A stretch of DNA of 64,000 nt from Acidimicrobiales bacterium. Its GTDB lineage: Bacteria > Actinomycetota > Acidimicrobiia > Acidimicrobiales > BPGG01. This document shows, piece after piece, positions 1 to 64,000 of the stretch. The stretch lies in the NCBI GenBank assembly GCA_026002915.1, contig BPGG01000001.1, forward strand, positions 597,468-661,467, written 5' to 3'. The translations under genes and the position numbers were made by a program. How positions within the stretch are numbered: the stretch's first letter is position 1; the number at the start of each line of letters is the position of its first letter. The notes under the pieces are model-generated. The model searched no databases, had not been told where the DNA came from, and saw only the letters and a list, made by a program, of their open reading frames with translations.

Positions 1-456
1 GGCCGGTGATCTCTCCCACTTGTCGTTCACTTCACGAGCGATGGCCGAAGTATCTGACATGCTCAAGGGTGAGACGACCAAGACCACCACCTTCGGGTTC
101 AGCCTCGGGAGCACGAACCTCTCGAGCCATTCCGCATCATGATGTAGCTGCGTTCCCCATAGACCCGCGTTGTACGCTCGGCCTCCGAAACGAGCGACGA
201 GCCTGGCGGGGTCCACCGAGCCTGCTGCGAGAGAGTTGCCCTGTATCAGTACCTCGATGCACCTTCCACTCGCGGCAATCCTGTCTAGTTGGGCGATCTT
301 GTCCTGGGCTATCCAGTTGTAATGGACGAGGGGCTCTCCCATTGCTCGTGCGATCGGGTAGAAGATCATGTTCACGGCTGCGAACGCTGCAGCGACCAGA
401 AGTGCGCGTCTCAGAAACGCCGCATTTGACAGCTTTCTCAGAACTGGAAGTACCAA
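1..456 (-). CDS. SGNH/DltD-like O-acyltransferase partner protein, N-terminal part only (gene runs off the left edge)
   Basis: Absent from the ORF track because it is open at the window edge. My reverse translation of 1-430 reads RKLSNAAFLRRALLVAAAFAAVNMIFYPIARAMGEPLVHYNWIAQDKIAQLDRIAASGRCIEVLIQGNSLAAGSVDPARLVARFGGRAYNAGLWGTQLHHDAEWLERFVLPRLNPKVVVLVVSPLSM. This is colinear with the 5982-7040 product (N-terminal TM helix, G-x-S block). It lies directly downstream of MBOAT 438-2036, as its paralog does. Start unresolved (TTG 456, or a CTG overlapping the MBOAT stop). Confidence 0.6.
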   Translation of the reverse strand, partial: MVLPVLRKLSNAAFLRRALLVAAAFAAVNMIFYPIARAMGEPLVHYNWIAQDKIAQLDRIAASGRCIEVLIQGNSLAAGSVDPARLVARFGGRAYNAGLWGTQLHHDAEWLERFVLPRLNPKVVVLVVSPLSMSDTSAIAREVNDKWERSPA

Positions 457-2036
457 AACTGCTCCCTTGCTCCGTGGGGAAAAGTGACCAGACTCGCGAC
501 CATCGCCGCCACGAACACTGCCCACACGATGTCCGGAAGCAGTGCCCGTCTCAGAGGCTCGTGTGTTTCACTCGAGCCCCCCGAGGCACGCCATTCGTCC
601 TCGAGTCTCTCCAAGCGAAGTTCGTATCGGTCTGTCGCATACACAGCTGCCAGGGCTATCGCCAAGACCATCAGGATCTCCGAACGCAAAGGTCCTCCGG
701 AGAAGCTGAAGAGATCCCTCCACAGGAGGGCCGCCTCGGCCAGGGATCCGACGGCTGGAATCATCGTGGCCAACGCGAAGGGGAAGATCGTGGCCACGAA
801 CCACTTCACACTCCCGGACGTGACGCCCAGCGACAAGCGCTCTGCCTCCGCCACGCGGACAGACGAGATCGCGGCGCCCGCGCTGCCTGGACGCAGCGGG
901 TACGAGCCGCCTGTGGCCATGAAGCAGGAGTCTCGGGGTGGCCGCACAATGCCGGCACGGCTCATCAAGTACTCGACGATCACGAACAGTCCGAGCAACC
1001 AGCCCCACACCACCATCGACCAGCTGGCGCCGTGCCAAAGGCCGGTTATGGTGAACACCACCGCGATGTTCCTCACCGTCCGGAGCGGACCACCCCTGTT
1101 CCCCCCCAGCGGTATGTACACGTAATCACGGAACCAGTTCATCAGCGACACGTGCCACCTGCGCCAGAGTTCTCCATGTCCGCGCGACCAGACAGGACGA
1201 AGAAAGTTTCTGGATATGTCGACACCCAGCAGCTTCGCGAACCCTCTGGCGAGCGCGGAGTAGCCCGCGAAGTCGCCATAGACGCGGAGTATGAACAGCA
1301 GAGCGCCCGCGAGGATCGTCGACCAGTGCACCGGCCGGGTGACGGTCTCTCCCAGCTCGACGGTGGTCCGCGACAAGGCGTCGGCGGCCAAGGGCGACAG
1401 GTTGTCGGCGACGACCACCTTCCGGAAGAGGCCGAGGAGTATCAGGTCTACGGCGATCATGGCCTCCGCCGCGCTGAGGCGGGTGGGCAGCGAGCGCAAC
1501 TGCGGTATCAGGTTCTTGGCCCGCTCTATGGGTCCGGCGGCCAGCTGGGGGAAGAAGGCCACGTAGGTGGCGAACACGACGAAGTCCGGCTCCGGCTCGA
1601 CGTGCCTGCGGTAGACGTCGATCGTGTAGCTCATCGACTGGAACGTGTAGAAGGAGATCCCGACAGGAAGGACTATGCGAAGCACGGCTTCGGGGGCTTC
1701 CAGGCCGAACGTCTCGGCGATCTTCGCGAAACTCCCGTAGAAGAAGTCGAAATACTTGAAGAACCCGAGGATCCCGAGGTTCACCGCGATCGAGACGAGG
1801 AGTATCTGTCGGCGCCTGTGAGGATCGACCTCCTGGCCGAGGGCGCGGCCTGCCAGGTAGTCGACGACTGTCGAGACGAACAGCAGGCCTAGGAATCTCC
1901 AGTCGAACGTGCCGTAGAAGAAGTACGAAGCCGACAAGAGGAGCCAAAGCCTCGGTCTGGGCCTGTTCCGCAGAGCCCAGTACGCGCCGAGTGTGGCCAG
2001 GAAGAAGGCGAAGTATTCGGCGGAGTTGAAAAGCAT
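438..2036 (-). CDS. MBOAT-family membrane O-acyltransferase (AlgI/DltB/PatA-like), copy 1
   Basis: 532-aa ORF starting MLFNSAEYFAFF. Polytopic. Carries FYTFQSMSYTIDVY, FFPQLAAGPIER and the histidine block RRWHVSLMNWFRDYVYIPLGG typical of AlgI/DltB-type MBOATs. About 60 percent identical by eye to the 7048-8628 product. Confidence 0.9.
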   Translation of the reverse strand: MLFNSAEYFAFFLATLGAYWALRNRPRPRLWLLLSASYFFYGTFDWRFLGLLFVSTVVDYLAGRALGQEVDPHRRRQILLVSIAVNLGILGFFKYFDFFYGSFAKIAETFGLEAPEAVLRIVLPVGISFYTFQSMSYTIDVYRRHVEPEPDFVVFATYVAFFPQLAAGPIERAKNLIPQLRSLPTRLSAAEAMIAVDLILLGLFRKVVVADNLSPLAADALSRTTVELGETVTRPVHWSTILAGALLFILRVYGDFAGYSALARGFAKLLGVDISRNFLRPVWSRGHGELWRRWHVSLMNWFRDYVYIPLGGNRGGPLRTVRNIAVVFTITGLWHGASWSMVVWGWLLGLFVIVEYLMSRAGIVRPPRDSCFMATGGSYPLRPGSAGAAISSVRVAEAERLSLGVTSGSVKWFVATIFPFALATMIPAVGSLAEAALLWRDLFSFSGGPLRSEILMVLAIALAAVYATDRYELRLERLEDEWRASGGSSETHEPLRRALLPDIVWAVFVAAMVASLVTFPHGAREQFWYFQF

Positions 2037-2091
2037 GTGAGAGTTGCGTCAGCCGTTCGGCCCCGACGAGATCCGGACCACGTGGGGCACC

Positions 2092-3144
2092 CTAGCCATC
2101 CGTTCCATGGAGGGGCGAGCCGAGCCGGGCCGGGACGCTGCCTTCGGGATCGCCCGTCGGGTCGAGACGCTCGTCGGTCAGAAACTCGACCTGCCCGGAG
2201 CGCGCCGCCGTCACGGCCGCCTCCGCACAGCGCACCGCCTGCCATGCCGGCGGCAGGAACTGCTCGCACACCCGCAGAGAGTCCTCGTGGCCGCTGAGGA
2301 GGCGTCCGAACAGTCGGATCTCCTCACCGAGGGGATCGCCGAACGACGAGGGAGGCTTCCCCACCACTGCGAACAGCGATCGCAGGAGCGCCGAGTCCCG
2401 CGCCACCGGCTCATGGAAGGCCAGAGCCGGACTTCCTATCTCGTCCAAGGTCACAGCGACGCGTTCGAACCTGATGGTCGTGTGTCTGACCCACGACTTC
2501 CCGAGCCGCGACGCGTACACGAGTGCATCCACTCCCGCTCCTAGGCGGACGTCGACCAATGCGCGGTCACCGTCGCCGTCCCCGGGCGGCGTGACCGCGG
2601 CCCGTACCGCCAGAGGCACGCCGCCCGAGACGAACACCAGGTTGGCGAAGTCGTGCACCGCGAGGTCCATCACCACTCCCGTGTCGGGATATCTGCGGGC
2701 GGGCCCCGCACGCACACAACGTGCACCTACCACCGTCCCGAGAAGCCCTGAGCCCGCGACCCTCCTGAGCCATCGGACGGCGGGACTGTGTAGGGTCGTG
2801 TGGCCGACGAGAAGAGGCACTCCCTCCTCTCGTGCGAGACGGCAGAGGCGCAGAGCCTGTGCAGCAGACAGCGACATGGGCTTCTCGACGAGGACACCGC
2901 AACCCTCCTCCAACGCGGCAGCAGCGTGGGCGTGATGCCAACTCGATGGTGAAGCGACCACGACCCCGTCCGGTCGGTGGCGTCGAACGAGGCTCTTCAG
3001 TCGCACGGCGGTGTCCTCGCCGTGGGTGCCGTCCAACTCGAATGCGATGACCAGACCAGAGGACTCGAGGCGCTCGCGCAACACCCGCCCCCACCGACCT
3101 GTGCCTACCATTCCGACTCGTGCCCGAGATCGCACCTCGACCAT
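2092..3144 (-). CDS. Gfo/Idh/MocA-family NAD(P)-dependent oxidoreductase
   Basis: 350-aa ORF. N-terminal Rossmann motif VGMVGTGRWG and the family EKP motif (VLVEKPMSLS). Start could instead be the internal ATG at 3111. Confidence 0.8.
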   Translation of the reverse strand: MVEVRSRARVGMVGTGRWGRVLRERLESSGLVIAFELDGTHGEDTAVRLKSLVRRHRPDGVVVASPSSWHHAHAAAALEEGCGVLVEKPMSLSAAQALRLCRLAREEGVPLLVGHTTLHSPAVRWLRRVAGSGLLGTVVGARCVRAGPARRYPDTGVVMDLAVHDFANLVFVSGGVPLAVRAAVTPPGDGDGDRALVDVRLGAGVDALVYASRLGKSWVRHTTIRFERVAVTLDEIGSPALAFHEPVARDSALLRSLFAVVGKPPSSFGDPLGEEIRLFGRLLSGHEDSLRVCEQFLPPAWQAVRCAEAAVTAARSGQVEFLTDERLDPTGDPEGSVPARLGSPLHGTDG

Positions 3145-3157
3145 CCTCGCGCGTCAC

Positions 3158-5014
3158 ATGAAAGGGGACGCCGCGCCGGCGGCCGTCCCGGCCCCTAGAA
3201 GCGAGCCGGGAGCCCGGACGCCGCTCTCGAAGCTTGTGGTGGCCACAGCCCTGCTGGCTGCCGTACCCCTCGTGTTGAACCCGATCGTCGCAGCGAGAGA
3301 AGGGTGGATGCCCGTGGGGGATGTGGCCCAGCACGAGGGGCTCGTGCGCGACGTGTGGAACGGCCACCTACCCCTCTTGGGTACAACCTCGACGCTCGAC
3401 GAGCAGTCGGGAGCCGAGAGGGATCCCGATCCGGAGAACCACCCGGGTCCGCTGCTCTACTGGATTCTCGCCGTCCCCTATCCGCTCTTCGAGAAGTCAG
3501 ACGCGGCCTTGCTCCCAGGGCTGGTGCTCCTCAACCTCGTTTCGCTCGCCTGCATCGTGTTCTTCGCGTCGAGAGCGGGCGGGCCGCAGGCGGCTCTCGC
3601 AGTCACGGCTCTCGCCTCGCTCGCAGTGTGGTTCCTGGGCCCGGCATTTCCCCACGATCCATGGAACGTAGAGGCCGTTCTCCTTCCGTTCCTCGCATTT
3701 CTCGTGGCGTCTTGGGCTGGGCTGCTTGGAAATCCGCCGGCGTGGCCGGCCGCCTTGTTCTTCGGCAGTCTCGCATTTCAGTCGCACACAGCGTATGGAG
3801 CGATCTTCGTCGCAGGCGTCCTCCTCGCGGGCGTCGGAGCACTTCGCGCCTACCGGGACACTCGCCTGAGAGGGGCGAACCACCGCTGGCTTTTCGTCAC
3901 TGCGATCGTGGCATTGTTCTGCTGGTCCGGCCCGCTCATCGAGGAGCTGCAACCAGGAAGGGGAAATCTCAGCGCCATGTTGAGTGGCCTACTCGAGAGT
4001 GGGAGGAAGACACTAGGACCGGCCAAGGCAGTGGCGCTGTTGGGTACACAGCTATGGCCTTGGCGATGGTGGTCTCAGCCGCACCCTCTGATGTGGGACC
4101 AGACCCCGATCCTTTCGCCTCTGCTGACTCTCGGCGCAGCGGTCACCGTGATGGTCTTGACGATGCGCGCTGCCGAAAACATCGCGCTTAAGGCCCTGAG
4201 CGTACACGGATTGGTCATGACGCTCGCAGGACTGGTCACCTGTACCTCGGCGCCTCAGATTGCGATCTTGGAGAGAGGAGTCCAACAGACATCCATCCGG
4301 TGGCTCTGGGTGCTCGGTCCGTGGCTCACGTTCGTCGCCCTGCTCGGTGCCCTCGTCCAGCTGCGTGCCGCCTTTCGCCTCAACTTCCGAAGCGTCCGAG
4401 TCGCCGCGGGACTGAGGATCTGCGCCTGCACGACAGTAGCCCTCTCCGTCGTGGCGGCCGCGTACCAGGCGGGAATCGGAGCCGACAGAGACGGTCCCCT
4501 CTACGAGACCGTCCGATCCTTGGCGGGACAGATCGAGTCCAGAGTCCCCACGACGGGTGAGTATGAACTGAAAGCCGAGGGAACGACCGCTTTTCTCCTC
4601 GTCGCGCCTTCGCTGGTCCCAGCTCTCGAGCGGCGGGGTTTCGACGTCTCGATCGCAAACGTTGAGGAAACAGAGTGGGGATCCCATCGAAAGCCTCGGG
4701 ATCCCGTCGCAACATTGCTGATCCTGAGCGGGCCGGGGGTCGAGAAGTGGTTCCAGGAGGGTGTGGAGGTGGCATCTTGGACCCCACATCGTCCCGCCGA
4801 CTCCGCGAGGAGGAACGAGACACTGCGACGCCAGCTCGTCGAATATCTGACCTCGAGCACCGAGCAACTCCCGCCTGCGGTGCAGGCGTTCCTGGCTACC
4901 GAGGACGAGGGTGGGCTCACCATCCCGATCCACCCGGAGATCGGCGCGCAGCCGTGGGTACGAGAGCTGCGCGCCACGGAACCCGTCGTCGTATGGCGCA
5001 TACCGGCGAAGTGA
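3158..5014 (+). CDS. Polytopic membrane protein, probable GT-C-fold (PMT_2/ArnT-like) glycosyltransferase
   Basis: Track ORF is 3011-5014. I start at ATG 3158 (MKGDAAP) because the upstream residues are R/P-rich and overlap the divergent gene. Many hydrophobic helices. The first loop contains DVAQHE and ENHPGPLLYW, resembling the acidic + HPPL loop of PMT_2/ArnT enzymes. Soluble C-terminal domain. The 3' end overlaps the GT2 gene by 22 nt. Confidence 0.55.
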   Translation: MKGDAAPAAVPAPRSEPGARTPLSKLVVATALLAAVPLVLNPIVAAREGWMPVGDVAQHEGLVRDVWNGHLPLLGTTSTLDEQSGAERDPDPENHPGPLLYWILAVPYPLFEKSDAALLPGLVLLNLVSLACIVFFASRAGGPQAALAVTALASLAVWFLGPAFPHDPWNVEAVLLPFLAFLVASWAGLLGNPPAWPAALFFGSLAFQSHTAYGAIFVAGVLLAGVGALRAYRDTRLRGANHRWLFVTAIVALFCWSGPLIEELQPGRGNLSAMLSGLLESGRKTLGPAKAVALLGTQLWPWRWWSQPHPLMWDQTPILSPLLTLGAAVTVMVLTMRAAENIALKALSVHGLVMTLAGLVTCTSAPQIAILERGVQQTSIRWLWVLGPWLTFVALLGALVQLRAAFRLNFRSVRVAAGLRICACTTVALSVVAAAYQAGIGADRDGPLYETVRSLAGQIESRVPTTGEYELKAEGTTAFLLVAPSLVPALERRGFDVSIANVEETEWGSHRKPRDPVATLLILSGPGVEKWFQEGVEVASWTPHRPADSARRNETLRRQLVEYLTSSTEQLPPAVQAFLATEDEGGLTIPIHPEIGAQPWVRELRATEPVVVWRIPAK

Positions 5015-5952
5015 CGCCGGCGCGAGTGCTGAGCATCGTCGTGCCCGCGCACGACGAACAGGACTCGCTGCCCGCCCTCCACGCCGGGATCGTGGAGGTG
5101 CTGCAGGAGCGTGACGTCGACTTCGAACTGGTCGTCGTCGACGACGCCAGCGAAGACGGCACGTGGGGGGCGATCGCACGACTCCACTCGCACGATCCGC
5201 GCGTCAAGGGGATCCGACTCTCCCGCAACGTAGGCGAACACATCGCCGTCTGGATCGGTCTGAAGCTGTCGGGTGGCAACCCGGTCGTCGTCATGGACGC
5301 CGACCTGCAGCACCCTCCCGAGGCGATCCCGTCGATGCTCGACGCCTGGAAGCGTGGCAACGCCGTCGTGTTGATGTGCCGCCGCGGCGGGCCGAAGGCG
5401 GGTCTCACGAGACGCCTCGGGGCCTCCGTCTACCACAACACCCTGCACTGGATCTCGGAGAATCCGATCCCGCCCGGCCACGGTGGCTTCGCCCTCTACG
5501 ACCGCAGCGTGGTGGATCGATTCGACACGGCACCCACGACGCCGCCTTTCTTCCGCGGCAGCGCACTGACGGTGGCAGCCGCGACAGAGGTCCTCCACTA
5601 TGAAGAGGCGCACCGCATCCACGGGGAGAGTCGTCACACGCTCTCTTCACTGTCGCAGACGTGGCTTCTCGCCTTCGTCTCGACGTCCCCGAGCCGGTCC
5701 GCTCGGCTGGCCTCAGCAGCTCGAGCCGTCTCCTGGCTATGCGCCGTGGCGGCAGTGGCCCGCGTCGCTCACGGGTCGAGTCGGCGTGAGGATCTCGTCC
5801 GCCGGCTCGCAGCTGCATGTGCCGCCGCTGCGACCGCCACCGCATGCGCCATCACGGGTGCGGCCATACGCAAGGTCTCCAGGCCTTTCTCCGTACCGTT
5901 TGGAGAGCTCGTGGCCGAGAGAGTCGGATTCGAGGCCCGACCCGACACCTGA
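4993..5952 (+). CDS. GT2 glycosyltransferase, polyprenyl-phosphate sugar synthase type (GtrB/ArnC/Dpm1-like)
   Basis: Track ORF is 4675-5952. Real start taken as ATG 4993 (MAHTGEVTPARVLSIVVPAHDEQDSL). Motifs VVVDDASEDGT and MDADLQHPP (DxD), with a hydrophobic C-terminal tail. Confidence 0.85.
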   Translation: MAHTGEVTPARVLSIVVPAHDEQDSLPALHAGIVEVLQERDVDFELVVVDDASEDGTWGAIARLHSHDPRVKGIRLSRNVGEHIAVWIGLKLSGGNPVVVMDADLQHPPEAIPSMLDAWKRGNAVVLMCRRGGPKAGLTRRLGASVYHNTLHWISENPIPPGHGGFALYDRSVVDRFDTAPTTPPFFRGSALTVAAATEVLHYEEAHRIHGESRHTLSSLSQTWLLAFVSTSPSRSARLASAARAVSWLCAVAAVARVAHGSSRREDLVRRLAAACAAAATATACAITGAAIRKVSRPFSVPFGELVAERVGFEARPDT

Positions 5953-5981
5953 ACCGTGCATCGGAGGCCAGACCGCCGAGG

Positions 5982-7040
5982 TCAGCCGCGCCGGTTGCAA
6001 CGTAAGGGAATCTGCATCCTCTCCAGGGCGTCTCCCAAAGCACGGCTGACCACCCCCGCCCCCCGTGCATTCAGGTGGAACGTGTCGTAGAACCAGTCCT
6101 CAGGCACCCGCGCTCCGGTCAGGTCCACCAAATGTGCGCCATGCCGTTCTGCCATGGAGCGGACGGCCCCATACGCCGTCTGCACGAAACTCTCACCACC
6201 CGGGAGCAGCCGCACGAAACGGCGCGAGTAAGGCATCATCACGAGCACCGGATCCACCTCGTCCCCGCTGTCCGTGAGAAAACCTTCCAGCACCTCGATC
6301 TCGCCTTCGTCCACTTCGGGTCTCCCCAACCAGTCGACCACCTGCCTCACCACCCGCTCGGTCTCAGCAGAGCCCTCGACGTAGGTCTGGTCGGGCGGCT
6401 GCACCGTGATGAAGCCGTTCTCGGGGAACCGACGTGCGAACTCCGCGGCGTTCGCCAGATCCTCGGGCGGACGCCCGCCGACCACGGAAGGCCAGTGGGC
6501 CGGGTCGGAGAGACGCTGCCGGTATCTCACAAGCGGCAGGAGACGAGCGAGGAGCCGGTCGAGCGTACCCAGCAGGCCAGGGCGGGTCGCACGGGACCTC
6601 TGCCACCCGTCCACCGTCTCTTGGATCAGCGTGCTGCTGGCGGAGAAGCTCACCGGAGACAGGACGAACATCGGACGCACCGATCCCAGCCGCGGCCGGA
6701 CCCATTCGGTGTACCACTCCACGTCCAACGAGACGGGGGTTCCGAGGATGGCGGCGTTGTAGATGTGTGCGCCCCCCCATCTGGGACCCACGATCTCCGG
6801 ATCGAACGAATGCATCCCGAGCGACGGACCCAGGACCACCGCGTCGACACACTCTCGCCTGCCTCTGATGGCGTCCATCTGATGCACCTTCGTCTGAGCC
6901 GGCCAGCTGTAGTGGTCGAGAGGCTCGACGACACGTTCCCCCGCCGCGGCCGCCAAGAGGTTGGAAGAGACGAACACCACGAGGACGCCGACCGTCAGGG
7001 GAAGCCATCCGAACCCACGGGCTCTCCGGCCGGCGATCAC
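5982..7040 (-). CDS. SGNH/DltD-like O-acyltransferase partner protein (PatB/AlgJ/DltD analogue), copy 2
   Basis: Track ORF is 5982-7106, but its first 22 codons overlap the MBOAT 3' end. I use GTG 7040 (VIAGRRARGFGWLPLTVGVLVVFV = signal-anchor), 9 nt after the MBOAT stop. G-x-S block (VVLGPSLGMHSFDP) and a C-terminal DxxH block (FYDTFHLNARG). Confidence 0.7.
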   Translation of the reverse strand: MIAGRRARGFGWLPLTVGVLVVFVSSNLLAAAAGERVVEPLDHYSWPAQTKVHQMDAIRGRRECVDAVVLGPSLGMHSFDPEIVGPRWGGAHIYNAAILGTPVSLDVEWYTEWVRPRLGSVRPMFVLSPVSFSASSTLIQETVDGWQRSRATRPGLLGTLDRLLARLLPLVRYRQRLSDPAHWPSVVGGRPPEDLANAAEFARRFPENGFITVQPPDQTYVEGSAETERVVRQVVDWLGRPEVDEGEIEVLEGFLTDSGDEVDPVLVMMPYSRRFVRLLPGGESFVQTAYGAVRSMAERHGAHLVDLTGARVPEDWFYDTFHLNARGAGVVSRALGDALERMQIPLRCNRRG

Positions 7041-7047
7041 AGTCCAC

Positions 7048-8628
7048 TCAGAACTGGAAGTAGAAGTAGGGCTCACCCGCGCCTCCCGAGAACACCAGAA
7101 GTGCACACACCATCATCCCGACACGCAGCCCCCAGAGAAACGACGCCGTCGAGTCGCCGACAGCCCGGCCCTCCTCGAGCGCCTCGACTGCGATCTCGTG
7201 GCGATCTCCGACGACCAGACCGGCCAGACCCCACAAAACTGCGAGCAGAGCCGCACCGTCCACGGCTCCACTGCCGAAGGTGATGATCGAGGTCCAAACG
7301 TCCACGGCATCCGACACCGACCGCAGAGGCAACAGGACGGTGAGTACGGCCAGTGGGATGATCGTCACCGCCACCCTGCCTGCCTCGAGTATCCGGTTCG
7401 GCAGAGTGGCGGCGCCCCGCTCACCAACGGCAGTGGGGCTCGGCTCGTCGCCGGCGGGGGGCGCTCCCTCCCTCACGGCTCCTGCGCCGACCTCGATCTC
7501 CCCCTGGTCGCCGACGCTGGTCGCAGCAGCACGCCTGCGACCACGCCGCAACGAGTGGTCCAACACGAGCAGCCCGCCAGCCGCCGAACCCCACAGCACC
7601 AGTGCCCAGCTGGCGCCGTGCCATAGTCCGGAGAGCGTGAACGTGACCATGAGGGCGAACCTCATCCTCGCCACTCCCCTCAGACGTAGACGCCGGTACC
7701 TCCTGCGCCAAAGCGGGTAGTAGACGTAGTCGCGGAACCAGTTCATCAACGTCACGTGCCAGCGCTGCCAGAACTCCTGCTGGGATCGGGACCAAAGTGG
7801 CCTGCGGAAGTTCCTCGAGATGTCGATCCCGAGGATCTTCGCCAGACCCCTGGCGATCGTCGAATACCCGGCGAAGTCCCCGTACAGCTGGACCATGAAT
7901 GCGAAGACGCCGACCCACGAGAGGATCCAGCTTGCCTCGACCGGCCTCCCGAACGCGTCTTGGGGACGCAGGGCGTCGCGCACCACGGGTGCCATCACGT
8001 CGGCCAGTGCCACCTTTCGGAACAACCCCAACAGGACGAGTTCGAGGCCGACCCGCACGGCCTTCGGGTCGATCCGTTCGGGGAGCGACCTGAGCTGCGG
8101 CACCAGGTCCCCGGCCCGCTCTATCGGGCCGGCCGCGAGCTGTGGGAAGAAGGCGACGTAGGTGGCGAAGACGATCGGGTCCTCTTCGGCCGTGATCTTC
8201 CCGCGGTACACGTCGATCGTGTAGCTCATCGACTGGAACGTGTAGAAGCTCAGGCCCACCGGCACGGCGATCTCGAGGAGCGGCGGGGACACGTTCCATC
8301 CGAGAGAACCGAGCAGATCTGCAGCCGAGGACACGAAGAAGTCGAAGTACTTGAACACTCCGAGGATCCCGAGGTTGGCCGAGACCGCCGCGACCATCAC
8401 CGTCTTGCGCGCCCCGGGGTCGCCGCTCCTCTGGATCAACCGTGCAGCCGTGAAGTCGATCGCCGTCGACAGGACGAGCAGACCCAGGAACCTCCAGTCG
8501 AAGAGGCCATAGAAGAAGTAGGAAGCACCCAGCAGCAGCAACTGCCGCAGCCTCTGGGACCGGATCGTCCAGTACGCCACGGCGACGACCACGAAGAAGA
8601 CAGCGAACTGCAGCGAATTGAACAGCAA
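7048..8628 (-). CDS. MBOAT-family membrane O-acyltransferase, copy 2
   Basis: 526-aa ORF starting MLFNSLQFAVFF. Same conserved blocks as copy 1 (FYTFQSMSYTIDVY, FFPQLAAGPIER, QRWHVTLMNWFRDYVYYPL). Ends YFYFQF. Confidence 0.9.
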   Translation of the reverse strand: MLFNSLQFAVFFVVVAVAYWTIRSQRLRQLLLLGASYFFYGLFDWRFLGLLVLSTAIDFTAARLIQRSGDPGARKTVMVAAVSANLGILGVFKYFDFFVSSAADLLGSLGWNVSPPLLEIAVPVGLSFYTFQSMSYTIDVYRGKITAEEDPIVFATYVAFFPQLAAGPIERAGDLVPQLRSLPERIDPKAVRVGLELVLLGLFRKVALADVMAPVVRDALRPQDAFGRPVEASWILSWVGVFAFMVQLYGDFAGYSTIARGLAKILGIDISRNFRRPLWSRSQQEFWQRWHVTLMNWFRDYVYYPLWRRRYRRLRLRGVARMRFALMVTFTLSGLWHGASWALVLWGSAAGGLLVLDHSLRRGRRRAAATSVGDQGEIEVGAGAVREGAPPAGDEPSPTAVGERGAATLPNRILEAGRVAVTIIPLAVLTVLLPLRSVSDAVDVWTSIITFGSGAVDGAALLAVLWGLAGLVVGDRHEIAVEALEEGRAVGDSTASFLWGLRVGMMVCALLVFSGGAGEPYFYFQF

Positions 8629-8749
8629 CCGTCACCCCGAACAGACAGACACGGACGCCGGTTTCAGACTAGCCCGGCGGGGCCGCCCCGAACGCCCCGG
8701 CGCCCGGGTCTTCGACCCGCTCGACGTCAGAACTCCGGCCGGCTCGCCA

Positions 8750-11188
8750 TCACCCCCACCCCGAGAGGAAGCCCTGTCGCCGAAGCAGTGCGGCGAGCCC
8801 CTGACGGTCGACGGCCTGCTGCGGTCTGAACGTGCCGTCGGGCCAGCCCAGCATGAGACCCACCTCGGCTGCCCAAGCCACCGACGCCGATCCGGCTGCG
8901 GATGCGGGCACGTCGCTGAAGGGCGGAGGGGACGAGGCCGGTGGAGACGACGCCAGTCGGTGCAACACGACCGCCGCCGCCGACCTGGTCAGGCTGTGGG
9001 CGGGCTTGAAAGTCCCGTCGGGATAGCCGCGCATCAACCCCGAAGATGCCGCCCAACCGATGGCGTTCCTCCACGGATGGTAGTCGGGAACGTCGGAGAA
9101 CCTCGGCGTTGGGAACGGACCGGGAGGTGACCCGGCCATCCGATACAAGACCACCGCAAGCTGCCCCCTCGTCGCGGCGGCGGCGGGAAGGAAGCGGCCG
9201 TCCGGGTCACCGACCATGAGCCCTCTCGCCGCCACCCAACCAATCTCGGTGAAGAACGGGGAGGTCCGCCCGATATCCGCGAACATCGAGTACGCGAGCA
9301 TCCTGTACAGCAGAACGGCGGCCTCCTGACGTGCCAGCTCCGCCGTGGGTCTCAGCCGCCCGTCCGCACCGCCGCGCGCTATTCCTGCCTTATACGCCCA
9401 GATGGAGGCTGAAACCAGCTCCCTGTCTGTGGTGGGGACGTCGGAGAACGGTGCCGGCCCACTCTGTGGAGGAGAACCCGCGAAACGCCACAACCAAACC
9501 AGCGCCGATCCACGAGAGATCGCCAATCCCCCTCGGAACAGCCCGTCCCCGAACGGTGACGCGATGCGCTTCTGCCCCAACCACAGCGCGGCCGTCGCAG
9601 TGTCACCCGAGGTGTCCGGGTAGGGGTCGCCGGTCGCCGGCTGCCTCCCCGCGAACCGCCACAACCATCGGGCCATCACACCGCGCGTGGTCGACCTCGA
9701 CGGTTCGAAGTCCCCGGCGGAAGGGACGTCCAACACACCCAGCTGCTTCATTGCTCCTATCTCCCGGGCGAACGGGTGGTCGGCGGGGACGTCTGGATAA
9801 GGCCCGGTGTCGTGCGCCCGGATCCGCCGGGCGATCATCTTTCGCAGTTCCCCGAGCCAACGCTCGGCGTTGTCGCCGGGACATGACGTCGCCGACACAG
9901 CCCGATGAGACGTGACGGTGGGCAGTACCACATCCACACCTTCGGGCCATCGTGTCGACCCGCCGCTCACCTCGGTCGTCACCCCGAACGGGTCGATGTC
10001 CCAAAGGTCGAACTTCCAGGCGAGCACGTCTGCGAGAGCGCCCAGCTGCTCCGTGGTCACCTCCGCTGCGGGGGGAGATGCAGACGGGTGGTACTGTCCG
10101 AGCAGCGCCACGCCCACGCTCCCCGAGTTGAAGCCCTTCGCATGGGCACCCGTGATCGGGCGTGTCATCGAGCCGGTCCGTCCTTCGAAGACGGTGCCGT
10201 ACCGGTCTACGAGGAAGTTGTAGGCGATGTCACACCAGCGGTTGCCGTCGGTGTGCGCCACGTATATGGCACGGACGAGGTCGTCCGCCTCCCAGGGCTG
10301 GTATGAGTTAGTGCTCACCGTGTGGTGCACGATCCCGAACCGCAGGGAGTCGGCGTCGAACGGACCGCCGGCGCAATCCGGATTCTCGTCTCTCCACGGC
10401 CCTGCACCCCATGCCGCCCGCGTGACGATCGCAGGCGCAGGAACGCCGGCAGCCACCTCCGCCGGTGCCCCGGAGGAGGGCACGGCAGCCTCCGCAGCCG
10501 TCTCCCCTGATTTCACCCGGGCCGTTGTGCCCGTCGACCGTGCCGGGGGGTTGGTCGACTCGTCGAGAGATCGGAGCACCTCCACGGTGAGGTCGAGGAT
10601 CTCGCCGGAGACGGGTCGAAGCTCCACGGCGTCGGTGCCGGCTCCGACCCACACGGGACCGGCCGTCACCCGACCCGGGTCACCCGGCTCGGTGCCCTCG
10701 TCGGGACCTTCGTCGGGCTCGACACCCACCTCCACCCACGGGCTCCACGCGCCGTCGCGGCGGCTGCGAACCTCGAGGTGTGCCTCCGCGGACCCCGACC
10801 ACCGGAGGATCACGGCATGGGCAGGGATCGGCAAGGGAACAGTGACAGTCCGCTGTGAGGACTGAGACTCCTCGTGGGTGTCATGAGCGTCGGCTTCCTC
10901 AGACCCTCCCGCCACCGAAGACCCTCCCGCCACCCAAGCTTCTCCTGCTGCCGAATCCTCTCCTGCCGCCGAAGCGTTCCCGCCATTCGGTGACCCGGCA
11001 GCGAGGTCGCCCACCGAAACGCTCCTACGTTCGAACCAGCGGTCTGCGAACTCCTGCGGAGACTCCGCCCGAGGAACACCCTCTTCGGACTGCGCCGGCG
11101 CGGCTCGGGAGACATGGACGGCCTGCGACGAGAGGACTGCCACGACGAGCGAACACCGCACGAGGCTGCGCACGGCCCGTCCGATCAT
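8750..11188 (-). CDS. Secreted N-acetylmuramoyl-L-alanine amidase (amidase_2/PGRP domain) with six C-terminal SLH repeats
   Basis: Track ORF 8750-11719 is over-extended into the upstream gene. I start at ATG 11188 (MIGRAVRSLVRCSLVVAVLSSQAVHVSRAAPA = signal peptide). Amidase_2 core: IVHHTVSTNSY, CDIAYNFLVDRYGTVFEGR, GAHAKGFNSGSVGVALLG. This is followed by six 55-60-aa repeats of the SLH pattern F-x-D-V...W...G...G...G-x-F-x-P. Confidence 0.85.
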   Translation of the reverse strand: MIGRAVRSLVRCSLVVAVLSSQAVHVSRAAPAQSEEGVPRAESPQEFADRWFERRSVSVGDLAAGSPNGGNASAAGEDSAAGEAWVAGGSSVAGGSEEADAHDTHEESQSSQRTVTVPLPIPAHAVILRWSGSAEAHLEVRSRRDGAWSPWVEVGVEPDEGPDEGTEPGDPGRVTAGPVWVGAGTDAVELRPVSGEILDLTVEVLRSLDESTNPPARSTGTTARVKSGETAAEAAVPSSGAPAEVAAGVPAPAIVTRAAWGAGPWRDENPDCAGGPFDADSLRFGIVHHTVSTNSYQPWEADDLVRAIYVAHTDGNRWCDIAYNFLVDRYGTVFEGRTGSMTRPITGAHAKGFNSGSVGVALLGQYHPSASPPAAEVTTEQLGALADVLAWKFDLWDIDPFGVTTEVSGGSTRWPEGVDVVLPTVTSHRAVSATSCPGDNAERWLGELRKMIARRIRAHDTGPYPDVPADHPFAREIGAMKQLGVLDVPSAGDFEPSRSTTRGVMARWLWRFAGRQPATGDPYPDTSGDTATAALWLGQKRIASPFGDGLFRGGLAISRGSALVWLWRFAGSPPQSGPAPFSDVPTTDRELVSASIWAYKAGIARGGADGRLRPTAELARQEAAVLLYRMLAYSMFADIGRTSPFFTEIGWVAARGLMVGDPDGRFLPAAAATRGQLAVVLYRMAGSPPGPFPTPRFSDVPDYHPWRNAIGWAASSGLMRGYPDGTFKPAHSLTRSAAAVVLHRLASSPPASSPPPFSDVPASAAGSASVAWAAEVGLMLGWPDGTFRPQQAVDRQGLAALLRRQGFLSGWG

Positions 11189-11267
11189 CCGCGTCGATGC
11201 TACGCGCACGATCCGAGCGGTGCAGCAGGGTCCGGCGATGACGTGTCCATCGACCAAGTCGTGTCCA

Positions 11268-12734
11268 TCAGTTCGAGTACCGGAACAGGAACGCCACCTG
11301 CTCCTGCCGAAGGACGCTCCCCGACGGTCTGAAGGTCCCGTCGGAGAAACCCGCCACGATCCCCTCAGATGTGGCCCACGAGATCTCGGTACGGAACGGA
11401 TGCGCGGGACCCACGTCCGAGAAACCCGGATCCGGGAAAGGCCCCTTCGGCGAACCCGCCAACCGGTACAAGAAAGCCACCGCCTCTTGCCTCTTGACCA
11501 CGTGATCCGGCCTGAAGGACCCGTCCTCGTACCCTCGGACGATCCCCCGGCTGGCGGCCCACGAGATCTCGGTACGGAACGGATGCGCGGGACCCACGTC
11601 CGAGAAACCCGGATCCGGGAAAGGCCCCTTCGGCGAACCCGCCAACCGGTACAAGAAAGCCACCGCCTCCTTGCGCTTGACGCCCTCCGTAGGTCGGAAC
11701 GTCCCGTCCCCATAACCACGGGCGACGTCCCTGCTCACCGCCCACGCCACCTCCGCCGCGAACGTGTAGAACTTCGGCACGTCGACGAAGATCCTCTGGT
11801 CGCACCGACCCCTACGCGCCGTCTGGTCGCAGAACCGCCTGGTGGTCGTCCAACCCAGCCCCACTCGGGCGTTGGTCCTCAGCTCTCGGGCGGCGCCCAC
11901 GTCCTCGGTGAGGCCGGTGTCTTCCCGCAGCCAGTGCCGGTACTCGTATCCACCGAAAGAGAACACGTAGAACGGTTTGGATATCGGTGACGGGCCGAAC
12001 GTCGGCGAGACGAACCCGCGGTAGCCCTGCGCCGCGGCAGGGTCCACATACCAGCAGGGGACCACCCACCTGTCGTCGAAGTCGCAAGTCCGCTGCACCG
12101 TCCCGCCCGATCTCTCGACCGCCGGGTCCTCGGCGACGCCCGTGAGACGGCCGTCTTTGTAGATCTCGGCGAAGATCGCCTCGCACTTGCCGTTTCGGCA
12201 GCCGTGCCAAGGCGCCCACGCGTAGGATCGGTCGGGCGACGCACACCATCGCCTGACGATCTCCGCGGCGGCGGTTCGGGCGGCCACCCAGGTGTCCATC
12301 CTCTCTGCGGCGGTGAGACCCCAGCCTCCCGCCGAGTCGAACTGCCAGGCCCCCACTCCCGGATGCCAGAACACACCCACGTATGGCGAGCTCGGGTCTG
12401 AGAAGGGATAGAGGGTGGAGTTCGTGTCCCAACGGGAGAGGGTCATCGGCGACGGTGCCTGTGTGCTCGGCGCCCCCGTCTCGGGGAAGGTCGGAGCGAG
12501 CACCATGGCAGCCAGTTCGTCCGCACCGAGACCGCACGAGGCGAACTCGGCTGCGGCTGCTCTCACGTCTGCAAGCGGCTGCGCGCCAAACGTCCTCGCG
12601 GGGGGCGGCTCCTCGGCGGCGGCATGCGACGGGGAGGTTGCCACCTGCCCGGCGAGAGCCAGGCAACCTGCCAACATAATCCGCCAGACGGGGATCGAAC
12701 TGCGCGCCACGAGCGTCGATGCGTTCGAACCCAT
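11268..12734 (-). CDS. Secreted protein with an uncharacterised Cys-rich N-terminal domain and three C-terminal SLH domains
   Basis: ORF 11268-12764. Start placed at ATG 12734 (MGSNASTLVARSSIPVWRIMLAGCLALAGQ = signal peptide), 8 nt after the upstream stop. C-terminus has three SLH repeats (FSDVGPAHPFRTEISWAASRGIVRGYEDGSFRP). I do not recognise the N-terminal ~300 aa; GVGAWQFDS faintly recalls lysozyme-like folds. Confidence 0.75.
   Translation of the reverse strand: MGSNASTLVARSSIPVWRIMLAGCLALAGQVATSPSHAAAEEPPPARTFGAQPLADVRAAAAEFASCGLGADELAAMVLAPTFPETGAPSTQAPSPMTLSRWDTNSTLYPFSDPSSPYVGVFWHPGVGAWQFDSAGGWGLTAAERMDTWVAARTAAAEIVRRWCASPDRSYAWAPWHGCRNGKCEAIFAEIYKDGRLTGVAEDPAVERSGGTVQRTCDFDDRWVVPCWYVDPAAAQGYRGFVSPTFGPSPISKPFYVFSFGGYEYRHWLREDTGLTEDVGAARELRTNARVGLGWTTTRRFCDQTARRGRCDQRIFVDVPKFYTFAAEVAWAVSRDVARGYGDGTFRPTEGVKRKEAVAFLYRLAGSPKGPFPDPGFSDVGPAHPFRTEISWAASRGIVRGYEDGSFRPDHVVKRQEAVAFLYRLAGSPKGPFPDPGFSDVGPAHPFRTEISWATSEGIVAGFSDGTFRPSGSVLRQEQVAFLFRYSN
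11373..11669 (-). repeat. Perfect 114-nt direct repeat (11373-11486 and 11556-11669, 183-nt period) inside the SLH gene
   Basis: Read directly from the sequence. Both copies read ggcccacgagatctcggtacggaacggatgcgcgggacccacgtccgagaaacccggatccgggaaaggccccttcggcgaacccgccaaccggtacaagaaagccaccgcctc. The period equals one 61-aa SLH unit. Confidence 0.95.
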
Positions 12735-12742
12735 GTGACACC

Positions 12743-13768
12743 TCACGACGGTTTCTCGGCCCAAAGGGACACTGCGGCGATCTCACCGGCGATCTCGACG
12801 CCCATCGGCCGATCAGGAACCAGAGCTACGTCGGCGGGGGCTCCGGGGGGTACGTCCGTCCTCCCCGGAAGCACGGCCCGTCCCCTGGCCACCGCCAAGA
12901 CGCGACCGGCGTCCGAGATCCACGCAGCCGTGACCACCGGGAGCGCGTCCGCTCGGTCGGCCCAGTTGCTCGCGGAGGCCACGAGAACCGGTCTGTCGGC
13001 CGGAGGTCCTTGGCTCTCGTCGAACCGTGAGACGAGGTGTTCTGGCAGGGGCGAGGCGTCCCCGACATGCCGTTCCCACAACCTGGAGAGTTCGAAGACC
13101 CCTCGCCGTCGCGTCACCTCCGCCCCGTCCGTCGCCGCCCCCGGGTCGGCCGACCATCGGACCTTCTCGACCACGCCGTCAGCGATCTCGACCTCCAAGG
13201 CGAACGGCACCGGTTCCCCCGGTCTCACTGCTCCTACGAGGGCGCTCGAGCTCCCCCGTCCGACCACGCGTCCTGAGCGGTCTCGCAACTCGGCATGGAC
13301 CACTACCGACTCGACCGGCTCTGCAGTCTCGTTCCGCACCAGCCCGAGCGCCCTCCAGGTCCGCCCTCGCCCGAGGTCCACCGTCTCGGTGGTGACGGTC
13401 TCGACCAGCACTCGCACGTCACCGTCCAGCCGGTCGGTCCACATCAGACCCGAAAATGAGGCGAGTTTCCTCGCAGCGCCGTCGGAGCCGTCGGACTCTC
13501 TCGCGGCGAGCTCCTGTGACGTCACCGAGCAGTCCGATCTCCGCTCGTGGACCCTGAGGCAACCCCTGGAATCGAACAGATGTGGTGTGCGCGCCGCAGG
13601 AGGCGGGAGCGTGGGGAGAACCGGGAATTCCCCGAGGCTTCGGCTCCTCGGCGGAGCACCAGTGCCTGCTCCCGAACCGACGCGCAACGTCCCGCCGTCG
13701 GACGAACAGCCGACTGCCAGCCATGCCGCCAGAGATGTGACGACGACAAGGAACCTTCCCCGTCTCAC
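12743..13768 (-). CDS. Lipoprotein of unknown function
   Basis: 341-aa ORF. GTG start preceded by GGAAGGAGGG. N-terminus MRRGRFLVVVTSLAAWLAVGCSSDGG has a lipobox (LAVGC). No recognisable catalytic motifs. Confidence 0.65.
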   Translation of the reverse strand: MRRGRFLVVVTSLAAWLAVGCSSDGGTLRVGSGAGTGAPPRSRSLGEFPVLPTLPPPAARTPHLFDSRGCLRVHERRSDCSVTSQELAARESDGSDGAARKLASFSGLMWTDRLDGDVRVLVETVTTETVDLGRGRTWRALGLVRNETAEPVESVVVHAELRDRSGRVVGRGSSSALVGAVRPGEPVPFALEVEIADGVVEKVRWSADPGAATDGAEVTRRRGVFELSRLWERHVGDASPLPEHLVSRFDESQGPPADRPVLVASASNWADRADALPVVTAAWISDAGRVLAVARGRAVLPGRTDVPPGAPADVALVPDRPMGVEIAGEIAAVSLWAEKPS

Positions 13769-13908
13769 AGCCCTCCTTCCCCCGGCTGTGAGACCCCTTC
13801 CGCCCGCCGGTCAACCGACGTTAGCAGACTGGCTTCCCGAAGAGGAGCAGCCCCAACCAAGACACCGGCAGCCCCTCGCTCGCCTCGCAGGACCTGCCAA
13901 CCCACCTG

Positions 13909-15291
13909 CTACTGCCGCCGCCTCGACAGCCCTCTCGCCGACGCGATCCTCATCCACGACAGGGCCACGGCGGCGGACGCGACCAGGGCCGTCTCCACCC
14001 TCCAGTACAAGTCGTCAGAAAACGTGAGAGCCACGAGGAACGTCGCGAAGGCCGCGAGCCAGCCGGTGGCGAAGCGCGAGTGCAAGGACAGAGCGATCAC
14101 ACCCTGCCCTTCCGCCACCGCGACCATCAGCAGGACGGCCGACACCGCGAGCATGCCCATGTCGCGTCCGCCCAGCTCGCCGTCCACACCGAAGACGCCC
14201 CTCACCAGGATCGGCCCTACTGCCACCGCGCACAGCGTCCCACATGCCCCGAGCACGAGGAGGAGACGCCTGAGGCGGCCGAGGGCCGCGTCGAAGTCGT
14301 CCCATCTCTCGGAGCCCACCATGTGTGACAGCCGCGGGAGGAGGGAAGCGAGCACGGCCTGGAACAGGAACAACGGGCTGCGGGCTATCAGCAGACCGTT
14401 GAGGAACACGCCCGCAGCGGCCCTGTCCTCCTCGCCGGCCAACGCCTTCACCGCCACCACACCGCCGTTGACGATCAGCGCCATCGAAGCGATACCGACC
14501 AACAGCCAGCCGAGAGCCTTCGACAGCTCCGTCCACGATGCCGCCGGACCCTCGTCGAGCAACGGGCGAGGGTCGCGCAGTGACACCGCCGCCGCCAGGA
14601 GAGGCGCCCCTGCGGCCAACACCCCCCAAGCTCCGGCGGTCGTCACCGCTGCCGCCGCCAAGACGGCTCCGACCACCGGTCTCGACAGACCCTCCACCGC
14701 GAACAGGGTCCCGTAGTCTCGGAAGCGTCCATGTGAGGCAAGCAGGCCGCGTGCCATGTGCACGACGGCGAACGAGAAGAGCCCGAGGACGAGCACCAGG
14801 AGCATCTCCACACGTCCGTCGAACAGCCGAGGGAGCACCCACGGAGAGCTCACCGACAGGCCCACGGTCACGAATGCCGTGAAACCCAGGCCGAGCGCGG
14901 CCGCCTTCTCCACGACCGGCCGCACGCCCACATCGCGGGCTCGCCGCTCCGACACGGCGCGCGCCAGCTCTTGTTCGAGCGGCTGCATCACGCCGTTCCC
15001 GGCGGCGAACAGGGTCACCCACAGCACGGCGAGCAGCGAGTAGTCGGCCTCGGGCAGCACATGGGAGGCCATGGCGAGGAAGACGTATATGGCGACCCCG
15101 TTCACCACCAGCCCTACGGCGACCGGGATCGATCCTCGAGGAAGCGCCTCGGAGAATCTCTGCAGAAGGCGGCCGGGCGGCCCGCCTGGAGAGCCTGCTA
15201 CCTCCCGCCCTGATCCACCGGATGGGGCATGCAGTACTCGTCGTACTCGGCTATCGGGATCTGGTCTGGCTGCAGGCTGCACGCGGGGCAC
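13909..15291 (-). CDS. MOP-superfamily polysaccharide/lipid-linked oligosaccharide flippase (Wzx/MurJ-like)
   Basis: 460-aa polytopic ORF, roughly 12 hydrophobic segments by eye, with the Wzx-like N-terminal pattern (RLLQRFSEALPRGSIPVAVGLVVNG). The only plausible starts (GTG 15291 or 15282) overlap the upstream gene's 3' end by about 85-94 nt. Confidence 0.6.
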   Translation of the reverse strand: MPRVQPAARPDPDSRVRRVLHAPSGGSGREVAGSPGGPPGRLLQRFSEALPRGSIPVAVGLVVNGVAIYVFLAMASHVLPEADYSLLAVLWVTLFAAGNGVMQPLEQELARAVSERRARDVGVRPVVEKAAALGLGFTAFVTVGLSVSSPWVLPRLFDGRVEMLLVLVLGLFSFAVVHMARGLLASHGRFRDYGTLFAVEGLSRPVVGAVLAAAAVTTAGAWGVLAAGAPLLAAAVSLRDPRPLLDEGPAASWTELSKALGWLLVGIASMALIVNGGVVAVKALAGEEDRAAAGVFLNGLLIARSPLFLFQAVLASLLPRLSHMVGSERWDDFDAALGRLRRLLLVLGACGTLCAVAVGPILVRGVFGVDGELGGRDMGMLAVSAVLLMVAVAEGQGVIALSLHSRFATGWLAAFATFLVALTFSDDLYWRVETALVASAAVALSWMRIASARGLSRRRQ

Positions 15292-16376
15292 TTGGGGTCG
15301 CGGTTCAGGCGGAAGGTCCTGAAGGACGCTTCCAGAGCATCGTAGGCGAGCAGCTTACCCACCAACGGCTCCCCGATGCCCAACAGCAGCTTCAGGGCCT
15401 CCAACGCCTGGATCGATCCGACGATGCCGGGAAGGACGCCCAACACACCCGCCTCCGCACACGACGGTGCGAGCTCGGCGGGCGGCGGTTCGGGGACCAG
15501 GCACCTGTAGCAGGGACCCTCGTACGGGACGAAGACGCTCACCTGACCCTCGAACCGGAAGATCGACCCGTGCACCACCGGCGTGCCGGTCTTCAGCGAA
15601 GCGTCGTTCAACAGGTAGCGGGTGGGGAAGTTGTCCGCACCGTCGATCACGAGGTCGTACTGGGACAACAACTCCACCACGTTCTCTGCGCCGAGGCGCA
15701 CGTCGTGGGCGACGACGTCGACGTCGGGATTCAGGGCGGTGAGGGTCTTCTTCGCCGAGTCCACTTTCCGCTCGCCGACCCGCTCCACGTTGTGCAAGAT
15801 CTGCCGCTGCAGGTTCGACTCGTCCACGAAGTCCATGTCCACGATGCCGAGCGTCCCCACCCCGGCCGCCGCCAGGTAAAGAGCAGCCGGAGAGCCGAGC
15901 CCACCTGCACCCAGCAGAAGCACTTTCGATTCGAGGAGGCGGATCTGACCCTCCTCCCCCACCTCGGGGAGCAGGAGGTGTCGGTGGTAGCGGTTGCGCT
16001 GCGCCGGCGTGAGGATCTTCGGCCTCACCCATTCGCGCCCCTCGTCCTTCCACCGGTTGAACCCCCCGGCCATCGACACGACGTCGGTGTACCCGAGCTG
16101 CTGGAGGGTCTCCGCCGCGAAGGCGGAGCGCACCCCTCCGGCGCAGTGCACGACGATCTTCTTGTCCCGCTGGGGTAGCCGCGATTCGACCTGGGTCTCC
16201 AACACTCCTCGGGGAATGTGCACGGCACCGGGGATCGCGCCCTGCTCGTACTCGTCGGGCTCACGGACGTCGAGGACTACGGCGCCCTCCTCCCTCCTGA
16301 GCCGATCGGCCTCGGCGGGATCGACTTCTCTGATCCTGCGACGGGTCTGCTCGAGAAGCTCTCTGAACGTCGCCAT
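15198..16376 (-). CDS. moeZ: Rhodanese-ThiF/MoeB adenylyltransferase-sulfurtransferase (MoeZ-like, with the rhodanese domain N-terminal)
   Basis: 392-aa ORF. RBS GAGGAGG lies before ATG 16376. Residues ~1-115 form a rhodanese domain with active-site loop VVHCAGGVRS. The remainder is a ThiF/E1 domain (LLLGAGGLGSPAALYLAAAGVG, CYRC...CPAC zinc site). Confidence 0.85.
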   Translation of the reverse strand: MATFRELLEQTRRRIREVDPAEADRLRREEGAVVLDVREPDEYEQGAIPGAVHIPRGVLETQVESRLPQRDKKIVVHCAGGVRSAFAAETLQQLGYTDVVSMAGGFNRWKDEGREWVRPKILTPAQRNRYHRHLLLPEVGEEGQIRLLESKVLLLGAGGLGSPAALYLAAAGVGTLGIVDMDFVDESNLQRQILHNVERVGERKVDSAKKTLTALNPDVDVVAHDVRLGAENVVELLSQYDLVIDGADNFPTRYLLNDASLKTGTPVVHGSIFRFEGQVSVFVPYEGPCYRCLVPEPPPAELAPSCAEAGVLGVLPGIVGSIQALEALKLLLGIGEPLVGKLLAYDALEASFRTFRLNRDPKCPACSLQPDQIPIAEYDEYCMPHPVDQGGR

Positions 16377-16474
16377 GGCGCCTCCTCAGACGATCGGGAC
16401 CCGCGACGTGCCGGGTAAACAAATCTTATCTATTGGGTCGACAATTTACGCCGGCCTGTGCGGCGCTACCCGGC

Positions 16475-17338
16475 TCACCAGCGTCGGTCGAGCCTCCAAA
16501 GCCCGGCCTCGAGGGCAAGCCGCCGGGCCTGAAAGAGCTCCTGGTCGGTCGGCCTCCTGGCGACGTCGGCGAGCCTGATCCGACCGTCGGAGAGACGCTC
16601 CCCGACCTTGTACTCGGGTCGATACTGACCCATCAGGTTCACATAGGTGTCCTGCTGCATCTCTGCTATCGCGGCCCGGGCGCGCTCGGGGTAGTCGGCC
16701 GCCCGCGCCAGCCTCCGAGCGGTCTCCGACTTCCAGAACTTGAAGTCCGGCATGTAGACGTCCACCAACCCGTCGAGCAGCCTGAGGGACTCGACCGAGT
16801 CATATGCAGAGGTGTTGTAGACCACGGGGACCCGCAGACCCCGTTCGGCGAGGAGGGAGAGCATCTCCACCACCTGGGGCACGACGTGCTCGGGTGTTAC
16901 GAGGTTGATGTTGTGACACCCCGCCTCTTGGAGCTCGAGTGCCAACGAGGCGAGTTCCGACGCGTCCATCTCCCGTCCTGCGCGCCGCTGCGAGATGTCC
17001 CAGTTCTGACAGAACTGGCACCGCAGGTTGCAGAGAGAGAAGAAGATGGTTCCCGAGCCGTTCCATCCTCTGAGGCAGTCCTCCTCTCCGAAGTGTGGGA
17101 ACGCGCTGGCCACGATCGCCCGACGCCCCACACCGCACACGCCGGAACGGTCGTCGGCGAGTCGATCGACGAGGCATTCCCGCGGACACGCCCGACACCG
17201 CCCGAGCTCGCTGAGAGCGGCGGTCGTCTTTGCCTCGAGGAGGCCTCTTCGAGCCGACGCCACTGCGGCCGGCTCCCAGTCGTGGGCCACGAAGCGATCG
17301 TCGAGTCTCGGCGGTTTCCTCGAACGGACTCCCACCAC
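16475..17338 (-). CDS. Radical SAM protein, PflX/PflA-like (activase-type)
   Basis: 287-aa ORF with FFSLCNLRCQFCQNWDIS (CxxxCxxC) and the downstream pattern NLVTPEHVVPQ...YNTSAYD...DVYMPDFKF typical of the PflX family. Confidence 0.8.
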   Translation of the reverse strand: MVGVRSRKPPRLDDRFVAHDWEPAAVASARRGLLEAKTTAALSELGRCRACPRECLVDRLADDRSGVCGVGRRAIVASAFPHFGEEDCLRGWNGSGTIFFSLCNLRCQFCQNWDISQRRAGREMDASELASLALELQEAGCHNINLVTPEHVVPQVVEMLSLLAERGLRVPVVYNTSAYDSVESLRLLDGLVDVYMPDFKFWKSETARRLARAADYPERARAAIAEMQQDTYVNLMGQYRPEYKVGERLSDGRIRLADVARRPTDQELFQARRLALEAGLWRLDRRW

Positions 17339-17344
17339 GGGCGG

Positions 17345-18112
17345 TCAGAGACGAGCCGATCCGACGATGACGGGGAGGGTCTCGCTCAAAGACCCTCTCA
17401 CAACGACGTCTGCGATGTCGTCGTAGGGCGTCGGCTCGCCGTTGACGATCACGACCGCGGCACCGTGCGCCGCGGCCAGGGGGACGATCTCGCAGATTGG
17501 GAACACCGTGAGGCTCGTGCCCACCGCCATCATCAGATCACAGGTTCTGGCAGCTTCGTGGGCCCTTCGCAGGTGGTCGGGATCCAGCGGCTGTCCGAAC
17601 GAGACGGTCGCAGATTTCAGGATGCCGCCGCACTCCGGGCATCGCGGGTCCTCCTCTCCGGCCTTCACCCGCTCGAGTACCTCCAGCATGAGCTTCCGCC
17701 TCCCGCATGACAGGCAGACGGCCTCGCGGACGTTCCCGTGCACTTCGACGACGAGGTCGGGATCGTTCCCGGCGGCGTGATGCAGACCGTCGACGTTCTG
17801 TGTGACCAGCAGCTGCAGCTTCCCCCTGCGCTCGAGGTGTACGAGGGCCATGTGTCCCGGGTTTGGCCTGCGCTGCACACCGAGCATCTCGAGCCTGGAT
17901 CGCCATGCCTGCTTGCGAACCTCGGGATCGGACACGTACACGTCGATGTGGGCCGCTCGTTCGGCTGCCGGGTTCTTGGTCCATAGACCCTGCGGCCCAC
18001 GGAAGTCCGGTATGCCGCTGTCCGTCGAGATCCCGGCGCCCGCCAAGACGACGATCCGCCCAGCGGCGTCGACGAGGCGCCGTGCCTCGAGCACAGGGTC
18101 GGGAAAGTCCAC
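17345..18112 (-). CDS. cobB: NAD-dependent protein deacylase, Sir2 family (CobB-like)
   Basis: Motifs GAGISTDSGIPDFRG, QNVDGLH, HG and a zinc ribbon CLSCG...CPECGG. Track start 18202 adds 30 R/G/P-rich residues, so I prefer GTG 18112 (VDFPDPVLEARR). The start remains uncertain. Confidence 0.8.
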   Translation of the reverse strand: MDFPDPVLEARRLVDAAGRIVVLAGAGISTDSGIPDFRGPQGLWTKNPAAERAAHIDVYVSDPEVRKQAWRSRLEMLGVQRRPNPGHMALVHLERRGKLQLLVTQNVDGLHHAAGNDPDLVVEVHGNVREAVCLSCGRRKLMLEVLERVKAGEEDPRCPECGGILKSATVSFGQPLDPDHLRRAHEAARTCDLMMAVGTSLTVFPICEIVPLAAAHGAAVVIVNGEPTPYDDIADVVVRGSLSETLPVIVGSARL

Positions 18113-18210
18113 GTCACAAGTCTCGCCTACAGAACTCCGTCTGCGCGGCGGACGAGGCCGACCGGACCCACGAGCTGCTCCCGCGCACCCTCGATCAGGC
18201 ATGAAACATA

Positions 18211-18239
18211 TTGAAATTCATTGACACATCATGTTGAAT
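18211..18239 (+). promoter_or_regulatory. Candidate sigma-70-type promoter in an AT-rich island (TTGAAA, 17 nt, TTGAAT)
   Basis: The segment atgaaacatattgaaattcattgacacatcatgttgaatg (18201-18240) is conspicuously AT-rich in a GC-rich window. It sits between divergent genes, about 50 nt upstream of a GGAGG + GTG start at 18293. Hexamer assignment is by eye only. Confidence 0.3.
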
Positions 18240-18292
18240 GCCGTGGAGCAGTGTCGTGCTTCTACGCCAAGGCGACAACCGGAGGTACCCAA

Positions 18293-18817
18293 GTGACATC
18301 GACGAACCTCGAATCCCAGACGTTCTCCGCCCGACCCTCGCTCGTCCACGGAGCGGCCTCACGCATCGACGAACTGCGGCGGCCGACCATCACGGTCATC
18401 CCCTGGCCCGATCCCGTCGTGGAGGAGCTCGGCCACGACCCGCGATCCTGGTACGTGGAGCGCTTCTGGCTGCCGGTGCTGGGACCGTCGACCGTGCTGC
18501 TGCTCCGCCTGCTGAACGACGAACTCGACGACCACCCGGACGGGACGGAGTTGGAGGCGGTCGAAGTCGCCGGAGCGCTCGGCCTCTCGTGGCACGAGAA
18601 CGTGGGGAAGAACTCCCCGTTCGTGAGGACGCTCCTGCGCTCTTGTCAGTTCGGTTTCACACGGATCTGCGGTGAGGGCACCCTGGCGGTGCGCCGTGCC
18701 GTACCCGACCTCCCCCGTCGCCACCTCCGCCGCCTTCCGACCGGACTGCAGAAGATGCACGCAGAATGGATGAGGCGTCGGCTCTCCTCAGAGCCCCCCG
18801 ACCCTGCCGCGGCCTGA
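18293..18817 (+). CDS. Conserved hypothetical protein (no family recognised)
   Basis: Track ORF is 18221-18817. I start at GTG 18293 because GGAGG lies 8 nt upstream. The product contains IPWPDPVVEELGHDPRSWYVERFWLPVLGPSTVLLLRLL. No motif that I can name. Confidence 0.55.
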   Translation: MTSTNLESQTFSARPSLVHGAASRIDELRRPTITVIPWPDPVVEELGHDPRSWYVERFWLPVLGPSTVLLLRLLNDELDDHPDGTELEAVEVAGALGLSWHENVGKNSPFVRTLLRSCQFGFTRICGEGTLAVRRAVPDLPRRHLRRLPTGLQKMHAEWMRRRLSSEPPDPAAA

Positions 18818-18831
18818 GTCGAGGTCGCGAA

Positions 18832-20433
18832 TCAGCGGTGTCGTCGGAACGAGCGGAGGAACTCCACAAGCAGACGGACCCCGAAACCGGTGCCGCCTCG
18901 TGGCCACAGGGGGTCGGTGCCGTCGGACGACCAGACCGGGCCGGCTATGTCGAGATGCGCCCACGGGACGCCTTTGGGGACAAACTCGCCGAGGAACAGT
19001 GCCGCCTGAATGGCAGCACCCTGTCTCACCCCGACGTTGCGAAGGTCGGCGAAGTCGCTTGCGAGATACCTCCTGTAGGGGTGGTAGAGGGGCAGCCGCC
19101 AGACAGGTTCGTCTGCGATCTCCGCCGCTCTGCACAACGAGTCGGCGAGCCAGTCGCTGGTGGAGAACAGGCCTGCGATCTTCGAGCCGAGAGCGAGGTG
19201 GCAAGCGCCCGTGAGGGTCGCCACGTCGACTATCACGCTCGGGTCCTCCTCCGCGGCCAGGCTGAGTGCGTCGGCGAGCATCAGCCGACCCTCGGCGTCG
19301 GTGTTCAGCACCTCCACCGTCTTCCCGTCACGCATCCTCAGCACGTCGCCGGGCTTCAGGGACCGCGCGTCGACCATGTTCTCCGCCAGCGGACAGATCA
19401 CCGACACGTCGACGGCCATCTCCATCTCGGCAACTGCCATGAGGGCTGCGACCACGGCGGCAGCACCGCCCATGTCGTCCCGCATGGACATCATCCCCTC
19501 GTGCGACTTCAGGGAGAGCCCACCCGAGTCGAACGTCACCCCCTTTCCGACCAAGACCACACGACCCCGTGAGCGCTTCTCGGTCCGGTACCTGGCGATG
19601 AGCAGGCGAGGTTCGGACGCCGACCCTCGCGACACTCCCAACAGCCCGCCGAGCGACTCCGATTCGATGCGCCGCGCGTCCCACACCTCCACTTCCAGGT
19701 CCATTGCCAGAAAGAGCCCTTCGGCGACCTCACAGAAACGCTCGGGCGTGAGGTCTGAGGCCGGGGCGTTCACGAGCTCCCTCGCCAGGATCACCGCTCG
19801 TCCGACAGAACGTCCGTCCTCGATCGAGGTCCGGCCGCGCCTGCCACCCCTCCCCACGAGCACGAACCTTCGGCCGTCGTGATCCGACGCCGCGGCGCGA
19901 GGAGAATGGGATCCCAGCACGAGTCCCTCTGCCACGGCCCGTAGGGCTTCGCTCGCCGAGACACCCTCGGATGCGCCTTCGTGGATGGTGGTGGCCACCA
20001 CTTTCTGCCGCCTCGTGGCTGCCGCCAGAGAAGCCGCCGCCCGTCGAAGCTCCACGACACCCACCCGATCGGAGGGTCCGACACCGACGGCGAAGACCGT
20101 GACCCCGAGATCGTCGGGAAACGCCTCCACAGCACCCACCGAACCGTCGAAGCCCCTCGCTCGCAAGTACTCCCACGGGAGACCTCGGCTCTCGTCTCCC
20201 ATCTGGTCGGAGGCGACCGGCACCGCCAACGCGTCCAAGTCCACGGGCGCGCTCGACGAGAGCTCCACTGATGCCGGAGTGCTACGTACGACTATCCCGA
20301 TCGCGAACGGATCGATAGAGGGCTCCAAATCGCCGGACGTCTCCCTCGCCGAATCCGGAGAGGACTCGGCCGCCGAACGGGACGAGCGAGAGGACGACTT
20401 CGCCGAGGAGCGGGATCTCGGTCGGCCGGACAT
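18832..20433 (-). CDS. pepA: Leucyl aminopeptidase, M17 family
   Basis: 533-aa ORF with VGKGVTFDSGGLSLK, MRDDMGGAAAV and the M17 signature NTDAEGRLMLADAL. Confidence 0.9.
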   Translation of the reverse strand: MSGRPRSRSSAKSSSRSSRSAAESSPDSARETSGDLEPSIDPFAIGIVVRSTPASVELSSSAPVDLDALAVPVASDQMGDESRGLPWEYLRARGFDGSVGAVEAFPDDLGVTVFAVGVGPSDRVGVVELRRAAASLAAATRRQKVVATTIHEGASEGVSASEALRAVAEGLVLGSHSPRAAASDHDGRRFVLVGRGGRRGRTSIEDGRSVGRAVILARELVNAPASDLTPERFCEVAEGLFLAMDLEVEVWDARRIESESLGGLLGVSRGSASEPRLLIARYRTEKRSRGRVVLVGKGVTFDSGGLSLKSHEGMMSMRDDMGGAAAVVAALMAVAEMEMAVDVSVICPLAENMVDARSLKPGDVLRMRDGKTVEVLNTDAEGRLMLADALSLAAEEDPSVIVDVATLTGACHLALGSKIAGLFSTSDWLADSLCRAAEIADEPVWRLPLYHPYRRYLASDFADLRNVGVRQGAAIQAALFLGEFVPKGVPWAHLDIAGPVWSSDGTDPLWPRGGTGFGVRLLVEFLRSFRRHR

Positions 20434-20973
20434 TCAGGAAGCGTCGCCTCGCGCAGTCAACGTCTCCTCCTCGGCGCATCGCGCCATCACCCACAGCAGG
20501 TCCGAGAGCCGGTTCAGATATGCCACCACTCGGGAATCCTCGTGTGCCACGCACAGCACTTCGCGTTCGGCTCGCCGCACCACGCATCTGGCGAAGTCCA
20601 GGGACGCCGCCAACCTCCCGCCTCCGGGTACGACGAACTCTCGCGGCATCTCGAACGTCGCCATGAGACGGTCGATCTCCGACTCGAGGCGGGCGACCAT
20701 GTCGTCGGTGACGAGCGTCTCGCCGGGTCGGAGGCGCTCACGCGGCAAGTCGGCCGAGGCCAGCTCGGCCATCACTACCCACAGGTCCCTCTCGGCCCGT
20801 ACCAGCACCGTCTCCGTATCGGATCCCCTGCACTCCGCCCGGGCCAGGCCGATCGCCGCCTGGGCTTCGTCGACGGTGCCGTAGGCGCGCGGGAGAGGGT
20901 CGTCTTTCGACACCCTCACACCTCCGAGCAGGGAAGTGGTGCCGTCGTCCCCCCGACGGGTGTAGATCCTCAC
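20434..20973 (-). CDS. ATP:cob(I)alamin adenosyltransferase, PduO type
   Basis: Track ORF 20434-21672 is over-extended. The homologous part starts at GTG 20973 (VRIYTRRGDDGTTSLLGG, the family's N-terminal signature). About 179 aa. Its stop abuts the pepA start. Confidence 0.8.
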   Translation of the reverse strand: MRIYTRRGDDGTTSLLGGVRVSKDDPLPRAYGTVDEAQAAIGLARAECRGSDTETVLVRAERDLWVVMAELASADLPRERLRPGETLVTDDMVARLESEIDRLMATFEMPREFVVPGGGRLAASLDFARCVVRRAEREVLCVAHEDSRVVAYLNRLSDLLWVMARCAEEETLTARGDAS

Positions 20974-21180
20974 CCGACCGATCGTAACTGGAACGGCTCG
21001 ACTCGAAGCCCACCTCGATAAGCGTTGCAAACGAGCGGCACGCCGGTGCCCGGACAAAGCGCCGGTGACGAGCGCACGTCGACCCGGATAGAGACAACTC
21101 GGCGACACCCGGGGCGTCGCAGTCGCAGGCAAGAGTGGCCCCGCCGAGACGGGGGTACGCCGACTGTTAGCCTTTGACCG

Positions 21181-24100
21181 GTGACTTCCACCTCCACGTA
21201 CCTCGCCGCGGTCGCCGAACGCGTCGTCATCTTCGACGGCGCCACCGGCACGAACCTGCAGCGTCTCGGGCTCGGACCGGACGACTTCGGAGGACCGCAG
21301 TACGAGGGGTGCAACGAACACCTCGTCCTCACCCGTCCCGACGTGATCGCTGACTTGCACGCTTCGTTCTTCGAAGTAGGAGTCGACGTGGTGGAGACGG
21401 ACACGTTCGGCGCGTTCGCCGTTCCGCTGCGCGAGTACGGCCTCGAGGACAAGGCGTACGAGATCAACCGTCGTGCCGCCGAGATCGCGAGAGCGGTGGC
21501 GGACAAGTACTCGACCGAATCCCAGCCCCGATGGGTGGCCGGTTCCATAGGCCCGGGAACGAAACTCCCCTCCCTCGGACAGATCCGCTTCGCGGAGCTG
21601 CTCAACCACTACGAAGTCCAGGCCAGAGGACTTCTCGAAGGCGGCGTCGACCTGATAATCATCGAGACCCAATACGACCTGCTGGGAGCCAAGGCGGCGA
21701 TGATCGCCTCACGCCGCGCCATGCAGGCGGCCGGCAGGCAGGTGCCGCTGCAGGTCCAGGTGACGATCGAGCAGAACGGTCGAATGCTCCCCGGCACCGA
21801 GATCGGCGCCGCCCTGGCGGCACTGGACGCGATGCGCCCCGATGTGATCGGTCTCAACTGTGCGACGGGCCCGGCGGAGATGTTCGAACACGTCCGCTAC
21901 CTCTCCGAGCACGCCCGGATGCCGATCTCGGTGATCCCCAACGCCGGACTCCCCCAGGTCGTCGACGGCGAGATGCACTACGACCTGACGCCGTCAGAGC
22001 TCGCATCCCACCTCGCCGAGTTCATCACCGAGCTCGGCGTTCGCGTCGTCGGCGGGTGCTGTGGCACGACCCCGGAGCACCTCGCCGAAGTGGTGCGCCG
22101 ATGTCGTGGGCTCTCGCCCGCTCCCCGTGATCCGGTGCACGAGCCGGGGGCGGCTTCCATCTACAGCTTCACGCCCTTCCGCCAGGAGACCTCTTTCCTC
22201 ATCATCGGCGAGCGCGCGAACGCCAACGGCTCGAAGCGCTTCAGGGAAGCGATGCTCGCCGAGGACTGGGAGACCTGTGTGCGCATCGCGCGGGAGCAGG
22301 TCACCGAGGGAGCACACCTCGTAGACGTCTGCGTCGACTACACCGGGCGCGACGGGGTCGGAGACATGGACCAGATCGCGTCACGCCTCGCCGCCCAGTC
22401 CCCGGTGCCTCTCGTGCTCGACTCCACCGAACCAGAGGTGATGGAAGCCGGCCTGCAGTGGATCGGCGGGCGGGCCGTGCTCAACTCGGCGAACCTCGAA
22501 GACGGCGACGCGCCCGGCTCGAGGTGCGACAGGGTCTTCTCCCTGGCGAGGGAGTACGGCGCTGCGGTGATATGCCTGCTCATCGACGAAGAGGGACAGG
22601 CGCGCGACCTCGACTGGAAGATGCGGATAGCCCACAGGCTCTACCGCATAGCCACAGAGCGGTATGGGCTCGAACCTGGTGATCTCATCTTCGACGCCCT
22701 CACCTTCCCGCTCGGGACCGGAGGCGAGGAGTACAGGAGAGACGCGATCGCCACGATCGAGGCGATCCGCCGGATCAAGGCCGAGTTACCCGGCGTGTTC
22801 ACGACGCTCGGGGTGTCGAACGTGTCCTTCGGTCTCTCCCCTGCGATCAGGCCGGTGCTGAACTCCGTCTTCCTACACGAGTGCCTCGAGGCGGGTCTCG
22901 ACTCTGCGATCGTCCACGCCGGGCGGATAGTCCCACTCAGCCGCATACCCGAAGAACAGCGTCGGGTTTGTCTCGACCTCATCTACGACAGGCGCACCGA
23001 CTCCTACGACCCGTTGCTCACGCTCATGAACATGTTCTCCGACGTCGAGGTCGAGAGTCGCCCGAAGGAGGACCGCTCGTCGTGGCCGGTGGGTAGACGA
23101 CTCGCCCGCCGGATCGTCGACGGCGACCGGGAAGGGCTCGAGGCCGACCTCGACGAGGCCCTCGAGACGATGACTCCCCTGGAGATCATCAACGAGCATC
23201 TCCTCGAGGGGATGAAAGAGGTCGGCGAGCTGTTCGCCTCCGGAGAGATGCAGCTCCCGTTCGTCCTGCAGTCCGCCGAGACGATGAAGGCCGCCGTCGC
23301 CTACCTCGAACCCCACATGGAGAAGGTCGAGGGCTCGAGGCGAGGAAAGCTGGTGCTGGCGACCGTGAAGGGCGACGTGCACGACATCGGCAAGAACCTC
23401 GTCGACATCATCCTCTCGAACAACGGGTACGAGGTGCACAACCTCGGCATCAAGGTGCCGATCGCAGACATGATCGCAAAGGCGGAGGAGGTGGGAGCCG
23501 ACGCCATAGGCATGAGCGGCCTGCTCGTGAAGAGCACGCTGATCATGAGGGAGAACCTGGAGGAGCTGAACCGGCGAGGCCTCTCCCACATCCCCGTGCT
23601 GCTCGGTGGGGCTGCTCTCACTCGCACCTATGTGGAGCGGGACCTGCGCAAGGTTTACGAGGGACGTGTCTTCTACGGCCGAGACGCCTTCGAGGGGCTG
23701 CGGGTGATGGATCGTCTGATGAGGATCAAGAAGGGTGAAGAGCCTGACGATCCGTCGTGGGGCCGGGAGCCGGTCGAGTCGACCGTGAGATCGCGCATCG
23801 CGACCCGAGGTCGACAGGCGGACGTCGAGCTACCCAGGCGCTCGCCCGAAGTCGCAACCGACAACCCGATCCCCCGTCCACCTTTCCTCGGGTCGCGAAC
23901 CGTGAAGGGCCTCCCCATCGACGAGATAGCGGCATATCTCAACGAGACCGCGCTCTTCCGCAACCAGTGGCAGTTCAGGCCGAACAAGGGCGAGTCGGAC
24001 GAGGACTTCAAGGCACGTATCAGACCAGTCCTGGCCGAGCAGCTGGCAGTGGCCAAGGAACGGGGGATCCTCGTACCGCAAGTCGTGTACGGCTACTTCC

Positions 24101-24663
24101 CCGTGAACGCCGACGGAGACGACCTCGTCGTCTTCGAGGAAGACGACCGGGTGAACGAACGCGTCCGGTTCCACTTCCCCAGGCAGAAGGAGCACCCCTG
24201 GCTATGCATCGCCGACTTCTTCCGACCGATCGAGAGCGGCGAGGCCGACTACGCGGCGTTCCACATCGTGACGATGGGGCCGCAGGTTTCCCGAGTGACC
24301 GCCGAACTCTTCCAGAGCGGCCGCTACCGGGAGTATCTGTTCATGCACGGGCTCGGAGTCGAGATGGCGGAGGCCCTGGCGGAGTATTGGCACAAGCGCA
24401 TACGCGAAGAGTGGGGCATCGCCGACGAGGACGGTCCGACGCTCCAAGCCCTCTTCCGCCAGCAGTATCGGGGCGGACGCTACTCGTGGGGGTATCCCGC
24501 GTGTCCCGACCTCGAAGACAACTTCCTCGTCTGGAAGCTTCTCGAAGCCGAGCGGATCGGTGTCGTGGTGGGCGAAGACACCGCGTGGCAGTTCCAGCCG
24601 GAGCAGACCACTTCGGCGATCATCTGTCACCACCCTCAGGCGAAGTACTTCGTCGCTCGCTGA
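21181..24663 (+). CDS. metH: Cobalamin-dependent methionine synthase
   Basis: 1160-aa ORF. It has an Hcy-binding N-terminus, a pterin-binding region, the B12-binding DxHxxG motif (KGDVHDIGKNLV) and a C-terminal AdoMet reactivation domain. Confidence 0.95.
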   Translation: MTSTSTYLAAVAERVVIFDGATGTNLQRLGLGPDDFGGPQYEGCNEHLVLTRPDVIADLHASFFEVGVDVVETDTFGAFAVPLREYGLEDKAYEINRRAAEIARAVADKYSTESQPRWVAGSIGPGTKLPSLGQIRFAELLNHYEVQARGLLEGGVDLIIIETQYDLLGAKAAMIASRRAMQAAGRQVPLQVQVTIEQNGRMLPGTEIGAALAALDAMRPDVIGLNCATGPAEMFEHVRYLSEHARMPISVIPNAGLPQVVDGEMHYDLTPSELASHLAEFITELGVRVVGGCCGTTPEHLAEVVRRCRGLSPAPRDPVHEPGAASIYSFTPFRQETSFLIIGERANANGSKRFREAMLAEDWETCVRIAREQVTEGAHLVDVCVDYTGRDGVGDMDQIASRLAAQSPVPLVLDSTEPEVMEAGLQWIGGRAVLNSANLEDGDAPGSRCDRVFSLAREYGAAVICLLIDEEGQARDLDWKMRIAHRLYRIATERYGLEPGDLIFDALTFPLGTGGEEYRRDAIATIEAIRRIKAELPGVFTTLGVSNVSFGLSPAIRPVLNSVFLHECLEAGLDSAIVHAGRIVPLSRIPEEQRRVCLDLIYDRRTDSYDPLLTLMNMFSDVEVESRPKEDRSSWPVGRRLARRIVDGDREGLEADLDEALETMTPLEIINEHLLEGMKEVGELFASGEMQLPFVLQSAETMKAAVAYLEPHMEKVEGSRRGKLVLATVKGDVHDIGKNLVDIILSNNGYEVHNLGIKVPIADMIAKAEEVGADAIGMSGLLVKSTLIMRENLEELNRRGLSHIPVLLGGAALTRTYVERDLRKVYEGRVFYGRDAFEGLRVMDRLMRIKKGEEPDDPSWGREPVESTVRSRIATRGRQADVELPRRSPEVATDNPIPRPPFLGSRTVKGLPIDEIAAYLNETALFRNQWQFRPNKGESDEDFKARIRPVLAEQLAVAKERGILVPQVVYGYFPVNADGDDLVVFEEDDRVNERVRFHFPRQKEHPWLCIADFFRPIESGEADYAAFHIVTMGPQVSRVTAELFQSGRYREYLFMHGLGVEMAEALAEYWHKRIREEWGIADEDGPTLQALFRQQYRGGRYSWGYPACPDLEDNFLVWKLLEAERIGVVVGEDTAWQFQPEQTTSAIICHHPQAKYFVAR

Positions 24664-25309
24664 TCGGACGGGCCGGTACCCCTACGGCAGTGGACCCGGG
24701 AGGAAGGTCCCTGATCACCACCGCGCCCGCTCCGACCACGACCCACTCGCCGACGGTGACGCCCGGAATTACGGCCACGTGCGAGCCGAGCACCGATCCC
24801 GTTCCGATCCTCACGTTGCCGGAGATGTTCACGCTGGGATTCACCGTCACATAGTCGCCTATTACGCAGTCGTGGCCGACGGTGGCGTTCAGGTTCAGGT
24901 GGAAGTGGCGTCCTATCGTCACGTTCGTCGTGACCCGAGCCCCTGCGGCGATCACTGCGCCCGGTGCGATCCGCAGGTCCGACCCGAGCGTCGCAGAAGG
25001 ATGCACCAGAGTCGCCGCTTCGAGGCCGAGTTCACGGGCCACCAGATCCACCCGTCGCCTCGCAGCGCCGTCACCGATGCCGATCACGTAGCAGGCGTCG
25101 AAGTCGGACAAGGCTTCCACCGGGCCCAGGAGAGGCGCGCCTCTGCGCTCCAACGGGCCTTTGGCACTCGCAATGTCGTCGTCGAGGAAACCGAGTACGC
25201 GCCAAGTCGGCTCGACCCGGTTGATCGCCTCGACGATGTCGAGCACCTCCCTCCCGAAACCACCGGCTCCTACGATCACCAGGGAGCGAAGCGCCGAGGA
25301 TCCCATCAC
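24620..25309 (-). CDS. Sugar O/N-acetyltransferase, NeuD/PglD family (left-handed beta-helix)
   Basis: 229-aa ORF. N-terminal Rossmann-like LVIVGAGGFGREV, followed by hexapeptide repeats (IGRHFHLNLNATVGHDCVIGDYVTVNPSVNISGNVRIG). The 3' end overlaps the convergent metH by 44 nt. Confidence 0.8.
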   Translation of the reverse strand: MMGSSALRSLVIVGAGGFGREVLDIVEAINRVEPTWRVLGFLDDDIASAKGPLERRGAPLLGPVEALSDFDACYVIGIGDGAARRRVDLVARELGLEAATLVHPSATLGSDLRIAPGAVIAAGARVTTNVTIGRHFHLNLNATVGHDCVIGDYVTVNPSVNISGNVRIGTGSVLGSHVAVIPGVTVGEWVVVGAGAVVIRDLPPGSTAVGVPARPISERRSTSPEGGDR

Positions 25310-25374
25310 AGCAGCTCCCTGACGGTCACGGATCCCATCACACCAGTGCCCTCCGGCTCATGGATCCCATCACA
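25279..25374 (-). repeat. Three tandem 32-bp units, each beginning with the invariant 13-mer TGTGATGGGATCC (minus-strand reading)
   Basis: Read directly. The plus-strand 13-mer ggatcccatcaca occurs at 25298-25310, 25330-25342 and 25362-25374. The array spans the stop of gene 25370-26221 and the start of gene 24620-25309. Confidence 0.9.
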
Positions 25375-26221
25375 GCAACGCCCTGGCGACCAGGTCGGTG
25401 CCGAACGCGGTGAGGATGGCCAGATAGAGAAGCCCGGTCGTGGCCATCACCGCCGAGTAGCGAGGTTCGCGGAGCGCGGCCCGGGCTGCCACCAGAAGCC
25501 CTGCCGTCGTTGCCACAGAGAGGATCCACGCCCAGACCAGCAACCCACCCCATCCGTCACGCGACGGCGACCCCACCAAGGCAACCATCCCCGGTGGGAG
25601 CAGCAGCGCCGTGACTTCCACCGGCAGAACGAGCCCCGAGAGACGTACGAGTTCCTCCAGGGGTGCTCTCGGCAGGCCCGGCTGGACGAGATACCAGTGA
25701 CCGAGGAGCATCGCAGAAGTGACCGAGCCGAGGAAGAGTGCTCCCACGACCACGCGACCGATCTCGACGACTCCCGCGAGCCCTCCTACGCCCACCGCGA
25801 TCAGGGAGGTGCACCCGACGGTCGCGACCACGAGATCGAGGAGGGGTGGATACTCACGGGCCGTCGGGCCGTCGGAGCCGGCGGGCGGACGGCTCGCTTC
25901 CCTCCCGATCGCAGAGGCCACTCTCTGCCTTCGGGCCTCTGCGATCCGGCGGGCGGCTTCTCCGGTTCCCCTGCAAACGAGGGACGTACCGATTGCCACC
26001 CCGACCGCGGCTGCAAAGACGCCTGCCGCCCCCACCATGCCGCCGGGCGCGCCCCCCACGACCCGGGCCGTCGCCACAGACGCCACGGCGAGTGCCAACG
26101 AGACGACGCGGTTCACGATCCCGTACCCGGGTGACACCAGACGATGACGGCCCGTCACCCAACAGAACGCCATGATTCCGACGCCCCACTGGAGGAAGAC
26201 GACCGCACCGTGCAGGTCCAC
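25370..26221 (-). CDS. Integral membrane protein of unknown function
   Basis: 283-aa ORF with several hydrophobic helices flanking a central charged loop (EAARRIAEARRQRVASAIGREASRPP). GTG start lies 1 nt after the upstream stop. Confidence 0.55.
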   Translation of the reverse strand: MDLHGAVVFLQWGVGIMAFCWVTGRHRLVSPGYGIVNRVVSLALAVASVATARVVGGAPGGMVGAAGVFAAAVGVAIGTSLVCRGTGEAARRIAEARRQRVASAIGREASRPPAGSDGPTAREYPPLLDLVVATVGCTSLIAVGVGGLAGVVEIGRVVVGALFLGSVTSAMLLGHWYLVQPGLPRAPLEELVRLSGLVLPVEVTALLLPPGMVALVGSPSRDGWGGLLVWAWILSVATTAGLLVAARAALREPRYSAVMATTGLLYLAILTAFGTDLVARALL

Positions 26222-26222
26222 G

Positions 26223-27368
26223 TCAGCTTTCCGTCTCCATCAGGTGCCTCGGTGAGCCGGTGAGCACCTCTGCACCGTCTGCACGGACGGCGACGATGTC
26301 CTCGAGCCTGAGACCCCACTCGCCCTCGAAGTAGACCCCCGGCTCGACGGAGAAGACGTTTCCCACCTCGAGCTCTTCCTCGTTGTCGGCGACTATGTAG
26401 GGATGTTCGTGTACCGCCACGCCGATGCCGTGTCCGGTTCGATGGACGAAATGACTCGCCAGCCCTTCTCCCTCCAAGACCTTTCTCGCAGCGCGGTCCA
26501 CTGCACAGGCGGCGACACCCTTCGCGGCGACGCCCACGGCAGCTGCGTTCGCCATCTGGAGCCGTCTCCAGACGTGGAGCACCTCGTCCGGGACGGTACC
26601 GGTGACCAGGCACCTCGTCACATCCGAACACCACGGGACGCCGTGCTCGTCGCGCACGAAACCCCCGAAATCGCACAAGACGACTTCTCCCCTGCCGATG
26701 GTGCGATCCCCGGGCTCGTGGTGAGGACTCGCGGAATTCGGTCCGGACGCCACTATCACGAACGAGGCACGCTCGTGCCCCGCCGCCACGAGCCTCTCGG
26801 CTATCTCGCGAGCGACATCGGCCTCCCTCCGACCGACGAGCCGTACCTCCCCGCTCCCGAGCGCGGCCACCACCTCGTCGGCAGCCCGAGCAGCCCGGCG
26901 GAGCCACTCGATCTCGGCCGGTTCCTTCCTCGCCCGCAGAGGGCCGGTGAGCCTGGACGCGGGGATCCATGTGGCCGAACTCCAGCGGCTCATCAACTCC
27001 AGTAGGAACCTCGCCCACATCTCGTCGCCCGCGGCGACCGTGGACGGCCGGTGAACGAGCGACGCGACCAAGTCGAACGGATCGTCGACCTCTTGCCACA
27101 CGGCCACCTCGACCGCCGGGGTACGCAACCGCACTCTCGCAGCTTCCAGCCGAGGCACGACCAACGTCGCGACTTCCCTGTCGGACGGCACCACGAGCGC
27201 CGTCATCCGCTCCAGCGGCATTGCCTCGTAACCGCAGAGCCAGACCAGGTCGGCCCCTGCAGTCACGACCGTCACGTCCACACCCGCCCGTGACATGGCT
27301 TCGCGGAGCTTCTCGAGCCGCAGCGCAAAAGGGTCCGAGCCCGAGGCCGCCTCAGGCGAAAGCGTCAT
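26223..27368 (-). CDS. M24-family Xaa-Pro aminopeptidase/dipeptidase
   Basis: 381-aa ORF with a creatinase-like N-terminal domain. M24 metal-ligand blocks are present: VLCDFGG, HRTGHGIGVAVHE, SVEPGVY. Confidence 0.85.
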   Translation of the reverse strand: MTLSPEAASGSDPFALRLEKLREAMSRAGVDVTVVTAGADLVWLCGYEAMPLERMTALVVPSDREVATLVVPRLEAARVRLRTPAVEVAVWQEVDDPFDLVASLVHRPSTVAAGDEMWARFLLELMSRWSSATWIPASRLTGPLRARKEPAEIEWLRRAARAADEVVAALGSGEVRLVGRREADVAREIAERLVAAGHERASFVIVASGPNSASPHHEPGDRTIGRGEVVLCDFGGFVRDEHGVPWCSDVTRCLVTGTVPDEVLHVWRRLQMANAAAVGVAAKGVAACAVDRAARKVLEGEGLASHFVHRTGHGIGVAVHEHPYIVADNEEELEVGNVFSVEPGVYFEGEWGLRLEDIVAVRADGAEVLTGSPRHLMETES

Positions 27369-29079
27369 TCACATCCGCCTCGACCGCACGTACAGCCCTC
27401 GCCGCAACGACACCCACACTCTCTGCCGCCCGTTCGGCATGGAAGCTCGACCGCACCAGGGGGCCCGCCTCGACGTGCGGGATACCCAAGTCCTCACCCG
27501 CTCTCCGCAGCTCGTCGAACTCCTCCGGGGTCCACCAACGCCGGACGGGAAGGTGGCGCCGGGACGGTCTCAGGTACTGACCCACCGTGACGATGCCGAC
27601 GCCCACGCTGCGCAGATCCGCCATCGTCGCGACCACCTCGTCGAAGGTCTCCCCGAGTCCGACCATCAACCCGGACTTGGTGACCAGGCCCCGCTCGGCG
27701 CACCTCGCCAGCAGTGCCAGCGACCGGGCGTAGTCCGCCGAGGGCCGCACGGCCCGCTGGAGGCGTGGGACGCATTCGACGTTGTGGTTCACCACGTCCG
27801 GGGCCGCGTCCAGGACCGTTGCCAACGCCCGCCGGTCGCCTCGGAAGTCGGGGATCAGGACTTCCACACGAGCACCGGGGAGAGCCGAGCGCACCGCCGC
27901 GATGCACGCGGCGAAACCGGACGCACCCCCGTCTGCCAGGTCGTCACGAGCCGGTGAGGTCAGCACCACGTACTCCAGCCCGAGCTGCCGCGCCGCCTCG
28001 GCGACCCGCCCGGGCTCTGCAGGGTCGAGTGGGAGGGGCTTGCGCGTGTCGACCAGACAGAAGCCGCACGCCCGCGTACATCGGTCGCCGTTGATCAGGA
28101 AAGTGGCAGTGCCGGCCGCCCAGCATTCCGAACGGTTGGGGCACCCCGCCTCCTCGCACACGGTGTGCAGCGACCGCGCAGCCAGAGTCGACGCGACGCG
28201 GTTGAACTCTCCACGAGTGGTCCAGCGCACCTTGAGCCATTCGGGTTTCCGCTCCCCGAAGGCCATACCGGCCCCTACTCCCGCCTCGCCCATCCGAGCC
28301 TCCAGCAACCGCGGGCCTCCGTCCCCGAGACTCGACCCCGACGCCGATACATCGGCCCGAACGGCCAGGCGCCGGGCCCGCACCGCCAACTGCGAAGGCC
28401 AGGACACGCCGGTGAAATCCCAGGCCCTCCCTCCCGCCCACAACGAGGCGGCCTCGTCGCGGACGACTTCGACGACCGTGGACATCGGGACGTCGAACCC
28501 CTCCCGCGTGAGTGACGTCACCTCGACGTCGCGGAGTCCGCATGGCACTATGCGATCGAACCAGCTGAGGTCGGGGTCGACGTTGAGGGCGAAACCGTGC
28601 ATCGAGCGTCCCCTCGCCAGCTTCACGCCAACCGAAGCGATCTTGCGTGGACGGGGACTCGCGGGCGACACCCAAACACCCGGACGGCCGCGCATACGGC
28701 CGCAGTCCACCAGGCCGATTCGCCGGAGCGTCCTGATCACCAGCTCCTCGACCGACGACACGAACGCGACGGTGTCGGCCATGCCGCCGCCCCGCTTCCC
28801 CGGCACGCTCAGAATCGGGTATCCGACCAGCTGGCCCGGCCCGTGGTAGGTGACGTCACCACCCCTGTCGACCCTGTGGCAGGCCGCCCCGACCGTGTCC
28901 GGATCGACGAGTATGTGATCGTCGCGTCCCCTGACGCCGAGTGTGAACGTGTGCGGGTGTTCCAGCAGGAGCAGGTGATCGTCCGGAGACCTCGCAAACA
29001 GCGCCCTCTGGAGGTCGAGTGCCTCCTCGTACTCGACCCTGCCGAGCCACCGGATACGCAGGGGCCTGGAGCTCACCAC
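27352..29079 (-). CDS. lipB-lipA: Octanoyltransferase LipB and lipoyl synthase LipA encoded as one continuous 575-aa ORF
   Basis: Residues ~1-230 match LipB (RGGDVTYHGPGQLVGYPI, KIASVGVKL, VPCG). Residues ~270-575 match LipA (CEEAGCPNRSEC, CTRACGFC, radical SAM). There is no stop codon in frame between the two parts. Confidence 0.8.
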   Translation of the reverse strand: MVSSRPLRIRWLGRVEYEEALDLQRALFARSPDDHLLLLEHPHTFTLGVRGRDDHILVDPDTVGAACHRVDRGGDVTYHGPGQLVGYPILSVPGKRGGGMADTVAFVSSVEELVIRTLRRIGLVDCGRMRGRPGVWVSPASPRPRKIASVGVKLARGRSMHGFALNVDPDLSWFDRIVPCGLRDVEVTSLTREGFDVPMSTVVEVVRDEAASLWAGGRAWDFTGVSWPSQLAVRARRLAVRADVSASGSSLGDGGPRLLEARMGEAGVGAGMAFGERKPEWLKVRWTTRGEFNRVASTLAARSLHTVCEEAGCPNRSECWAAGTATFLINGDRCTRACGFCLVDTRKPLPLDPAEPGRVAEAARQLGLEYVVLTSPARDDLADGGASGFAACIAAVRSALPGARVEVLIPDFRGDRRALATVLDAAPDVVNHNVECVPRLQRAVRPSADYARSLALLARCAERGLVTKSGLMVGLGETFDEVVATMADLRSVGVGIVTVGQYLRPSRRHLPVRRWWTPEEFDELRRAGEDLGIPHVEAGPLVRSSFHAERAAESVGVVAARAVRAVEADVNDAFA

Positions 29080-30467
29080 AGCTCACCTTCCCAGTCACGT
29101 CCCTCCAAGATCTCACGCACACGAGCCAAGAAGGCGGCCGAGTACGCGCCGTCGAACGCACGGTGATCCCAGCTCATGGTGAGCAGTCCCACCGAACGGA
29201 TCGCCACGGCCTCCGTGCCGTCGTCGGCGGTGACCACCACCGGCTTGCGGCCGACGCCGTCCGTGGAGAGGATCGCCACCTGCGGCTGGTCGATGATCGG
29301 GATGATCATGTGCGTGCCGTACGAACCGGCGTTGGTGATGGTGAAAGTCCCGCCGGTGATGTCGTCGACACTCAACTTCCGCTCCCTGGCACGCCGAGCG
29401 AGATCGTGGATGGACCTGGCTATGGCCGCCAACCTCATGTCCTGGGCGTCACGTATGACCGGCGCCACGAGTCCCTCGAAGTCGAGATCGACCGCAACGG
29501 CCAGGTTCACGTAGTCGTAGACGACCAGCTCGCCCTCTGCGACGGTCGCGTTGACGTGCGGGAAGTCCGCCAGAGCGTCTATCACGGCTCGTGCCACGAA
29601 GGGGAGGTAGGTGAGCGGCACGCCTTCCCTGGCCCGGAACTCGTCCTTGTGCGCTCGCCGCACACGCTCGACGGCTTCGTAATCCACCTCGACGGAAGTC
29701 ACGGCGTGAGGCGCCACGGTCCACGATGCGCTCATCCGTTCGCCGGTGAGACGACGGATCCTCGACATGGGGACACGCCTCGTGCGGCTCGCCTCTCCCG
29801 GAGCGGCGACGGCCTCCTCGGCCATGCGCAACGGGCGAGAGGAACGCGCATCCGCCGCCTGGAGCGCCCGAGCCTCGCCGGTCCGCGCCGTAGCCGCCCG
29901 GCTCGTCGTCCTCGGAGGCGGCGACGACCTGGCTACTCTCTCGACGTCTGCTCGTGTTATCCGGCCACCGGGGCCGGAACCCCGCACCGTAGAGAGGTCT
30001 ATGCCGTACTCTCGGGCGATTCGCCTCACCAACGGGGAGGCGAGCAAGTCACGAGCAGGGGGTCGGGACTCGGAGAGGACCGTGGGCTCCGTAGTGGTCG
30101 AAGGCTCGACGGGCACGTGCGATGCTTCCGGCGCTGTTTCTCCCGCCTGCGTATCGGGTTCGTCTGCTGCCCGCGCGGGCGCGTCTTCGTCTCTCACGGG
30201 TTCGTCTCTCACCGGTTGGCCCGCATCGGGCGCCCTCTCGTCGATCACAGCCAGGCGGGTCCCCACCGGCACGGTCTCTCCCTCGGCGACCAGGATCTCG
30301 ACCAGCACACCCGAGGAGGGGGCCGGCACCTCGGTGTCGACCTTGTCGGTGGAGACCTCGAAGAGGGTCTCGTCCCGTTCCACCCTCTCGCCGGGCTGCT
30401 TCAGCCACTTGGTGATCGTCCCCTCGGTGACGGTCTCGCCCAACTTCGGCATCACCACGTCCGTCAT
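29073..30467 (-). CDS. Dihydrolipoamide acyltransferase, E2 component of a 2-oxoacid dehydrogenase complex
   Basis: 464-aa ORF. One lipoyl domain (EVSTDKVDTEVPAP), a peripheral subunit-binding domain (ASPLVRRIAREYGIDLSTVRGSGPGGRI), and a catalytic domain with SWDHRAFDG. Confidence 0.9.
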   Translation of the reverse strand: MTDVVMPKLGETVTEGTITKWLKQPGERVERDETLFEVSTDKVDTEVPAPSSGVLVEILVAEGETVPVGTRLAVIDERAPDAGQPVRDEPVRDEDAPARAADEPDTQAGETAPEASHVPVEPSTTTEPTVLSESRPPARDLLASPLVRRIAREYGIDLSTVRGSGPGGRITRADVERVARSSPPPRTTSRAATARTGEARALQAADARSSRPLRMAEEAVAAPGEASRTRRVPMSRIRRLTGERMSASWTVAPHAVTSVEVDYEAVERVRRAHKDEFRAREGVPLTYLPFVARAVIDALADFPHVNATVAEGELVVYDYVNLAVAVDLDFEGLVAPVIRDAQDMRLAAIARSIHDLARRARERKLSVDDITGGTFTITNAGSYGTHMIIPIIDQPQVAILSTDGVGRKPVVVTADDGTEAVAIRSVGLLTMSWDHRAFDGAYSAAFLARVREILEGRDWEGELW

Positions 30468-30525
30468 CTCCCGAACCCCCCTGTGGGAATACCCGCGCCC
30501 GACGCGAGGCGTTCTGTGCCCGACC

Positions 30526-31922
30526 TCAATGCAGGCGCCTCCCAGTCAGGGCGATCGCAGCCTCTCCGAAGACCTCCCCCAGCGTGGGGTGAGGTTGTAT
30601 CAGGGCTGAGAGGTCTGCCGCCGACGCCTCCCAGTTCACGGACAGGTACGGCCCGCTCAGCTGCTCGGTGACCCACGGACCCACCATGTGCACCCCCATC
30701 AGGACGGGACTCGCGTCTTCCTCCACACGAGCCACGAGCTTCACGAGGCCTTCGGGCTCGCCGATGATGAGGGCCCTCCCGTTCCCCGCATAACGCTGCG
30801 TCACGGTGGTGACCCGAATCCCCCTCTCGAGGGCCTGCCGCTCGTTCAGGCCCACGAAGGCCAGCTCGGGATGTGTGTAGATGCACCAGGGCACGCGGTC
30901 GTAGTCGAGAGGGGTCGGTTCTTCTCCCATGGCGTCTCTCACTGCCACGATCCCCTCTGCGAAGGCGACGTGCGCCAACTGTGGCGAAGCCACGGCGTCT
31001 CCCACGGCCCACGTGCCGGGACGGGTCGTTCGACATCGTCCGTCCACCCTGATGAAGCCTCGCTCGTCGAGCTCGACGCCGCTTCCCGCGAGATCAAGGG
31101 TCTCGGTGCGTGGACGTCTTCCGACGGCGACCACTGCCAGGCCGGCGACACATCGCCCACCCTCCTGCCATTCGACGGTCACCGACGAGCGGTCTCGCGC
31201 CACGTCGGAGATCTTCACGCCGCTGTGGATCTCGACGCCGCGCCTACGCAGGGAGCGTTCGAGGATTCGTACGAGGTCGTCGTCGATGCCGGGGAGGATC
31301 CGCTCCGTGGCTTCGAGGATCACCACCTCGACACCCAGGTCGCACAACGCGGATGCGAACTCACACCCGATCACTCCTCCACCCACCACAAGGACGCGAT
31401 CGGGATATTCCTCGAGATCGAAGAACTCGTCCGAAGTGACGACGACCCGACCGTCCGGCTCCAGTCCCTCCAGGCTCCGCGGCACCGACCCCGGCGCCAG
31501 GACCACGGAATCGCCGGACAAGAGAACCGTCTCCTCACCCGTTTCCACCGCTACCCTCGCCCGAGGCGAGGAGGCGTCCCCGACCGCCGAGCACTTCGAC
31601 CTTGCGTCCTCTCAGCAGACGAGACAGGCCCTCGAACAGCTTTCCTGTGACCGCTCGTCTCGACCGGGAGGCGACCGACGCGTCGAACCCGACCGGACCC
31701 GTCGTCACGCCGAATTCCGCGACGCTGCGGACATGCCTGACTGCCGCCGCCGTCTCCAAGAGGTGCTTGGCGGGAATGCAACCCACGTGCAGACACGTCC
31801 CTCCGACCTTGGACATCTCCACCAAGGCCACCCGCAAACCCGCGGATGCTCCATACAACGCTGCCGCGTATCCACCCGGCCCCCCACCCACGACCAGCAG
31901 ATCGAAACGCCCATCCGGCACG
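30526..31922 (-). pseudogene. lpd: Dihydrolipoyl dehydrogenase (E3) split by a +1 frameshift near 31545-31552 (pseudogene or indel error)
   Basis: The N-terminal part is in ORF 31535-32050; true start is GTG 31922 after AAGGAGG (VPDGRFDLLVVGGGPGGY, CLHVGCIPAK). The C-terminal part is in ORF 30526-31548 (VVGGGVIGCEFAS, PHPTLGE). The two frames join as ...LLASGEGS/VETGEETVLLSGD. Confidence 0.85.
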
Positions 31923-32015
31923 GGTTCCTCCTTGCCGCTCCGCAGCGCGAGCCTACAGGCGCTCTGTCGGCCGCTCAGCCGAGCCCGGCCAGGCCCCTCG
32001 CCGACGGCGCCTTCA

Positions 32016-33350
32016 TCACGGGAGGTACCTGAGGGGGTCGACGGCCACACCCCACTCCCTCGTCTCGAAGTGGACGTGGGGGCCGGTGCAGGTTCCGGTG
32101 CAGCCGACGAGACCGATCACTTCCCCCTTCGACACCCTGGCTCCCTCAGGAACGAGTATCTCGCTCTGATGGGCGTAGAGGGTCGACAGCCCGCCCGAAT
32201 GAGCGACGACGACCAGTTGGCCGTAGCCGCCCATCCACCCGGCGAAGATCACCTCGCCGGACTCCGAGGCCCTGATGGGCGTACCCGTGGGAGCGGCGAT
32301 GTCGATCCCGTTGTGCATCCGCCCCCATCTCCAACCGAAGCGGGAGGTGACCACGCCGTTCACCGGCCAGATCAGAGACAGCCCGGGAATCGTCGTAGCC
32401 GGAGCCGTGGTAGGTGTCGCCGTCGTAGTGGTGGTCTCGCGCGGCCTCGAGGTGACGCTCGTGGGCGCAGTGGTCGGTGGTGAGCCGCCACCAGATCCAC
32501 CCGAATCACGTGTCGTCGTCGGCTGCGTGGGAGTCGTGGTGGATCCTCCCGACCTGCTGCCGGGAGGCCTCACGCTCGTGGCGGGGCCTCCCGCTCCACG
32601 GGGCGGAGGCCCCTGTCTACTCCTTATCAGGGAGACGAGGTCGGCCTCGTGCGCAGCGAGGGCGTCGACCTCCTCCTCGTACTGGCGGATCCTGGCGGCG
32701 AGCACGGAGCGAACCTCGTTCTCCTCGTCGCGCGTCGCACGCAGGTCCGCGAGCCTCTCGCTCGCCTCGCGCTCGGCCGACCGCAACCTTTCCTCGGCTT
32801 CCTGGACCGCGGCCAGGTCGCGCCGCCGTTCGGCCGCGACCCTGGTGAGCGTCTCGACCACCTGTCTGTCCTTGCGGGCGACCCGACCCAGCAAGACCTT
32901 CGCTGCCGTCGCCTCGCGAAGATCCGACGAACCCAGAACCTCGGCCAGGAAGCTCGACCCGGTGCGCATGTATGCGGCGACCGCGTGGCGACGGGCGCGG
33001 CGCCGCTCCTGTCGTAGACGCTCCTCGGAGGCTTCCAACCTCGCTCTCAGTCGACTCAGCTCGACGCGGGCGGCCGCGAGCTCGGCGCGTGCGCCGTCGA
33101 CCTTGGCCTGCTGGGCCCTGATCGACTTCTCCAACGAAGCCAACTTCGCCTCGAGCTGGGCGTCGCTGGCGTGCAGCAACGCCAACTCTGCACTCAGCTC
33201 CTTTCTCCGCTGCCTGGTGCGCTGCAGCTCACTCGTCGGATCTTCCGCGCCCCGCGCTCTCACCGGCGCAGGCACGAAGACAGCCGACAAGACCACCACG
33301 GCGGCGGAGAGCACCGAAGTTGGGCGTCGCAGTCTCAGTAGTCGCCTCAT
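32016..33350 (-). CDS. Secreted M23 metallopeptidase with an N-terminal coiled coil (EnvC-like architecture)
   Basis: 444-aa ORF. Signal peptide, a long heptad-like A/E/R/L-rich region, a T/P/S-rich linker and an M23 core (HNGIDIAAPTGTPI, GPHVHFE). Confidence 0.85.
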   Translation of the reverse strand: MRRLLRLRRPTSVLSAAVVVLSAVFVPAPVRARGAEDPTSELQRTRQRRKELSAELALLHASDAQLEAKLASLEKSIRAQQAKVDGARAELAAARVELSRLRARLEASEERLRQERRRARRHAVAAYMRTGSSFLAEVLGSSDLREATAAKVLLGRVARKDRQVVETLTRVAAERRRDLAAVQEAEERLRSAEREASERLADLRATRDEENEVRSVLAARIRQYEEEVDALAAHEADLVSLIRSRQGPPPRGAGGPATSVRPPGSRSGGSTTTPTQPTTTRDSGGSGGGSPPTTAPTSVTSRPRETTTTTATPTTAPATTIPGLSLIWPVNGVVTSRFGWRWGRMHNGIDIAAPTGTPIRASESGEVIFAGWMGGYGQLVVVAHSGGLSTLYAHQSEILVPEGARVSKGEVIGLVGCTGTCTGPHVHFETREWGVAVDPLRYLP

Positions 33351-33584
33351 ACCTTCCTCTGCTCCGCCCGCGAATCTTCACACTAGCAGCCCTGTCAGCG
33401 CGCGATGAGCAATTGGATCGAGAAGGCCACCAGCACGGCCAACCCGCAGCAGAGCGCCAGCGCTATCAACATCCGCGTACTCACCGTCGCGAGTCTCACA
33501 GGCGCTTCGCGTCCGCTCCAACACCGGTCGCACGACGACCCGGCCCGTCGCGGCCGAGAGGACGCACGCAACTAGCATGTTGGA

Positions 33585-35309
33585 GTGCCCGAGGTGGAGG
33601 ACGGCCCGCGTGACCTGCGCGACCACATCCAGGTCCTCCGTCGGAGGAGGTTCGTCTTCTTGGCCTCCTCCGGGCTGGTCGTACTCGTCGCGATGGTGTT
33701 CACCTACCTCCAGCCTCCCGCGTACAGGTCGACCGCCGAGATCCTCTTCCCGCAAGAGACTTCTCCGATCGGTGACACCCCGACGCGCGCCGTAGACGCA
33801 GCGAGGCGCATAGCCAACGAAGTGACGCTCATCGAGAGCGCCCTAGTCGATCGCGAAGCAGACCGGGCTATCGGTCTGGACGTCGACTGTGAAGCCGATT
33901 CTGCTCGCGACGCAGACGTCATAAGGGTTCACGCGACCAGCGGCGACCCGCACCAGGCGGCTCGGATGGCGGACGCGTGCGTGGAGGCGTATCTGAGGGT
34001 CCGCGCGGCTCGTGACTTGGACCAGTACGAGCAGAGCGCCGAGGTGGCCCGCCGACGGATCGCGGAGATCGACCGGAAGCTGCAGGAACTCGAGGCCCGA
34101 AGCCGCCAGTCCGGAGAGTCCGCAGACTCGTCGGAGGTCTCCGAGCCGGGCGCTTCCGAGTCGGAAGCCGTCCCGGCAGCCACGGAGGAAGAGATCTCCC
34201 GCCTTTCGTCCGAGCGCATCGTGTGGGTGGAGCGCCTGGCCCAGATCGAGGCTGCGGGTGATCTCGCCCGTATATCGGGACCTCGGGTGATCGACGAGGC
34301 CCGCGTCCCCACGAGTCCCATTCGCCCGCGTCCGCTGCGAAACGGAATCCTCGCCGCGCTGGTGGGCCTCGCCTTCGGTACGGCGGTCGCGTTCCTGGTC
34401 GACTTCCTCGACGACTCCGTGAAGTCGACCGAAGACGCGCACAGGGCCACCGCAGGCCTGCCGGTCCTGGCGCTCGTACCGCGAGTTGCGACGTGGCGCG
34501 GCCGAGAAGCACAGGCACCGGCCACGCTGGCACAACCGTCCTCTCCCGCTGCCGAGGCCTACCGATCACTGAAGACCGCCATCCAGTTCAAGACCCTGGA
34601 CGCGCCTCCGAAGGTGCTCGTGGTGACGAGCCCCGGCTCCGGCGACGGCAAGTCCACGGCGGTGGCGAACCTCGCAGTGGCGGCCGCTCGCTCCGGCATG
34701 CGCGTCGTCGCGGTCTCCTGTGATCTGCGTCGGCCGCGACTGCACGAACATTTCCACATCTCGAACCACCTCGGCTTCACGTCGGTGCTCGCCGGAGAGG
34801 CTTCCCTGTCCGCCGTCGTCCACCGGGTGCCGGAAGTGGAGGATCTGCTCGTGCTACCCTCCGGACCCCCCGCTCCGAATCCGGCAGAGCTGCTCCAGAC
34901 CGCGCGTGCACGCGAGGTGTTCAGGATCCTGAGAGAAGAAGCGGATCTCACCATCGTCGACACCCCACCCGTCATCCCCGTGACCGACAGTCTCGTCCTC
35001 TCCGAGATCGCCGACGCCATCCTCCTCGTCGTGCGAGCGGGCTCGACCGGACGCAGGGCGACCCACAGGGCCGTCGAGATGCTCGCGGCGACCCGCGCCC
35101 GGCTGGTGGGCATCGTGTTCAACGACGTCTCGGAGACCGACGGTTACGGCTACGCGTACGGCGCGGAAAACGCATACGTAAGGGAAGACATGAGTTCGGA
35201 AGGACTGCTCAGGTCCTTGTTCGCGAAAACGTCACGCCGTGACGCCGACTCCGCCAACCTCGCGGACCCCGATCCGCGGGAATCCACGCAGGAGACGGTG
35301 GAGGCATAG
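33585..35309 (+). CDS. Polysaccharide co-polymerase (Wzz domain) fused to a BY-type tyrosine autokinase
   Basis: 574-aa ORF. N-terminal TM + Wzz-like coiled region, second TM, then Walker A SPGSGDGKST, A' VSCDLRRP, Walker B LTIVDTPP and a C-terminal Tyr cluster (DGYGYAYGAENAY). Confidence 0.85.
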   Translation: MPEVEDGPRDLRDHIQVLRRRRFVFLASSGLVVLVAMVFTYLQPPAYRSTAEILFPQETSPIGDTPTRAVDAARRIANEVTLIESALVDREADRAIGLDVDCEADSARDADVIRVHATSGDPHQAARMADACVEAYLRVRAARDLDQYEQSAEVARRRIAEIDRKLQELEARSRQSGESADSSEVSEPGASESEAVPAATEEEISRLSSERIVWVERLAQIEAAGDLARISGPRVIDEARVPTSPIRPRPLRNGILAALVGLAFGTAVAFLVDFLDDSVKSTEDAHRATAGLPVLALVPRVATWRGREAQAPATLAQPSSPAAEAYRSLKTAIQFKTLDAPPKVLVVTSPGSGDGKSTAVANLAVAAARSGMRVVAVSCDLRRPRLHEHFHISNHLGFTSVLAGEASLSAVVHRVPEVEDLLVLPSGPPAPNPAELLQTARAREVFRILREEADLTIVDTPPVIPVTDSLVLSEIADAILLVVRAGSTGRRATHRAVEMLAATRARLVGIVFNDVSETDGYGYAYGAENAYVREDMSSEGLLRSLFAKTSRRDADSANLADPDPRESTQETVEA

Positions 35310-35311
35310 CG

Positions 35312-36571
35312 GTGAGCGACAAGGTCCTCTTCGTCGGTCAGGGATACGTCGGACTGCCCGTGGCCATGAGGGCGGTCGAATGCGGTTTCCGTGTGGTGGG
35401 CCTGGACTCGGACGAACGCAGGGTCGAGATGCTCGAACGCGGGGTCTCCCCGGTCGAGGACGTCTCGGACGACCGCCTCAGGAGTGCCTTGGCGAGCGGG
35501 CGTTACGAACCCACCGTCGATCCTCGCCGCGGGGAAGATTTCGACTTCGCGGTGATCTCCGTCCCGACACCCCTGAGAGACGGAGTGCCCGACCTGTCCC
35601 ACATCACCGACGCGTCGAGAACCGTCGGATCGATGTTGAGAGCCGGTTCATGCGTGATCCTCGAGTCGACGACGTGGCCGGGTACCACAGAAGAGGTGGT
35701 CGGCCCGATCCTGGAAGATTGCTCCGGCCTCGTCGTGGGCGACGACTTCCACCTCGGCTACAGCCCGGAGCGCATCGACCCCGGGAACCGGGAGTGGCCC
35801 TTCGAGCGCATACCCAAGGTCGTGTCGGGCGTCGACGAGGCGTCACTGAAGGCGGTCTGCGACTTCTACTCCCGACTGGTCGAGCGGATCGTCCCGGTCT
35901 CCGGATGCAAGGAGGCCGAACTCACGAAGCTGCTGGAGAACACCTTTCGTCACGTGAACGTCGCCCTGATGAACGAACTGGCGATGTTCGCCCACGACCT
36001 GGGGATCGACATCTGGGAGGCGATCGACGCTGCCGCGACGAAACCGTTCGGGTTCATGAGGTTCGAGCCGGGTCCCGGGGTCGGGGGACATTGTCTCCCC
36101 GTCGACCCCTCCTACCTCTCCTGGCGGGTGCGGACGAGCCTCGGAGAGACCTTCCGCTTCGTGGAGCTCGCAAACGACGTGAACGAGCACATGCCGTCCT
36201 ACGTCGTCGGACGGATAGTGCGATCCCTGAACGAACGGTCTCTACCCGTCAAGGGACGGCGTGTGCTCCTCCTCGGTATCGCCTACAAGAAGAACACGGG
36301 AGACGCCAGGGAGTCGCCCGCCCGGGGCGTGGCGAGGCACCTCCTCGAACTCGGCGCCGAAGTAGTGGCCGCGGATCCCCACGTCGACCCGGTCGAGTTC
36401 CCCGACGGAGTGGCCCCCGTGGACGCCACGCCCGAAGAGGTGTCCAAGGCAGACGTGGTGGTGCTGCTCGTCGACCACGACGCCTTCGCTCTCGACCAGA
36501 TCGTCGCGTCGGCGAAGTTCGTGTTCGACACCCGCCACAGAGTCTCGGGTGGCAACGTAGAGCACCTCTGA
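35312..36571 (+). CDS. Nucleotide-sugar 6-dehydrogenase (UDP-GlcNAc/UDP-ManNAc dehydrogenase type; WbpA/WecC-like)
   Basis: 419-aa ORF. GGAGG precedes GTG 35312. N-terminal VGQGYVGLPVA and the catalytic Cys block GVGGHCLPVDPSYL. Confidence 0.85.
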   Translation: MSDKVLFVGQGYVGLPVAMRAVECGFRVVGLDSDERRVEMLERGVSPVEDVSDDRLRSALASGRYEPTVDPRRGEDFDFAVISVPTPLRDGVPDLSHITDASRTVGSMLRAGSCVILESTTWPGTTEEVVGPILEDCSGLVVGDDFHLGYSPERIDPGNREWPFERIPKVVSGVDEASLKAVCDFYSRLVERIVPVSGCKEAELTKLLENTFRHVNVALMNELAMFAHDLGIDIWEAIDAAATKPFGFMRFEPGPGVGGHCLPVDPSYLSWRVRTSLGETFRFVELANDVNEHMPSYVVGRIVRSLNERSLPVKGRRVLLLGIAYKKNTGDARESPARGVARHLLELGAEVVAADPHVDPVEFPDGVAPVDATPEEVSKADVVVLLVDHDAFALDQIVASAKFVFDTRHRVSGGNVEHL

Positions 36572-36581
36572 GCGTGCGCCC

Positions 36582-38579
36582 GTGCAGTCGAACCTCGCAC
36601 ACGATCTGAGGGTCCTTGGGGCATGGGCGCCGTTGCGCGCCCTGTACGAACTGTCCAAGCAGCTCGGCGTCCAGCGGATCATCCATCGCCGAGAACCCGA
36701 CGCATCGAAGGTGTCCGATCCCTTGCGGTACGCCCCGAAGCACCTCCCGCCTGCGCCCGTTCCGCCGAGCGTCGCCTCCCGCACCTTGGAGGAGGCGGCC
36801 GAGATAGTGGAAGGACGAGTGTGGCTGTTCGGCCGACGGCTCGATGTGGGACACCCCCCGGACTGGCACGCCGTGCTGCACGCACCCGGAGCGTGGCCGC
36901 GGCACCCATGGTGGACGATCGACATCCGCTCACCTCGACGAGCAGGTGACGTCAAGTGGGTGTGGGAGCTCGCCCGACACAGGCATCTGGTGGTGCTCGC
37001 CCGGGCTGTCCATCTCGATCCCCGCGACGCACGCTGGCGGGAGGCGCTCCGTGTCCAGTTGGAGAGCTGGCTCGAGGCCAACCCTCCCGGGACGGGAGTG
37101 AACTGGTACTCGAATCTGGAGTTGGGTCTCCGTGCAGTGAGATGGGCGGAGATCTTGGCTCTGGCGGGCGCGCACCTCCCTCTCCCACTTCGCAAGCAGA
37201 TGGGCGTGCATCTCCGGGCAAGCCTCAAACAGATGCTCTCGGAGCTCCCCTACACGCTGTCGACCATGCGGAACAACCACCTCGTCGGCGACCTGGTCGG
37301 TATGGCCGCCTGCGCCCGGCTCTGCGGATCGAGGCGCCTTGCCCAGCTCGTCGACCGGATGCTCGTCGAATTCGCCTGCCGCTTCGTCCGCGAGGACGGA
37401 TCGAGCACCGAAGACTCGATCTCCTACCAGCGCTTCGTGCTCGAACAACTCTGCGCCTGGACGCTCCTCACCGGCAGGCGCGACCTGGTGCGCCGTTCGC
37501 TCGCCATCGCCGGATGGCTCTCGCGCATGGGTGCCCTCGAGGATCCGCCGCCGCCGTTCCTCGGAGACGACGACGACGGAAGGTTCCTCGTGGGCTCACC
37601 GACCGAGCGGGAAGTCGGGTCGTCCGCGCGCCTTGCTGCATGCCTGGCCGGAAGCGGCGCCGACGTGACGTGGAGGAACGACGGACTCCTCGGGTGGTAC
37701 GTGCCCGAAGGAGAGCCCGCGAACCTTCCCGACGCAGAGTCCGCCGGAGACAGGGTCGCTCCGGGTATCGCGCGGGTCCGGGTCGGCGAGACGGTCGTCT
37801 GGCTGAAGGGCGGAGGGGAGCGATCACACACGCACGCCGACCGCTGCTCCGTGCACGCCGTGGTGGCCGGCAGACTCGTCTCGGGCGACCCCGGCACCGG
37901 TACGTACAACGGGCCGGCGGAGGTGCGGGACTGGTTCCGGTCGTCCCGCGCCCATTCCGTACTCCTGGTGGAGGGAGAGGATCAGCTCGTCCCGCACCGG
38001 ACCTTCCGCTGGCTGTACGACGCGCAGGGGGACGTGGGGGAGCCGGTGCATCTCCGAGGAGGCTGGCGGATCGTCTGGGGTCACCACTCGGCCTACCTCC
38101 GTCAACGTCCGCCCCGCGAGGTGGTGAGAGCGGTGACGGTCTGCGAAACGTTCGTCGTGATCGGAGACTGGATCTCCGGCGGCGGCCGACCCCGCTGGGA
38201 GCTGGAGGTGGTCCTCCCACCCGGCGTCCCCTCCTCCGACGTGGGGCTCCCCGACCCGCTTCCGGAAGGATGGTCGGAGCCGGAGGCATCACATGAAGCC
38301 CTCTGGAGTGACCGCTACGGCTCATGGGGACCGACCTCGTCGCTGCGACTGCGAGGATGGGGTACGGGGCCGGTCGCCTGGTCCGTCGGCGACGGCCGGT
38401 CGCTGCCTACGCTCGAGGTGTGTCCAGGCGGAACCCTGGTGGTCGGGCGAAGAGTGGAGCTGCGGGTCGCCTGGGGCGCAACGCCGCGCCTAGTCGTGAC
38501 GGACAGGCGTGACGACCTGCAGATCGTCCTGCCGATCAGGGGGGAGCCGATCCGAGGTGAAGCGAGTGCCCAGAGCTGA
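36582..38579 (+). CDS. Heparinase II/III-like (alginate-lyase superfamily) protein
   Basis: 665-aa ORF. Central pattern NWYSNLELGLRAVRW...NNHLVGDLVG...SYQRFVLE and a C-terminal HTHADRCSVH block, matching my recollection of Hepar_II_III family proteins in O-antigen/capsule loci. Assigned by family resemblance only. Confidence 0.6.
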   Translation: MQSNLAHDLRVLGAWAPLRALYELSKQLGVQRIIHRREPDASKVSDPLRYAPKHLPPAPVPPSVASRTLEEAAEIVEGRVWLFGRRLDVGHPPDWHAVLHAPGAWPRHPWWTIDIRSPRRAGDVKWVWELARHRHLVVLARAVHLDPRDARWREALRVQLESWLEANPPGTGVNWYSNLELGLRAVRWAEILALAGAHLPLPLRKQMGVHLRASLKQMLSELPYTLSTMRNNHLVGDLVGMAACARLCGSRRLAQLVDRMLVEFACRFVREDGSSTEDSISYQRFVLEQLCAWTLLTGRRDLVRRSLAIAGWLSRMGALEDPPPPFLGDDDDGRFLVGSPTEREVGSSARLAACLAGSGADVTWRNDGLLGWYVPEGEPANLPDAESAGDRVAPGIARVRVGETVVWLKGGGERSHTHADRCSVHAVVAGRLVSGDPGTGTYNGPAEVRDWFRSSRAHSVLLVEGEDQLVPHRTFRWLYDAQGDVGEPVHLRGGWRIVWGHHSAYLRQRPPREVVRAVTVCETFVVIGDWISGGGRPRWELEVVLPPGVPSSDVGLPDPLPEGWSEPEASHEALWSDRYGSWGPTSSLRLRGWGTGPVAWSVGDGRSLPTLEVCPGGTLVVGRRVELRVAWGATPRLVVTDRRDDLQIVLPIRGEPIRGEASAQS

Positions 38580-40428
38580 CCAGCCGACCTCTCAGCCCCG
38601 GAGGTCACTTCTCCTCCTCCACCAGTTCGCCAACCCCTTGGGCAGCCCTGGGGGAACCAGACACGCGGAGCTGTTCGCCTTCATGGACGGCTGGCAGGCC
38701 ACCGTCGTGACCGGCGCGACGAACCTGTTCGACGGCGAGCCCCAACGGGGGCTGGGTCCCGGGTGGGTCACTGTACGAACTACGCCATACGGCCCTTCCG
38801 CACCTTCTCGGATCGCATCGTGGATCACCTGGGCTGCAGGCGCGGTCGCGAAGGGGATCCGCATGCCGCGCCCGGACGTCGTGTTCGCATCTTCTCCGCA
38901 GCTGCTGGCGGGTGCTGCGGGCGCCCTGCTCGCAGCGCGGTGGAGAGTGCCCTTCGTGTTCGAGGTGCGCGACCTGTGGCCGGACGTCCTCGTACACATG
39001 GGGACCATCCGACGAGGCGGGGCTCTGCACAGGTCTCTGGCAGCACTCGAACGTCGGTTGTACGAGAGAGCGAGCCTCGTCGTCTGCTTGGCAGAGGGAG
39101 TGGCCGAGGAGCTGCGGAGGCGTGGCGTGCCGGCGAGGAAGATCGCTTTCGTACCGAACGGAGCCGATCCCGACTCGATGAAGCCGCCGGCACCCAAGGA
39201 CATCCTGCGACGTCGCCTCGGTCTGCCTCCCGACAGACTGATCTTCGTCTATGCGGGCGCCCATGGGGTGGCCAACGGCCTCCACCTGCTCTTGGAAGCG
39301 GCCCGGGAGCTTGCCGGCAGTCACCCCGAAGCTCTCTTCGTCTTGGTGGGTGACGGGCCGGCCAAAGAGTCGCTCGTGAGACAGGCGGAGGAGATGCGGC
39401 TCACGAATGTCGTCTTCAGAGACCCACTGCCGAAGTCGGACGTTCCCGCTCTGCTCGGAGCCGTCGACGTGGGAGTGCACGTGTTGGCCGACGTCGAGCT
39501 CTTCAGGTGGGGAGTGAGCCCCAACAAGATCTTCGACTACATGGCAGCCGGACTGCCGATCGTGACGAACACCCCCGGAGAAGTCTCCGACATGGTCACC
39601 ACATCCGCGGCCGGCGTGGCCACCGCCCCCAGGGAGTTGGCATCTGGTCTCTCTCTCATGGCCGCACTCTCCGACGAGGAGCGTCGCTCCATGGGTGAGA
39701 GAGGAAGGAGGTGGCTCAGGGAGAACCGCGACCGGCGGACGCTCGCTTGCAAGATGCAGCGACTCCTGGACGACCTGGTCGACCAGGCGAACTGTGGGCG
39801 GCCGTACAGGGGGAAACGGTTGCTCGACTTGCTCCTGTTGATCGTCGTCTCGCCGGTGGCGATACCAATGGGTCTCCTCTGCGCGCTGGCCGTGAAGCTG
39901 ACCTCCCGCGGGCCGGTGCTGTTCAGACAGGAACGAGTCGGCATGGGGGGCGAGGTGTTCGAGGTGCTCAAGTTCCGCACGATGGTCCACTCCCAGAACC
40001 CGCTCTTCCCGGACCCCGACAGGATCACGCCAGTCGGTCGTGTCCTCCGCCGTACCTCACTCGACGAACTTCCACAACTTCTCAACGTCGCCCGGGGTGA
40101 GATGAGCATCGTCGGACCCAGACCGACGCTCCGATACCAGGTCGAGCGTTACACACCGCGTCAGAAGCGGCGGCTAGCGGTCAAGCCGGGGATCACGGGT
40201 CTGGCTCAGGTGAGCGGGCGGAACAGCCTCACGTGGTCTGAGCGAATCGAGCTGGACCTCGAGTACGTCGAACGACAGTCGCTCTGGCTGGACCTGAAGA
40301 TCCTCGCCAAGACACTCGGAGCGGTCGTCTCTGGCGGAGGGGTGGAAGGCCATCCACGTGACGACCCCATCGCGGCGCCGCCCTCCGACGCGGTGTCGGA
40401 GGGGCCCCACACTCCTCCCACGCGCTAG
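38557..40428 (+). CDS. Bifunctional GT4 glycosyltransferase (WbuB/WcaI-like) fused to a small monotopic phosphoglycosyl transferase (PglC/WbaP C-terminal type)
   Basis: Track ORF is 38509-40428. Start is probably GTG 38557 or 38566. Residues ~20-420 are GT4-like (FEVRDLWPD, GVSPNKIFDYMAAGLPIV). Residues ~430-620 form a Bac_transf domain (KRLLDLLLLIVVSPVAIP, GPVLFRQERVG, FEVLKFRTM, DELPQLLNV, MSIVGPRP). Confidence 0.8.
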   Translation: MKRVPRADQPTSQPRRSLLLLHQFANPLGSPGGTRHAELFAFMDGWQATVVTGATNLFDGEPQRGLGPGWVTVRTTPYGPSAPSRIASWITWAAGAVAKGIRMPRPDVVFASSPQLLAGAAGALLAARWRVPFVFEVRDLWPDVLVHMGTIRRGGALHRSLAALERRLYERASLVVCLAEGVAEELRRRGVPARKIAFVPNGADPDSMKPPAPKDILRRRLGLPPDRLIFVYAGAHGVANGLHLLLEAARELAGSHPEALFVLVGDGPAKESLVRQAEEMRLTNVVFRDPLPKSDVPALLGAVDVGVHVLADVELFRWGVSPNKIFDYMAAGLPIVTNTPGEVSDMVTTSAAGVATAPRELASGLSLMAALSDEERRSMGERGRRWLRENRDRRTLACKMQRLLDDLVDQANCGRPYRGKRLLDLLLLIVVSPVAIPMGLLCALAVKLTSRGPVLFRQERVGMGGEVFEVLKFRTMVHSQNPLFPDPDRITPVGRVLRRTSLDELPQLLNVARGEMSIVGPRPTLRYQVERYTPRQKRRLAVKPGITGLAQVSGRNSLTWSERIELDLEYVERQSLWLDLKILAKTLGAVVSGGGVEGHPRDDPIAAPPSDAVSEGPHTPPTR

Positions 40429-41524
40429 CGGACGCGTCTGCTCCCGTCTGCTACTTCGCGCAACACTCGTGCTAGCCCCAGCGCGTTCTCCTCCCACGTC
40501 ACCGGCCAACTCCACCGTCGAGGTCTCCGCGCGAACCGATTCGACATGAGTTCCCCGAGCGTCTCCACGTCCCCGACGCGGAAGTATTCAGCGTGCTCTC
40601 CGGCCACTTCCCGATGGGGTGGTATGTCAGACAACATGATCGGGCATCCGACCGAACCGGCCTCGGCGGGGGTGAGCGGGTGAGCCTCGAGTTCCGACGT
40701 CGACACGGCCGCCACCGCGTTCTCCAACAACCATCGGACCGCGGCGCGGTCTGCGAGGGAGCCGGTGAACACGAGACGGCGGCGCAGGGGGGCTGGGACC
40801 AGCGAGCGGAGAGCCGCCCTCCTCGCCGGCGCGATCTCACCGACCATGACCAGCCCTGGGACTTCCCCGTCGCCGCCCTCGCGAAGACGATGTGCGGCCA
40901 CCCATGCCCTGACACAGTCGTCGAGTCGCTTGTGGGGATAGTCGTTCGCAAGGGACAGGAAGAACCGTCGCGGTAGTGGTACACCATCAGGTGGATGTGC
41001 GGGTCCCTCCCATCCAGGCGCTCCGCTCTGCAACACCACGGCCTCCAGAGCCAGGCGAGGCGAGTCCACCGCCAGCTCGTCCCGCAGCGACTCGGATATG
41101 ACGACCAGGCGGTCCGCCCGTGCCATGGACAACCGCGACAGCGCGATCTTTGCCCTGCGGAGTGCTCCCCTGTTCTGGGGCAGGCGGCGTCCGCGACCTA
41201 CGTAATTGGGGTTCTGCAGCGTAAGCACGACGGGCACAGCCCTGATGCGGACCAGCGGACCGAAGTTGTTGGGGCAGTAGACGACGTCGGCCCGTCTCGA
41301 GGAGAGCACGAGCTGCTCGAGGAGGAAGCGACTAGGCACGTCGAACGCCGGGAGTGTCTTCACACGCGACCTAAGGCTGCTCGCCAGCTCCCGCGCGTTC
41401 CACGGTGAAGCGAGCACCTCCAACTCGAGATCCGGAGCGACTTTCTCCAGAGCCGCCAACTGAGATCTCGCATAGCTCAGCCCGCCTCCCACCCTCACGG
41501 CGCAGGCGTCGACCAAGACCCTCA
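40425..41524 (-). CDS. GT4-family glycosyltransferase
   Basis: Track ORF 40425-42134 is over-extended. Start is ATG 41524 (MRVLVDACAV), preceded by GGAGG. C-terminal GT4 block STSELEAHPLTPAEAGSVGCPIMLSD. Its 3' end overlaps the convergent gene by 4 nt. Confidence 0.75.
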
Positions 41525-41576
41525 TCGACCTCCACTCCACGTTCCGGACGGGCTCGGCGGGTACGCTGCGAGGGCG

Positions 41577-42500
41577 GTGCGCCTCCCCGACCCTCTGCAA
41601 GTGCCCTTGACGATCATCACACATCCGGCCAACCGGGGGCGAAGAGCCCGCGCACTGGCCCGTGGCCTCGGCTGGCAGATCTGGCAGCGGACGGTTCGCC
41701 GACCGATCGACGTGGTCGTGCCGGGGACGGGTCACCTGATGACGGTGCATCCGCACGCCACTTCCGAGACTCCCCTGCTCTACTGGGGTCTCCCCGAATG
41801 GTGGGAGATGAGCTTCGCCTCGACCTGGCTGCGTCCCGGGGACGTCTTCGTGGACGTCGGAGCACACTCTGGAGCCTTCACCTTGGTCGCTGCGGCCGTT
41901 CCTCGAGTGCGTGTCTTCGCATACGAGCCCTCCTCTGCGGCGTTCCGCAGACTGGAGCGAAACGTAGAAGCCAATCTCCTGTCCGACCGGGTGGTGCTGC
42001 GCAGACGCGCAGTCGGCTCGTCCCACGGCCGGGTGGAGATAACCACCACGTTGGACACCCGGAACAAGGTCGTCACCGCACGTCCGGGTGAACCAGAACG
42101 GGGTGAAGACGACGCGTCGGGGTTCGACGTGCACCCCACAGAGCCGGTAGAGATGGTCACCCTGGACGCCGAGCTGGGTACCGCCGAGACCGTCTCGCTA
42201 ATAAAGATCGACACGGAGGGCTCGGAGGCGGGAGTGGTCGCCGGAGCCGAGCGGGTACTCGCCAGGTGGCGACCAGCGGTGCTCTGCGAGGAGAACGGCC
42301 ATGATGCGGCGGAGCTGCTGGAGACGCTCGGCTATCGACGTTTCCACTACGACCCGAGACTCCACCTGGTGAAGCCCGGCAGACCGGCCGGCAAGCTCGA
42401 GCGGAATTCCCTCTGGTTGGCGGACTTGGCCGCGGCCAGGCACAGACTCGGTCCGTCTGCGGTGCCCCCGGAGCTAGAGGTTTCGGCTTCGCGGTGCTGA
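41577..42500 (+). CDS. FkbM-family SAM-dependent methyltransferase
   Basis: 307-aa ORF with FVDVGAHSGAFT (SAM-binding) and LIKIDTEGSEAGV, the characteristic FkbM blocks. Confidence 0.8.
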   Translation: MRLPDPLQVPLTIITHPANRGRRARALARGLGWQIWQRTVRRPIDVVVPGTGHLMTVHPHATSETPLLYWGLPEWWEMSFASTWLRPGDVFVDVGAHSGAFTLVAAAVPRVRVFAYEPSSAAFRRLERNVEANLLSDRVVLRRRAVGSSHGRVEITTTLDTRNKVVTARPGEPERGEDDASGFDVHPTEPVEMVTLDAELGTAETVSLIKIDTEGSEAGVVAGAERVLARWRPAVLCEENGHDAAELLETLGYRRFHYDPRLHLVKPGRPAGKLERNSLWLADLAAARHRLGPSAVPPELEVSASRC

Positions 42501-43573
42501 CCGTCCTCACCAACGCGCCCAGTCCCAACAATCGCGTGTTCTTCGCCGCGCTGGCGCGACTCGAGGAGGACTTCCTCGCCCTCTACGAGAGCGACCCGGC
42601 CGGCATCGGACGTCCATGGCGTCTCGGCCCGGGCCCGGAAGGCGTGATCGCCTCAGCGATTCGGGAGATGGCCATCCTCACCAGGCGGTCGGGGGACTTC
42701 ATCCTCTCCGGTGGGTGGAGTAATCCGCGGGAGATGATGCGCCTCCCAGCCTGCGCCCTCAGAGGTCGGACCCACTGGTGGGGAGAACGTCTCAGGCCTG
42801 CACGGGGAGCCAGGCGGATGGTGCGCCGCCGCTTCCTCCGGTCGATGGAATCGATATTCGCCATAGGGAGCTGGGCCGTCCCGGGCTACCGCGACGAGGC
42901 CGGCGCCGTGCCCATACATGTCTTTCCGTACGTGACTTCGGGAGACCCGTCCCGGCGGGAAATCGCAGACGAACCCACCTTCGGATTCGCCGGACAGCTC
43001 ATCGAACGAAAGGGCGTCGACCTCATTCTCGCCGCACTGGCAGAACTGGCTGCAGAAGGACTCCGGCCCGTGCTGGAGGTCGCCGGCAGCGGCCCTCTGG
43101 ATACGCAGCTCAGACGGTCGGCAGAACGCCTGGATGTACGGGTCAGGTGGTTGGGCGAACTCGACCAGCAGGACCTCGCACTGAGGCGCCGACGTTGGTG
43201 GGCCCAGGTCGTGCCCTCCCGATACGACGGATGGGGAGCCGTCGTATCCGAAGCCCTCGCAGACGGGGTACCCGTGCTCGCCTCCCCGTGGGTGGGAGCG
43301 GCTTGGGATCTGGTGCGAGACGGCTGGAACGGCGAGATCGTCCCCGAAGGATCCTGGAAGGCCGCACTCGAGCGATGGTGTGACCGTCGGCTGGTCGAAT
43401 CGGCGTCGGAGGCTGCGGCCGTGGTCGGCGAGGCTTTCGACGCCGAGCACGCCGCCACCTGGTTGTTGGAGGTCCTGAGAGAAGATCCCACCTGCGAACG
43501 CGACTTCGTGGCGGAGACCTGGCGGCGACTGGACGCCGCCACGTCGCGATCCGGTGAGTCGCCTGCCGGGTGA
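42494..43573 (+). CDS. GT4-family glycosyltransferase
   Basis: 359-aa ORF; the GTG start overlaps the FkbM stop by 7 nt. Blocks FAGQLIERKGVDL and PSRYDGWGAVVSEALADGVPVLAS. Confidence 0.75.
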   Translation: MLTVLTNAPSPNNRVFFAALARLEEDFLALYESDPAGIGRPWRLGPGPEGVIASAIREMAILTRRSGDFILSGGWSNPREMMRLPACALRGRTHWWGERLRPARGARRMVRRRFLRSMESIFAIGSWAVPGYRDEAGAVPIHVFPYVTSGDPSRREIADEPTFGFAGQLIERKGVDLILAALAELAAEGLRPVLEVAGSGPLDTQLRRSAERLDVRVRWLGELDQQDLALRRRRWWAQVVPSRYDGWGAVVSEALADGVPVLASPWVGAAWDLVRDGWNGEIVPEGSWKAALERWCDRRLVESASEAAAVVGEAFDAEHAATWLLEVLREDPTCERDFVAETWRRLDAATSRSGESPAG

Positions 43574-44987
43574 GGGTACGGGCACGGTGATCCCGGAGAG
43601 CTCCCCCAGCGAGCCACGACGTCGTCCGGCCCGCCAATCCGCGCGCCGCGAGTCCGCCGGCCGCGAGTCCGCGAGCCGCGACGTGTTGGTCACCACCGCG
43701 ACGAATCTCCTCGGCACCGCCGTCAACGTGGCGACGGGACTCTTGGTGGCCCGTCTCCTCGGCCCGACCGGCCGGGGCGAGCTGTCGGCGATAATGACCA
43801 TCCCGACACTGCTCGGCGCGCTCGCCACGCTCGGACTCCCCGAGGCGCTCGTCTGGGCCGCGGCAGCCGAACGAGAAAAGTCCGGACGCCTCCTAAGTAC
43901 GTGCCTTGTGCTCACTCTCGCAGCTTCGCTGATCTTCGCCGCCTTGGGATGGCTCCTACTGCCGGCCGCGCTGGCGAGCCAGGAACCCGAAGTGGTACGG
44001 GCCGCTCGCTTCTACCTTCTCCAGGTACCGGTGGCTGCGGTGATGAGCGTCGCGCCGCAGACGCTGCGGGCCCGTGGGGACTTCGTGGTGTGGAACGCCG
44101 TCCGCACGTGGTTCCCTCTGGCGTGGCTGCTCGTGCTCGTCGGATGGTCGTTCCCCGAGCACCGATCGGCGGCGGCGGTCGCAATGACCTTCGTCGCGGT
44201 GCGTGCCCTGCTCACCCCTGTGGCGCTGGGGATCTCCGTCCTGCGGTTGGACCGGCGAGATCTCAGGCCGGACCCGAGGCAGGTGAAGAGGTTGCTCCGG
44301 TTCGGTATCCCCAACGTGCTGGCGGTCCTCCCGACGATGATGAACGTGAGGCTCGACCAGGTGGTCATGGCGGCGGTACTCCCCGCACGTGAGCTAGGCC
44401 ACTACGCCGTCGCCGTCGCTTGGGGGACCCTCTCGCTTCCCGTGCTACTCGCCGTGGGTAACGTGCTGCTCCCTCGCCTGGCCGCAGAGGACGATCGCGC
44501 GCGGCGTCGGCGCATGTTGATCCGTGCGATCAGGGGAGGCATCGTGCTCTCCGGCGTGAGCGGCGCGTTGCTGGCGGCGAGTGCCCCCGTCGCGGTCCCG
44601 TTGCTGTTCGGCGAGGCCTTCGCTTCGGCCGTTCCCGCCGCGCTGATCCTGTGCCTCGCAGGAGCCGTACACTCGCTCAACTGGGTGCTGCGTGAAGCAG
44701 CCCGGGGTCTTGGTCGACCAGGGGCCGTTCTCCGCGCAGAGCTGACCGGTCTTGCGGTGACCGTCGTCGGCCTCGCGCTCCTGCTCCCCAGGTTCGATAT
44801 CGTCGGCGCAGCGTTGGCCACCGTCTTGGGATATGCGACGGTGTTCGCGGCACTGGTCAACCTGGTGGCCCACGCTGCAGGGATCTCCCTCTCCGAGGCC
44901 TTCGCTCTACGGGCATCGGATGTGACCATGCTCGTCGGATCGCTCCGGGAGGCGGTTCGGCTCAGAGGCGGTGCCCGGCGCTCTTGA
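43554..44987 (+). CDS. wzx: Oligosaccharide-unit flippase (Wzx, MOP superfamily)
   Basis: 477-aa polytopic ORF with a Wzx-like N-terminus (NLLGTAVNVATGLLVARLLGPTGRGEL). Alternative start at GTG 43587. Confidence 0.7.
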   Translation: MSRLPGEGTGTVIPESSPSEPRRRPARQSARRESAGRESASRDVLVTTATNLLGTAVNVATGLLVARLLGPTGRGELSAIMTIPTLLGALATLGLPEALVWAAAAEREKSGRLLSTCLVLTLAASLIFAALGWLLLPAALASQEPEVVRAARFYLLQVPVAAVMSVAPQTLRARGDFVVWNAVRTWFPLAWLLVLVGWSFPEHRSAAAVAMTFVAVRALLTPVALGISVLRLDRRDLRPDPRQVKRLLRFGIPNVLAVLPTMMNVRLDQVVMAAVLPARELGHYAVAVAWGTLSLPVLLAVGNVLLPRLAAEDDRARRRRMLIRAIRGGIVLSGVSGALLAASAPVAVPLLFGEAFASAVPAALILCLAGAVHSLNWVLREAARGLGRPGAVLRAELTGLAVTVVGLALLLPRFDIVGAALATVLGYATVFAALVNLVAHAAGISLSEAFALRASDVTMLVGSLREAVRLRGGARRS

Positions 44988-45011
44988 TTCGTCTCAGCCC
45001 TCTGCCGGCGA

Positions 45012-46154
45012 TCACAGCAGCGGGAGGACGTACTCCTCGTACACGTCCAACAGGCGCGACCCGTACGCGTCCCACGACCATCTCTCGGCGACCTCTCTCG
45101 CACTCGCAGTCGCGCCTCTGAGAGCGTCCGGATCGACGGCGAGCTTCTCGAGGACCGTGGCCAACGCCGCGGCATCGCCCGCAGGACACACCCAACCGGC
45201 TTCCGTACCGACCAGGACCTCTGCAGCCCCCACGTTGTCGCTCACGACCACGGGCCTCCCGGACGCGAGGGCCTCCAAGACCACCAGACCGAACGGCTCC
45301 TCGTAGGAAGGGAGCACCAAGACGGACGAAGCCGCGTAGACCTCGGCCATTCGCCGGTGCGGCACTTCGCCGAGGAAGCGCACCTCACCGGGGACTCCCG
45401 ACACCCATCGCGAAGTCCATCGGTCGGGTGTTCCCGTCACGAGGAGGTCGACCGGTCGCTCCAACAACTTCAACGCTCTCGCCAACGTGGCGAAGCCCTT
45501 CACGGGCCGTCGTCGGCCGGCGAAGAGGAGCGTCAGTCGCCTCGGGGGTTCACCGACGGGACGGAAGCGATCCAGGTCGCATCCCAGTGTCACGCCGACT
45601 ACCGGGGACTGCACTCCGCACTTGCGATACGTCGCGGCTGCCCACTCGGACGGGCACACCACCAGGTCTGCACGAGCCAGTTCGCGGTCGAACCGCCGCA
45701 GGTTCCAGGCTGCGGGGTTCTGCCACGTCACGCCGTCGCGCCGCAGCAGATCCGCAGTGCGTGTGGCACTCCAGGCGTGATGGGGCGACCTCGTGTCGCA
45801 CACCACGACCCCTCCCCTGCCGTGTACGACCCGTCCGGTGGCTTCGCCCAGCCCGAGCAGGTAGTGCAACACCTTCGAATCCCGTGCCCGCACGAGCAAC
45901 TCACAGTCGACCATGCGTGCCCGCAGCCAGTTGGCAGCCGGTGGCCACCTACGCGCAATCGTCCGACCGAGGGCGCGCACAGACAAACCCGTGTACAGCG
46001 ACTCCCACGGCTCTCCGTCCTCCTGCCCCCTACGTGCTCCCACGGTCAGGTACCTGTGCAACAAGCCGGCCCGGTGTAGTGCCGTGGCCGCATGGCGGTA
46101 GTAGGGCAGGTGAGCGACCAAGGTGACAGGAGGCCGATCCACGCTGCCGTTCAC
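45012..46154 (-). CDS. GT4-family glycosyltransferase
   Basis: 380-aa ORF with FAGRRRPVKGF and LPSYEEPFGLVVLEALASGRPVVVS. GTG start lies 1 nt after the upstream stop. Confidence 0.8.
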   Translation of the reverse strand: MNGSVDRPPVTLVAHLPYYRHAATALHRAGLLHRYLTVGARRGQEDGEPWESLYTGLSVRALGRTIARRWPPAANWLRARMVDCELLVRARDSKVLHYLLGLGEATGRVVHGRGGVVVCDTRSPHHAWSATRTADLLRRDGVTWQNPAAWNLRRFDRELARADLVVCPSEWAAATYRKCGVQSPVVGVTLGCDLDRFRPVGEPPRRLTLLFAGRRRPVKGFATLARALKLLERPVDLLVTGTPDRWTSRWVSGVPGEVRFLGEVPHRRMAEVYAASSVLVLPSYEEPFGLVVLEALASGRPVVVSDNVGAAEVLVGTEAGWVCPAGDAAALATVLEKLAVDPDALRGATASAREVAERWSWDAYGSRLLDVYEEYVLPLL

Positions 46155-46155
46155 C

Positions 46156-47121
46156 TCAAGACCTCTTGGGACGAATGCGGTATCCGAACAGCGGAAGGAG
46201 CGGGGCGGTTATGGCCGAGACGAGCCCCTTGGCACCGAACCCCATTGCACTCTCCCACTCCGTGTCGAGGCCGATCTTCAGCGGACCGCTCGCGAAACGC
46301 ACTCGCGGATTCGACTGGAGCACGTGCGCGTCGACAGAGGTCGGACGCACCTCGGTGAGACGCAGGTCTAGACCTTCCACCGCCACGCCCAACTCGAGCA
46401 GGATCCGCCGCAACGTCTCCTCGGGCCACGCCGCGAGATCCTCGTAACGCACGCGGACGACGCCGAGCTCGCGGCGCAGGGCGACGGCACCCGTGTTGAC
46501 GAACACCCAAGAGACGGCGGACTTCCAGGGAGCCATGGTCGGAAGCGGTTGGACTCCCTCGGGCGTCTGGACCTTTCTCTGCCAGGAGTGCGCGACCGCC
46601 CGAGGGTCGCGCACCAGGTGGACCAGACGGAGACGGACGGCACCGAGCCTGCTGTGGATCCAGGCCAGCACCGGAGACTTCGAGGAGTCGACGAGCATGT
46701 CCACACCGGCTGTCTCGGCCACCGCCCGGTAGAGCGCCTCGGCGGCCTCCCGATACCAGCTGCCCGCCCGACGCTCCAGTGTCTTGAGTGGGATACCTCC
46801 CATTGCGATCCTGAGGGGCGTCGCCGGACGGAGGATCTTCGAGTAGAGATCCCTCACTCGCTCAGCCGTGGCGTCGGAAAAGACGGCGGGCTCGCTACTC
46901 ACGACCGACCTCCAGAACTCGCATGTCCTGAAGTTCGCTCCGCAGCTGCACCGACGGTTCTCGAGGAAGCCTCGGACCCAAACCGCGGAGATCTCCCCCA
47001 CGGCGGCCCCGCCGCAGACGTCGGCGAGCATCTCTTGCAAAAGAGTCGAACCGCTCCGACCCGACCCTACGAGATACAAGACCTCCACTGCCGTCTCTCG
47101 GTGTCCGGATGCGCCCGTCAC
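46156..47121 (-). CDS. Sulfotransferase-family protein (PAPS-dependent type), paralog A
   Basis: Track ORF is 46156-47172. I use GTG 47121, which overlaps the upstream stop as GTGA. P-loop-like 5'-PSB motif LVGSGRSGSTLL, SSK block (VDSSKSP), 3'-PB-like LVRDPRAV, and a CSCG...C cysteine cluster. Confidence 0.7.
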   Translation of the reverse strand: MTGASGHRETAVEVLYLVGSGRSGSTLLQEMLADVCGGAAVGEISAVWVRGFLENRRCSCGANFRTCEFWRSVVSSEPAVFSDATAERVRDLYSKILRPATPLRIAMGGIPLKTLERRAGSWYREAAEALYRAVAETAGVDMLVDSSKSPVLAWIHSRLGAVRLRLVHLVRDPRAVAHSWQRKVQTPEGVQPLPTMAPWKSAVSWVFVNTGAVALRRELGVVRVRYEDLAAWPEETLRRILLELGVAVEGLDLRLTEVRPTSVDAHVLQSNPRVRFASGPLKIGLDTEWESAMGFGAKGLVSAITAPLLPLFGYRIRPKRS

Positions 47122-48608
47122 GTGCCGACGGTCGCCGGGACGGAGCTCTCCTCGTATCGGCTCACACGCCACGCAGCCGCGAGGGAGCCGACGAGGAAGC
47201 CGAAGTGGCCCGCCACCTGTCCGGCCAGGTGCCCTCTACCCGAAACCTCCAGCAGCACCACGATCACAGCAGCCAAGACCAGGGCGCGAGCCCCCGATGC
47301 GGTCTGTGCGAACCTGGACCAACAGAACTGCACGAGCGCACCGAACAGCACCATCCCGACCAGCACACCCACCACCCCGAAGTTCGCGTACATCTCGCCC
47401 CACGTAGCGAAGGAAGCACCCATCCTCGGGTCGAGCCAGTTGGACTGTAGTTGCTTGATCGTCCCCTCCGGTTTCTGGGCCCAGAGAGCTCTCGGGACGG
47501 GGAGCGTGACCAGATCGAGATAACTCCGCCCGTACAGGTGGTCCACCCGGGACGGGACGTTCCAGACGAGTCCCGCAGTTGCGGAGAAGACCCCGTCGCG
47601 CACCTGCCGGTCGAGGAAGGACGGGATGTCGATCACCTTGCCGCTCTGCTGTCCGCGCAGACCACCGATCGTCGCGAGGAACGCGAACGCGAAGGCCGCA
47701 CCCGCCACCAGGAGCGTCCGCGGCCTGCGTGACAGCATCCCCCCGGCGGTCTTCCACCACACGAAGCCCGCTGCCACCACAGGGACCATGAGCCTCGTGC
47801 GCGTCCCCTCCATGACCAGCGTCGCCGATCCCATCGCCAGAACCAGCCACGGGACGGCACTCCGCCTCCAACCCCACAGTGCGACTCGGTAGGCGACCAC
47901 CACCATCGCCACACCGGCCAGAGAGCCCAAGCTCTTGAAGTACTTCACCACCGGACCTTCCGCCAACTGGGCCAGTTCACCTCGCCGGCTCTCGCCGAAG
48001 ACGACGTTCACCGTCGCCAGGTCCACCCCTGCCAGGACCACGTAAACCGTCTGAAAGACCACACCGGCCAGCAGTAGACCGAGTGCCAGGCGGTCCAACC
48101 TCCTCCTGGGTGGCACCCGCACAGGCCGCGTGCGACCCGCGTGTCCCGTCACTGACCTCGAGGCGACGACTCCCGCCCACAGAGCCGCCTGAGCTGCAGT
48201 CGAGAGCCGCAGCGCTCCAACCATGCCCTCCGAGAAGTCGAATACCCCGAGGGTCACCTCCCCGTCCACGAATGCGACGGTCGCCCCTGCGATCACGTTG
48301 AAGAGGTAGAGCACCTGCAGAGCCAAGAACGCCAACGGTGGGTCGCGCCGGGTCAGACCCCAAAGCGTGGCCGCCGTCCAGGTGAACACGAGCGCTGCGA
48401 ACCAGAAGGTCTTCGCGTCGACAGGAGCAGCGACCAAGATTCCGAGCACACAGCCGACGACTGCCACCGCGACAGCGGCCCACCAGCCCGTCCACAAGAG
48501 GAACCGTCCTCTGGCCACCAGACGACGCGGAGGCGCGAAACCCTCGACGGATGCCCCTGTCGGTTGCACCGGAGGTACAGTCTCACAGGTATTCGATCTG
48601 TTGGACAA
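47118..48608 (-). CDS. wzy: Polytopic membrane protein, probable repeat-unit polymerase (Wzy-like)
   Basis: 496-aa ORF (TTG start, uncertain). About 10 or more hydrophobic helices with one larger loop. No sequence motif I can name; the call rests on topology and position in a Wzx/BY-kinase locus. Confidence 0.5.
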   Translation of the reverse strand: MSNRSNTCETVPPVQPTGASVEGFAPPRRLVARGRFLLWTGWWAAVAVAVVGCVLGILVAAPVDAKTFWFAALVFTWTAATLWGLTRRDPPLAFLALQVLYLFNVIAGATVAFVDGEVTLGVFDFSEGMVGALRLSTAAQAALWAGVVASRSVTGHAGRTRPVRVPPRRRLDRLALGLLLAGVVFQTVYVVLAGVDLATVNVVFGESRRGELAQLAEGPVVKYFKSLGSLAGVAMVVVAYRVALWGWRRSAVPWLVLAMGSATLVMEGTRTRLMVPVVAAGFVWWKTAGGMLSRRPRTLLVAGAAFAFAFLATIGGLRGQQSGKVIDIPSFLDRQVRDGVFSATAGLVWNVPSRVDHLYGRSYLDLVTLPVPRALWAQKPEGTIKQLQSNWLDPRMGASFATWGEMYANFGVVGVLVGMVLFGALVQFCWSRFAQTASGARALVLAAVIVVLLEVSGRGHLAGQVAGHFGFLVGSLAAAWRVSRYEESSVPATVGT

Positions 48609-48728
48609 TCCCCCGCCGCGTCAGTCTTCGCTCCCTCCCCCATCCACCTTCCACCTTCCCACTCTCGTGAACATCTCCTTCGCGGGTGGCATATGGGGCT
48701 CGCAAGCCCGACCTGACAACATGGATCG

Positions 48729-49730
48729 GTGACCCGTCGCACCCAAGACACTCCGATCCACCTCGACCGCTCCCCCGCACGCGTGGTCTACATACTCTCC
48801 ACCGGCCGCAGTGGATCGACACTCCTGGATCTGCTACTGAACACCCACCCCGACGTCGTGTCGTTCGGGGAGATCCAGCTGGTCCCCTTCCTGGTCGAGG
48901 GGGTCGACCCCGTGTGCGGATGCGGGGAACGGCTGGACGCTTGTCAATTCTGGAAGGACCTCCTGTCCGAGCCGGCGGTCGTCGACGAGGACCGCACCCT
49001 GCGGCTCTTCCGCGAGAGTCGCGGCGCCGGCCGAGTGCTCCGTCCCCGTCTTCTTCCTGGGCTACTGCTCGGAAGGCCGCTGCCCATACTCGGACCTTCA
49101 CGCCGCGTCCTGGAGCGCTATGTGGAGCGGAACCTCCGACTCTTCTCGTTGCTCCGAGAGCGCTCGACTCGTGTCGGCTTGACGCAGGGGCGAAACCCGT
49201 GGATGGTCGACTCGTCGAAAGACCCGTACCGCCTTCTCCTGTTGGCCCGACACGAAGCGTTCGACGTCCGGGTCATCCACCTGGTGAAGGACCCGCGGGC
49301 CTACGTCTTCTCGACCACACGTCCTGACGAGAAGCACCCACACCGCCGTGTGGTCCGGATGGCGGGACGGTGGCTGGTCCAAAACTCGATGTTCTCCCGC
49401 GTGCTACGTGCTGCCGTGGATTCGCAAAAAATGCTCTTCCTCCGATACGAGGACCTCGCCACGAACGCCTCAGAGGAGCTCGGGAGGATAGCCCGCTTCT
49501 TGGAAATCGATGCGGAGCTTTTCGACCTGGAGGGGTTCAGACGCCACGTGAACCATGCCATCGCGGGAAACCCGATGCGCTGGAGGTCGGATGCCATCCG
49601 GCTCGACGACAGATGGGTGACGGGACTAGCGCCGAGTCTCCGCCGCCTCACCTGGGCGCTGACCGGATCGCTCGCCCGTCGTTTCGGTTACCCCGCCGGA
49701 TCGGACCGCCAAGGAAATTCCGAACATTGA
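48729..49730 (+). CDS. Sulfotransferase-family protein, paralog B
   Basis: 333-aa ORF. ILSTGRSGSTLL, VDSSKDP, LVKDPRAY, CGCG...C. Colinear with paralog A, including the shared LRYEDLA block. Confidence 0.7.
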   Translation: MTRRTQDTPIHLDRSPARVVYILSTGRSGSTLLDLLLNTHPDVVSFGEIQLVPFLVEGVDPVCGCGERLDACQFWKDLLSEPAVVDEDRTLRLFRESRGAGRVLRPRLLPGLLLGRPLPILGPSRRVLERYVERNLRLFSLLRERSTRVGLTQGRNPWMVDSSKDPYRLLLLARHEAFDVRVIHLVKDPRAYVFSTTRPDEKHPHRRVVRMAGRWLVQNSMFSRVLRAAVDSQKMLFLRYEDLATNASEELGRIARFLEIDAELFDLEGFRRHVNHAIAGNPMRWRSDAIRLDDRWVTGLAPSLRRLTWALTGSLARRFGYPAGSDRQGNSEH

Positions 49731-49745
49731 CGCCCACGCGAAAAC

Positions 49746-49770
49746 GGGAGGTGGCCGATGACCACCTCCC
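49746..49770. terminator. Perfect 9-bp stem, 7-nt loop hairpin between convergent genes (candidate bidirectional intrinsic terminator)
   Basis: gggaggtgg-ccgatga-ccacctccc, read directly. It lies 16 nt after the stop at 49730 and 69 nt before the convergent stop at 49839. No U-tract. Confidence 0.45.
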
Positions 49771-49838
49771 GTCGACTGTGGGCCTCTCGGACCCTCAGAT
49801 GTCCGGCCTCAAGCCGCCGGACGGACCCCCTGTGGGCG

Positions 49839-52754
49839 TCAAGGATCGAGAGAGGCGTTCACGGTGGCAGTTCCGCCCTCGGACACGACGACTACCGTGG
49901 CGATCTTCCCTGTCATGTCGAAGACGTCGCCCTTCAGGTCCTCGTGCCACTCGTCCTGATGGGTGCTGGAGCGGAACCAGACCTTGTAGTTGCCCGGTAG
50001 CAAGCCGCCGATCGAGTAGGTACCCGAGGCCGATGTGGTCCCGTTGACCTGCCAGCGACCAGTGTCGGCGTTGTACACACGCACCTCCACCCCGCCCAGC
50101 GGGTTACCACTACCGGTCTCGGTCACCGTTCCCTGAATGGTTCCGGCTCCAGTGTGGACGGTGAAGTCCACCGTGACCGTGTCGTTGACATCGACGAGCA
50201 GAGTCTGCGCGCTCGACCCGGACGATGCGTTGTCGAACCACTCGGGAAGCGCGGCGGGTCCTGTGTACCTCACCTTGTAGGTGGCCTTCGGTGTGAGGCC
50301 GCTGAAGGTGTAGGTACCGCCGACACCGGTGGTGGCGGTGGCCACCCATCCGTTCTCGTCGTACAGGTTCAGCTTCTGACCAGACAACGGGTTGCCGGAC
50401 CCGTCCACCACCGTCCCGGTGATGGTGCCGGCCTCAGTCGCCAGGTGGAGGTTCGCATCCACCACGCTGGAGGGAGCGGTGATCTTCTTGGCCGCCGCTC
50501 CGTTGGCGGCCTCGTCGTACCAGAACTGCAGGTTCGGCGGTCCGCCCGCATGCGAGGTCCTGAAGAAGACCTTGTAATCGGACTTCCCGTCCGTGAGACC
50601 TGTGAACTGGTACTCGCCGTTCGAGTCGGTGGTGGTCCTGGCGAGGAAACCGCTCGAGTCGTACAGCCTCACCTGGACGTTCGCCAACTCTCGTGGGGTG
50701 CACGTAGAGCACTGGACACGTCCTCGGATCACACCGGAGTCAGTCTGTCGGACATCGACGGCGCTGAGGGCAGTGTCGCATGCACCGTCGTCGTCACAGA
50801 CCTGCAGCCGGAAGACGAGCGTGTCGTCGACCCCCGTGGGTGCGGTGAAGGTGGTCTGCTTGGAGTTGGGAGTCGACAACGTCACGGGCGTCCCGCCGAC
50901 CTGAGTCCAGGTGTAGGTGCGCTGCGGTTCGGGGTCGCCCGGATCGGTCGACGACCCGCGCAGCGTCACGGTCTGGCCTTCATTCGCCAGTTGGAAACCG
51001 TCGGTCATGGCGGTCGGCGGGACGTTGGAGACGTTGATCGTCACCGTAGCCGTATCCGACTGAGTCTGGCTGGCCGGACCCAGGTAAGCCTCGACCGTGC
51101 GCGTGAACACGTGCGTGTTCCCACCCGCCGGGGCGTCTTGGGCCACGAACCGGCAGGTGTCCGTCGCACAGTCTCCGGCGATCGCCACCGGAGCAGGCGC
51201 GGTGCCACCAGTCCTCTGGAAAGTGTTCACGGTGAACGGCCGGAAGGCAGGGTCGTACGCCTTGCGACCGCTGAGGTCGACCACGTCACCCTCGTTCACG
51301 TTCAGCGTGCCGTCACCCTTGTGGTCGGATCCCAGCGACGAAGACCACGCGGGCACCGGCGGCCAAGGACCCGACGGGGTGTTCTCCGTCGTGAGGATCA
51401 ACTCGACCTCCGTGTTGTCGGCACCGTTGTTGGTGTCGACCACGTCGCCCGCGCCGGTGCACGATGGATGCGGGCTACCGGCACCCGTGCAGACGGTGTC
51501 CGCGAAGAGGGTGTCGTTGATCACATCGCACATGTTCGGCGCGACGCTCGGATTACCACCGATGATGCCCGAACCCGGGTACACCTCGGTGAAGGGATCC
51601 ACGTGGATCTGGTCTTGGACCACCTTGAAGTTCTGGGCGAACGTGTCGTAACGCTCACCTGTGAGATTGCCCGAGTTGGAGTCCTCGCTGGTGAGCGTGG
51701 CCACGACGTCGGTCGAGCACTCCGCAGCGTTCGCCACTGCGCCGAACACGTCGTTCGACCAGAACGTCATCGCCATGCGCAGGAGGATCGTCATGTCGAA
51801 CGTGACGGTCCCGGTGCCGTCGGCGTTCACGGTTCCGGATACGTCGGCGTTCGGGACGAGAGAGAACTCGATGTAGTAGTTGACGCAAGCCGTAACGCCT
51901 GCGTCATTCGTGACGCACTGTCCCTGGCCGAGGTACCCGCGCGGGAACTGGACGTTCGCCTGCGGGACGCTCACCGAAGATCCCGCGACGGTACCGCCGG
52001 TCGCGGCGCCGATCACCTTTGGTTGCCCGGCAGCCGCTAGAGGAGGCTTGATGCCGGGGGACTGGTAGGCGCGCGTCTCGGTCGGATCGGACCGGAAGAA
52101 GCCGTTCCCGAACGCGTTGGATGCAGCAGTGGGAATCCCGTTGCCCGCTCCTGTGCACTCCGGATGGGGGGTACCGGTGCCCGTGCAGACGGCGTCGAAG
52201 CGGAACGCGTCGTCCTTCGAGCAGCCCGGCGGACGTGCCGTGTTCGTCCCTCCGAAGGGGTTCTCGTCACAACCCGCGGGCGCGCCCGGGTTCGGCCTGG
52301 GGTTGGGGATGATGATCCTCCGGTCGAAGAGTTCGAGGTCGTCGTTCGCGTCTATGCAACCCGTCGACCAGTTCTCCGCTCCGGTGCCCACACCACCGGT
52401 CGGCGAGAAGTCGACCAAGCCGTCCGCAGCCGGCACAGGCGGATAGAAAGACGGCGGCGTTGCGCCGTTGTGATAGCCGTGGAAAGCCCCGGCTTCGTTG
52501 TCGATGCCGTCCGAGCACTCGGGCGGCTGGTCGGGGTGGCCGATCGCCTGGTCCACCGGTTCGTCAGAGTCTCCCAAGGCGAAACGCCCGCCCAAGACGG
52601 CGAAGCTCACCGACCCGTCGGGGATCTTCCCCTGATCGTCGCGAGGTGCAGACGCAGCCGAAGCCGGTGCCACCGAGTACGGCCCTACGCTCCCGAACAC
52701 GAACAGCAGGCCGAAGACCAACCTTGCAAGACGTCGCCTCGAACTCGAACTCAT
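49839..52754 (-). CDS. Large secreted protein: unknown ~650-aa N-terminal region, PKD-like domain and three C-terminal CarboxypepD_reg/Cna-B-like beta-sandwich repeats
   Basis: Track ORF is 49839-52955. Start is ATG 52754 (MSSSSRRRLARLVFGLLFVFGSVGPYSVAPASA = signal peptide) after GGGGGGAG. C-terminus has three repeats of G-x-I-x-G-x-V...V-x-L-Y...T-x-x-x-G-x-Y-x-F-x-G-L. A PKD-like segment (TYTWTQVGGTPVTLS). Confidence 0.7.
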   Translation of the reverse strand: MSSSSRRRLARLVFGLLFVFGSVGPYSVAPASAASAPRDDQGKIPDGSVSFAVLGGRFALGDSDEPVDQAIGHPDQPPECSDGIDNEAGAFHGYHNGATPPSFYPPVPAADGLVDFSPTGGVGTGAENWSTGCIDANDDLELFDRRIIIPNPRPNPGAPAGCDENPFGGTNTARPPGCSKDDAFRFDAVCTGTGTPHPECTGAGNGIPTAASNAFGNGFFRSDPTETRAYQSPGIKPPLAAAGQPKVIGAATGGTVAGSSVSVPQANVQFPRGYLGQGQCVTNDAGVTACVNYYIEFSLVPNADVSGTVNADGTGTVTFDMTILLRMAMTFWSNDVFGAVANAAECSTDVVATLTSEDSNSGNLTGERYDTFAQNFKVVQDQIHVDPFTEVYPGSGIIGGNPSVAPNMCDVINDTLFADTVCTGAGSPHPSCTGAGDVVDTNNGADNTEVELILTTENTPSGPWPPVPAWSSSLGSDHKGDGTLNVNEGDVVDLSGRKAYDPAFRPFTVNTFQRTGGTAPAPVAIAGDCATDTCRFVAQDAPAGGNTHVFTRTVEAYLGPASQTQSDTATVTINVSNVPPTAMTDGFQLANEGQTVTLRGSSTDPGDPEPQRTYTWTQVGGTPVTLSTPNSKQTTFTAPTGVDDTLVFRLQVCDDDGACDTALSAVDVRQTDSGVIRGRVQCSTCTPRELANVQVRLYDSSGFLARTTTDSNGEYQFTGLTDGKSDYKVFFRTSHAGGPPNLQFWYDEAANGAAAKKITAPSSVVDANLHLATEAGTITGTVVDGSGNPLSGQKLNLYDENGWVATATTGVGGTYTFSGLTPKATYKVRYTGPAALPEWFDNASSGSSAQTLLVDVNDTVTVDFTVHTGAGTIQGTVTETGSGNPLGGVEVRVYNADTGRWQVNGTTSASGTYSIGGLLPGNYKVWFRSSTHQDEWHEDLKGDVFDMTGKIATVVVVSEGGTATVNASLDP

Positions 52755-52943
52755 GCTCCCCCCTGAGGGCCTAGTACCGCCTGAGACCTGTGCGCGCCGA
52801 ACATTACAAAACCGCCCACGCCCGCGTCCACTACCGACCGACGCCCTCCCTGGTCGGAAGGATTCGTCGGGTGACGCATGACTTTCGCAGGAATCGACAC
52901 GGCATGTTTCGCAGCAAGCCACACGGCGTGCAATTCTCGCGGC

Positions 52944-53531
52944 GTGGGACCACACCTCCGTCTTGGCGGGACCCGGAGACTGATCGGAGTCGCCCTCGCG
53001 GTCGTGTGCCTCGCGGCTGCATGCTCACGAGACGAGGGAGCCGCCGTCGGACGGAAAACAACCCCTACCGACACAGACGCCCCCGGGTCGGCGGAACATC
53101 AGCCCGGGCGGTGGCCCGGATCTCCGGCTCCCTGCGACCTGTTGCCGTCTGAAGACGTCGAGGCGGTGACAGGGTTCGCAGTGGCCTTGGTGGAGGTGTC
53201 CTCCCGCGCCTTCGACGGGAGGACGCTCGCCGCCTGCTTGGCTCACAAACCCGAGAGTGGCGTCGAGGCGGGGCAGCTCACGCTCACGCTCAACCCGCCC
53301 GGTTGGCGCTTCGGACCGGAAAGAGAGCTATTCGCCTCGCTCGAGGAACTGGACGGTGTGGGCAGACGGGCATGGATTGGTCGCACGGCAGACCGGACGG
53401 CTCCGGGGCCGAACTTCGTCACCGTGGACATGGGAAGGGGAGGGTTCACGATCGCCGCGCTCGTGGCGACCGGGGTCGATGAGGAGGATCTGACGCGGCT
53501 GGCCCGGGCCGCAGCGGCTAGATGGGAATGA
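52944..53531 (+). CDS. Small lipoprotein (DUF3558-like pattern)
   Basis: Track ORF is 52878-53531. I prefer GTG 52944 (VGPHLRLGGTRRLIGVALAVVCLAAACS, lipobox LAAAC). The PAPCDLLPSEDVEAV segment resembles the PC-x-LL block of actinobacterial DUF3558 lipoproteins, recalled from memory. Confidence 0.5.
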   Translation: MGPHLRLGGTRRLIGVALAVVCLAAACSRDEGAAVGRKTTPTDTDAPGSAEHQPGRWPGSPAPCDLLPSEDVEAVTGFAVALVEVSSRAFDGRTLAACLAHKPESGVEAGQLTLTLNPPGWRFGPERELFASLEELDGVGRRAWIGRTADRTAPGPNFVTVDMGRGGFTIAALVATGVDEEDLTRLARAAAARWE

Positions 53532-54652
53532 AGCACGTCGAGTGGCGCGTTCGGCTCGCCGAGCCGCTTCTCGGACAGGAGGAGCTCGAGGCAATCGGCC
53601 GCGTCTTCTCCTCCGGGCGTCTCACGGCGGGACCGTGGACCGAACGGTTCGAGGAGCAGTTCGCCCGACTGCACGAGGTGCCACATGCGGTGGCGCTCTC
53701 CAGCGGAACCACGGCACTGGCAGCGATCATGACGGCGCTGGAGATCGGCCCCGGCGACGAGGTGGTGGTTCCTTCGATGACGTTCGTGTCGACCGCAACC
53801 TCCGTCTTGCACGTGGGAGCGACGCCCGTCTTCGCGGACGTCAGACCGGACATCTTCACCATCGACCCGAGCGACGTGGAACGTCGTCTGACGCCGAGGA
53901 CGAAGGCGGTGATAGCCGTGCACTACGGCGGGCAGCCAGCGGACTTGGACGAGCTGCTCGCCCTCTGCGAAGACGCCGGGATCCACCTGATCGAGGATGC
54001 CGCCGAGGCCCACGGTGCGACGTACAAGGGCCGTCGTGTCGGGTCGTTCGGGGTGGCCGCGATGTTCTCGTTCACGCCGACCAAGAACTTCACGACGGGC
54101 GAAGGCGGGATGGTCACGACGCGGGATGCCACGCTGGCCGCGAAGTTGAGAGCACTGAGGAACCACGGCCAGACAGACCTATACGTGCACGAGAGCCTCG
54201 GCTACAACTGGCGGATTACCGAGATGCAGGCGGCGATAGGCACTGTTCAGCTCAGCCGCTTCGACGCGGTGATCGCGAAGAAGCGGCGAGTGGCGGCAAA
54301 GCTGAGCGAGCTCCTCTATGGGATCGACGGGGTGAGGCCGCCGGTGGAGCTACCCGACAGGATGCACGTCTGGATGTTGTACACGATTCTCGCAGAAGAT
54401 CGTGACGCGCTCGCCGAGCACATGAGAGCACGAGGGATCGAGACTCGCCTGTACTTTCCGCCGGCCCACCGTCAACCGATCTTCGAGGACGTCGACGTCG
54501 AGCTCCCGGTCACCGACGAACTCGCAGCAACCATGCTCTCCCTCCCCGCTCACACACGAATGTCGGACGAAGACGTCGAGTGCGTCGCCGGCGAGGTCCG
54601 AGATTTCTACTGCGCCCGAGGCCACGATCACCAGGCGCGACCCGCCACCTGA
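53522..54652 (+). CDS. DegT/DnrJ/EryC1/StrS-family PLP-dependent sugar aminotransferase
   Basis: 376-aa ORF with SSGTTAL, DAAEAHGA and the PLP-lysine block FSFTPTKNFTTGEGGMV. Confidence 0.9.
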   Translation: MGMKHVEWRVRLAEPLLGQEELEAIGRVFSSGRLTAGPWTERFEEQFARLHEVPHAVALSSGTTALAAIMTALEIGPGDEVVVPSMTFVSTATSVLHVGATPVFADVRPDIFTIDPSDVERRLTPRTKAVIAVHYGGQPADLDELLALCEDAGIHLIEDAAEAHGATYKGRRVGSFGVAAMFSFTPTKNFTTGEGGMVTTRDATLAAKLRALRNHGQTDLYVHESLGYNWRITEMQAAIGTVQLSRFDAVIAKKRRVAAKLSELLYGIDGVRPPVELPDRMHVWMLYTILAEDRDALAEHMRARGIETRLYFPPAHRQPIFEDVDVELPVTDELAATMLSLPAHTRMSDEDVECVAGEVRDFYCARGHDHQARPAT

Positions 54653-54740
54653 TCTCCTGGTCCCCACCGAGTGTCTGCCCTCGCGGGTCGACGGTCCTCT
54701 CTGCCGAGCGTCGTCCGGCCCGGGCAGACCGTGGGAAGCC

Positions 54741-56909
54741 TCAGGGGACGCGCGGGACCACGCAGCAGCCGGTCGAGAGTGATTCCACTATCGCGAGCGT
54801 CACCGCAGTCGTCTCGAGAGCTCGTTCGGCATGCTCTCGATCTCCGCCTAACACGGCCTGGGCGAACACTCTCAGCTCCTCTCGGTGCCCCTTGTCCTGC
54901 CTCGGCCTCGAGACCGACCTGCCGTCCACGACGAGCCTGCGCCAGTCGTCGATCTCACACGTGCGCGAGCCCTTGAAGACGACGAGGTTCTCCTTGGGGG
55001 TCGACGGACTCCCGACCGATGCATAGACGATCGAGGCGAGCGAACCGTCTTCGAACTCCATGGCGACCGACACGTCGTCGGTCGTCGGTACGTCGTCGGC
55101 TCCGTCTCTCACCCCACCGACTGCCGACACCCTGACCACCCTCGCCTCGACCAGCGCCATGCACGTGTCGACGAAGTGGCACACCTCTCCGATGATGCGG
55201 CCACCCTGCCGTCGATCCGCATACCAGTGCCCCGGGGGGATCCGCCCGGCGTTCACCCTGTAGCTGATCGTCGCAGGACCCGCCACGCTCGTGAGCACCC
55301 GACGTGCTTCCCGAAGCCATGGGGACCATCGGCGGTTGAATCCGACCATCAGAACCCCGTCACTCGCGGCGAGCGCCTCCGCCACCTCGGTCAGCTGTTC
55401 CTCCGAGATCGCCAGAGGCTTTTCACAGAACACGTGCTTTCCCGCTCGCAGGGCCTCCACGGTCAAGGGGGCATGGACGTCGTGAGGCGCAGCGATGAAT
55501 ACGACGTCTACGTCGGGGTCCACGATGACCCGACGTGCGTCCGTGGACGTGCGGGCGAAACCGAACCGCTCGGCGAGCCTTTCGGCAGTACGCCCCGAGG
55601 CGGAGCTGACCGCCACGAGTGGAGCGAAACCGGCTGCACGCAGACCCGGCACCAGCACCCGCTCCGCGAAGCTCCCGGCCCCGACGAGCCCCACGCCGCC
55701 ACGAACGCCGCGCCTCCCGGTCGTGGGCGCGGCCGCTCTCGCCCCTCTGGACCTGGCGTAGACGGCGGCTTTCGCTCCGTGAGCGAGCGACTCGACGTGT
55801 CTCCGGTCGTATGAGAGCAATACGGCGCAAGAGTCCGGATCCCGTTCTACGACTTCGTATGCCTCAGCCACGCGCTCGAAGGGGAAGCGGTGGGTCACCA
55901 GTTCCCCCGGGTCCACCGAGCCCCTCGCCAGCAGATCCAGGGCAGCTGCCATGTTGCGGCCCGCCGTCCAACGAGCCACCCCCGGCGGATAGTCGACACC
56001 CAGACGCTCGTAGCTGTGGTCGTATCGACCGGGCCCGTAAGACCTGGCGACTCTGACGGTGAGCTCTCGCTCGTAGAGCAGTCGCCTGTCGAGGTCCATA
56101 CGCACGTCGCCGACCACCACCACCGTCCCTCGCTCGCGTGTGTGCTCACATGCCGCCCGCGCAGCCCCCGGCGTCCGGTCCGACGCGCAGACGACGGTCA
56201 CGTCGGCTCCCTCCCCCTCGGACCACTCCGCCACCGCGACCCGCGCGGATTCCCCCGGCGGCGCGACTTGGTCACAGTGTCGCGAGGCTCTCGCCATCGC
56301 GACGGCGCGAGGGTCCACCCCGACGACAGGACATCCGCACGCCCTCGCGACCCGCACCGCCAACTGACCGAGCAGTCCCAGGCCGACCACACACACCCGC
56401 GAACCCAGTTCAACGCCCCCCAGGCGCAGAGCGTTGACGACGATCGCCATGAGGGTCGCGAAGCACGCCTTCTCCGATGCGACCTGTTCAGGAACCGGCA
56501 CCGCCAGCAGTGCCGGGACGGTCTGCACCTCGCCGTGACCGGCCCCCGCAGTGGCGACTCGCATGCCCGGTCGCAGTCCCCCTGTGTACTCTCCGACTTC
56601 GAGCACCGTCCCGACACCCGAATACCCGAGAGGCATCTGATCTTCCAGACGAGATCTGACCAGGGATGCCGTGTCGCGCAGACCAGCCACTCGCGCCCGG
56701 CGCCACACTTCACGCACCAGGTCCGGCCTCTGCATCGCCTTGCGCACCAGCGACGACCCGGCGAGATTCCTCACCGCTCTCTCGGTCCCCGACGAGATCA
56801 CCGACCATTCCGTCGCGACGGTCACCTCGGTCGCTTGCGGCCGGGGTGTCGGCACCTCCAGCAACACGAGGGAGCCGTCCTTGGTGGATTGGAACAGTTG
56901 ACGGACCAT
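54741..56909 (-). CDS. Bi-domain oxidoreductase: N-terminal zinc-type alcohol dehydrogenase (MDR) fused to a C-terminal Gfo/Idh/MocA domain
   Basis: 722-aa ORF. N-half carries GYSGVGTVLEVG and VVGLGLLGQLAV. C-half carries VGLVGAGSFA and FCEKPLAIS. Its ATG overlaps the upstream stop by 1 nt (TGATG). Confidence 0.8.
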   Translation of the reverse strand: MVRQLFQSTKDGSLVLLEVPTPRPQATEVTVATEWSVISSGTERAVRNLAGSSLVRKAMQRPDLVREVWRRARVAGLRDTASLVRSRLEDQMPLGYSGVGTVLEVGEYTGGLRPGMRVATAGAGHGEVQTVPALLAVPVPEQVASEKACFATLMAIVVNALRLGGVELGSRVCVVGLGLLGQLAVRVARACGCPVVGVDPRAVAMARASRHCDQVAPPGESARVAVAEWSEGEGADVTVVCASDRTPGAARAACEHTRERGTVVVVGDVRMDLDRRLLYERELTVRVARSYGPGRYDHSYERLGVDYPPGVARWTAGRNMAAALDLLARGSVDPGELVTHRFPFERVAEAYEVVERDPDSCAVLLSYDRRHVESLAHGAKAAVYARSRGARAAAPTTGRRGVRGGVGLVGAGSFAERVLVPGLRAAGFAPLVAVSSASGRTAERLAERFGFARTSTDARRVIVDPDVDVVFIAAPHDVHAPLTVEALRAGKHVFCEKPLAISEEQLTEVAEALAASDGVLMVGFNRRWSPWLREARRVLTSVAGPATISYRVNAGRIPPGHWYADRRQGGRIIGEVCHFVDTCMALVEARVVRVSAVGGVRDGADDVPTTDDVSVAMEFEDGSLASIVYASVGSPSTPKENLVVFKGSRTCEIDDWRRLVVDGRSVSRPRQDKGHREELRVFAQAVLGGDREHAERALETTAVTLAIVESLSTGCCVVPRVP

Positions 56910-58777
56910 CAGGAGGCGAGAACCCGACGTGGACTCGACGTCGTGAGGCGACGCAGCTCCTCTGTCGGATCCGGGTCGTCGTCGAGACCTTCCACCTCCT
57001 CGAAAGCGAGAGGCGGCACGTCGACGTGTGAGATGGCGGGATGCACTCGCCGGCTCTCGACCTCTTCCTCCCCGAACAACACCTCGTGGAGCTTCTCCCC
57101 GGGCCTCAGACCGGTGAACTCGATCGGTATGTCACGCCCGGAGGCGGCTACCAGCCTGCGAGCCACGTCGACGATGCGGACCGGATCACCCATGTCGAGC
57201 ACCAGAGCCTCGCCTCTCCGACCGACTGCACCCGCCTGTATGACCAGCTCGCATGCCTCCTGCACGGTCATGAAATAACGGGTCACTTCGGGATGCGTGA
57301 CGGTGACCGGGCCGCCTCGACGAATCTGCTCCTTGAACGCCTCGAGCACCGAACCCCGGCTCCCGAGGACGTTCCCGAACCGGACGCTGAGATACACACC
57401 GCTCCCCTCTACCTCGTTGGCGGCAGCAGTGAGGCGCTCCGCTACGCGCTTGGTGTAGCCCAGCACCGAAGTCGGATCGGCCGCCTTGTCGGTGGACACG
57501 TTGACGAAACGACCCACGCCGAACTCGAGACTCGCTCGCAAGACGTTCAGAGTGCCGAGGACGTTCGTCTTCACGGCCTCCCTCGGGTGTAGTTCGAGCA
57601 GCGGTAGGTGCTTGAGTGCCGCAGCGTGGAAGACGACCTCTGGCCGGTGCCGGGCAAAGACACGCCGCAGATCTTCTTGGTCGCGGATGTCGCAGACGAC
57701 CAGATGCTCGCCTTCCGAGTTTCCTGAATCATCACCGCTCGACCTCCGGGCACCCGCAAGAGAGAGCTGCACCTGGTACAAGGCGGTCTCGTCCCTGTCG
57801 AGCATCACCAGTCGGGCCGGTGAGAAACGCGAGATCTGACGACAGAGCTCGGAACCGATCGACCCCCCTGCGCCCGTGACGAGCACGCGGGACCCGCCTA
57901 TGTATCCGGCTATCCCCACGACATCCGTCTCTATTCGATGACGACCGAGGAGGTCCTCCTCGCTCACAGGCCGGATGTCTGCCAGCTCGAGTGGGTGGCC
58001 CAGCAACTCCCCCACCGCAGGCAGGACGTGCACTTGGAGGCCTGCCCTCTCTGCGCGCTCGGTGAGCTCACGGATCAGCTCCGACCGTGCCGACGGTATC
58101 GCTATCAGGATCGCCGAAGCCCTGAACCTCTGGGCTGCCTGTGGTATGTCGTCCCGCGTCCCTACTACTCGTATCCCTTTGATCCGAAGGTTTCGCTTCG
58201 CCGGATCGTCGTCCAAGACGGCGACTGGCACGAAGGGGCTGTCCGGCGTACGCAGCATCGCAGACACGATCTGGAAACCGCCCTCCCCAGCCCCGAAGAC
58301 GAGAAGGCGTCGAGCCCGTGCCGAAGGTCTGAGACGACGCTCCAAGCTCAACCTGAAGGCGTAACGGGCGCCCCCCATGAGAACGAAGGCGACCATGCCC
58401 GAACCCAACAGCACGCTCGCCGGCAGTCGTGGGGGCGAGACGAGCCGGTTCACAGCGGTCACGACGGCGGTGACCACGACGACACCCCTCGCCAGCGCCG
58501 CCACCTCCTCGAAGCTGCCGTACCTCCAGCGACCCCGGTATTGACCGCCGAGGATCCCCACTACCGCTTGGAGCGCCCAGAGCATCGGGAGCACGACGAA
58601 GATGCCACCGGTGCCCAGAGGATCGGTCATGAACCGCGAGTACCTGAGCCAGATGGTCAGGACCACCGCAACCGACCACGCCGTCCAGTCGACCCCTATC
58701 TGCACCACCGTCCTTGCGCGCGCGAGACGAGCCCACACCGTCGTCGGGTTCCCACCGTCTTCACGCAATGCAGGCAC
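56909..58777 (-). CDS. Membrane-anchored nucleotide-sugar 4,6-dehydratase (CapD/PglF/WbpM family)
   Basis: 622-aa ORF. Four N-terminal TM helices, then two Rossmann regions (LLVFGAGEGG; VLVTGAGGSIGSEL) and the catalytic Y-x-x-x-K (GYTKRVAE). Confidence 0.9.
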   Translation of the reverse strand: MPALREDGGNPTTVWARLARARTVVQIGVDWTAWSVAVVLTIWLRYSRFMTDPLGTGGIFVVLPMLWALQAVVGILGGQYRGRWRYGSFEEVAALARGVVVVTAVVTAVNRLVSPPRLPASVLLGSGMVAFVLMGGARYAFRLSLERRLRPSARARRLLVFGAGEGGFQIVSAMLRTPDSPFVPVAVLDDDPAKRNLRIKGIRVVGTRDDIPQAAQRFRASAILIAIPSARSELIRELTERAERAGLQVHVLPAVGELLGHPLELADIRPVSEEDLLGRHRIETDVVGIAGYIGGSRVLVTGAGGSIGSELCRQISRFSPARLVMLDRDETALYQVQLSLAGARRSSGDDSGNSEGEHLVVCDIRDQEDLRRVFARHRPEVVFHAAALKHLPLLELHPREAVKTNVLGTLNVLRASLEFGVGRFVNVSTDKAADPTSVLGYTKRVAERLTAAANEVEGSGVYLSVRFGNVLGSRGSVLEAFKEQIRRGGPVTVTHPEVTRYFMTVQEACELVIQAGAVGRRGEALVLDMGDPVRIVDVARRLVAASGRDIPIEFTGLRPGEKLHEVLFGEEEVESRRVHPAISHVDVPPLAFEEVEGLDDDPDPTEELRRLTTSSPRRVLAS

Positions 58778-59011
58778 CCCGCCCTCGACCCATTCGCCCT
58801 CGGCGCACTAGACACCTCATCATCCACGCTCCGACGCTGCGAACCTCACAGGACCCACAGCACAGCCGCGGGGGCCGTCGCTCAGCGCCTTCGCCGCTCC
58901 GCTGCTCCGCCAGCCGCCCAAGACTAACGCACCTGCCGCCCAGACGGTTTCACGCCGCGGTGCTCCCGTAGGGGTAGTCCCCTGAACCTGCCGGTTCGAG
59001 GCCATAGCCTC

Positions 59012-59941
59012 GTGACGATGAGAGTCGCGATCACCGGTTCACGCGGTCTGATCGGGCGGGCGCTGACCAGAGAGCTCCGCCGACGGGGGCACGAGGTAAT
59101 ACGCCTCGTACGGTCCCGCGACACCCAGCCCATGGCGCAGACGACCGCCATCCTGTGGGATCCGGTCCAGGGCGTGGGTGAACCTCGACGTCTGGAGGGC
59201 GTCGATGCGGTCGTGCATCTCGCAGGACCAGGCATCGGGGACCGTCGGTGGACTGAGAGCAGGAAACGACTCCTGCACGACGCTCGTGTGGAGGGCACGC
59301 GCAACATCGCCGAGACTCTCGCCGGTCTCCAAAATCGTCCTCGCGTATTCGTCTCTGCATCGGCCATCGGCTTCTATGGCGACACCGGCGACGAGACGGT
59401 CGACGAGGATGCGCCTCAGGGTGGCGGTTTCCTCGCCGAGCTCTGCCGGGCGTGGGAGGAGGCCACAGGCCCGGCCGCGGAAGCAGGAATCCGAACGATG
59501 TGCATACGGACTGGGCTGGTGCTCGCCCCGGACGGCGGACTCCTGTCGAGACTTTTGCCGTTGTTCCGACTAGGTCTCGGCGGCTGGCCAGGGGACGGGC
59601 GGCAGTGGTGGAGCTGGATCTCACTCGAAGACGAAGTGAGAGCCATCCTCCATCTCGTCGATTCCGAGGTGAACGGGCCGGTGAACCTCGTGGCACCGAC
59701 CCCGGTTACGGCCAGGGAGTTCGCAGTCGAACTCGCTCGCAGCCTCTGTCGGAGGGCGTTCCTCCCAGTCCCCACACTGCCCTTGCGCCTCGTATTGGGT
59801 TCGGAGCTGGTCAGGGAGCTGCTGCTGACTAGCCAGCGAGTCACACCTCGCGTCCTCACGGCGTCGGGGTTCTCTTTCGCCCATGAGACGATCGACGAAG
59901 CGTTCGCCTGGGTGGTCGAGAAAGCCCGGCCGACCCCGTGA
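59012..59941 (+). CDS. TIGR01777/YfcH-family NAD-dependent epimerase-like protein (DUF1731 C-terminus)
   Basis: 309-aa ORF; ATG 59018 is an equally good start. VAITGSRGLIGRAL, plus a family-typical C-terminal segment (RQWWSWISLEDEV, PVNLVAPTPVT). Confidence 0.8.
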   Translation: MTMRVAITGSRGLIGRALTRELRRRGHEVIRLVRSRDTQPMAQTTAILWDPVQGVGEPRRLEGVDAVVHLAGPGIGDRRWTESRKRLLHDARVEGTRNIAETLAGLQNRPRVFVSASAIGFYGDTGDETVDEDAPQGGGFLAELCRAWEEATGPAAEAGIRTMCIRTGLVLAPDGGLLSRLLPLFRLGLGGWPGDGRQWWSWISLEDEVRAILHLVDSEVNGPVNLVAPTPVTAREFAVELARSLCRRAFLPVPTLPLRLVLGSELVRELLLTSQRVTPRVLTASGFSFAHETIDEAFAWVVEKARPTP

Positions 59942-60017
59942 CGCAGTCGCCTGATGGGTCGTCGGCGCCTCCTGACTCGTTGCCTGATCAGCCCGCGTCA
60001 GACGAGCCGGGTCGTCG

Positions 60018-60797
60018 TCACTTGGGCTGCATCCGGACCCCGCCGTCGAGACGCAGGACGGCGGCGTTCATGTAGCTGTTGGTCACGAGCTCGACCGCCA
60101 TGGTCGCGAATTCTTCGGCGAAGCCGAGTCGCTTGGGGAACAAGACGTCCTTCTTCAGCCGTTCCTTGAACGCCTCGGACGCCTCACCCTGCCCGTAGAT
60201 GGGGGTGTCGATCAGACCGGGAGCGATCGTGTTCACCCTGATGCCGACCGCCGCAAGGTCGCGGGCCACCGGAAGCGTCATCCCGACGACGCCTCCCTTG
60301 GAAGCCGAGTAGGCGGCCTGTCCGATCTGACCGTCGAACGCGGCGACCGACGCGGTGTTCACTATCGCTCCTCGCTCCCCGTCCTCGTTCAGCGGTTCGG
60401 TGCGGCTCATGGCGGTGGCGGCAATCCGGATGCAATTGAAGGTGCCGACGAGGTTCACGTCGATCACCTTGCGGAACACCTCGAGGTCGTGAGCGGACGA
60501 GTACTGCCCGTCCTTGCCGATCGTCCTCGTCGCCCACCCGATCCCGGCACAGTTGACCAGCACTCTGAGAGGCGCCATCTCCATCGCCGTGTCCACCGCG
60601 GCGATCACCTCGTCGGTGTTCGTCACGTCGGCGTGGCAGAAAGCACCTCCGATCTCGGAAGCGACCTTCTCCCCCTTCTCGTCCTGCATGTCAACCACCA
60701 CGACCCGCACACCCCTCTGGGCCAGCAGGCGGGCGGTCGCCTCACCGAGACCCGAAGCCCCGCCGGTGACTACTGCGGAACATCCCTCGATCTGCAT
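60018..60797 (-). CDS. Short-chain dehydrogenase/reductase, 3-hydroxyacyl-CoA dehydrogenase type II-like
   Basis: 259-aa [17 protein letters not shown], catalytic YSASKGGV, and the pattern [14 protein letters not shown]. Confidence 0.85.
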
Positions 60798-60923
60798 GCG
60801 TCGAGACTACGGCAGCGGACCCATGCCCTTCCCAAATCGACGATCTGCGTCAGTCTCACGATATAGAACGCGGTCCAACGAACCGACGTTCCACTCCACC
60901 ACCCCCCGCCGGTGCACTGTGTA

Positions 60924-61599
60924 TCAGCCCGCGTCGAGGGAGTCGAGGTGCGCGGTGTCGTTGAAGCAACGCAGGAACCAACCGTGCGGGCCCACGACCA
61001 CGCGGGATATCGACGCGTTGTCCGCCGAAAGGAAGTGGAAGCACGAGGTACCGGCGGCTTGTGCGCAGATCTCCGCGATGGTCCCGCCGTGGGCGACGGA
61101 CGAGCACGCGCGACGAGGGGTGTGCGTTTGCGATGCGCTCCACTGCGGCTCTGACGCGCGCCGCGAACGACTCGTTCGATTCCGCTCCGGGGATCACGTC
61201 CCAGCGCCTGCGTGTGAACACCTCCACCACCAGCGGGTCCCCGTCAGCGATCTTCTTCCTCCACACACCACCCTCCCATTCTCCGAGGTACACCTCTCGG
61301 AGGTCGGGTTCGACGATCGCCTCCATGCCCGTGGCGTCCAGGAGCGGCTGTGCGGTCTGCAGGGTCCGCCGTAAGGGCGTCACGTACACGGCCTCGAGCG
61401 ACCACGATGCCAGACGTTCGGCCAGCGCCTTCGCCTGCATCACCCCCTCGGGAGCCAGATCCGGGTCGCCGTGCCCGTCCTTCAAGGGAAACGGGTTCCC
61501 TTCCACGTATGGGACGGTCTTGCCGTGCCTCACCAACACGATCTCGACCGAACCGGGAGGAGCCCTGAAGGTCCTCTGGTGATGGACGCGCTCGCTCAC
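60924..61599 (-). pseudogene. Histidine phosphatase (phosphoglycerate-mutase-like) family gene with a 1-nt frameshift near 61098-61099
   Basis: N-terminal part is in ORF 60856-61992 (IVLVRHGKT, RRTLQTA). After RVLV the listed frame becomes R-rich. Shifting one base restores VAHGGTIAEICAQAAGTSCFHFLSADNASISRVVVGPHGWFLRCFNDTAHLDSLDAG, ending at the stop at 60924. Confidence 0.75.
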
Positions 61600-61610
61600 G
61601 AGACCGGAGA

Positions 61611-61992
61611 CTACGACGCAGAGTGAGAGTCGAGGGCGCCGGACGTGACGGCCGGCCGGCGCTCGAATACGACCGAGGTGAACTCCTGCGGAGCTCCCCA
61701 GGGCGTCCGGTGTGTCTCCGTGCGATGCTCCAACGGCACCAGGAGCCCCGCGAACTCTCTCATGAGCAGGTCGGGCGAGTACCTGTTCACCCCGCAGACC
61801 CGAGCACGTCTCCGGCGCTCGCGGGGAGAAAGTGCCTATGATCGCACGCCCTCCCGGGACCAGGGCGCGCGCGAGCGTCGTCTTGTAGGCCTGCCGGTCC
61901 TGAGGAGTCGCCATGAAGTCACCGTGGCGTGTGATCAGCTCCCGAGATACGGCGGGCTCGGGGCTTCGACCCACTCGCTCCCCCTGCTGCAT
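61611..61992 (-). pseudogene. Remnant of a class I SAM-dependent methyltransferase (C-terminal ~110 aa only, with an internal frameshift)
   Basis: Translation gives ...TPQDRQAYKTTLARALVPGGRAIIGTFSPRAPETCSGL. After a one-base shift in a C4 run (61790-61793) it continues VNRYSPDLLMREFAGLLVPLEHRTETHRTPWGAPQEFTSVVFERR. No SAM-binding N-terminal half is present; an in-frame TAG lies just upstream and the space is occupied by the gene at 62040. Confidence 0.55.
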
Positions 61993-62039
61993 CGAGTACT
62001 ACGGCGGTGAGACAGCCTTGCACTTCCTAGCCTAGAGTC

Positions 62040-63423
62040 ATGCGATTCCAGCAGTACTACCTCGACTGCCTCTCACAGGCCTCCTACCTGATAGGCGACG
62101 AGACCACCGGCCGGGCCGTCGTCGTGGATCCCCGAAGGGACGTCGAGGAGTACCTGCGTGACGCCGAGGCGATGGGACTCCGGATCGAGCTGGTGATCGA
62201 GACGCACTTCCACGCCGACTTCGTCTCCGGCCATCTCGAGCTCGCGGCTGCGACGGGGGCGGAGATCGCCTTCGGTAGCGCCGCAGAGACCGAGTTCCCC
62301 ATACGACACCTGCGGGACGGTGAGCGCATCAGCCTGGGTGAGGTGACCCTCGAGGTTCTCGAGACCCCGGGACACACACCGGAGTCGATATGCCTCGTCG
62401 TCTGGGAGCACCCGGAAGACGAGATCCCTTACGGAGTGCTGACGGGGGACACCCTCTTCATCGGCGACGTCGGCCGTCCGGACCTCCTGGCCTCAGTCGG
62501 ATTCACCGCAGAGGAGATGGCTTCCCGGCTGTACGACTCGCTGCACGACAAGCTCCTCCGCCTCCCCGACGAGACCCGCGTCTTCCCCGCCCACGGCGCC
62601 GGATCGGCGTGTGGGAAGAGCCTTTCCACCGAGACGGTCTCGACGATCGGTGAGCAGAAGCGGACGAACTACGCCCTGCGTCCGATGACGAGAGAAGAGT
62701 TCGTGCGCCTGATCACAGAGGGACAGCCGATCGCTCCTGGATACTTCTCCTTCGACGCCCGCCGGAACCGGGAAGCCCGGGGGCTGCTGAGCGAGCACGA
62801 AGCGCCCGAACGGCTCGACCTCGAGCGTGTCCGGGCCCTGTGCGAGAGCGGTGCCGTCGTGTTGGACACGAGGGACCCGGCGGATTTCGCGGCTGCACAT
62901 CTAGACGGCGCCATAAACGTCGGGTTGGGTGGCCGCTTCGCCGAGATGGTCGGCGCCGTCGTCGAACCGGGCACCCCCATCGTGCTGGTCTCCGAACCCG
63001 GTTCGGAGGTCGAGGCGAAGGTCAGGTTGGCGAGGATCGGCTACGACACGGTGGAGGGCTTCCTCTCCGATCCGTACCGGGTCTTCCAGGAACATCCCGA
63101 AGTCGTCGTGCGATCGAGCCGCATCACCGCAGCCGAGCTCGCCGACATCCTCTCGTCCGACGCACCGCGGCCGCTGCTGGTCGACGTCAGGAACCCGGCA
63201 GAGCGCTCGGAGGGCGTCATCGACGGAGCGCTCCCCATACCGCTGGCAGAGCTCCCCCCGCCGCGCCGGGGAGCTGCTCTCGGAGGAGGCCCGATCTCAG
63301 CCCGTGGTGTTCTACTGTGCGAGCGGGTACAGGTCGTCGATCGCAGCCAGCCTGCTCTCAAACCTTGGCCATCCCGACGTCTCCGACCTTCTGGGCGGTT
63401 ACGCAGCGTGGACGTCACTGTGA
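62040..63423 (+). pseudogene. MBL-fold persulfide-dioxygenase-like hydrolase fused to two rhodanese domains, frameshifted in a C6 run (63254-63259)
   Basis: ORF 62040-63473 carries the MBL motif ETHFHADFVSG and GHTPES. After ...PIPLAELP the frame turns R/G-rich. ORF 62929-63423 in the next frame supplies [54 protein letters not shown], which includes the rhodanese active-site loop. Confidence 0.8.
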
Positions 63424-64000
63424 GGTCAGGCTGCGGGGTCCGCTCCGCCCCCACCCGCCCCCGCCGGGTGTGAGGATCCTCAAGACGTCCCCCGCCTCGA
63501 GCCGCACGGTGCACTTGTCCGGTAGCCGGACCTCCCGGCTCGGGTCGCCTCCTCGGAGCAGCCAGTTCCCACCCGACGCCCCCGGCCCTCCGCCTGCCAG
63601 GCCCCACGGCCGTGAGCTCCTCCTTTCGGTGATGAGCGAGACCGTCGCCTCCTCCAGGACCTCCAGCTCTCGCTCGATCCCCTCTCCGCCCGGATGCAGT
63701 CCCACCCCACCCGAGCCGCGCCGGAGAGTGAAACGACGCACCCGGAGGGGAAGAGACCTCTCCAACGCCTCGACCGGCGTGTCCATCGTGTTCGTCATGC
63801 CCGTGTGCACCCCGCTCATGCCCGGCTTCGTCGCACGCCCACCCTGCCCCGCCTCCGATCGTCTCGTAGTACACCCAGCCGTGGCCTCCGAGGAGGAGGT
63901 TGTTCATCGTCCCCTGCGAGGCTGCGGGGACCCTCTCGGGCACCACCTGAGCCAAGGCGCCCAGGCACACGTCGAGCACCCTCTGGGAGACTTCGACGTT
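63415..64000 (-). pseudogene. Hydantoinase B/oxoprolinase-family gene, 3' part (runs off the right edge), with a frameshift near 63838-63855
   Basis: ORF 63041-63979 begins ...[41 protein letters not shown]. Homology then continues in ORF 63415-63819 ([28 protein letters not shown]...LTPGGGGWG). The stop at 63415 overlaps the convergent gene by 9 nt. Confidence 0.7.

Follow-up and report, generated by a model that had tools for sequence, protein, structure and literature searches.

Twin predicted MBOAT-SGNH acyltransferase pairs bracketing a probable glycosylation module beside SLH-anchored wall proteins in an Acidimicrobiales bacterium

PatA/PatB, which O-acetylates peptidoglycan in Neisseria and Campylobacter, combines an MBOAT carrying an invariant His and a C-terminal FxYxxF acetyl-Tyr tail with a membrane-anchored SGNH partner that has a Ser-His-Asp triad (PMC12148441). 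For PatA, experiments demonstrated the acetyl-Tyr intermediate on the C-terminal motif, and the same is proposed of every MBOAT-SGNH pair; a shuttle hexapeptide fused to the MBOAT is a hallmark of the acyl-CoA-using class (PMC12148441). In Bacillus anthracis, the SLH-anchoring polysaccharide is acetylated by two such pairs, PatA1/PatB1 and PatA2/PatB2, and loss of patA1 and patA2 leads to less SCWP acetylation and less retention of EA1, BslO and BslA (PMC7759979). DltB/DltX/DltD acts in D-alanylation of teichoic acid, and AlgI/AlgJ/AlgF/AlgX and WssH/WssI in O-acetylation of alginate and cellulose.

The locus described here lies in a window of 64,000 nt, the whole stretch of DNA that was analysed, from an uncultured Acidimicrobiales bacterium. 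It carries two diverged copies of the known two-protein acyl relay, and its genes add a new example of a well-understood kind of system. The closest precedent is B. anthracis, which likewise has two MBOAT and SGNH-type pairs in one genome together with SLH-anchored wall proteins; the B. anthracis pairs bear on SLH-protein retention, and those of the present window have an SLH-anchored murein hydrolase as neighbour. Unlike those of B. anthracis, the pairs come from the Actinomycetota, have DltD-like partners with no PatB1-type structure in the top matches, and are mutual closest relatives that bracket a GT-C/GT2/Gfo trio. The MBOAT His, C-terminal tail and partner residues of PatA/PatB are all present here; however, the partner has no detectable PatB homology, the substrate is probably not MurNAc, and the organism is probably a monoderm, unlike the PatA/PatB hosts compared. 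The Dlt system has the same relay logic and provides the closest solved structures for both components, but here the hexapeptide forms part of the MBOAT, whereas in Dlt a microprotein, DltX, carries it. With the Alg and Wss systems the locus shares an AlgI-type MBOAT, a F-I-Y-F-Q-F-like end and a gene for an SGNH-like transferase directly downstream, and some members of the partner family match the ALGX model. In contrast to those systems, the cassette encodes neither AlgF or AlgX accessory proteins nor a polymer synthase, and the architecture of the partner is DltD-like, with one anchor at the N-terminus.

Seven genes form three transcription units: MBOAT2 followed by partner 2 (minus strand), GT-C followed by GT2 (plus strand), and Gfo followed by MBOAT1 and partner 1 (minus strand). 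Every gene in a first-pass annotation of this DNA was found at nearly the exact base, and the gene content bears out its description of a Gfo/Idh/MocA oxidoreductase, a GT-C-fold protein and a GtrB/ArnC-type GT2 lying between the two pairs. The starts of Gfo (3111) and GT-C (3158) are likely ones, since they were taken from gene calls on an identical Logan contig.

MBOAT1 (438..2036, minus strand; 532 aa) and MBOAT2 (7048..8628, minus strand; 526 aa, TTG start) are AlgI/PatA-type membrane-bound O-acyltransferases that match Pfam MBOAT at E = 6.6e-29 and 5.8e-28, respectively. They are paralogues, as previously annotated, with 43% identity (E = 1e-130) and a common MLFNS start and YFQF end. The histidine block ascribed to both is indeed shared, but not in the spelling R-x-W-H, since MBOAT2 has QRWH; the common form is R-W-H-V-[ST]-L-M-N-W-F-R-D-Y-V-Y. 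His295 of MBOAT1 lies within RWHVSLMNWFRDYVY (codon 1152-1154). MBOAT2 matches DltB 6bug (E = 5.7e-28), and its His291 is aligned to the histidine of the DltB RWH. The C-terminal tails are FWYFQF in MBOAT1 (Tyr529, codon 450-452) and YFYFQF in MBOAT2 (Tyr523, codon 7060-7062). Judged by its sequence, the YFQF tail is the acyl-tyrosine shuttle motif that has been published as FxYxxF (PMC12148441). Among 86 related MBOAT ORFs, 83 end in a F-x-Y-F-x-F motif. Of the remaining three, L001 is truncated by the end of its contig, L076 stops one base short of the end of its locus, and L018 is unexplained. The first motif position in MBOAT2 is Tyr and not Phe, which counts against the relay reading. Neither the shuttle identity of the tail nor the twin-pair precedent in B. 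anthracis had been noticed in the first-pass annotation.

Partner 2 (5982..7040, minus strand) is complete, with 352 aa and a GTG start. Partner 1 (1..456, partial, minus strand) runs past the left edge of the window, so that its N-terminal 152 aa were available; it is 35% identical to partner 2 across 147 aa (E = 1e-26) and matches the partner-family profile at E = 8e-40. Each partner had been placed within a few nucleotides behind its MBOAT. This holds for partner 2, which starts 7 nt after the MBOAT2 stop, but the only canonical start of partner 1 is a TTG at 456 and this gene therefore overlaps MBOAT1 by 19 nt, a stretch that covers the shuttle-Tyr codon. Partner 1 has a G-N-S motif with Ser75 (codon 232-234) and a Y-N-A-G motif with Asn96. 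The window copy is incomplete, and its D-x-x-H was seen only in a full-length orthologue with 74% identity (P0002), which keeps D-H-I-H and is preceded by an MBOAT tail reading ...REQFWYFQF.

Searching 1.84 billion representatives gave 311 matches to the partner family at E ≤ 0.001. In an alignment of 61 sequences G71, S73, R174, D319 and H322 are invariant and N95 is nearly so; the members match Pfam Lipase_GDSL_2 (49/61), DltD (32/61) and ALGX (11/61). Partner 2 itself matches Pfam DltD in its C-terminal part only (E = 5.3e-5; 23.2 bits, cutoff 22.7). Its AlphaFold2 model (pLDDT 92, pTM 0.90) has a TM helix at residues 12-34, and the RRAR stretch ahead of this helix places the catalytic domain outside the membrane. 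The top Foldseek PDB matches of the model are DltD (6pfx, 6o93, 7dxm), followed by SGNH esterases, and the best PDB match of the family profile is DltD 3bma (E = 4.6e-7). Neither the 50 best Foldseek matches nor the 24 matches of the profile include an entry described as PatB. The model thus supports partner 2 as a predicted SGNH/DltD-like acyltransferase with Ser, Asn, Asp and His residues, in agreement with the fold and Ser/His residues proposed earlier; both G-x-S and D-x-x-H are invariant in the family.

The earlier proposal also required that MBOAT and partner stay together in related genomes, and they do. Among MBOAT relatives with enough downstream DNA, a same-strand partner-family ORF follows in 45/77 cases from genomes and 29/47 from metagenomes, or 74 of 124 (~60%) over many phyla; the other ~40% have no recognisable partner-family gene directly downstream. 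MBOAT1 and MBOAT2 were sisters in 200 of 200 neighbour-joining bootstraps. The two pairs are each other's closest relatives, which indicates a lineage-specific duplication, by sequence an old one. The two relays are thus old paralogues, with 43% identity for the MBOATs and 35% for the partners, and each probably acylates a different position, sugar or polymer.

Between the pairs, the Gfo/Idh/MocA NAD-dependent sugar oxidoreductase (2092..3111, minus strand) lies 55 nt upstream of MBOAT1 on the same strand. It matches Pfam GFO_IDH_MocA (E = 4.3e-16) and has a C3 domain; the best NCBIfam match is UDP-GlcNAc 3-dehydrogenase, at 84 bits versus a cutoff of 450, and the best PDB match is 7bvj (E = 9e-16). 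The GT2 polyprenyl-phosphate sugar synthase of the GtrB/ArnC/DPMS type (4993..5952, plus strand; Pfam Glycos_transf_2 E = 1.6e-26) has two hydrophobic segments at its C-terminus. PDB matches are GtrB 5ekp (E = 7.5e-31), DPMS 5mlz and ArnC 9hwj; the best NCBIfam matches, PgfS and ArnC, are both under cutoff. The GT-C-fold polytopic glycosyltransferase (3158..5014, plus strand) overlaps the GT2 start by 22 nt, as annotated before. It reaches Pfam PMT_2 at only E = 0.002 (18.8 bits, cutoff 26.1), yet its AF2 model (pLDDT 81, pTM 0.86) has STT3, ALG9, AftA, PglB, AglB, DPY19, EmbA/B and PimE as top Foldseek matches. Both glycosyltransferase calls of the first-pass annotation thus agree with the structural matches. 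The 22 homologues found for GT-C are all annotated as hypothetical, and D55 in the first outer loop and PGP 96-98 are invariant. They occur in actinobacterial wall-glycan clusters with AftD-like and DprE1/E2-like proteins and GtrA-GT2 fusions, and some adjoin or are fused to AT3 acyltransferases. A GtrB/ArnC-like GT2 translationally coupled to a GT-C-fold transferase resembles GtrA/GtrB/GtrC and ArnC/ArnT, and the nearby sugar-nucleotide-type oxidoreductase resembles the Arn pathway; unlike in these systems, GT-C belongs to a small family for which Pfam has no model, and the cassette contains no flippase or aminotransferase.

As annotated, two SLH-anchored wall proteins lie beside the cassette. 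An N-acetylmuramoyl-L-alanine amidase (8750..11188, minus strand; Amidase_2 E = 1e-12; four SLH domains, Pfam SLH E = 9e-47) is upstream of MBOAT2 on the same strand with a 121-nt gap, its probable start being MIGRAV... at 11188; we treat it as context, its membership being unproven. The second protein (11268..12764, minus strand), also context only, has three SLH domains (Pfam SLH E = 1.6e-34) and an N-terminal domain with no family match. Within this protein's gene, an SLH unit of 183 nt is duplicated in tandem at 11373-11709.

We consider it likely that two parallel MBOAT-SGNH acyl relays work alongside a single glycosylation module of Gtr/Arn style, each on a glycan located outside the cytoplasmic membrane, with an SLH-binding wall polysaccharide as the preferred substrate. 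The gene content, paralogy, catalytic residues, folds and MBOAT-partner adjacency observed here would fit an acyl-Tyr/acyl-Ser relay, which homology to PatA/PatB and DltB/DltX/DltD makes likely. On the cytoplasmic side, the polytopic MBOAT would load an acyl group, most probably acetyl donated by acetyl-CoA. The invariant His (His295 or His291) would then acylate the Tyr of the MBOAT's own C-terminal hexapeptide. This tail would hand its acyl load to the membrane-anchored partner at the catalytic Ser (in partner 2, Ser73 backed by Asp319, His322 and Asn95), and the partner would esterify a polymer hydroxyl. In parallel, GT2 would put a sugar, possibly modified beforehand by Gfo, on polyprenyl phosphate; once flipped, this sugar would be attached by GT-C to that polymer or to one related to it. 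This acyl-relay logic, already proposed in outline, is supported by the residues, the DltD-like fold and the conserved pairing; genomic context suggests the acyl group (probably acetyl), the sugar and the polymer.

Our preferred substrate, ahead of peptidoglycan itself or an exopolysaccharide, is a secondary wall polysaccharide that is linked to peptidoglycan and to which the adjacent SLH proteins bind; this choice is based on the SLH adjacency in one genome. An SLH neighbour (E ≤ 1e-5) was absent from all 160 related loci, and the window ORFs that were scanned included no csaB pyruvyl transferase, LCP ligase or TagO-type gene. PatA/PatB-like O-acetylation of peptidoglycan at MurNAc O-6, tuning the SLH-amidase and other autolysins, would suit the SLH hydrolase with Amidase_2 immediately upstream on the same strand and the M23 peptidase in the window, and PatA/PatB is the best-studied MBOAT-SGNH pair (PMC12148441). 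We nevertheless regard it as unlikely: the nearest solved relatives of the partner are DltD and generic SGNH esterases, and one MurNAc O-6 site hardly explains a GT-C/GT2 pair together with two modules that have diverged. For PatA/B of B. anthracis, peptidoglycan was reportedly the substrate assigned initially. These proteins were later reassigned to the SCWP (PMC7759979). Acylation of a secreted or capsular polysaccharide, as by AlgI/AlgJ/AlgX and WssH/WssI, is also rather improbable. A separate large Wzx/Wzy cluster with sulfotransferases at 33.5-49.7 kb could supply one such substrate, related MBOAT-partner pairs come mostly from diderm phyla and have no SLH neighbours, and the ALGX matches in the partner family point the same way. 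However, this cluster is 25 kb off, beyond ~17 kb of mostly housekeeping genes, whereas wall-anchored proteins adjoin the cassette itself, and the GT-C homologues are found in wall-glycan and not EPS clusters.

Although DltB and DltD are the best solved-structure matches of the MBOATs and the partner, respectively, we give hardly any credence to Dlt-like transfer of D-alanine or another carrier-protein-borne aminoacyl group to a teichoic-acid-like polymer. Scores fall far under the NCBIfam equivalog cutoffs (DltB, 125 bits for MBOAT1 and 154 for MBOAT2 versus 375; DltD, 19 versus 150), the scanned window ORFs contained no DltA, DltC or DltX, and the fused hexapeptide is that of acyl-CoA-using enzymes (PMC12148441). 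It is very unlikely that the partners are de-O-acylating esterases, or that one pair is a decaying duplicate beside a single functional acyltransferase module. The SGNH fold is common to esterases, which are the next-best structural matches after DltD, but tight coupling to the MBOAT is kept across phyla and is seen here as the 7-nt gap and 19-nt overlap. The catalytic residues are all kept in both MBOATs, partner 2 and the partner 1 orthologue, and the ORFs are intact, with a high third-position GC of 0.79-0.85.

The gene map of the cassette (1-8628) was built from an ORF listing, third-position GC and family scans in a window of ~66% G+C, and it arranges the seven genes in three transcription units. 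The first unit, on the minus strand, runs from MBOAT2 (7048-8628) to partner 2 (5982-7040), which starts 7 nt past the MBOAT2 stop. This unit possibly continues from the two SLH genes upstream, which encode an Amidase_2 protein with four SLH domains (8750-11188, minus strand) and a 3-SLH protein (11268-12764, minus strand). The second unit, on the plus strand, consists of the GT-C-like gene (3158-5014) and the GT2 gene (4993-5952), which overlap by 22 nt. The third unit lies again on the minus strand and comprises the Gfo/Idh/MocA oxidoreductase gene (2092-3111), MBOAT1 (438-2036) and the partial gene of partner 1 (1-456), whose sole canonical start is a TTG at 456 and which overlaps MBOAT1 by 19 nt. 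The starts of Gfo and GT-C are likely at 3111 and 3158, respectively. A scan for promoters and terminators gave signals no more than expected by chance. The same cassette is present on a 6.6-kb Logan contig (DRR290133), and the GT-C protein is identical to the NCBI protein KatS3mg008_0543 of an Acidimicrobiales bacterium MAG. Public protein collections contain no called gene for MBOAT1, and the GT-C of the same MAG is present in NCBI; partner 1 and MBOAT1 may be missing from the deposited annotation or called differently there.

The two MBOATs are paralogous, as the first-pass annotation had stated. They are 43% identical (E 1e-130), both start with MLFNS and end with YFQF, and both score above the Pfam MBOAT (PF03062) gathering score (101.7 and 98.6 bits versus a cutoff of 27). 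The histidine block that the annotation had described is common to both as RWHV[ST]LMNWFRDYVY, although its opening had been given as R-x-W-H and MBOAT2 has QRWH instead. Within this block the invariant catalytic histidine is His295 in MBOAT1 and His291 in MBOAT2, and His291 aligns to the RWH histidine of DltB (6bug). The last six residues, FWYFQF in MBOAT1 and YFYFQF in MBOAT2, are the FxYxxF acyl-shuttle hexapeptide as defined previously (PMC12148441), here fused to the MBOAT; in MBOAT2 the tyrosine is retained and the first phenylalanine is replaced by tyrosine. Across the window and the related loci, the motif is terminal in 83 of 86 MBOAT ORFs. One of the three exceptions (L001) is cut at a contig end, another (L076) ends one base before the end of its locus and the third (L018) is unexplained. 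In PatA, the motif tyrosine takes an acetyl group from acetyl-CoA by His-dependent auto-acetylation and then passes it to the serine of the SGNH partner, while in the Dlt system the same motif is carried by the microprotein DltX (PMC12148441). Since the motif is fused in the window copies and the scanned window ORFs include no DltA, DltC or DltX, we place both MBOATs, as judged from their sequences, in the acyl-CoA-using, SGNH-paired class (AlgI/PatA/WssH type).

The partners are also paralogous (35% identity over 147 aa, E 1e-26). They had been described as SGNH/DltD-like, and the model, the Foldseek matches and the invariant residues all support that fold. The AlphaFold2 model of partner 2 (pLDDT 92, pTM 0.90) has an N-terminal TM helix at residues 12-34. 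In a Foldseek search of the PDB it comes closest to DltD structures (6pfx, 6o93 and 7dxm), with SGNH esterases next, and all 22 PDB matches at E ≤ 0.001 are DltD or SGNH/GDSL-type esterases/lipases, including PAF acetylhydrolase. An alignment of 61 family sequences has invariant G71, S73, R174, D319 and H322 and a near-invariant N95, and the conserved residues of partner 2 correspond to the SGNH block I G-x-S, block III Asn and block V D-x-x-H. Among these 61 members, Pfam matches were to Lipase_GDSL_2 (49/61), DltD (PF04914, 32/61) and ALGX (11/61). Partner 2 is DltD-like and not a DltD orthologue: its PF04914 match (23.2 bits versus a cutoff of 22.7) covers the C-terminal 67 residues only, and its TIGR04092 (DltD) score is 19 bits versus a cutoff of 150. 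A direct sequence comparison of partner 2 with the PDB gave no match. With the family profile the best PDB match is again DltD (3bma, E 4.6e-7), AlgX reaching just E 0.03, and no entry described as PatB, PatB1 or AlgJ is found among the best 50 Foldseek matches of partner 2. Preferential similarity to O-acetyltransferases of the PatB/PatB1/AlgJ-AlgX type, over other SGNH proteins, was not seen.

Searched exhaustively with HMMER, 1.84 billion representatives yielded 311 relatives of the partner family at E ≤ 0.001, the closest being 33-35% identical; a word-index protein search with partner 2 returned only the protein itself. The partner 1 fragment includes the G-N-S and Y-N-A-G motifs, and the C-terminal part of the protein falls beyond the window edge. 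As a proxy we used P0002, a full-length orthologue of partner 1 that is 74% identical, keeps D-H-I-H and is encoded behind an MBOAT with the tail ...REQFWYFQF. The 152-aa fragment of partner 1 had no match in a word-index search of a 5.8-billion-protein collection, and no relatives emerged when metagenomes were scanned with the alignment of partner 1 and P0002.

We also examined the pairing of MBOAT and partner in other organisms. Genome and metagenome scans with the MBOATs gave 160 loci from many phyla, with best identities of 38-53%; scanning the metagenomes with MBOAT1 gave none above 53% identity and did not turn up the cassette a second time. Adjacency was counted where 1.1 kb or more of sequence followed the MBOAT, taking the next ORF on the same strand and requiring a match to the partner-family profile. 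Such an ORF lies directly downstream of 45/77 genome MBOATs and 29/47 metagenome MBOATs. With 74 of the 124 testable relatives paired, the adjacency noted at the outset is conserved well beyond the window. Few of the related loci have two MBOATs or an MBOAT between two partner-family ORFs. Two divergent MBOATs occur at L014 together with partner-family ORFs, two MBOATs at L078 and two in tandem at L106; L148 has the order MBOAT, partner, MBOAT, and L005, from an Ilumatobacter MAG, has partner-MBOAT-partner (6145-10588). Neither the GT-C nor an SLH neighbour is found in any of these five. Besides L005, partial echoes of the window order were seen in an Armatimonadetes MAG (L004, 6841-10443; Gfo-MBOAT-partner) and in an Acidimicrobiaceae MAG (L007, 6937-10408; partner-MBOAT-GT2).

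The two pairs could have arisen by tandem duplication or by independent acquisition. Neighbour joining of 84 MBOATs grouped the window copies as sisters in 200/200 bootstraps. In the partner tree, both window partners form a four-member clade with P0002 and a second homologue, P0003, and fall in a clade of at most 12 members in 179/200 replicates; both trees are distance-based and sample close relatives sparsely. Because the MBOATs are sisters and the partners share one small clade, these trees favour the view that the pair was duplicated as a whole, long ago and within the lineage. Independent acquisition of two pairs was rejected on the same bootstrap values.

Of the three genes between the pairs, GT2 had been named a polyprenyl-phosphate sugar synthase, and its closest relatives agree. 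It matches PF00535 (E 1.6e-26) and, in the PDB, GtrB (5ekp, E 7.5e-31), DPMS and ArnC, and its best NCBIfam matches are PgfS and ArnC. By this similarity it is a synthase of the GtrB/ArnC/DPMS type. Two hydrophobic C-terminal segments were seen by sequence alone. The oxidoreductase is closest to sugar-nucleotide 3-dehydrogenases, at scores well below the family cutoffs. The polytopic protein encoded ahead of GT2 scored below threshold against Pfam PMT_2 (18.8 bits versus a cutoff of 26.1) and had no match in the NCBIfam scan, and its 22 homologues are all hypothetical proteins without Pfam domains. Its model (pLDDT 81, pTM 0.86) matches STT3, ALG9, AftA, PglB, AglB and EmbA/B at a Foldseek probability of 1.00 and DPY19 and PimE at 0.95-0.97. 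D55 is invariant in 21 sequences, and the helix order of the model would place it in the first extracytoplasmic loop. The structural matches and the invariant D55 uphold the initial description of the protein as GT-C-like, and by its model it is a GT-C-fold enzyme of an unmodelled family.

GT-C homologues also occur in actinobacterial wall-glycan clusters. At L084 (97-2281 and 9797-10990) and L085 (11480-15109) they are accompanied by DprE1/DprE2-like genes, a GT2-GtrA fusion and AftD-like GT-Cs; these sites are arabinan-type wall-glycan clusters outside Mycobacteriales. Another homologue adjoins an Acyl_transf_3 (AT3) gene at L083 (6496-7713), and in the 981-aa protein P0165 the GT-C homologue is fused to an AT3 domain. 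With MBOAT/SGNH genes beside it in the window and AT3 elsewhere, the family is repeatedly linked to O-acyltransferases, and to two membrane classes of them.

All residues needed for an acyl relay are present. By analogy with the experimentally established mechanism of homologous systems, the acyl group, which is probably acetyl, would pass from acyl-CoA to the MBOAT histidine and C-terminal tyrosine, then to the partner serine and finally to a glycan hydroxyl. Both MBOATs match DltB structures (E about 6e-28). A Dlt-like role is effectively excluded: the MBOATs score 125 and 154 bits versus the TIGR04091 (DltB) equivalog cutoff of 375, and the scanned ORFs of the window include none of the Dlt partners. 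We infer the sugar and the polymer from context alone. As substrate we favour, tentatively and at somewhat less than even odds, a peptidoglycan-linked secondary wall polysaccharide, because the SLH genes lie directly upstream, because the GT-C family is found in wall-glycan clusters elsewhere, and because of the precedent of B. anthracis, where PatA1/PatB1 and PatA2/PatB2 acetylate the secondary cell-wall polysaccharide (SCWP), and where they are lost EA1, BslO and BslA are released (PMC7759979). Of the features expected for a pyruvylated SCWP that binds SLH domains, SLH adjacency alone was observed, and the window ORFs that were scanned include no csaB. Peptidoglycan itself and an exopolysaccharide are serious alternatives as substrate, each less likely and the two about equally so.

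We consider a more specific version of the wall-polysaccharide reading improbable as a whole, namely that the island is an independently evolved actinobacterial counterpart of B. anthracis PatA1B1/PatA2B2. A hitherto undescribed GT-C family would then transfer a sugar, which may be oxidised at C-3, from polyprenyl phosphate to the SLH-anchoring wall polysaccharide. Two diverged MBOAT/DltD-like relays would acylate two separate positions or, alternatively, attach two different acyl groups, and the modifications would together govern the retention of the adjacent SLH-amidase. If this were true, it would be the first function outside D-alanylation for the widespread, uncharacterised DltD-like partner family.

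MBOAT-SGNH relays are the general bacterial route for esterifying surface polymers, and the resulting esters bear on lysozyme resistance, the control of autolysins, S-layer assembly and the properties of biofilm matrices. The first-pass annotation, which read two such acylation pairs bracketing a GT-C/GT2/oxidoreductase trio near SLH proteins, made a real observation and interpreted it soundly. Neither the principle nor the mechanism is new, and even the twin arrangement beside SLH proteins has a precedent; the locus leaves the known mechanism unchanged. Modestly new are the example from Acidimicrobiales, a little-studied actinobacterial order, the small GT-C family associated with O-acyltransferases, and the uncharacterised DltD-like partner family of AlgI-type MBOATs, for which there is no dedicated model. 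The locus adds evidence that AlgI-type MBOATs with a fused shuttle tail pair with this partner family across many phyla.

Several other features were observed in the window. Inside the gene of the 3-SLH protein, a 183-nt tandem duplication (11373-11709; 1.8 copies, 90% match) reflects the recent duplication of an SLH repeat unit. A long amidase ORF (8750-11719) overlaps this duplication in another frame, and the amidase start is more likely at 11188. Directly upstream of the SLH genes on the same strand lies a gene for an FxLYD-domain protein (12743-13768, minus strand; NCBIfam E 9.7e-8). Just past it, a 460-aa polytopic membrane protein (13909-15291, minus strand) matched nothing in Pfam or NCBIfam, even at E 0.1, and may serve the wall-glycan pathway as flippase or polymerase. 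A single ORF at 27352-29082 (minus strand) joins an LplA-B_cat domain (LipB-type octanoyltransferase) to lipoyl synthase (Radical_SAM and LIAS_N), and this LipB-LipA fusion gene adjoins the E2 and E3 genes of a 2-oxoacid dehydrogenase. Lookalikes of amino-sugar (bacillosamine-type) synthesis genes are scattered over 53522-58807 and 24620-25357 and comprise a DegT aminotransferase, a PglF-like dehydratase, an ADH_zinc and Gfo/Idh/MocA fusion (54741-57131) and a PglD-like hexapeptide acetyltransferase. A Wzx/Wzy-type polysaccharide cluster occupies 33576-49730. It encodes a Wzz/BY-kinase-like protein, a UDP-glucose dehydrogenase, a heparinase II/III-like protein, a Wzx, a Wzy-like protein, several GT4s and a GT4-Bac_transf fusion (38500-40428). 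It also contains two sulfotransferase genes (46156-47235 and 48717-49730), and its product is suggested to be a sulfated polysaccharide.

Follow-up and report, generated by a model that had tools for sequence, protein, structure and literature searches.

The locus is a surface-polysaccharide gene cluster of about 25 kb, located at positions 33585-58777 of the window, the 64 kb stretch of DNA analysed in this study. The host is an uncultured hot-spring Acidimicrobiales actinobacterium known only as a MAG. The GC content of the window is 0.65-0.69. Since many spurious ORFs occur in high-GC DNA, genes were chosen by third-position GC (GC3) and then scanned against Pfam and NCBIfam. As shown in Table 1, every gene family named in a preliminary description of this DNA was recovered in the interval, including the uronic-acid-forming dehydrogenase and the FkbM methyltransferase. 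That inventory had lacked a 972-aa secreted protein (SEC) and a lipoprotein (LIPO), both inside the interval, and a PglD-type acetyltransferase gene located 8 kb upstream. The interval is organized in eight transcription units of alternating orientation. The preliminary description had also reported the absence of two groups of genes, and our results agreed. No LMWPc or PHP phosphatase was found among the GC3-picked genes of the window, and tblastn with CysD, CysN, CysQ, ATP-sulfurylase, APS-kinase and sulfate-permease queries gave no match in the 64 kb. The proposal of a Gram-positive-style Wzx/Wzy pathway fits the locus type, the actinobacterial host and the scan of the window, in which no OPX gene was found.

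Table 1. Features of the glycan locus, in window coordinates.
Feature	Position	Strand	Evidence
NeuD/PglD-type sugar N-acetyltransferase	24620..25309	-	TIGR03570 199.7 bits (cutoff 160.8); PglD_N and Hexapep domains
Wzz-type co-polymerase fused to BY tyrosine autokinase	33585..35309	+	TIGR01007 151 bits (cutoff 108)
NDP-sugar 6-dehydrogenase, probably acting on UDP-HexNAc to give a uronic acid	35312..36571	+	TIGR03026 389 bits
HEP, cytoplasmic heparinase II/III-fold protein, uronate lyase or C5-epimerase type	36582..38579	+	Hepar_II_III_C 54.6 bits
N-terminal GT4 fused to C-terminal monotopic phosphoglycosyl transferase (PGT, initiating enzyme)	38509..40428	+	Bac_transf 206 bits
GT4a glycosyltransferase	40425..41525	-	Glyco_trans_1_4, Glycos_transf_1 and Glyco_trans_4_4 matches
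FkbM-family SAM methyltransferase	41577..42500	+	Methyltransf_21 55 bits; TIGR01444 92 bits (cutoff 37.7)
GT4b glycosyltransferase	42494..43573	+	Glycos_transf_1 80.5 bits
Wzx (MOP-family) flippase	43554..44987	+	Polysacc_synt_3 64 bits; Polysacc_synt 54 bits
GT4c glycosyltransferase, last gene of the wzy-stA-GT4c unit	45012..46154	-	Glyco_trans_1_4 102.6 bits
ST-A sulfotransferase, 321 aa from GTG	46156..47121 (longer ORF to 47172)	-	Sulfotransfer_3 42.7 bits
Wzy-like repeat-unit polymerase	47118..48608	-	TIGR04370 29 bits (below cutoff 40); O-ag_pol_Wzy 19 bits
ST-B sulfotransferase	48729..49730	+	Sulfotransfer_3 49.9 bits; Sulfotransfer_1 36.7 bits
SEC, secreted 972-aa protein	49839..52757	-	Signal peptide; domain matches
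LIPO, small putative lipoprotein	52878..53531	+	Lipobox-like VCLAAACS read from sequence
DegT-family PLP sugar aminotransferase	53522..54652	+	DegT_DnrJ_EryC1 411 bits
BIOX, bi-domain oxidoreductase, ADH_zinc_N and GFO/IDH/MocA	54741..56909	-	GFO_IDH_MocA 82 bits; ADH_zinc_N 42.6 bits
PglF/CapD/WbpM-type membrane-bound UDP-HexNAc 4,6-dehydratase	56909..58777	-	Polysacc_synt_2 351 bits; CoA_binding_3 45.7 bits

TM prediction marked the Wzx, Wzy, PglF and Wzz proteins as membrane proteins. The Wzz/BY-kinase has two TM segments (residues 24-42 and 254-272), and its Wzz and GNVR domain matches were weak. Its translation contains the P-loop TSPGSGDGKST, an IVDTPP motif and a C-terminal tyrosine cluster, YGYAYGAENAY. 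Wzx has at least nine hydrophobic segments and is 44-48% identical to the Wzx of L083 and of the Rhabdothermincola locus L098. The polymerase is designated Wzy-like from its sub-threshold family matches, a topology of at least seven hydrophobic segments, and synteny, with 37-43% identity to the proteins encoded at this place in the loci L083 and L098.

In the GT4-PGT fusion, GT4 domains span residues 61-402 and the Bac_transf domain residues 436-607. The true start of this gene is probably downstream of 38509. The same fusion arrangement was found in L086, and the GT4 half is a gene of its own directly after HEP in L083, L097, L098 and L099. GT4b is 46% identical to a GT4 of L083, and GT4c is 38% identical to the syntenic GT4s of L083 and L098. 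Neither a TM segment nor a signal peptide was found in the glycosyltransferases, apart from one TM segment (441-459) in the PGT half of the fusion. A 569-aa ORF for GT4a, extended to 42134, was rejected as a spurious 5' extension, which had no domain matches and overlapped the FkbM gene on the opposite strand.

The 6-dehydrogenase contains all three UDPG_MGDP_dh domains. Its best equivalogs were UDP-ManNAc dehydrogenase and UDP-GlcNAc dehydrogenase/TviB, which ranked above UDP-Glc dehydrogenase, all with scores below their cutoffs. Homologues are 65% identical in L087, where the gene adjoins a heparinase-like gene, and 64% identical in L099. PglF/CapD has three N-terminal TM segments and matched the PseB model at 186 bits, below its cutoff; a 49% identical homologue lies beside BIOX-HEP-GT4 in L097, on the opposite strand. 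The BIOX gene overlaps the PglF stop by 1 nt. The best PDB relatives of BIOX were inositol and sugar dehydrogenases, and WbpB and WlbA were absent among the 60 PDB chains listed. BIOX homologues adjoin HEP in L090, L096, L097 and L099. Against the PDB, DegT scored highest with DesV (267 bits), followed by perosamine synthase (242), QdtB (241), ArnB (227), WbpE (218), PseC (161) and PglE (129), so that 3-aminotransferases outscored PglE. In other genomes DegT travels with oxidoreductase, dehydrogenase and heparinase-like genes, and its homologues adjoin a HEP, BIOX or acetyltransferase gene in L086, L088, L089, L093 and L095. The PglD-type acetyltransferase is a probable distal member of the pathway; homologues of 49-55% identity adjoin HEP, DegT or GT4-PGT genes in L086, L087 and L095. 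A 4-amino-6-deoxy sugar is a plausible product: PglF and the acetyltransferase argue for it, whereas the ranking and genomic company of DegT argue against it.

The AF2 model of HEP (pLDDT 90.3) gave Foldseek matches to heparinase III, PL15/17/33 lyases and human dermatan-sulfate epimerase 1. A comparison of 35 homologues showed no variation at residues N231, N232, H233, Y282, H416, H418 and Y442. HEP, FkbM, ST-A and ST-B have neither a TM segment nor a signal peptide.

Direct reading of the sequence showed that the GTG start of stA overlaps the wzy stop as GTGA. The public gene call for ST-A is 294 aa long and has lost the P-loop. The AF2 model of ST-A (pLDDT 92.4, pTM 0.90) was compared with the PDB using Foldseek, and all of the 50 matches listed were PAPS sulfotransferases, except for retinol dehydratase, which shares the fold and binds PAP. 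TPST1/2 with bound PAP led the list, together with the sulfotransferases of OLS and CurM. Identity to the best structural matches was only 16-20%, and the substrates of the nearest solved relatives are tyrosine or an acyl-ACP intermediate, not sugars. The ST-A family profile matched the OLS sulfotransferase with an E-value of 1e-19 and TPST with 1e-11. Conserved elements of ST-A are GRSGST, E43, DSSK and VRDPRAVAHS. In the alignment with TPST, OLS and CurM, RSGST corresponds to the 5'-PSB loop, the invariant Glu43 to the TPST catalytic Glu, and VRDxRAxxxS to the 3'-PB motif. ST-B is a paralogue of ST-A (29% identity, E 9e-21) carrying GRSGST, GE, DSSK and VKDPRAYVFS, and is 42% identical to the lone sulfotransferase of L098. 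The two sulfotransferase-family proteins listed previously are credible PAPS-type enzymes; neither a loss of PAPS-binding geometry nor a grouping with non-sulfotransferase proteins was seen in the ST-A model and the motif alignment. From the ST-A model, the PAPS loops and the catalytic Glu, both enzymes look functional. The gene neighbourhood suggests that their acceptor is a glycan.

SEC consists of a signal peptide, a Cys-rich N-terminal domain of about 540 aa, and PKD and CarboxypepD_reg/SdrD_B repeats. The N-terminal domain is rare; a set of 1.84 billion proteins contains just 11 cluster representatives of it. In L083, L098 and L100, a SEC homologue neighbours a Wzy-like gene. LIPO had no match in Pfam or NCBIfam. 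A 33% identical homologue adjoins SEC in L083, and an unannotated 214-aa gene adjoining SEC in L098 is a candidate LIPO counterpart by its place.

A search of the species-representative genomes of GTDB matched the ST-A family at least 594 times, and context counts were made on the 80 best matches, which come mostly from Actinomycetota. Within 10 kb of the ST-A homologue, 63 of the 80 species had one or more genes for a PGT, Wzx, Wzy, Wzz or GT, and 51 had two or more of these classes. PAPS-synthesis genes were nearby in 23 species, a CysQ-like gene in 25 and at least two sulfotransferase genes in 45. In Thermus thermophilus the order is sulfate permease, ATP-sulfurylase, APS kinase, Wzx, ST, GT2, Wzy, and further on PGT and Wzz. 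An actinobacterial contig has the order PGT, CysQ, CysD, CysN, ST, GT2, WecG, ST, ST, Wzy and GH26; the sulfotransferase cluster of this contig is named for Thermostaphylospora chromogena at NCBI. ST-A homologues were thus placed mostly in glycan-assembly neighbourhoods. The view of the preliminary description that bacterial sulfated polysaccharides are uncommon and mostly described outside actinobacterial-type genomes was not supported by these counts.

Judging from homology and gene neighbourhood, the locus is likely to make an anionic heteropolysaccharide by the Wzx/Wzy route, with polyprenyl phosphate as the carrier, and the product is very probably sulfated. The 6-dehydrogenase would form a UDP-HexNAc uronic acid and PglF a UDP-4-keto-6-deoxy-HexNAc, while DegT and the PglD-type acetyltransferase would supply an (acet)amido sugar of either the 4-amino-6-deoxy or the 3-amino-uronic type. 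The PGT half of the fusion would transfer the first sugar-phosphate to the lipid, and the fused GT4 half with the three further GT4s would build a repeat of about five sugars. ST-A and ST-B would then add sulfate from PAPS and FkbM a methyl group, and the uronic acid may be a substrate of HEP, working as a C5-epimerase or lyase. Since these decoration enzymes are all soluble and without a signal peptide, their expected substrate is the lipid-linked repeat while it is still in the cytoplasm. Wzx would flip the repeat and Wzy polymerise it, with chain length set by the Wzz/BY-kinase. SEC and LIPO are conserved and are candidate extracellular partners.

The same machinery could also make a polymer that is bound covalently to the wall, of the teichuronic-acid-like or secondary cell-wall type, rather than a released EPS or capsule. 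We regard this as possible, with clearly lower probability. Sole difference between the two readings is the final location of the polymer. Two SLH-domain proteins are encoded in the window (8750-11719 and 11268-12764), and SLH-domain proteins of other bacteria dock onto secondary wall polymers. The conservation of LIPO and SEC suggests assembly at the cell surface, and Actinomycetota make wall-bound teichuronic-acid-like polymers with ManNAc3NAcA and GlcNAc3NAcA (PMC13274773). However, the ORFs scanned in the window included neither a LytR-CpsA-Psr ligase nor a pyruvyl transferase, and BY-kinase/Wzz co-polymerases belong more typically to capsule or EPS systems.

It is unlikely that the sulfotransferases sit in the locus without sulfating its polysaccharide, whether because they are inactive, because the host lacks PAPS, or because they modify another kind of acceptor, for instance a lipid, a small molecule or a protein tyrosine. 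Such a role would fit the distant structural matches to tyrosylprotein sulfotransferases and polyketide sulfotransferase domains, the window without PAPS genes, and the 17 of 80 loci, such as eight single-ST Dactylosporangium loci, with no recognisable glycan-assembly gene within 10 kb. However, PAPS genes are lacking next to most ST-A loci, which gives their absence from the window little weight. The PAPS-binding and catalytic positions are all conserved in both enzymes, stA is translationally coupled to wzy with a GT4 gene next, and orthologues of ST-A and ST-B hold their place inside sister glycan loci. Furthermore, PAPS-synthesis and glycan-assembly genes share a neighbourhood in the 23 species counted above. 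Similarly improbable is a mosaic of at least two independent glycan pathways, a nucleotide-sugar/HEP-GT4 module and an ST/Wzy/SEC module, in which case the predicted combined chemistry would never occur in one molecule. In L097 and L099, modules of the PglF-BIOX-HEP-GT4 and UDH/BIOX/HEP/GT4 kind stand without a sulfotransferase, as do SEC and a Wzy-like gene in L100. Because such sub-modules occur separately elsewhere and the eight transcription units alternate, the locus may not make a single product. Nevertheless, the interval holds only one each of Wzx, Wzy, PGT and co-polymerase, and L098 and L083 unite ST, HEP-GT4, Wzx, Wzy and SEC in a single compact locus.

The reading as a sulfated Wzx/Wzy glycan is supported by the conserved PAPS-type sulfotransferases and by the glycan and PAPS gene neighbourhoods of ST-A homologues. 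The earlier suggestion that no such system had been characterised was overstated. The wps-1 cluster of Actinoplanes missouriensis, whose genetic characterisation was published in June 2026 (PMC13390465), resembles the present locus in having Wzx/Wzy/Wzz, a methyltransferase and two sulfotransferases. Chemical verification exists for synechan (xss), a sulfated EPS of the Wzx/Wzy type (PMC8205485). Since such clusters are widespread in related bacteria and one was recently described in another actinomycete, the locus represents a new case rather than a new type. Sister loci retain ST and HEP-GT4 as well as Wzx, Wzy, SEC and LIPO. What is distinctive is this clade-specific core, including the rare SEC; the present locus shares the core with Rhabdothermincola and one metagenome contig.

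Genes were chosen by third-position GC and then scanned against Pfam and NCBIfam, since GC is about 0.62-0.69 across the window and spurious frames crowd mechanical ORF lists. As listed in the table, every family named in the preliminary description was found within 33585-58777, together with two genes that it had not listed, encoding a secreted protein (SEC) and a small putative lipoprotein (LIPO). Its statements on missing genes were also upheld. The window contained no PAPS-synthesis genes, CysQ or sulfate-permease homologues, and no LMW or PHP tyrosine phosphatase that could partner the BY-kinase was present among the scanned window ORFs. Neither an Rfam nor a tRNA scan gave a match in the window. 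Recent horizontal transfer of the locus was not supported by GC, which is 0.65-0.68 inside the locus and 0.62-0.69 in the window flanks. SEC is identical to NCBI KatS3mg008_0578, a hypothetical protein encoded on a 2.08-Mb contig of the Acidimicrobiales bacterium MAG, so the genome is actinobacterial. Run DRR290133 also yielded a Logan contig with the same locus.

Genes of the glycan locus and other genes of the window
Feature	Coordinates	Strand	Evidence
Fused Wzz/BY-kinase	33585-35309		TIGR01007 151 bits, cutoff 108
NDP-sugar 6-dehydrogenase (UDH)	35312-36571
Heparinase II/III-fold protein (HEP)	36582-38579		Hepar_II_III_C
GT4 fused to phosphoglycosyl transferase (PGT)	38509-40428		Bac_transf 206 bits, cutoff 27
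GT4	40425-41525	-
FkbM methyltransferase	41577-42500
GT4 (GT4b)	42494-43573	+
Wzx, MOP-family flippase	43554-44987		Polysacc_synt_3 64 bits, cutoff 23; at least 9 hydrophobic segments
GT4 (GT4c)	45012-46154	-
Sulfotransferase ST-A (ORF)	46156-47172	-	Sulfotransfer_3 42.7 bits, cutoff 27
Wzy-like polytopic protein	47118-48608		TIGR04370 29 bits (cutoff 40), O-ag_pol_Wzy 19 bits (cutoff 26.6); both sub-threshold
Sulfotransferase ST-B	48729-49730	+	Sulfotransfer_3 49.9 bits, cutoff 27
SEC	49839-52757	-	972 aa, secreted
LIPO	52878-53531	+	Small putative lipoprotein
DegT aminotransferase	53522-54652
Bi-domain oxidoreductase (BIOX)	54741-56909	-	ADH_zinc_N + GFO_IDH_MocA
PglF/CapD dehydratase	56909-58777	-	Polysacc_synt_2 351 bits; CoA_binding_3; three N-terminal TM
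NeuD/PglD-type acetyltransferase	24620-25309	-	8 kb upstream; TIGR03570 199.7 bits, cutoff 160.8; PglD_N domain
MBOAT acyltransferases	438-2036, 7048-8628
Membrane protein	3011-5014		Weakly PMT_2-like
DltD-like protein	5982-7106
SLH-domain ORFs	8750-11719, 11268-12764	-, -	One Amidase_2 + three SLH repeats; other three SLH repeats
Rhodanese fusions	15198-16376, 62040-63473	-, +	ThiF/MoeB-rhodanese and metallo-beta-lactamase-rhodanese
LipB-lipoyl synthase fusion	27352-29079	-	575 aa; LplA-B_cat + radical SAM
Dihydrolipoamide dehydrogenase, two ORFs	30526-31548, 31535-32050	-, -	Different frames; N-terminal FAD part separate

Within the locus, the Wzz/BY-kinase has a Wzz-like N-terminal half with two TM segments and a tyrosine cluster at its C-terminus. 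The GT4-PGT fusion scored 259 bits against TIGR03025, under the cutoff of 295. An ORF of 569 aa at 40425-42134 consists of the 366-aa GT4 and a spurious extension that masks the opposite-strand FkbM gene. The Wzy-like gene keeps its place beside sulfotransferase and GT4 genes in sister loci. In the window, stA lies between wzy and GT4c in a single transcription unit, and stB lies between wzy and SEC. Outside the locus, both rhodanese fusions are predicted to be of the sulfur-transfer or persulfide-dioxygenase type, unrelated to PAPS synthesis. The genes at 438-8628 are a possible AlgI/AlgJ-type module for O-acylation or glycosylation of a glycan, separate from the locus. A LipB-type octanoyltransferase domain is fused to a radical-SAM lipoyl synthase, and the split dihydrolipoamide dehydrogenase is either a frameshifted pseudogene or a MAG assembly error.

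ST-A and ST-B are paralogues with 29% identity. The start of ST-A is most likely the GTG at 47121, because homologue alignments point to this position and the codon overlaps the wzy stop as GTGA. In its public call (L001 10001-10885, 294 aa), the gene begins past the PAPS-binding P-loop and so loses it. ST-A was aligned with 39 homologues and ST-B. In these 41 sequences, R22, G24 and T26 of GxGRSGSTLL were invariant, as were Glu43, D-S-x-K (145-148), and D172 and R174 of HLVRDPRAxxxSW; the other motif positions were at least 90% conserved. The 5'-phosphosulfate loop reads GSGRSGSTLL in ST-A (residues 19-28) and STGRSGSTLL in ST-B. The 3'-phosphate motifs, VRDPRAVAHS in ST-A and VKDPRAYVFS in ST-B, both align on VRDGRASVHS of TPST, so that ST-B carries the motifs of ST-A with Lys for the first Arg of the 3' motif.

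The ST-A family profile matched the OLS sulfotransferase with an E-value of 1e-19 and TPST with 1e-11, placing RSGST on the 5'-phosphosulfate loop of TPST and OLS and VRDxRAxxxS on the 3'-phosphate motif. Glu43 aligned with the second Glu of TPST CGEETR, which is the TPST catalytic Glu. We take the TPST residues at these sites to be R78, E99, R183, and S191. An AlphaFold model of ST-A (AF2, on the 41-sequence alignment) had a pLDDT of 92.4 and a pTM of 0.90. The 50 PDB matches listed by Foldseek for this model were PAPS sulfotransferases or the PAP-binding retinol dehydratase of the same fold, and included TPST1/2 with bound PAP, OLS, CurM, cytosolic SULTs, and Stf9; other P-loop NTPases were not among them. 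The assignment of both proteins as sulfotransferases therefore withstood refutation at the sequence level, since the ST-A model matches the PAPS-type fold and both proteins keep the PAPS motifs.

More than 3,000 homologues of ST-A were found at E<1e-5. At least 594 matches were in GTDB species-representative genomes, all at 41% identity or less, and the best 80 of these were mostly from Actinomycetota, which contradicts the earlier argument that bacterial sulfated polysaccharides are uncommon and mostly described outside such genomes. The best 80 include Dactylosporangium, Nonomuraea, Micromonospora, Streptosporangium, Nocardioides, Nocardiopsis, and Iamia, together with Acidimicrobiia, Solirubrobacterales, and Gaiellales; outside Actinomycetota they include Chloroflexota, Deinococcota, and Gammaproteobacteria. 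These 80 loci, with 10 kb on each side, were searched for matches to annotated assembly and PAPS genes collected as a reference set. A tblastn search with the window proteins alone gave almost no co-hits and was too insensitive, and the reference set was widened with the annotated genes of L082, L083, and L084. One or more genes of the PGT, Wzx, Wzy, Wzz and GT classes lay within 10 kb in 63 of the 80 loci, and two or more of these classes were represented in 51. Two or more sulfotransferase genes were present in 45 loci, a CysQ-like gene in 25, and PAPS-synthesis genes in 23. As most surveyed loci have no PAPS genes nearby, their absence beside the locus of the window is the commoner situation.

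Two examples illustrate this linkage. In Thermus thermophilus (AP024937.1, 643874-664815; L084), genes for a sulfate permease, ATP-sulfurylase, APS kinase, Wzx, a sulfotransferase, GT2, Wzy, and GT4 are found together with PGT and Wzz genes. This looks like a complete sulfated-glycan locus of a cultivable model thermophile, judged from its genes. We found no literature on the source MAG or on a sulfated Thermus polymer, L084 included. An actinobacterial ENA contig carries, in order, PGT, CysQ, CysD, CysN, a sulfotransferase, GT2, WecG, two further sulfotransferases, Wzy, and GH26, and its sulfotransferase cluster bears the NCBI name of Thermostaphylospora chromogena. In addition, five homologues of ST-A (P0045, P0058, P0099, P0111, and P0117) contain a fused glycosyltransferase domain, Glyco_tran_28_C (PF04101), a direct physical tie between the predicted sulfotransferase and glycosyltransferase activities. 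The repeated linkage to glycan assembly and PAPS supply is the best available evidence that the family may carry out PAPS-dependent sulfation of glycans.

The preliminary description had called the predicted product, to its author's knowledge, not a characterised system. This is out of date in view of the clusters below. The xss cluster of Synechocystis sp. PCC 6803 makes synechan, the sulfate of which was chemically proven; its two sulfotransferases belong to distinct subfamilies, sulfation presumably takes place at the cytoplasmic face, and its gene list contains no PAPS genes (PMC8205485). As predicted for the locus, xss is Wzx/Wzy/PCP-dependent with two sulfotransferases among glycosyltransferases, a likeness drawn from gene content. 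Unlike the locus, it lies on a cyanobacterial plasmid and has eight GTs, the neutral sugars Rha/Man/Gal/Glc, an XssQRS regulator, and OPX; a uronic-acid/amino-sugar module, a heparinase-fold protein, FkbM, and SEC/LIPO are unreported for it. The wps-1 cluster of Actinoplanes missouriensis (WpsA-K) was genetically characterised in June 2026. Its mutants have sporangium defects, and the authors suggest a sulfated EPS as its product (PMC13390465). In gene content, wps-1 resembles the locus, with its predicted Wzx/Wzy/Wzz system, in being an actinomycete Wzx/Wzy/Wzz cluster with two sulfotransferases and a SAM methyltransferase. However, the glycosyltransferases of wps-1 are of the GT2 and GT26 families, and it also encodes a GH26 hydrolase and a kinase-like protein, whereas GT4s, the PglF/DegT/dehydrogenase module, a heparinase-fold protein, and SEC are unreported for it. 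The actinobacterial ENA contig described above has wps-1-like content (GT2, WecG, three sulfotransferases, Wzy_C, and GH26) and encodes a homologue 38% identical to ST-A.

Sulfated capsules whose polysaccharide clusters contain sulfotransferase genes, accompanied by PAPS genes, are also known from two marine Gammaproteobacteria, Vibrio sp. KMM 8419 (PMC11641403) and Cobetia marina KMM 1449 (PMC11766843), and both structures were solved by NMR. The authors of the Vibrio study proposed sulfotransferase and PAPS-synthesis genes together as a mark of sulfated polysaccharide synthesis (PMC11641403). Unlike the locus, the Vibrio capsule depends on the Kps ABC transporter with no Wzy, has cysNDC inside its own cluster, and contains Rha/Glc. 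By its gene content, the locus is thus a further predicted example of the kind of sulfated-EPS cluster represented by xss and wps-1. What distinguishes it is a sugar-precursor module with HEP and the SEC/LIPO pair. HEP, SEC, FkbM, and BIOX were found in none of the 80 surveyed ST-A loci (10 kb flanks), so the combination in the window is clade-specific.

HEP has 315 homologues at E<=1e-10, with 40-50% identity, in Frankia, Parafrankia, Rhabdothermincola, and many metagenomes. A metagenome scan with the HEP alignment gave short contigs only, which show no more than the immediate neighbours. The homologues are directly followed by a GT4 of about 395 aa, which is fused to PGT in the window and in L086, and their neighbours come from one small gene set. 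DegT genes lie near them in L086, L088, L089, L093, and L095, BIOX genes in L090, L093, L096, L097, and L099, UDH genes in L087 and L099 (64-65% identity), and PglF in L097. PglD-type acetyltransferases with 49-55% identity to that at 24620-25309 recur near HEP genes in L086, L087, and L095, and for this reason the distal acetyltransferase is probably part of the pathway.

The HEP model (pLDDT 90.3) matched heparinase III, PL15/17/33 lyases, and human dermatan-sulfate epimerase 1. With the PL12/PL15/PL17 lyases and this epimerase, HEP shares an (alpha/alpha) toroid plus beta-sandwich fold. Its Asn-Asn-His, Tyr, and His residues are invariant among homologues, and the Asn-Asn-His and Tyr are of the kind that abstracts the uronic-acid C5 proton. 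Unlike these relatives, HEP lacks a signal peptide, and its gene is tightly linked with those of a dehydrogenase and a GT4 in biosynthetic loci, an arrangement that suggests a biosynthetic role. From the fold, the invariant residues, and the lack of a signal peptide, HEP should act within the cell on a uronic acid, removing its C5 proton as a predicted epimerase or lyase. A literature search on heparinase II/III-like proteins in biosynthetic loci returned nothing relevant.

Two readings of the amino sugar were considered. The locus resembles the Campylobacter PglF/PglE/PglD route to UDP-diNAcBac in its PglF/WbpM-type dehydratase, DegT, and PglD-type acetyltransferase with PglD_N; a Bac_transf-type initiating transferase domain, a family-level assignment, also favours a 4-amino-6-deoxy sugar. 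It resembles the Pseudomonas aeruginosa WbpA/B/E/D(/M) route to a UDP-2,3-diacetamido uronic acid in its WbpA/TviB-like dehydrogenase and DegT, and its GFO-family oxidoreductase could stand in for WbpB. Such 2,3-diacetamido uronic acids are established parts of actinobacterial wall polymers (PMC13274773; Streptomyces teichuronic-acid paper). DegT itself speaks against the 4-amino-6-deoxy sugar or for the 3-amino uronic acid: in a PDB ranking by bit score it is closer to DesV (267), QdtB (241), and WbpE (218) than to PglE (129), with PseC at 161, and it reached 285 bits against NCBIfam PseC, under the cutoff of 423.5. Its gene is also next to that of the GFO-family oxidoreductase and recurs together with the dehydrogenase/HEP set.

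The acetyltransferase is PglD-type, not WbpD-type, and lies 8 kb away. No Epimerase_2 domain of a WbpI-type 2-epimerase was found among the scanned window ORFs, whereas one is present in the Parafrankia locus L099. The PDB ranking did not support BIOX as a WbpB orthologue: the best PDB relatives of this two-domain oxidoreductase are inositol and sugar dehydrogenases, and WbpB or WlbA was not among the 60 chains listed. Gene neighbourhoods tie BIOX to DegT, HEP, and UDH, which makes a WbpB-like part a possibility. Taken together, the 4-amino-6-deoxy sugar appears somewhat more parsimonious.

Three loci share a core with the window. On a 187-kb JGI metagenome contig (L083), we found SEC (32% identity over about 950 aa), LIPO (33%), Wzy (37%), an ST-A orthologue (38%), GT4c (38%), the GT4 of the fusion (45%), HEP (47/36%), Wzx (44%), and GT4b (46%). 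Rhabdothermincola sp. of the Acidimicrobiales (L098, from assembly GCA_036846205.1) has a GT, Wzx (48%), an ST-B orthologue (42%), HEP (44%), GT4 (49%) or GT4c (38%), Wzy (43%), and SEC (35%, C-terminal repeats only). An unannotated 214-aa gene beside its SEC occupies the LIPO position. On a Logan contig (L100), SEC lies beside a Wzy-like gene with a heparinase-like gene in the same glycan locus, and no sulfotransferase was found within 10 kb. The SEC homologues (L083 5257-8448, L098 8850-12062, and L100 10001-12730) thus adjoin a Wzy-like membrane protein in glycan loci. An exhaustive HMMER search of 1.84 billion proteins with the Cys-rich N-terminal domain of SEC, about 540 aa, gave only 11 cluster representatives; a word-indexed search with this domain returned the query itself only, and a metagenome scan with the SEC alignment returned no relatives. 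LIPO has a lipobox-like VCLAAACS and no family match, and its homologue in L083 adjoins SEC.

We propose that nucleotide sugars would be made in the cytoplasm and that the PGT-GT4 fusion and three further GT4s would assemble a repeat of about five sugars on polyprenyl phosphate. The soluble ST-A, ST-B, FkbM, and HEP would modify this repeat on the cytoplasmic face, the side with access to PAPS and SAM. Wzx would then flip the repeat, Wzy would polymerise it, and the Wzz/BY-kinase would set chain length via its C-terminal tyrosine cluster, with SEC and LIPO acting outside the membrane. Bearing on whether the polymer is released or wall-linked, two SLH-domain proteins are encoded upstream of the locus, and no LCP ligase was found in the window scan. 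The two SLH ORFs share about 450 nt, which means that one or both of their starts are misplaced; the predicted proteins imply that this organism has a secondary wall polymer or anchors an S-layer.

A further reading, drawn by analogy and in our view improbable, is that the clade builds a glycosaminoglycan-like polymer with the logic of animal dermatan/heparan sulfate. Here, an amino-sugar/uronic-acid repeat, lipid-linked in the cytoplasm, would be C5-epimerised by HEP, a lyase-fold C5-epimerase related in fold to DS-epi1, and then sulfated twice and O-methylated. SEC and LIPO would be the extracellular partner of Wzy. If true, SEC, from a very rare family, and LIPO would be a previously undescribed partner of this kind.

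Sulfated polysaccharides are valued biomaterials and, to our knowledge, cyanobacteria were until recently described as the only bacteria that have them. The window itself is of limited value, as it comes from an uncultured MAG known from genes alone, and the survey of ST-A homologues is more useful than the locus, as it names tractable cultured carriers: Rhabdothermincola, Thermus thermophilus, Nonomuraea, and Micromonospora. Two conserved proteins merit biochemical study: HEP, which is cytoplasmic and paired with a GT4, and SEC, which is rare, secreted and paired with Wzy. The locus adds genomic evidence suggesting that sulfated surface glycans are widely encoded in Actinomycetota and other phyla.
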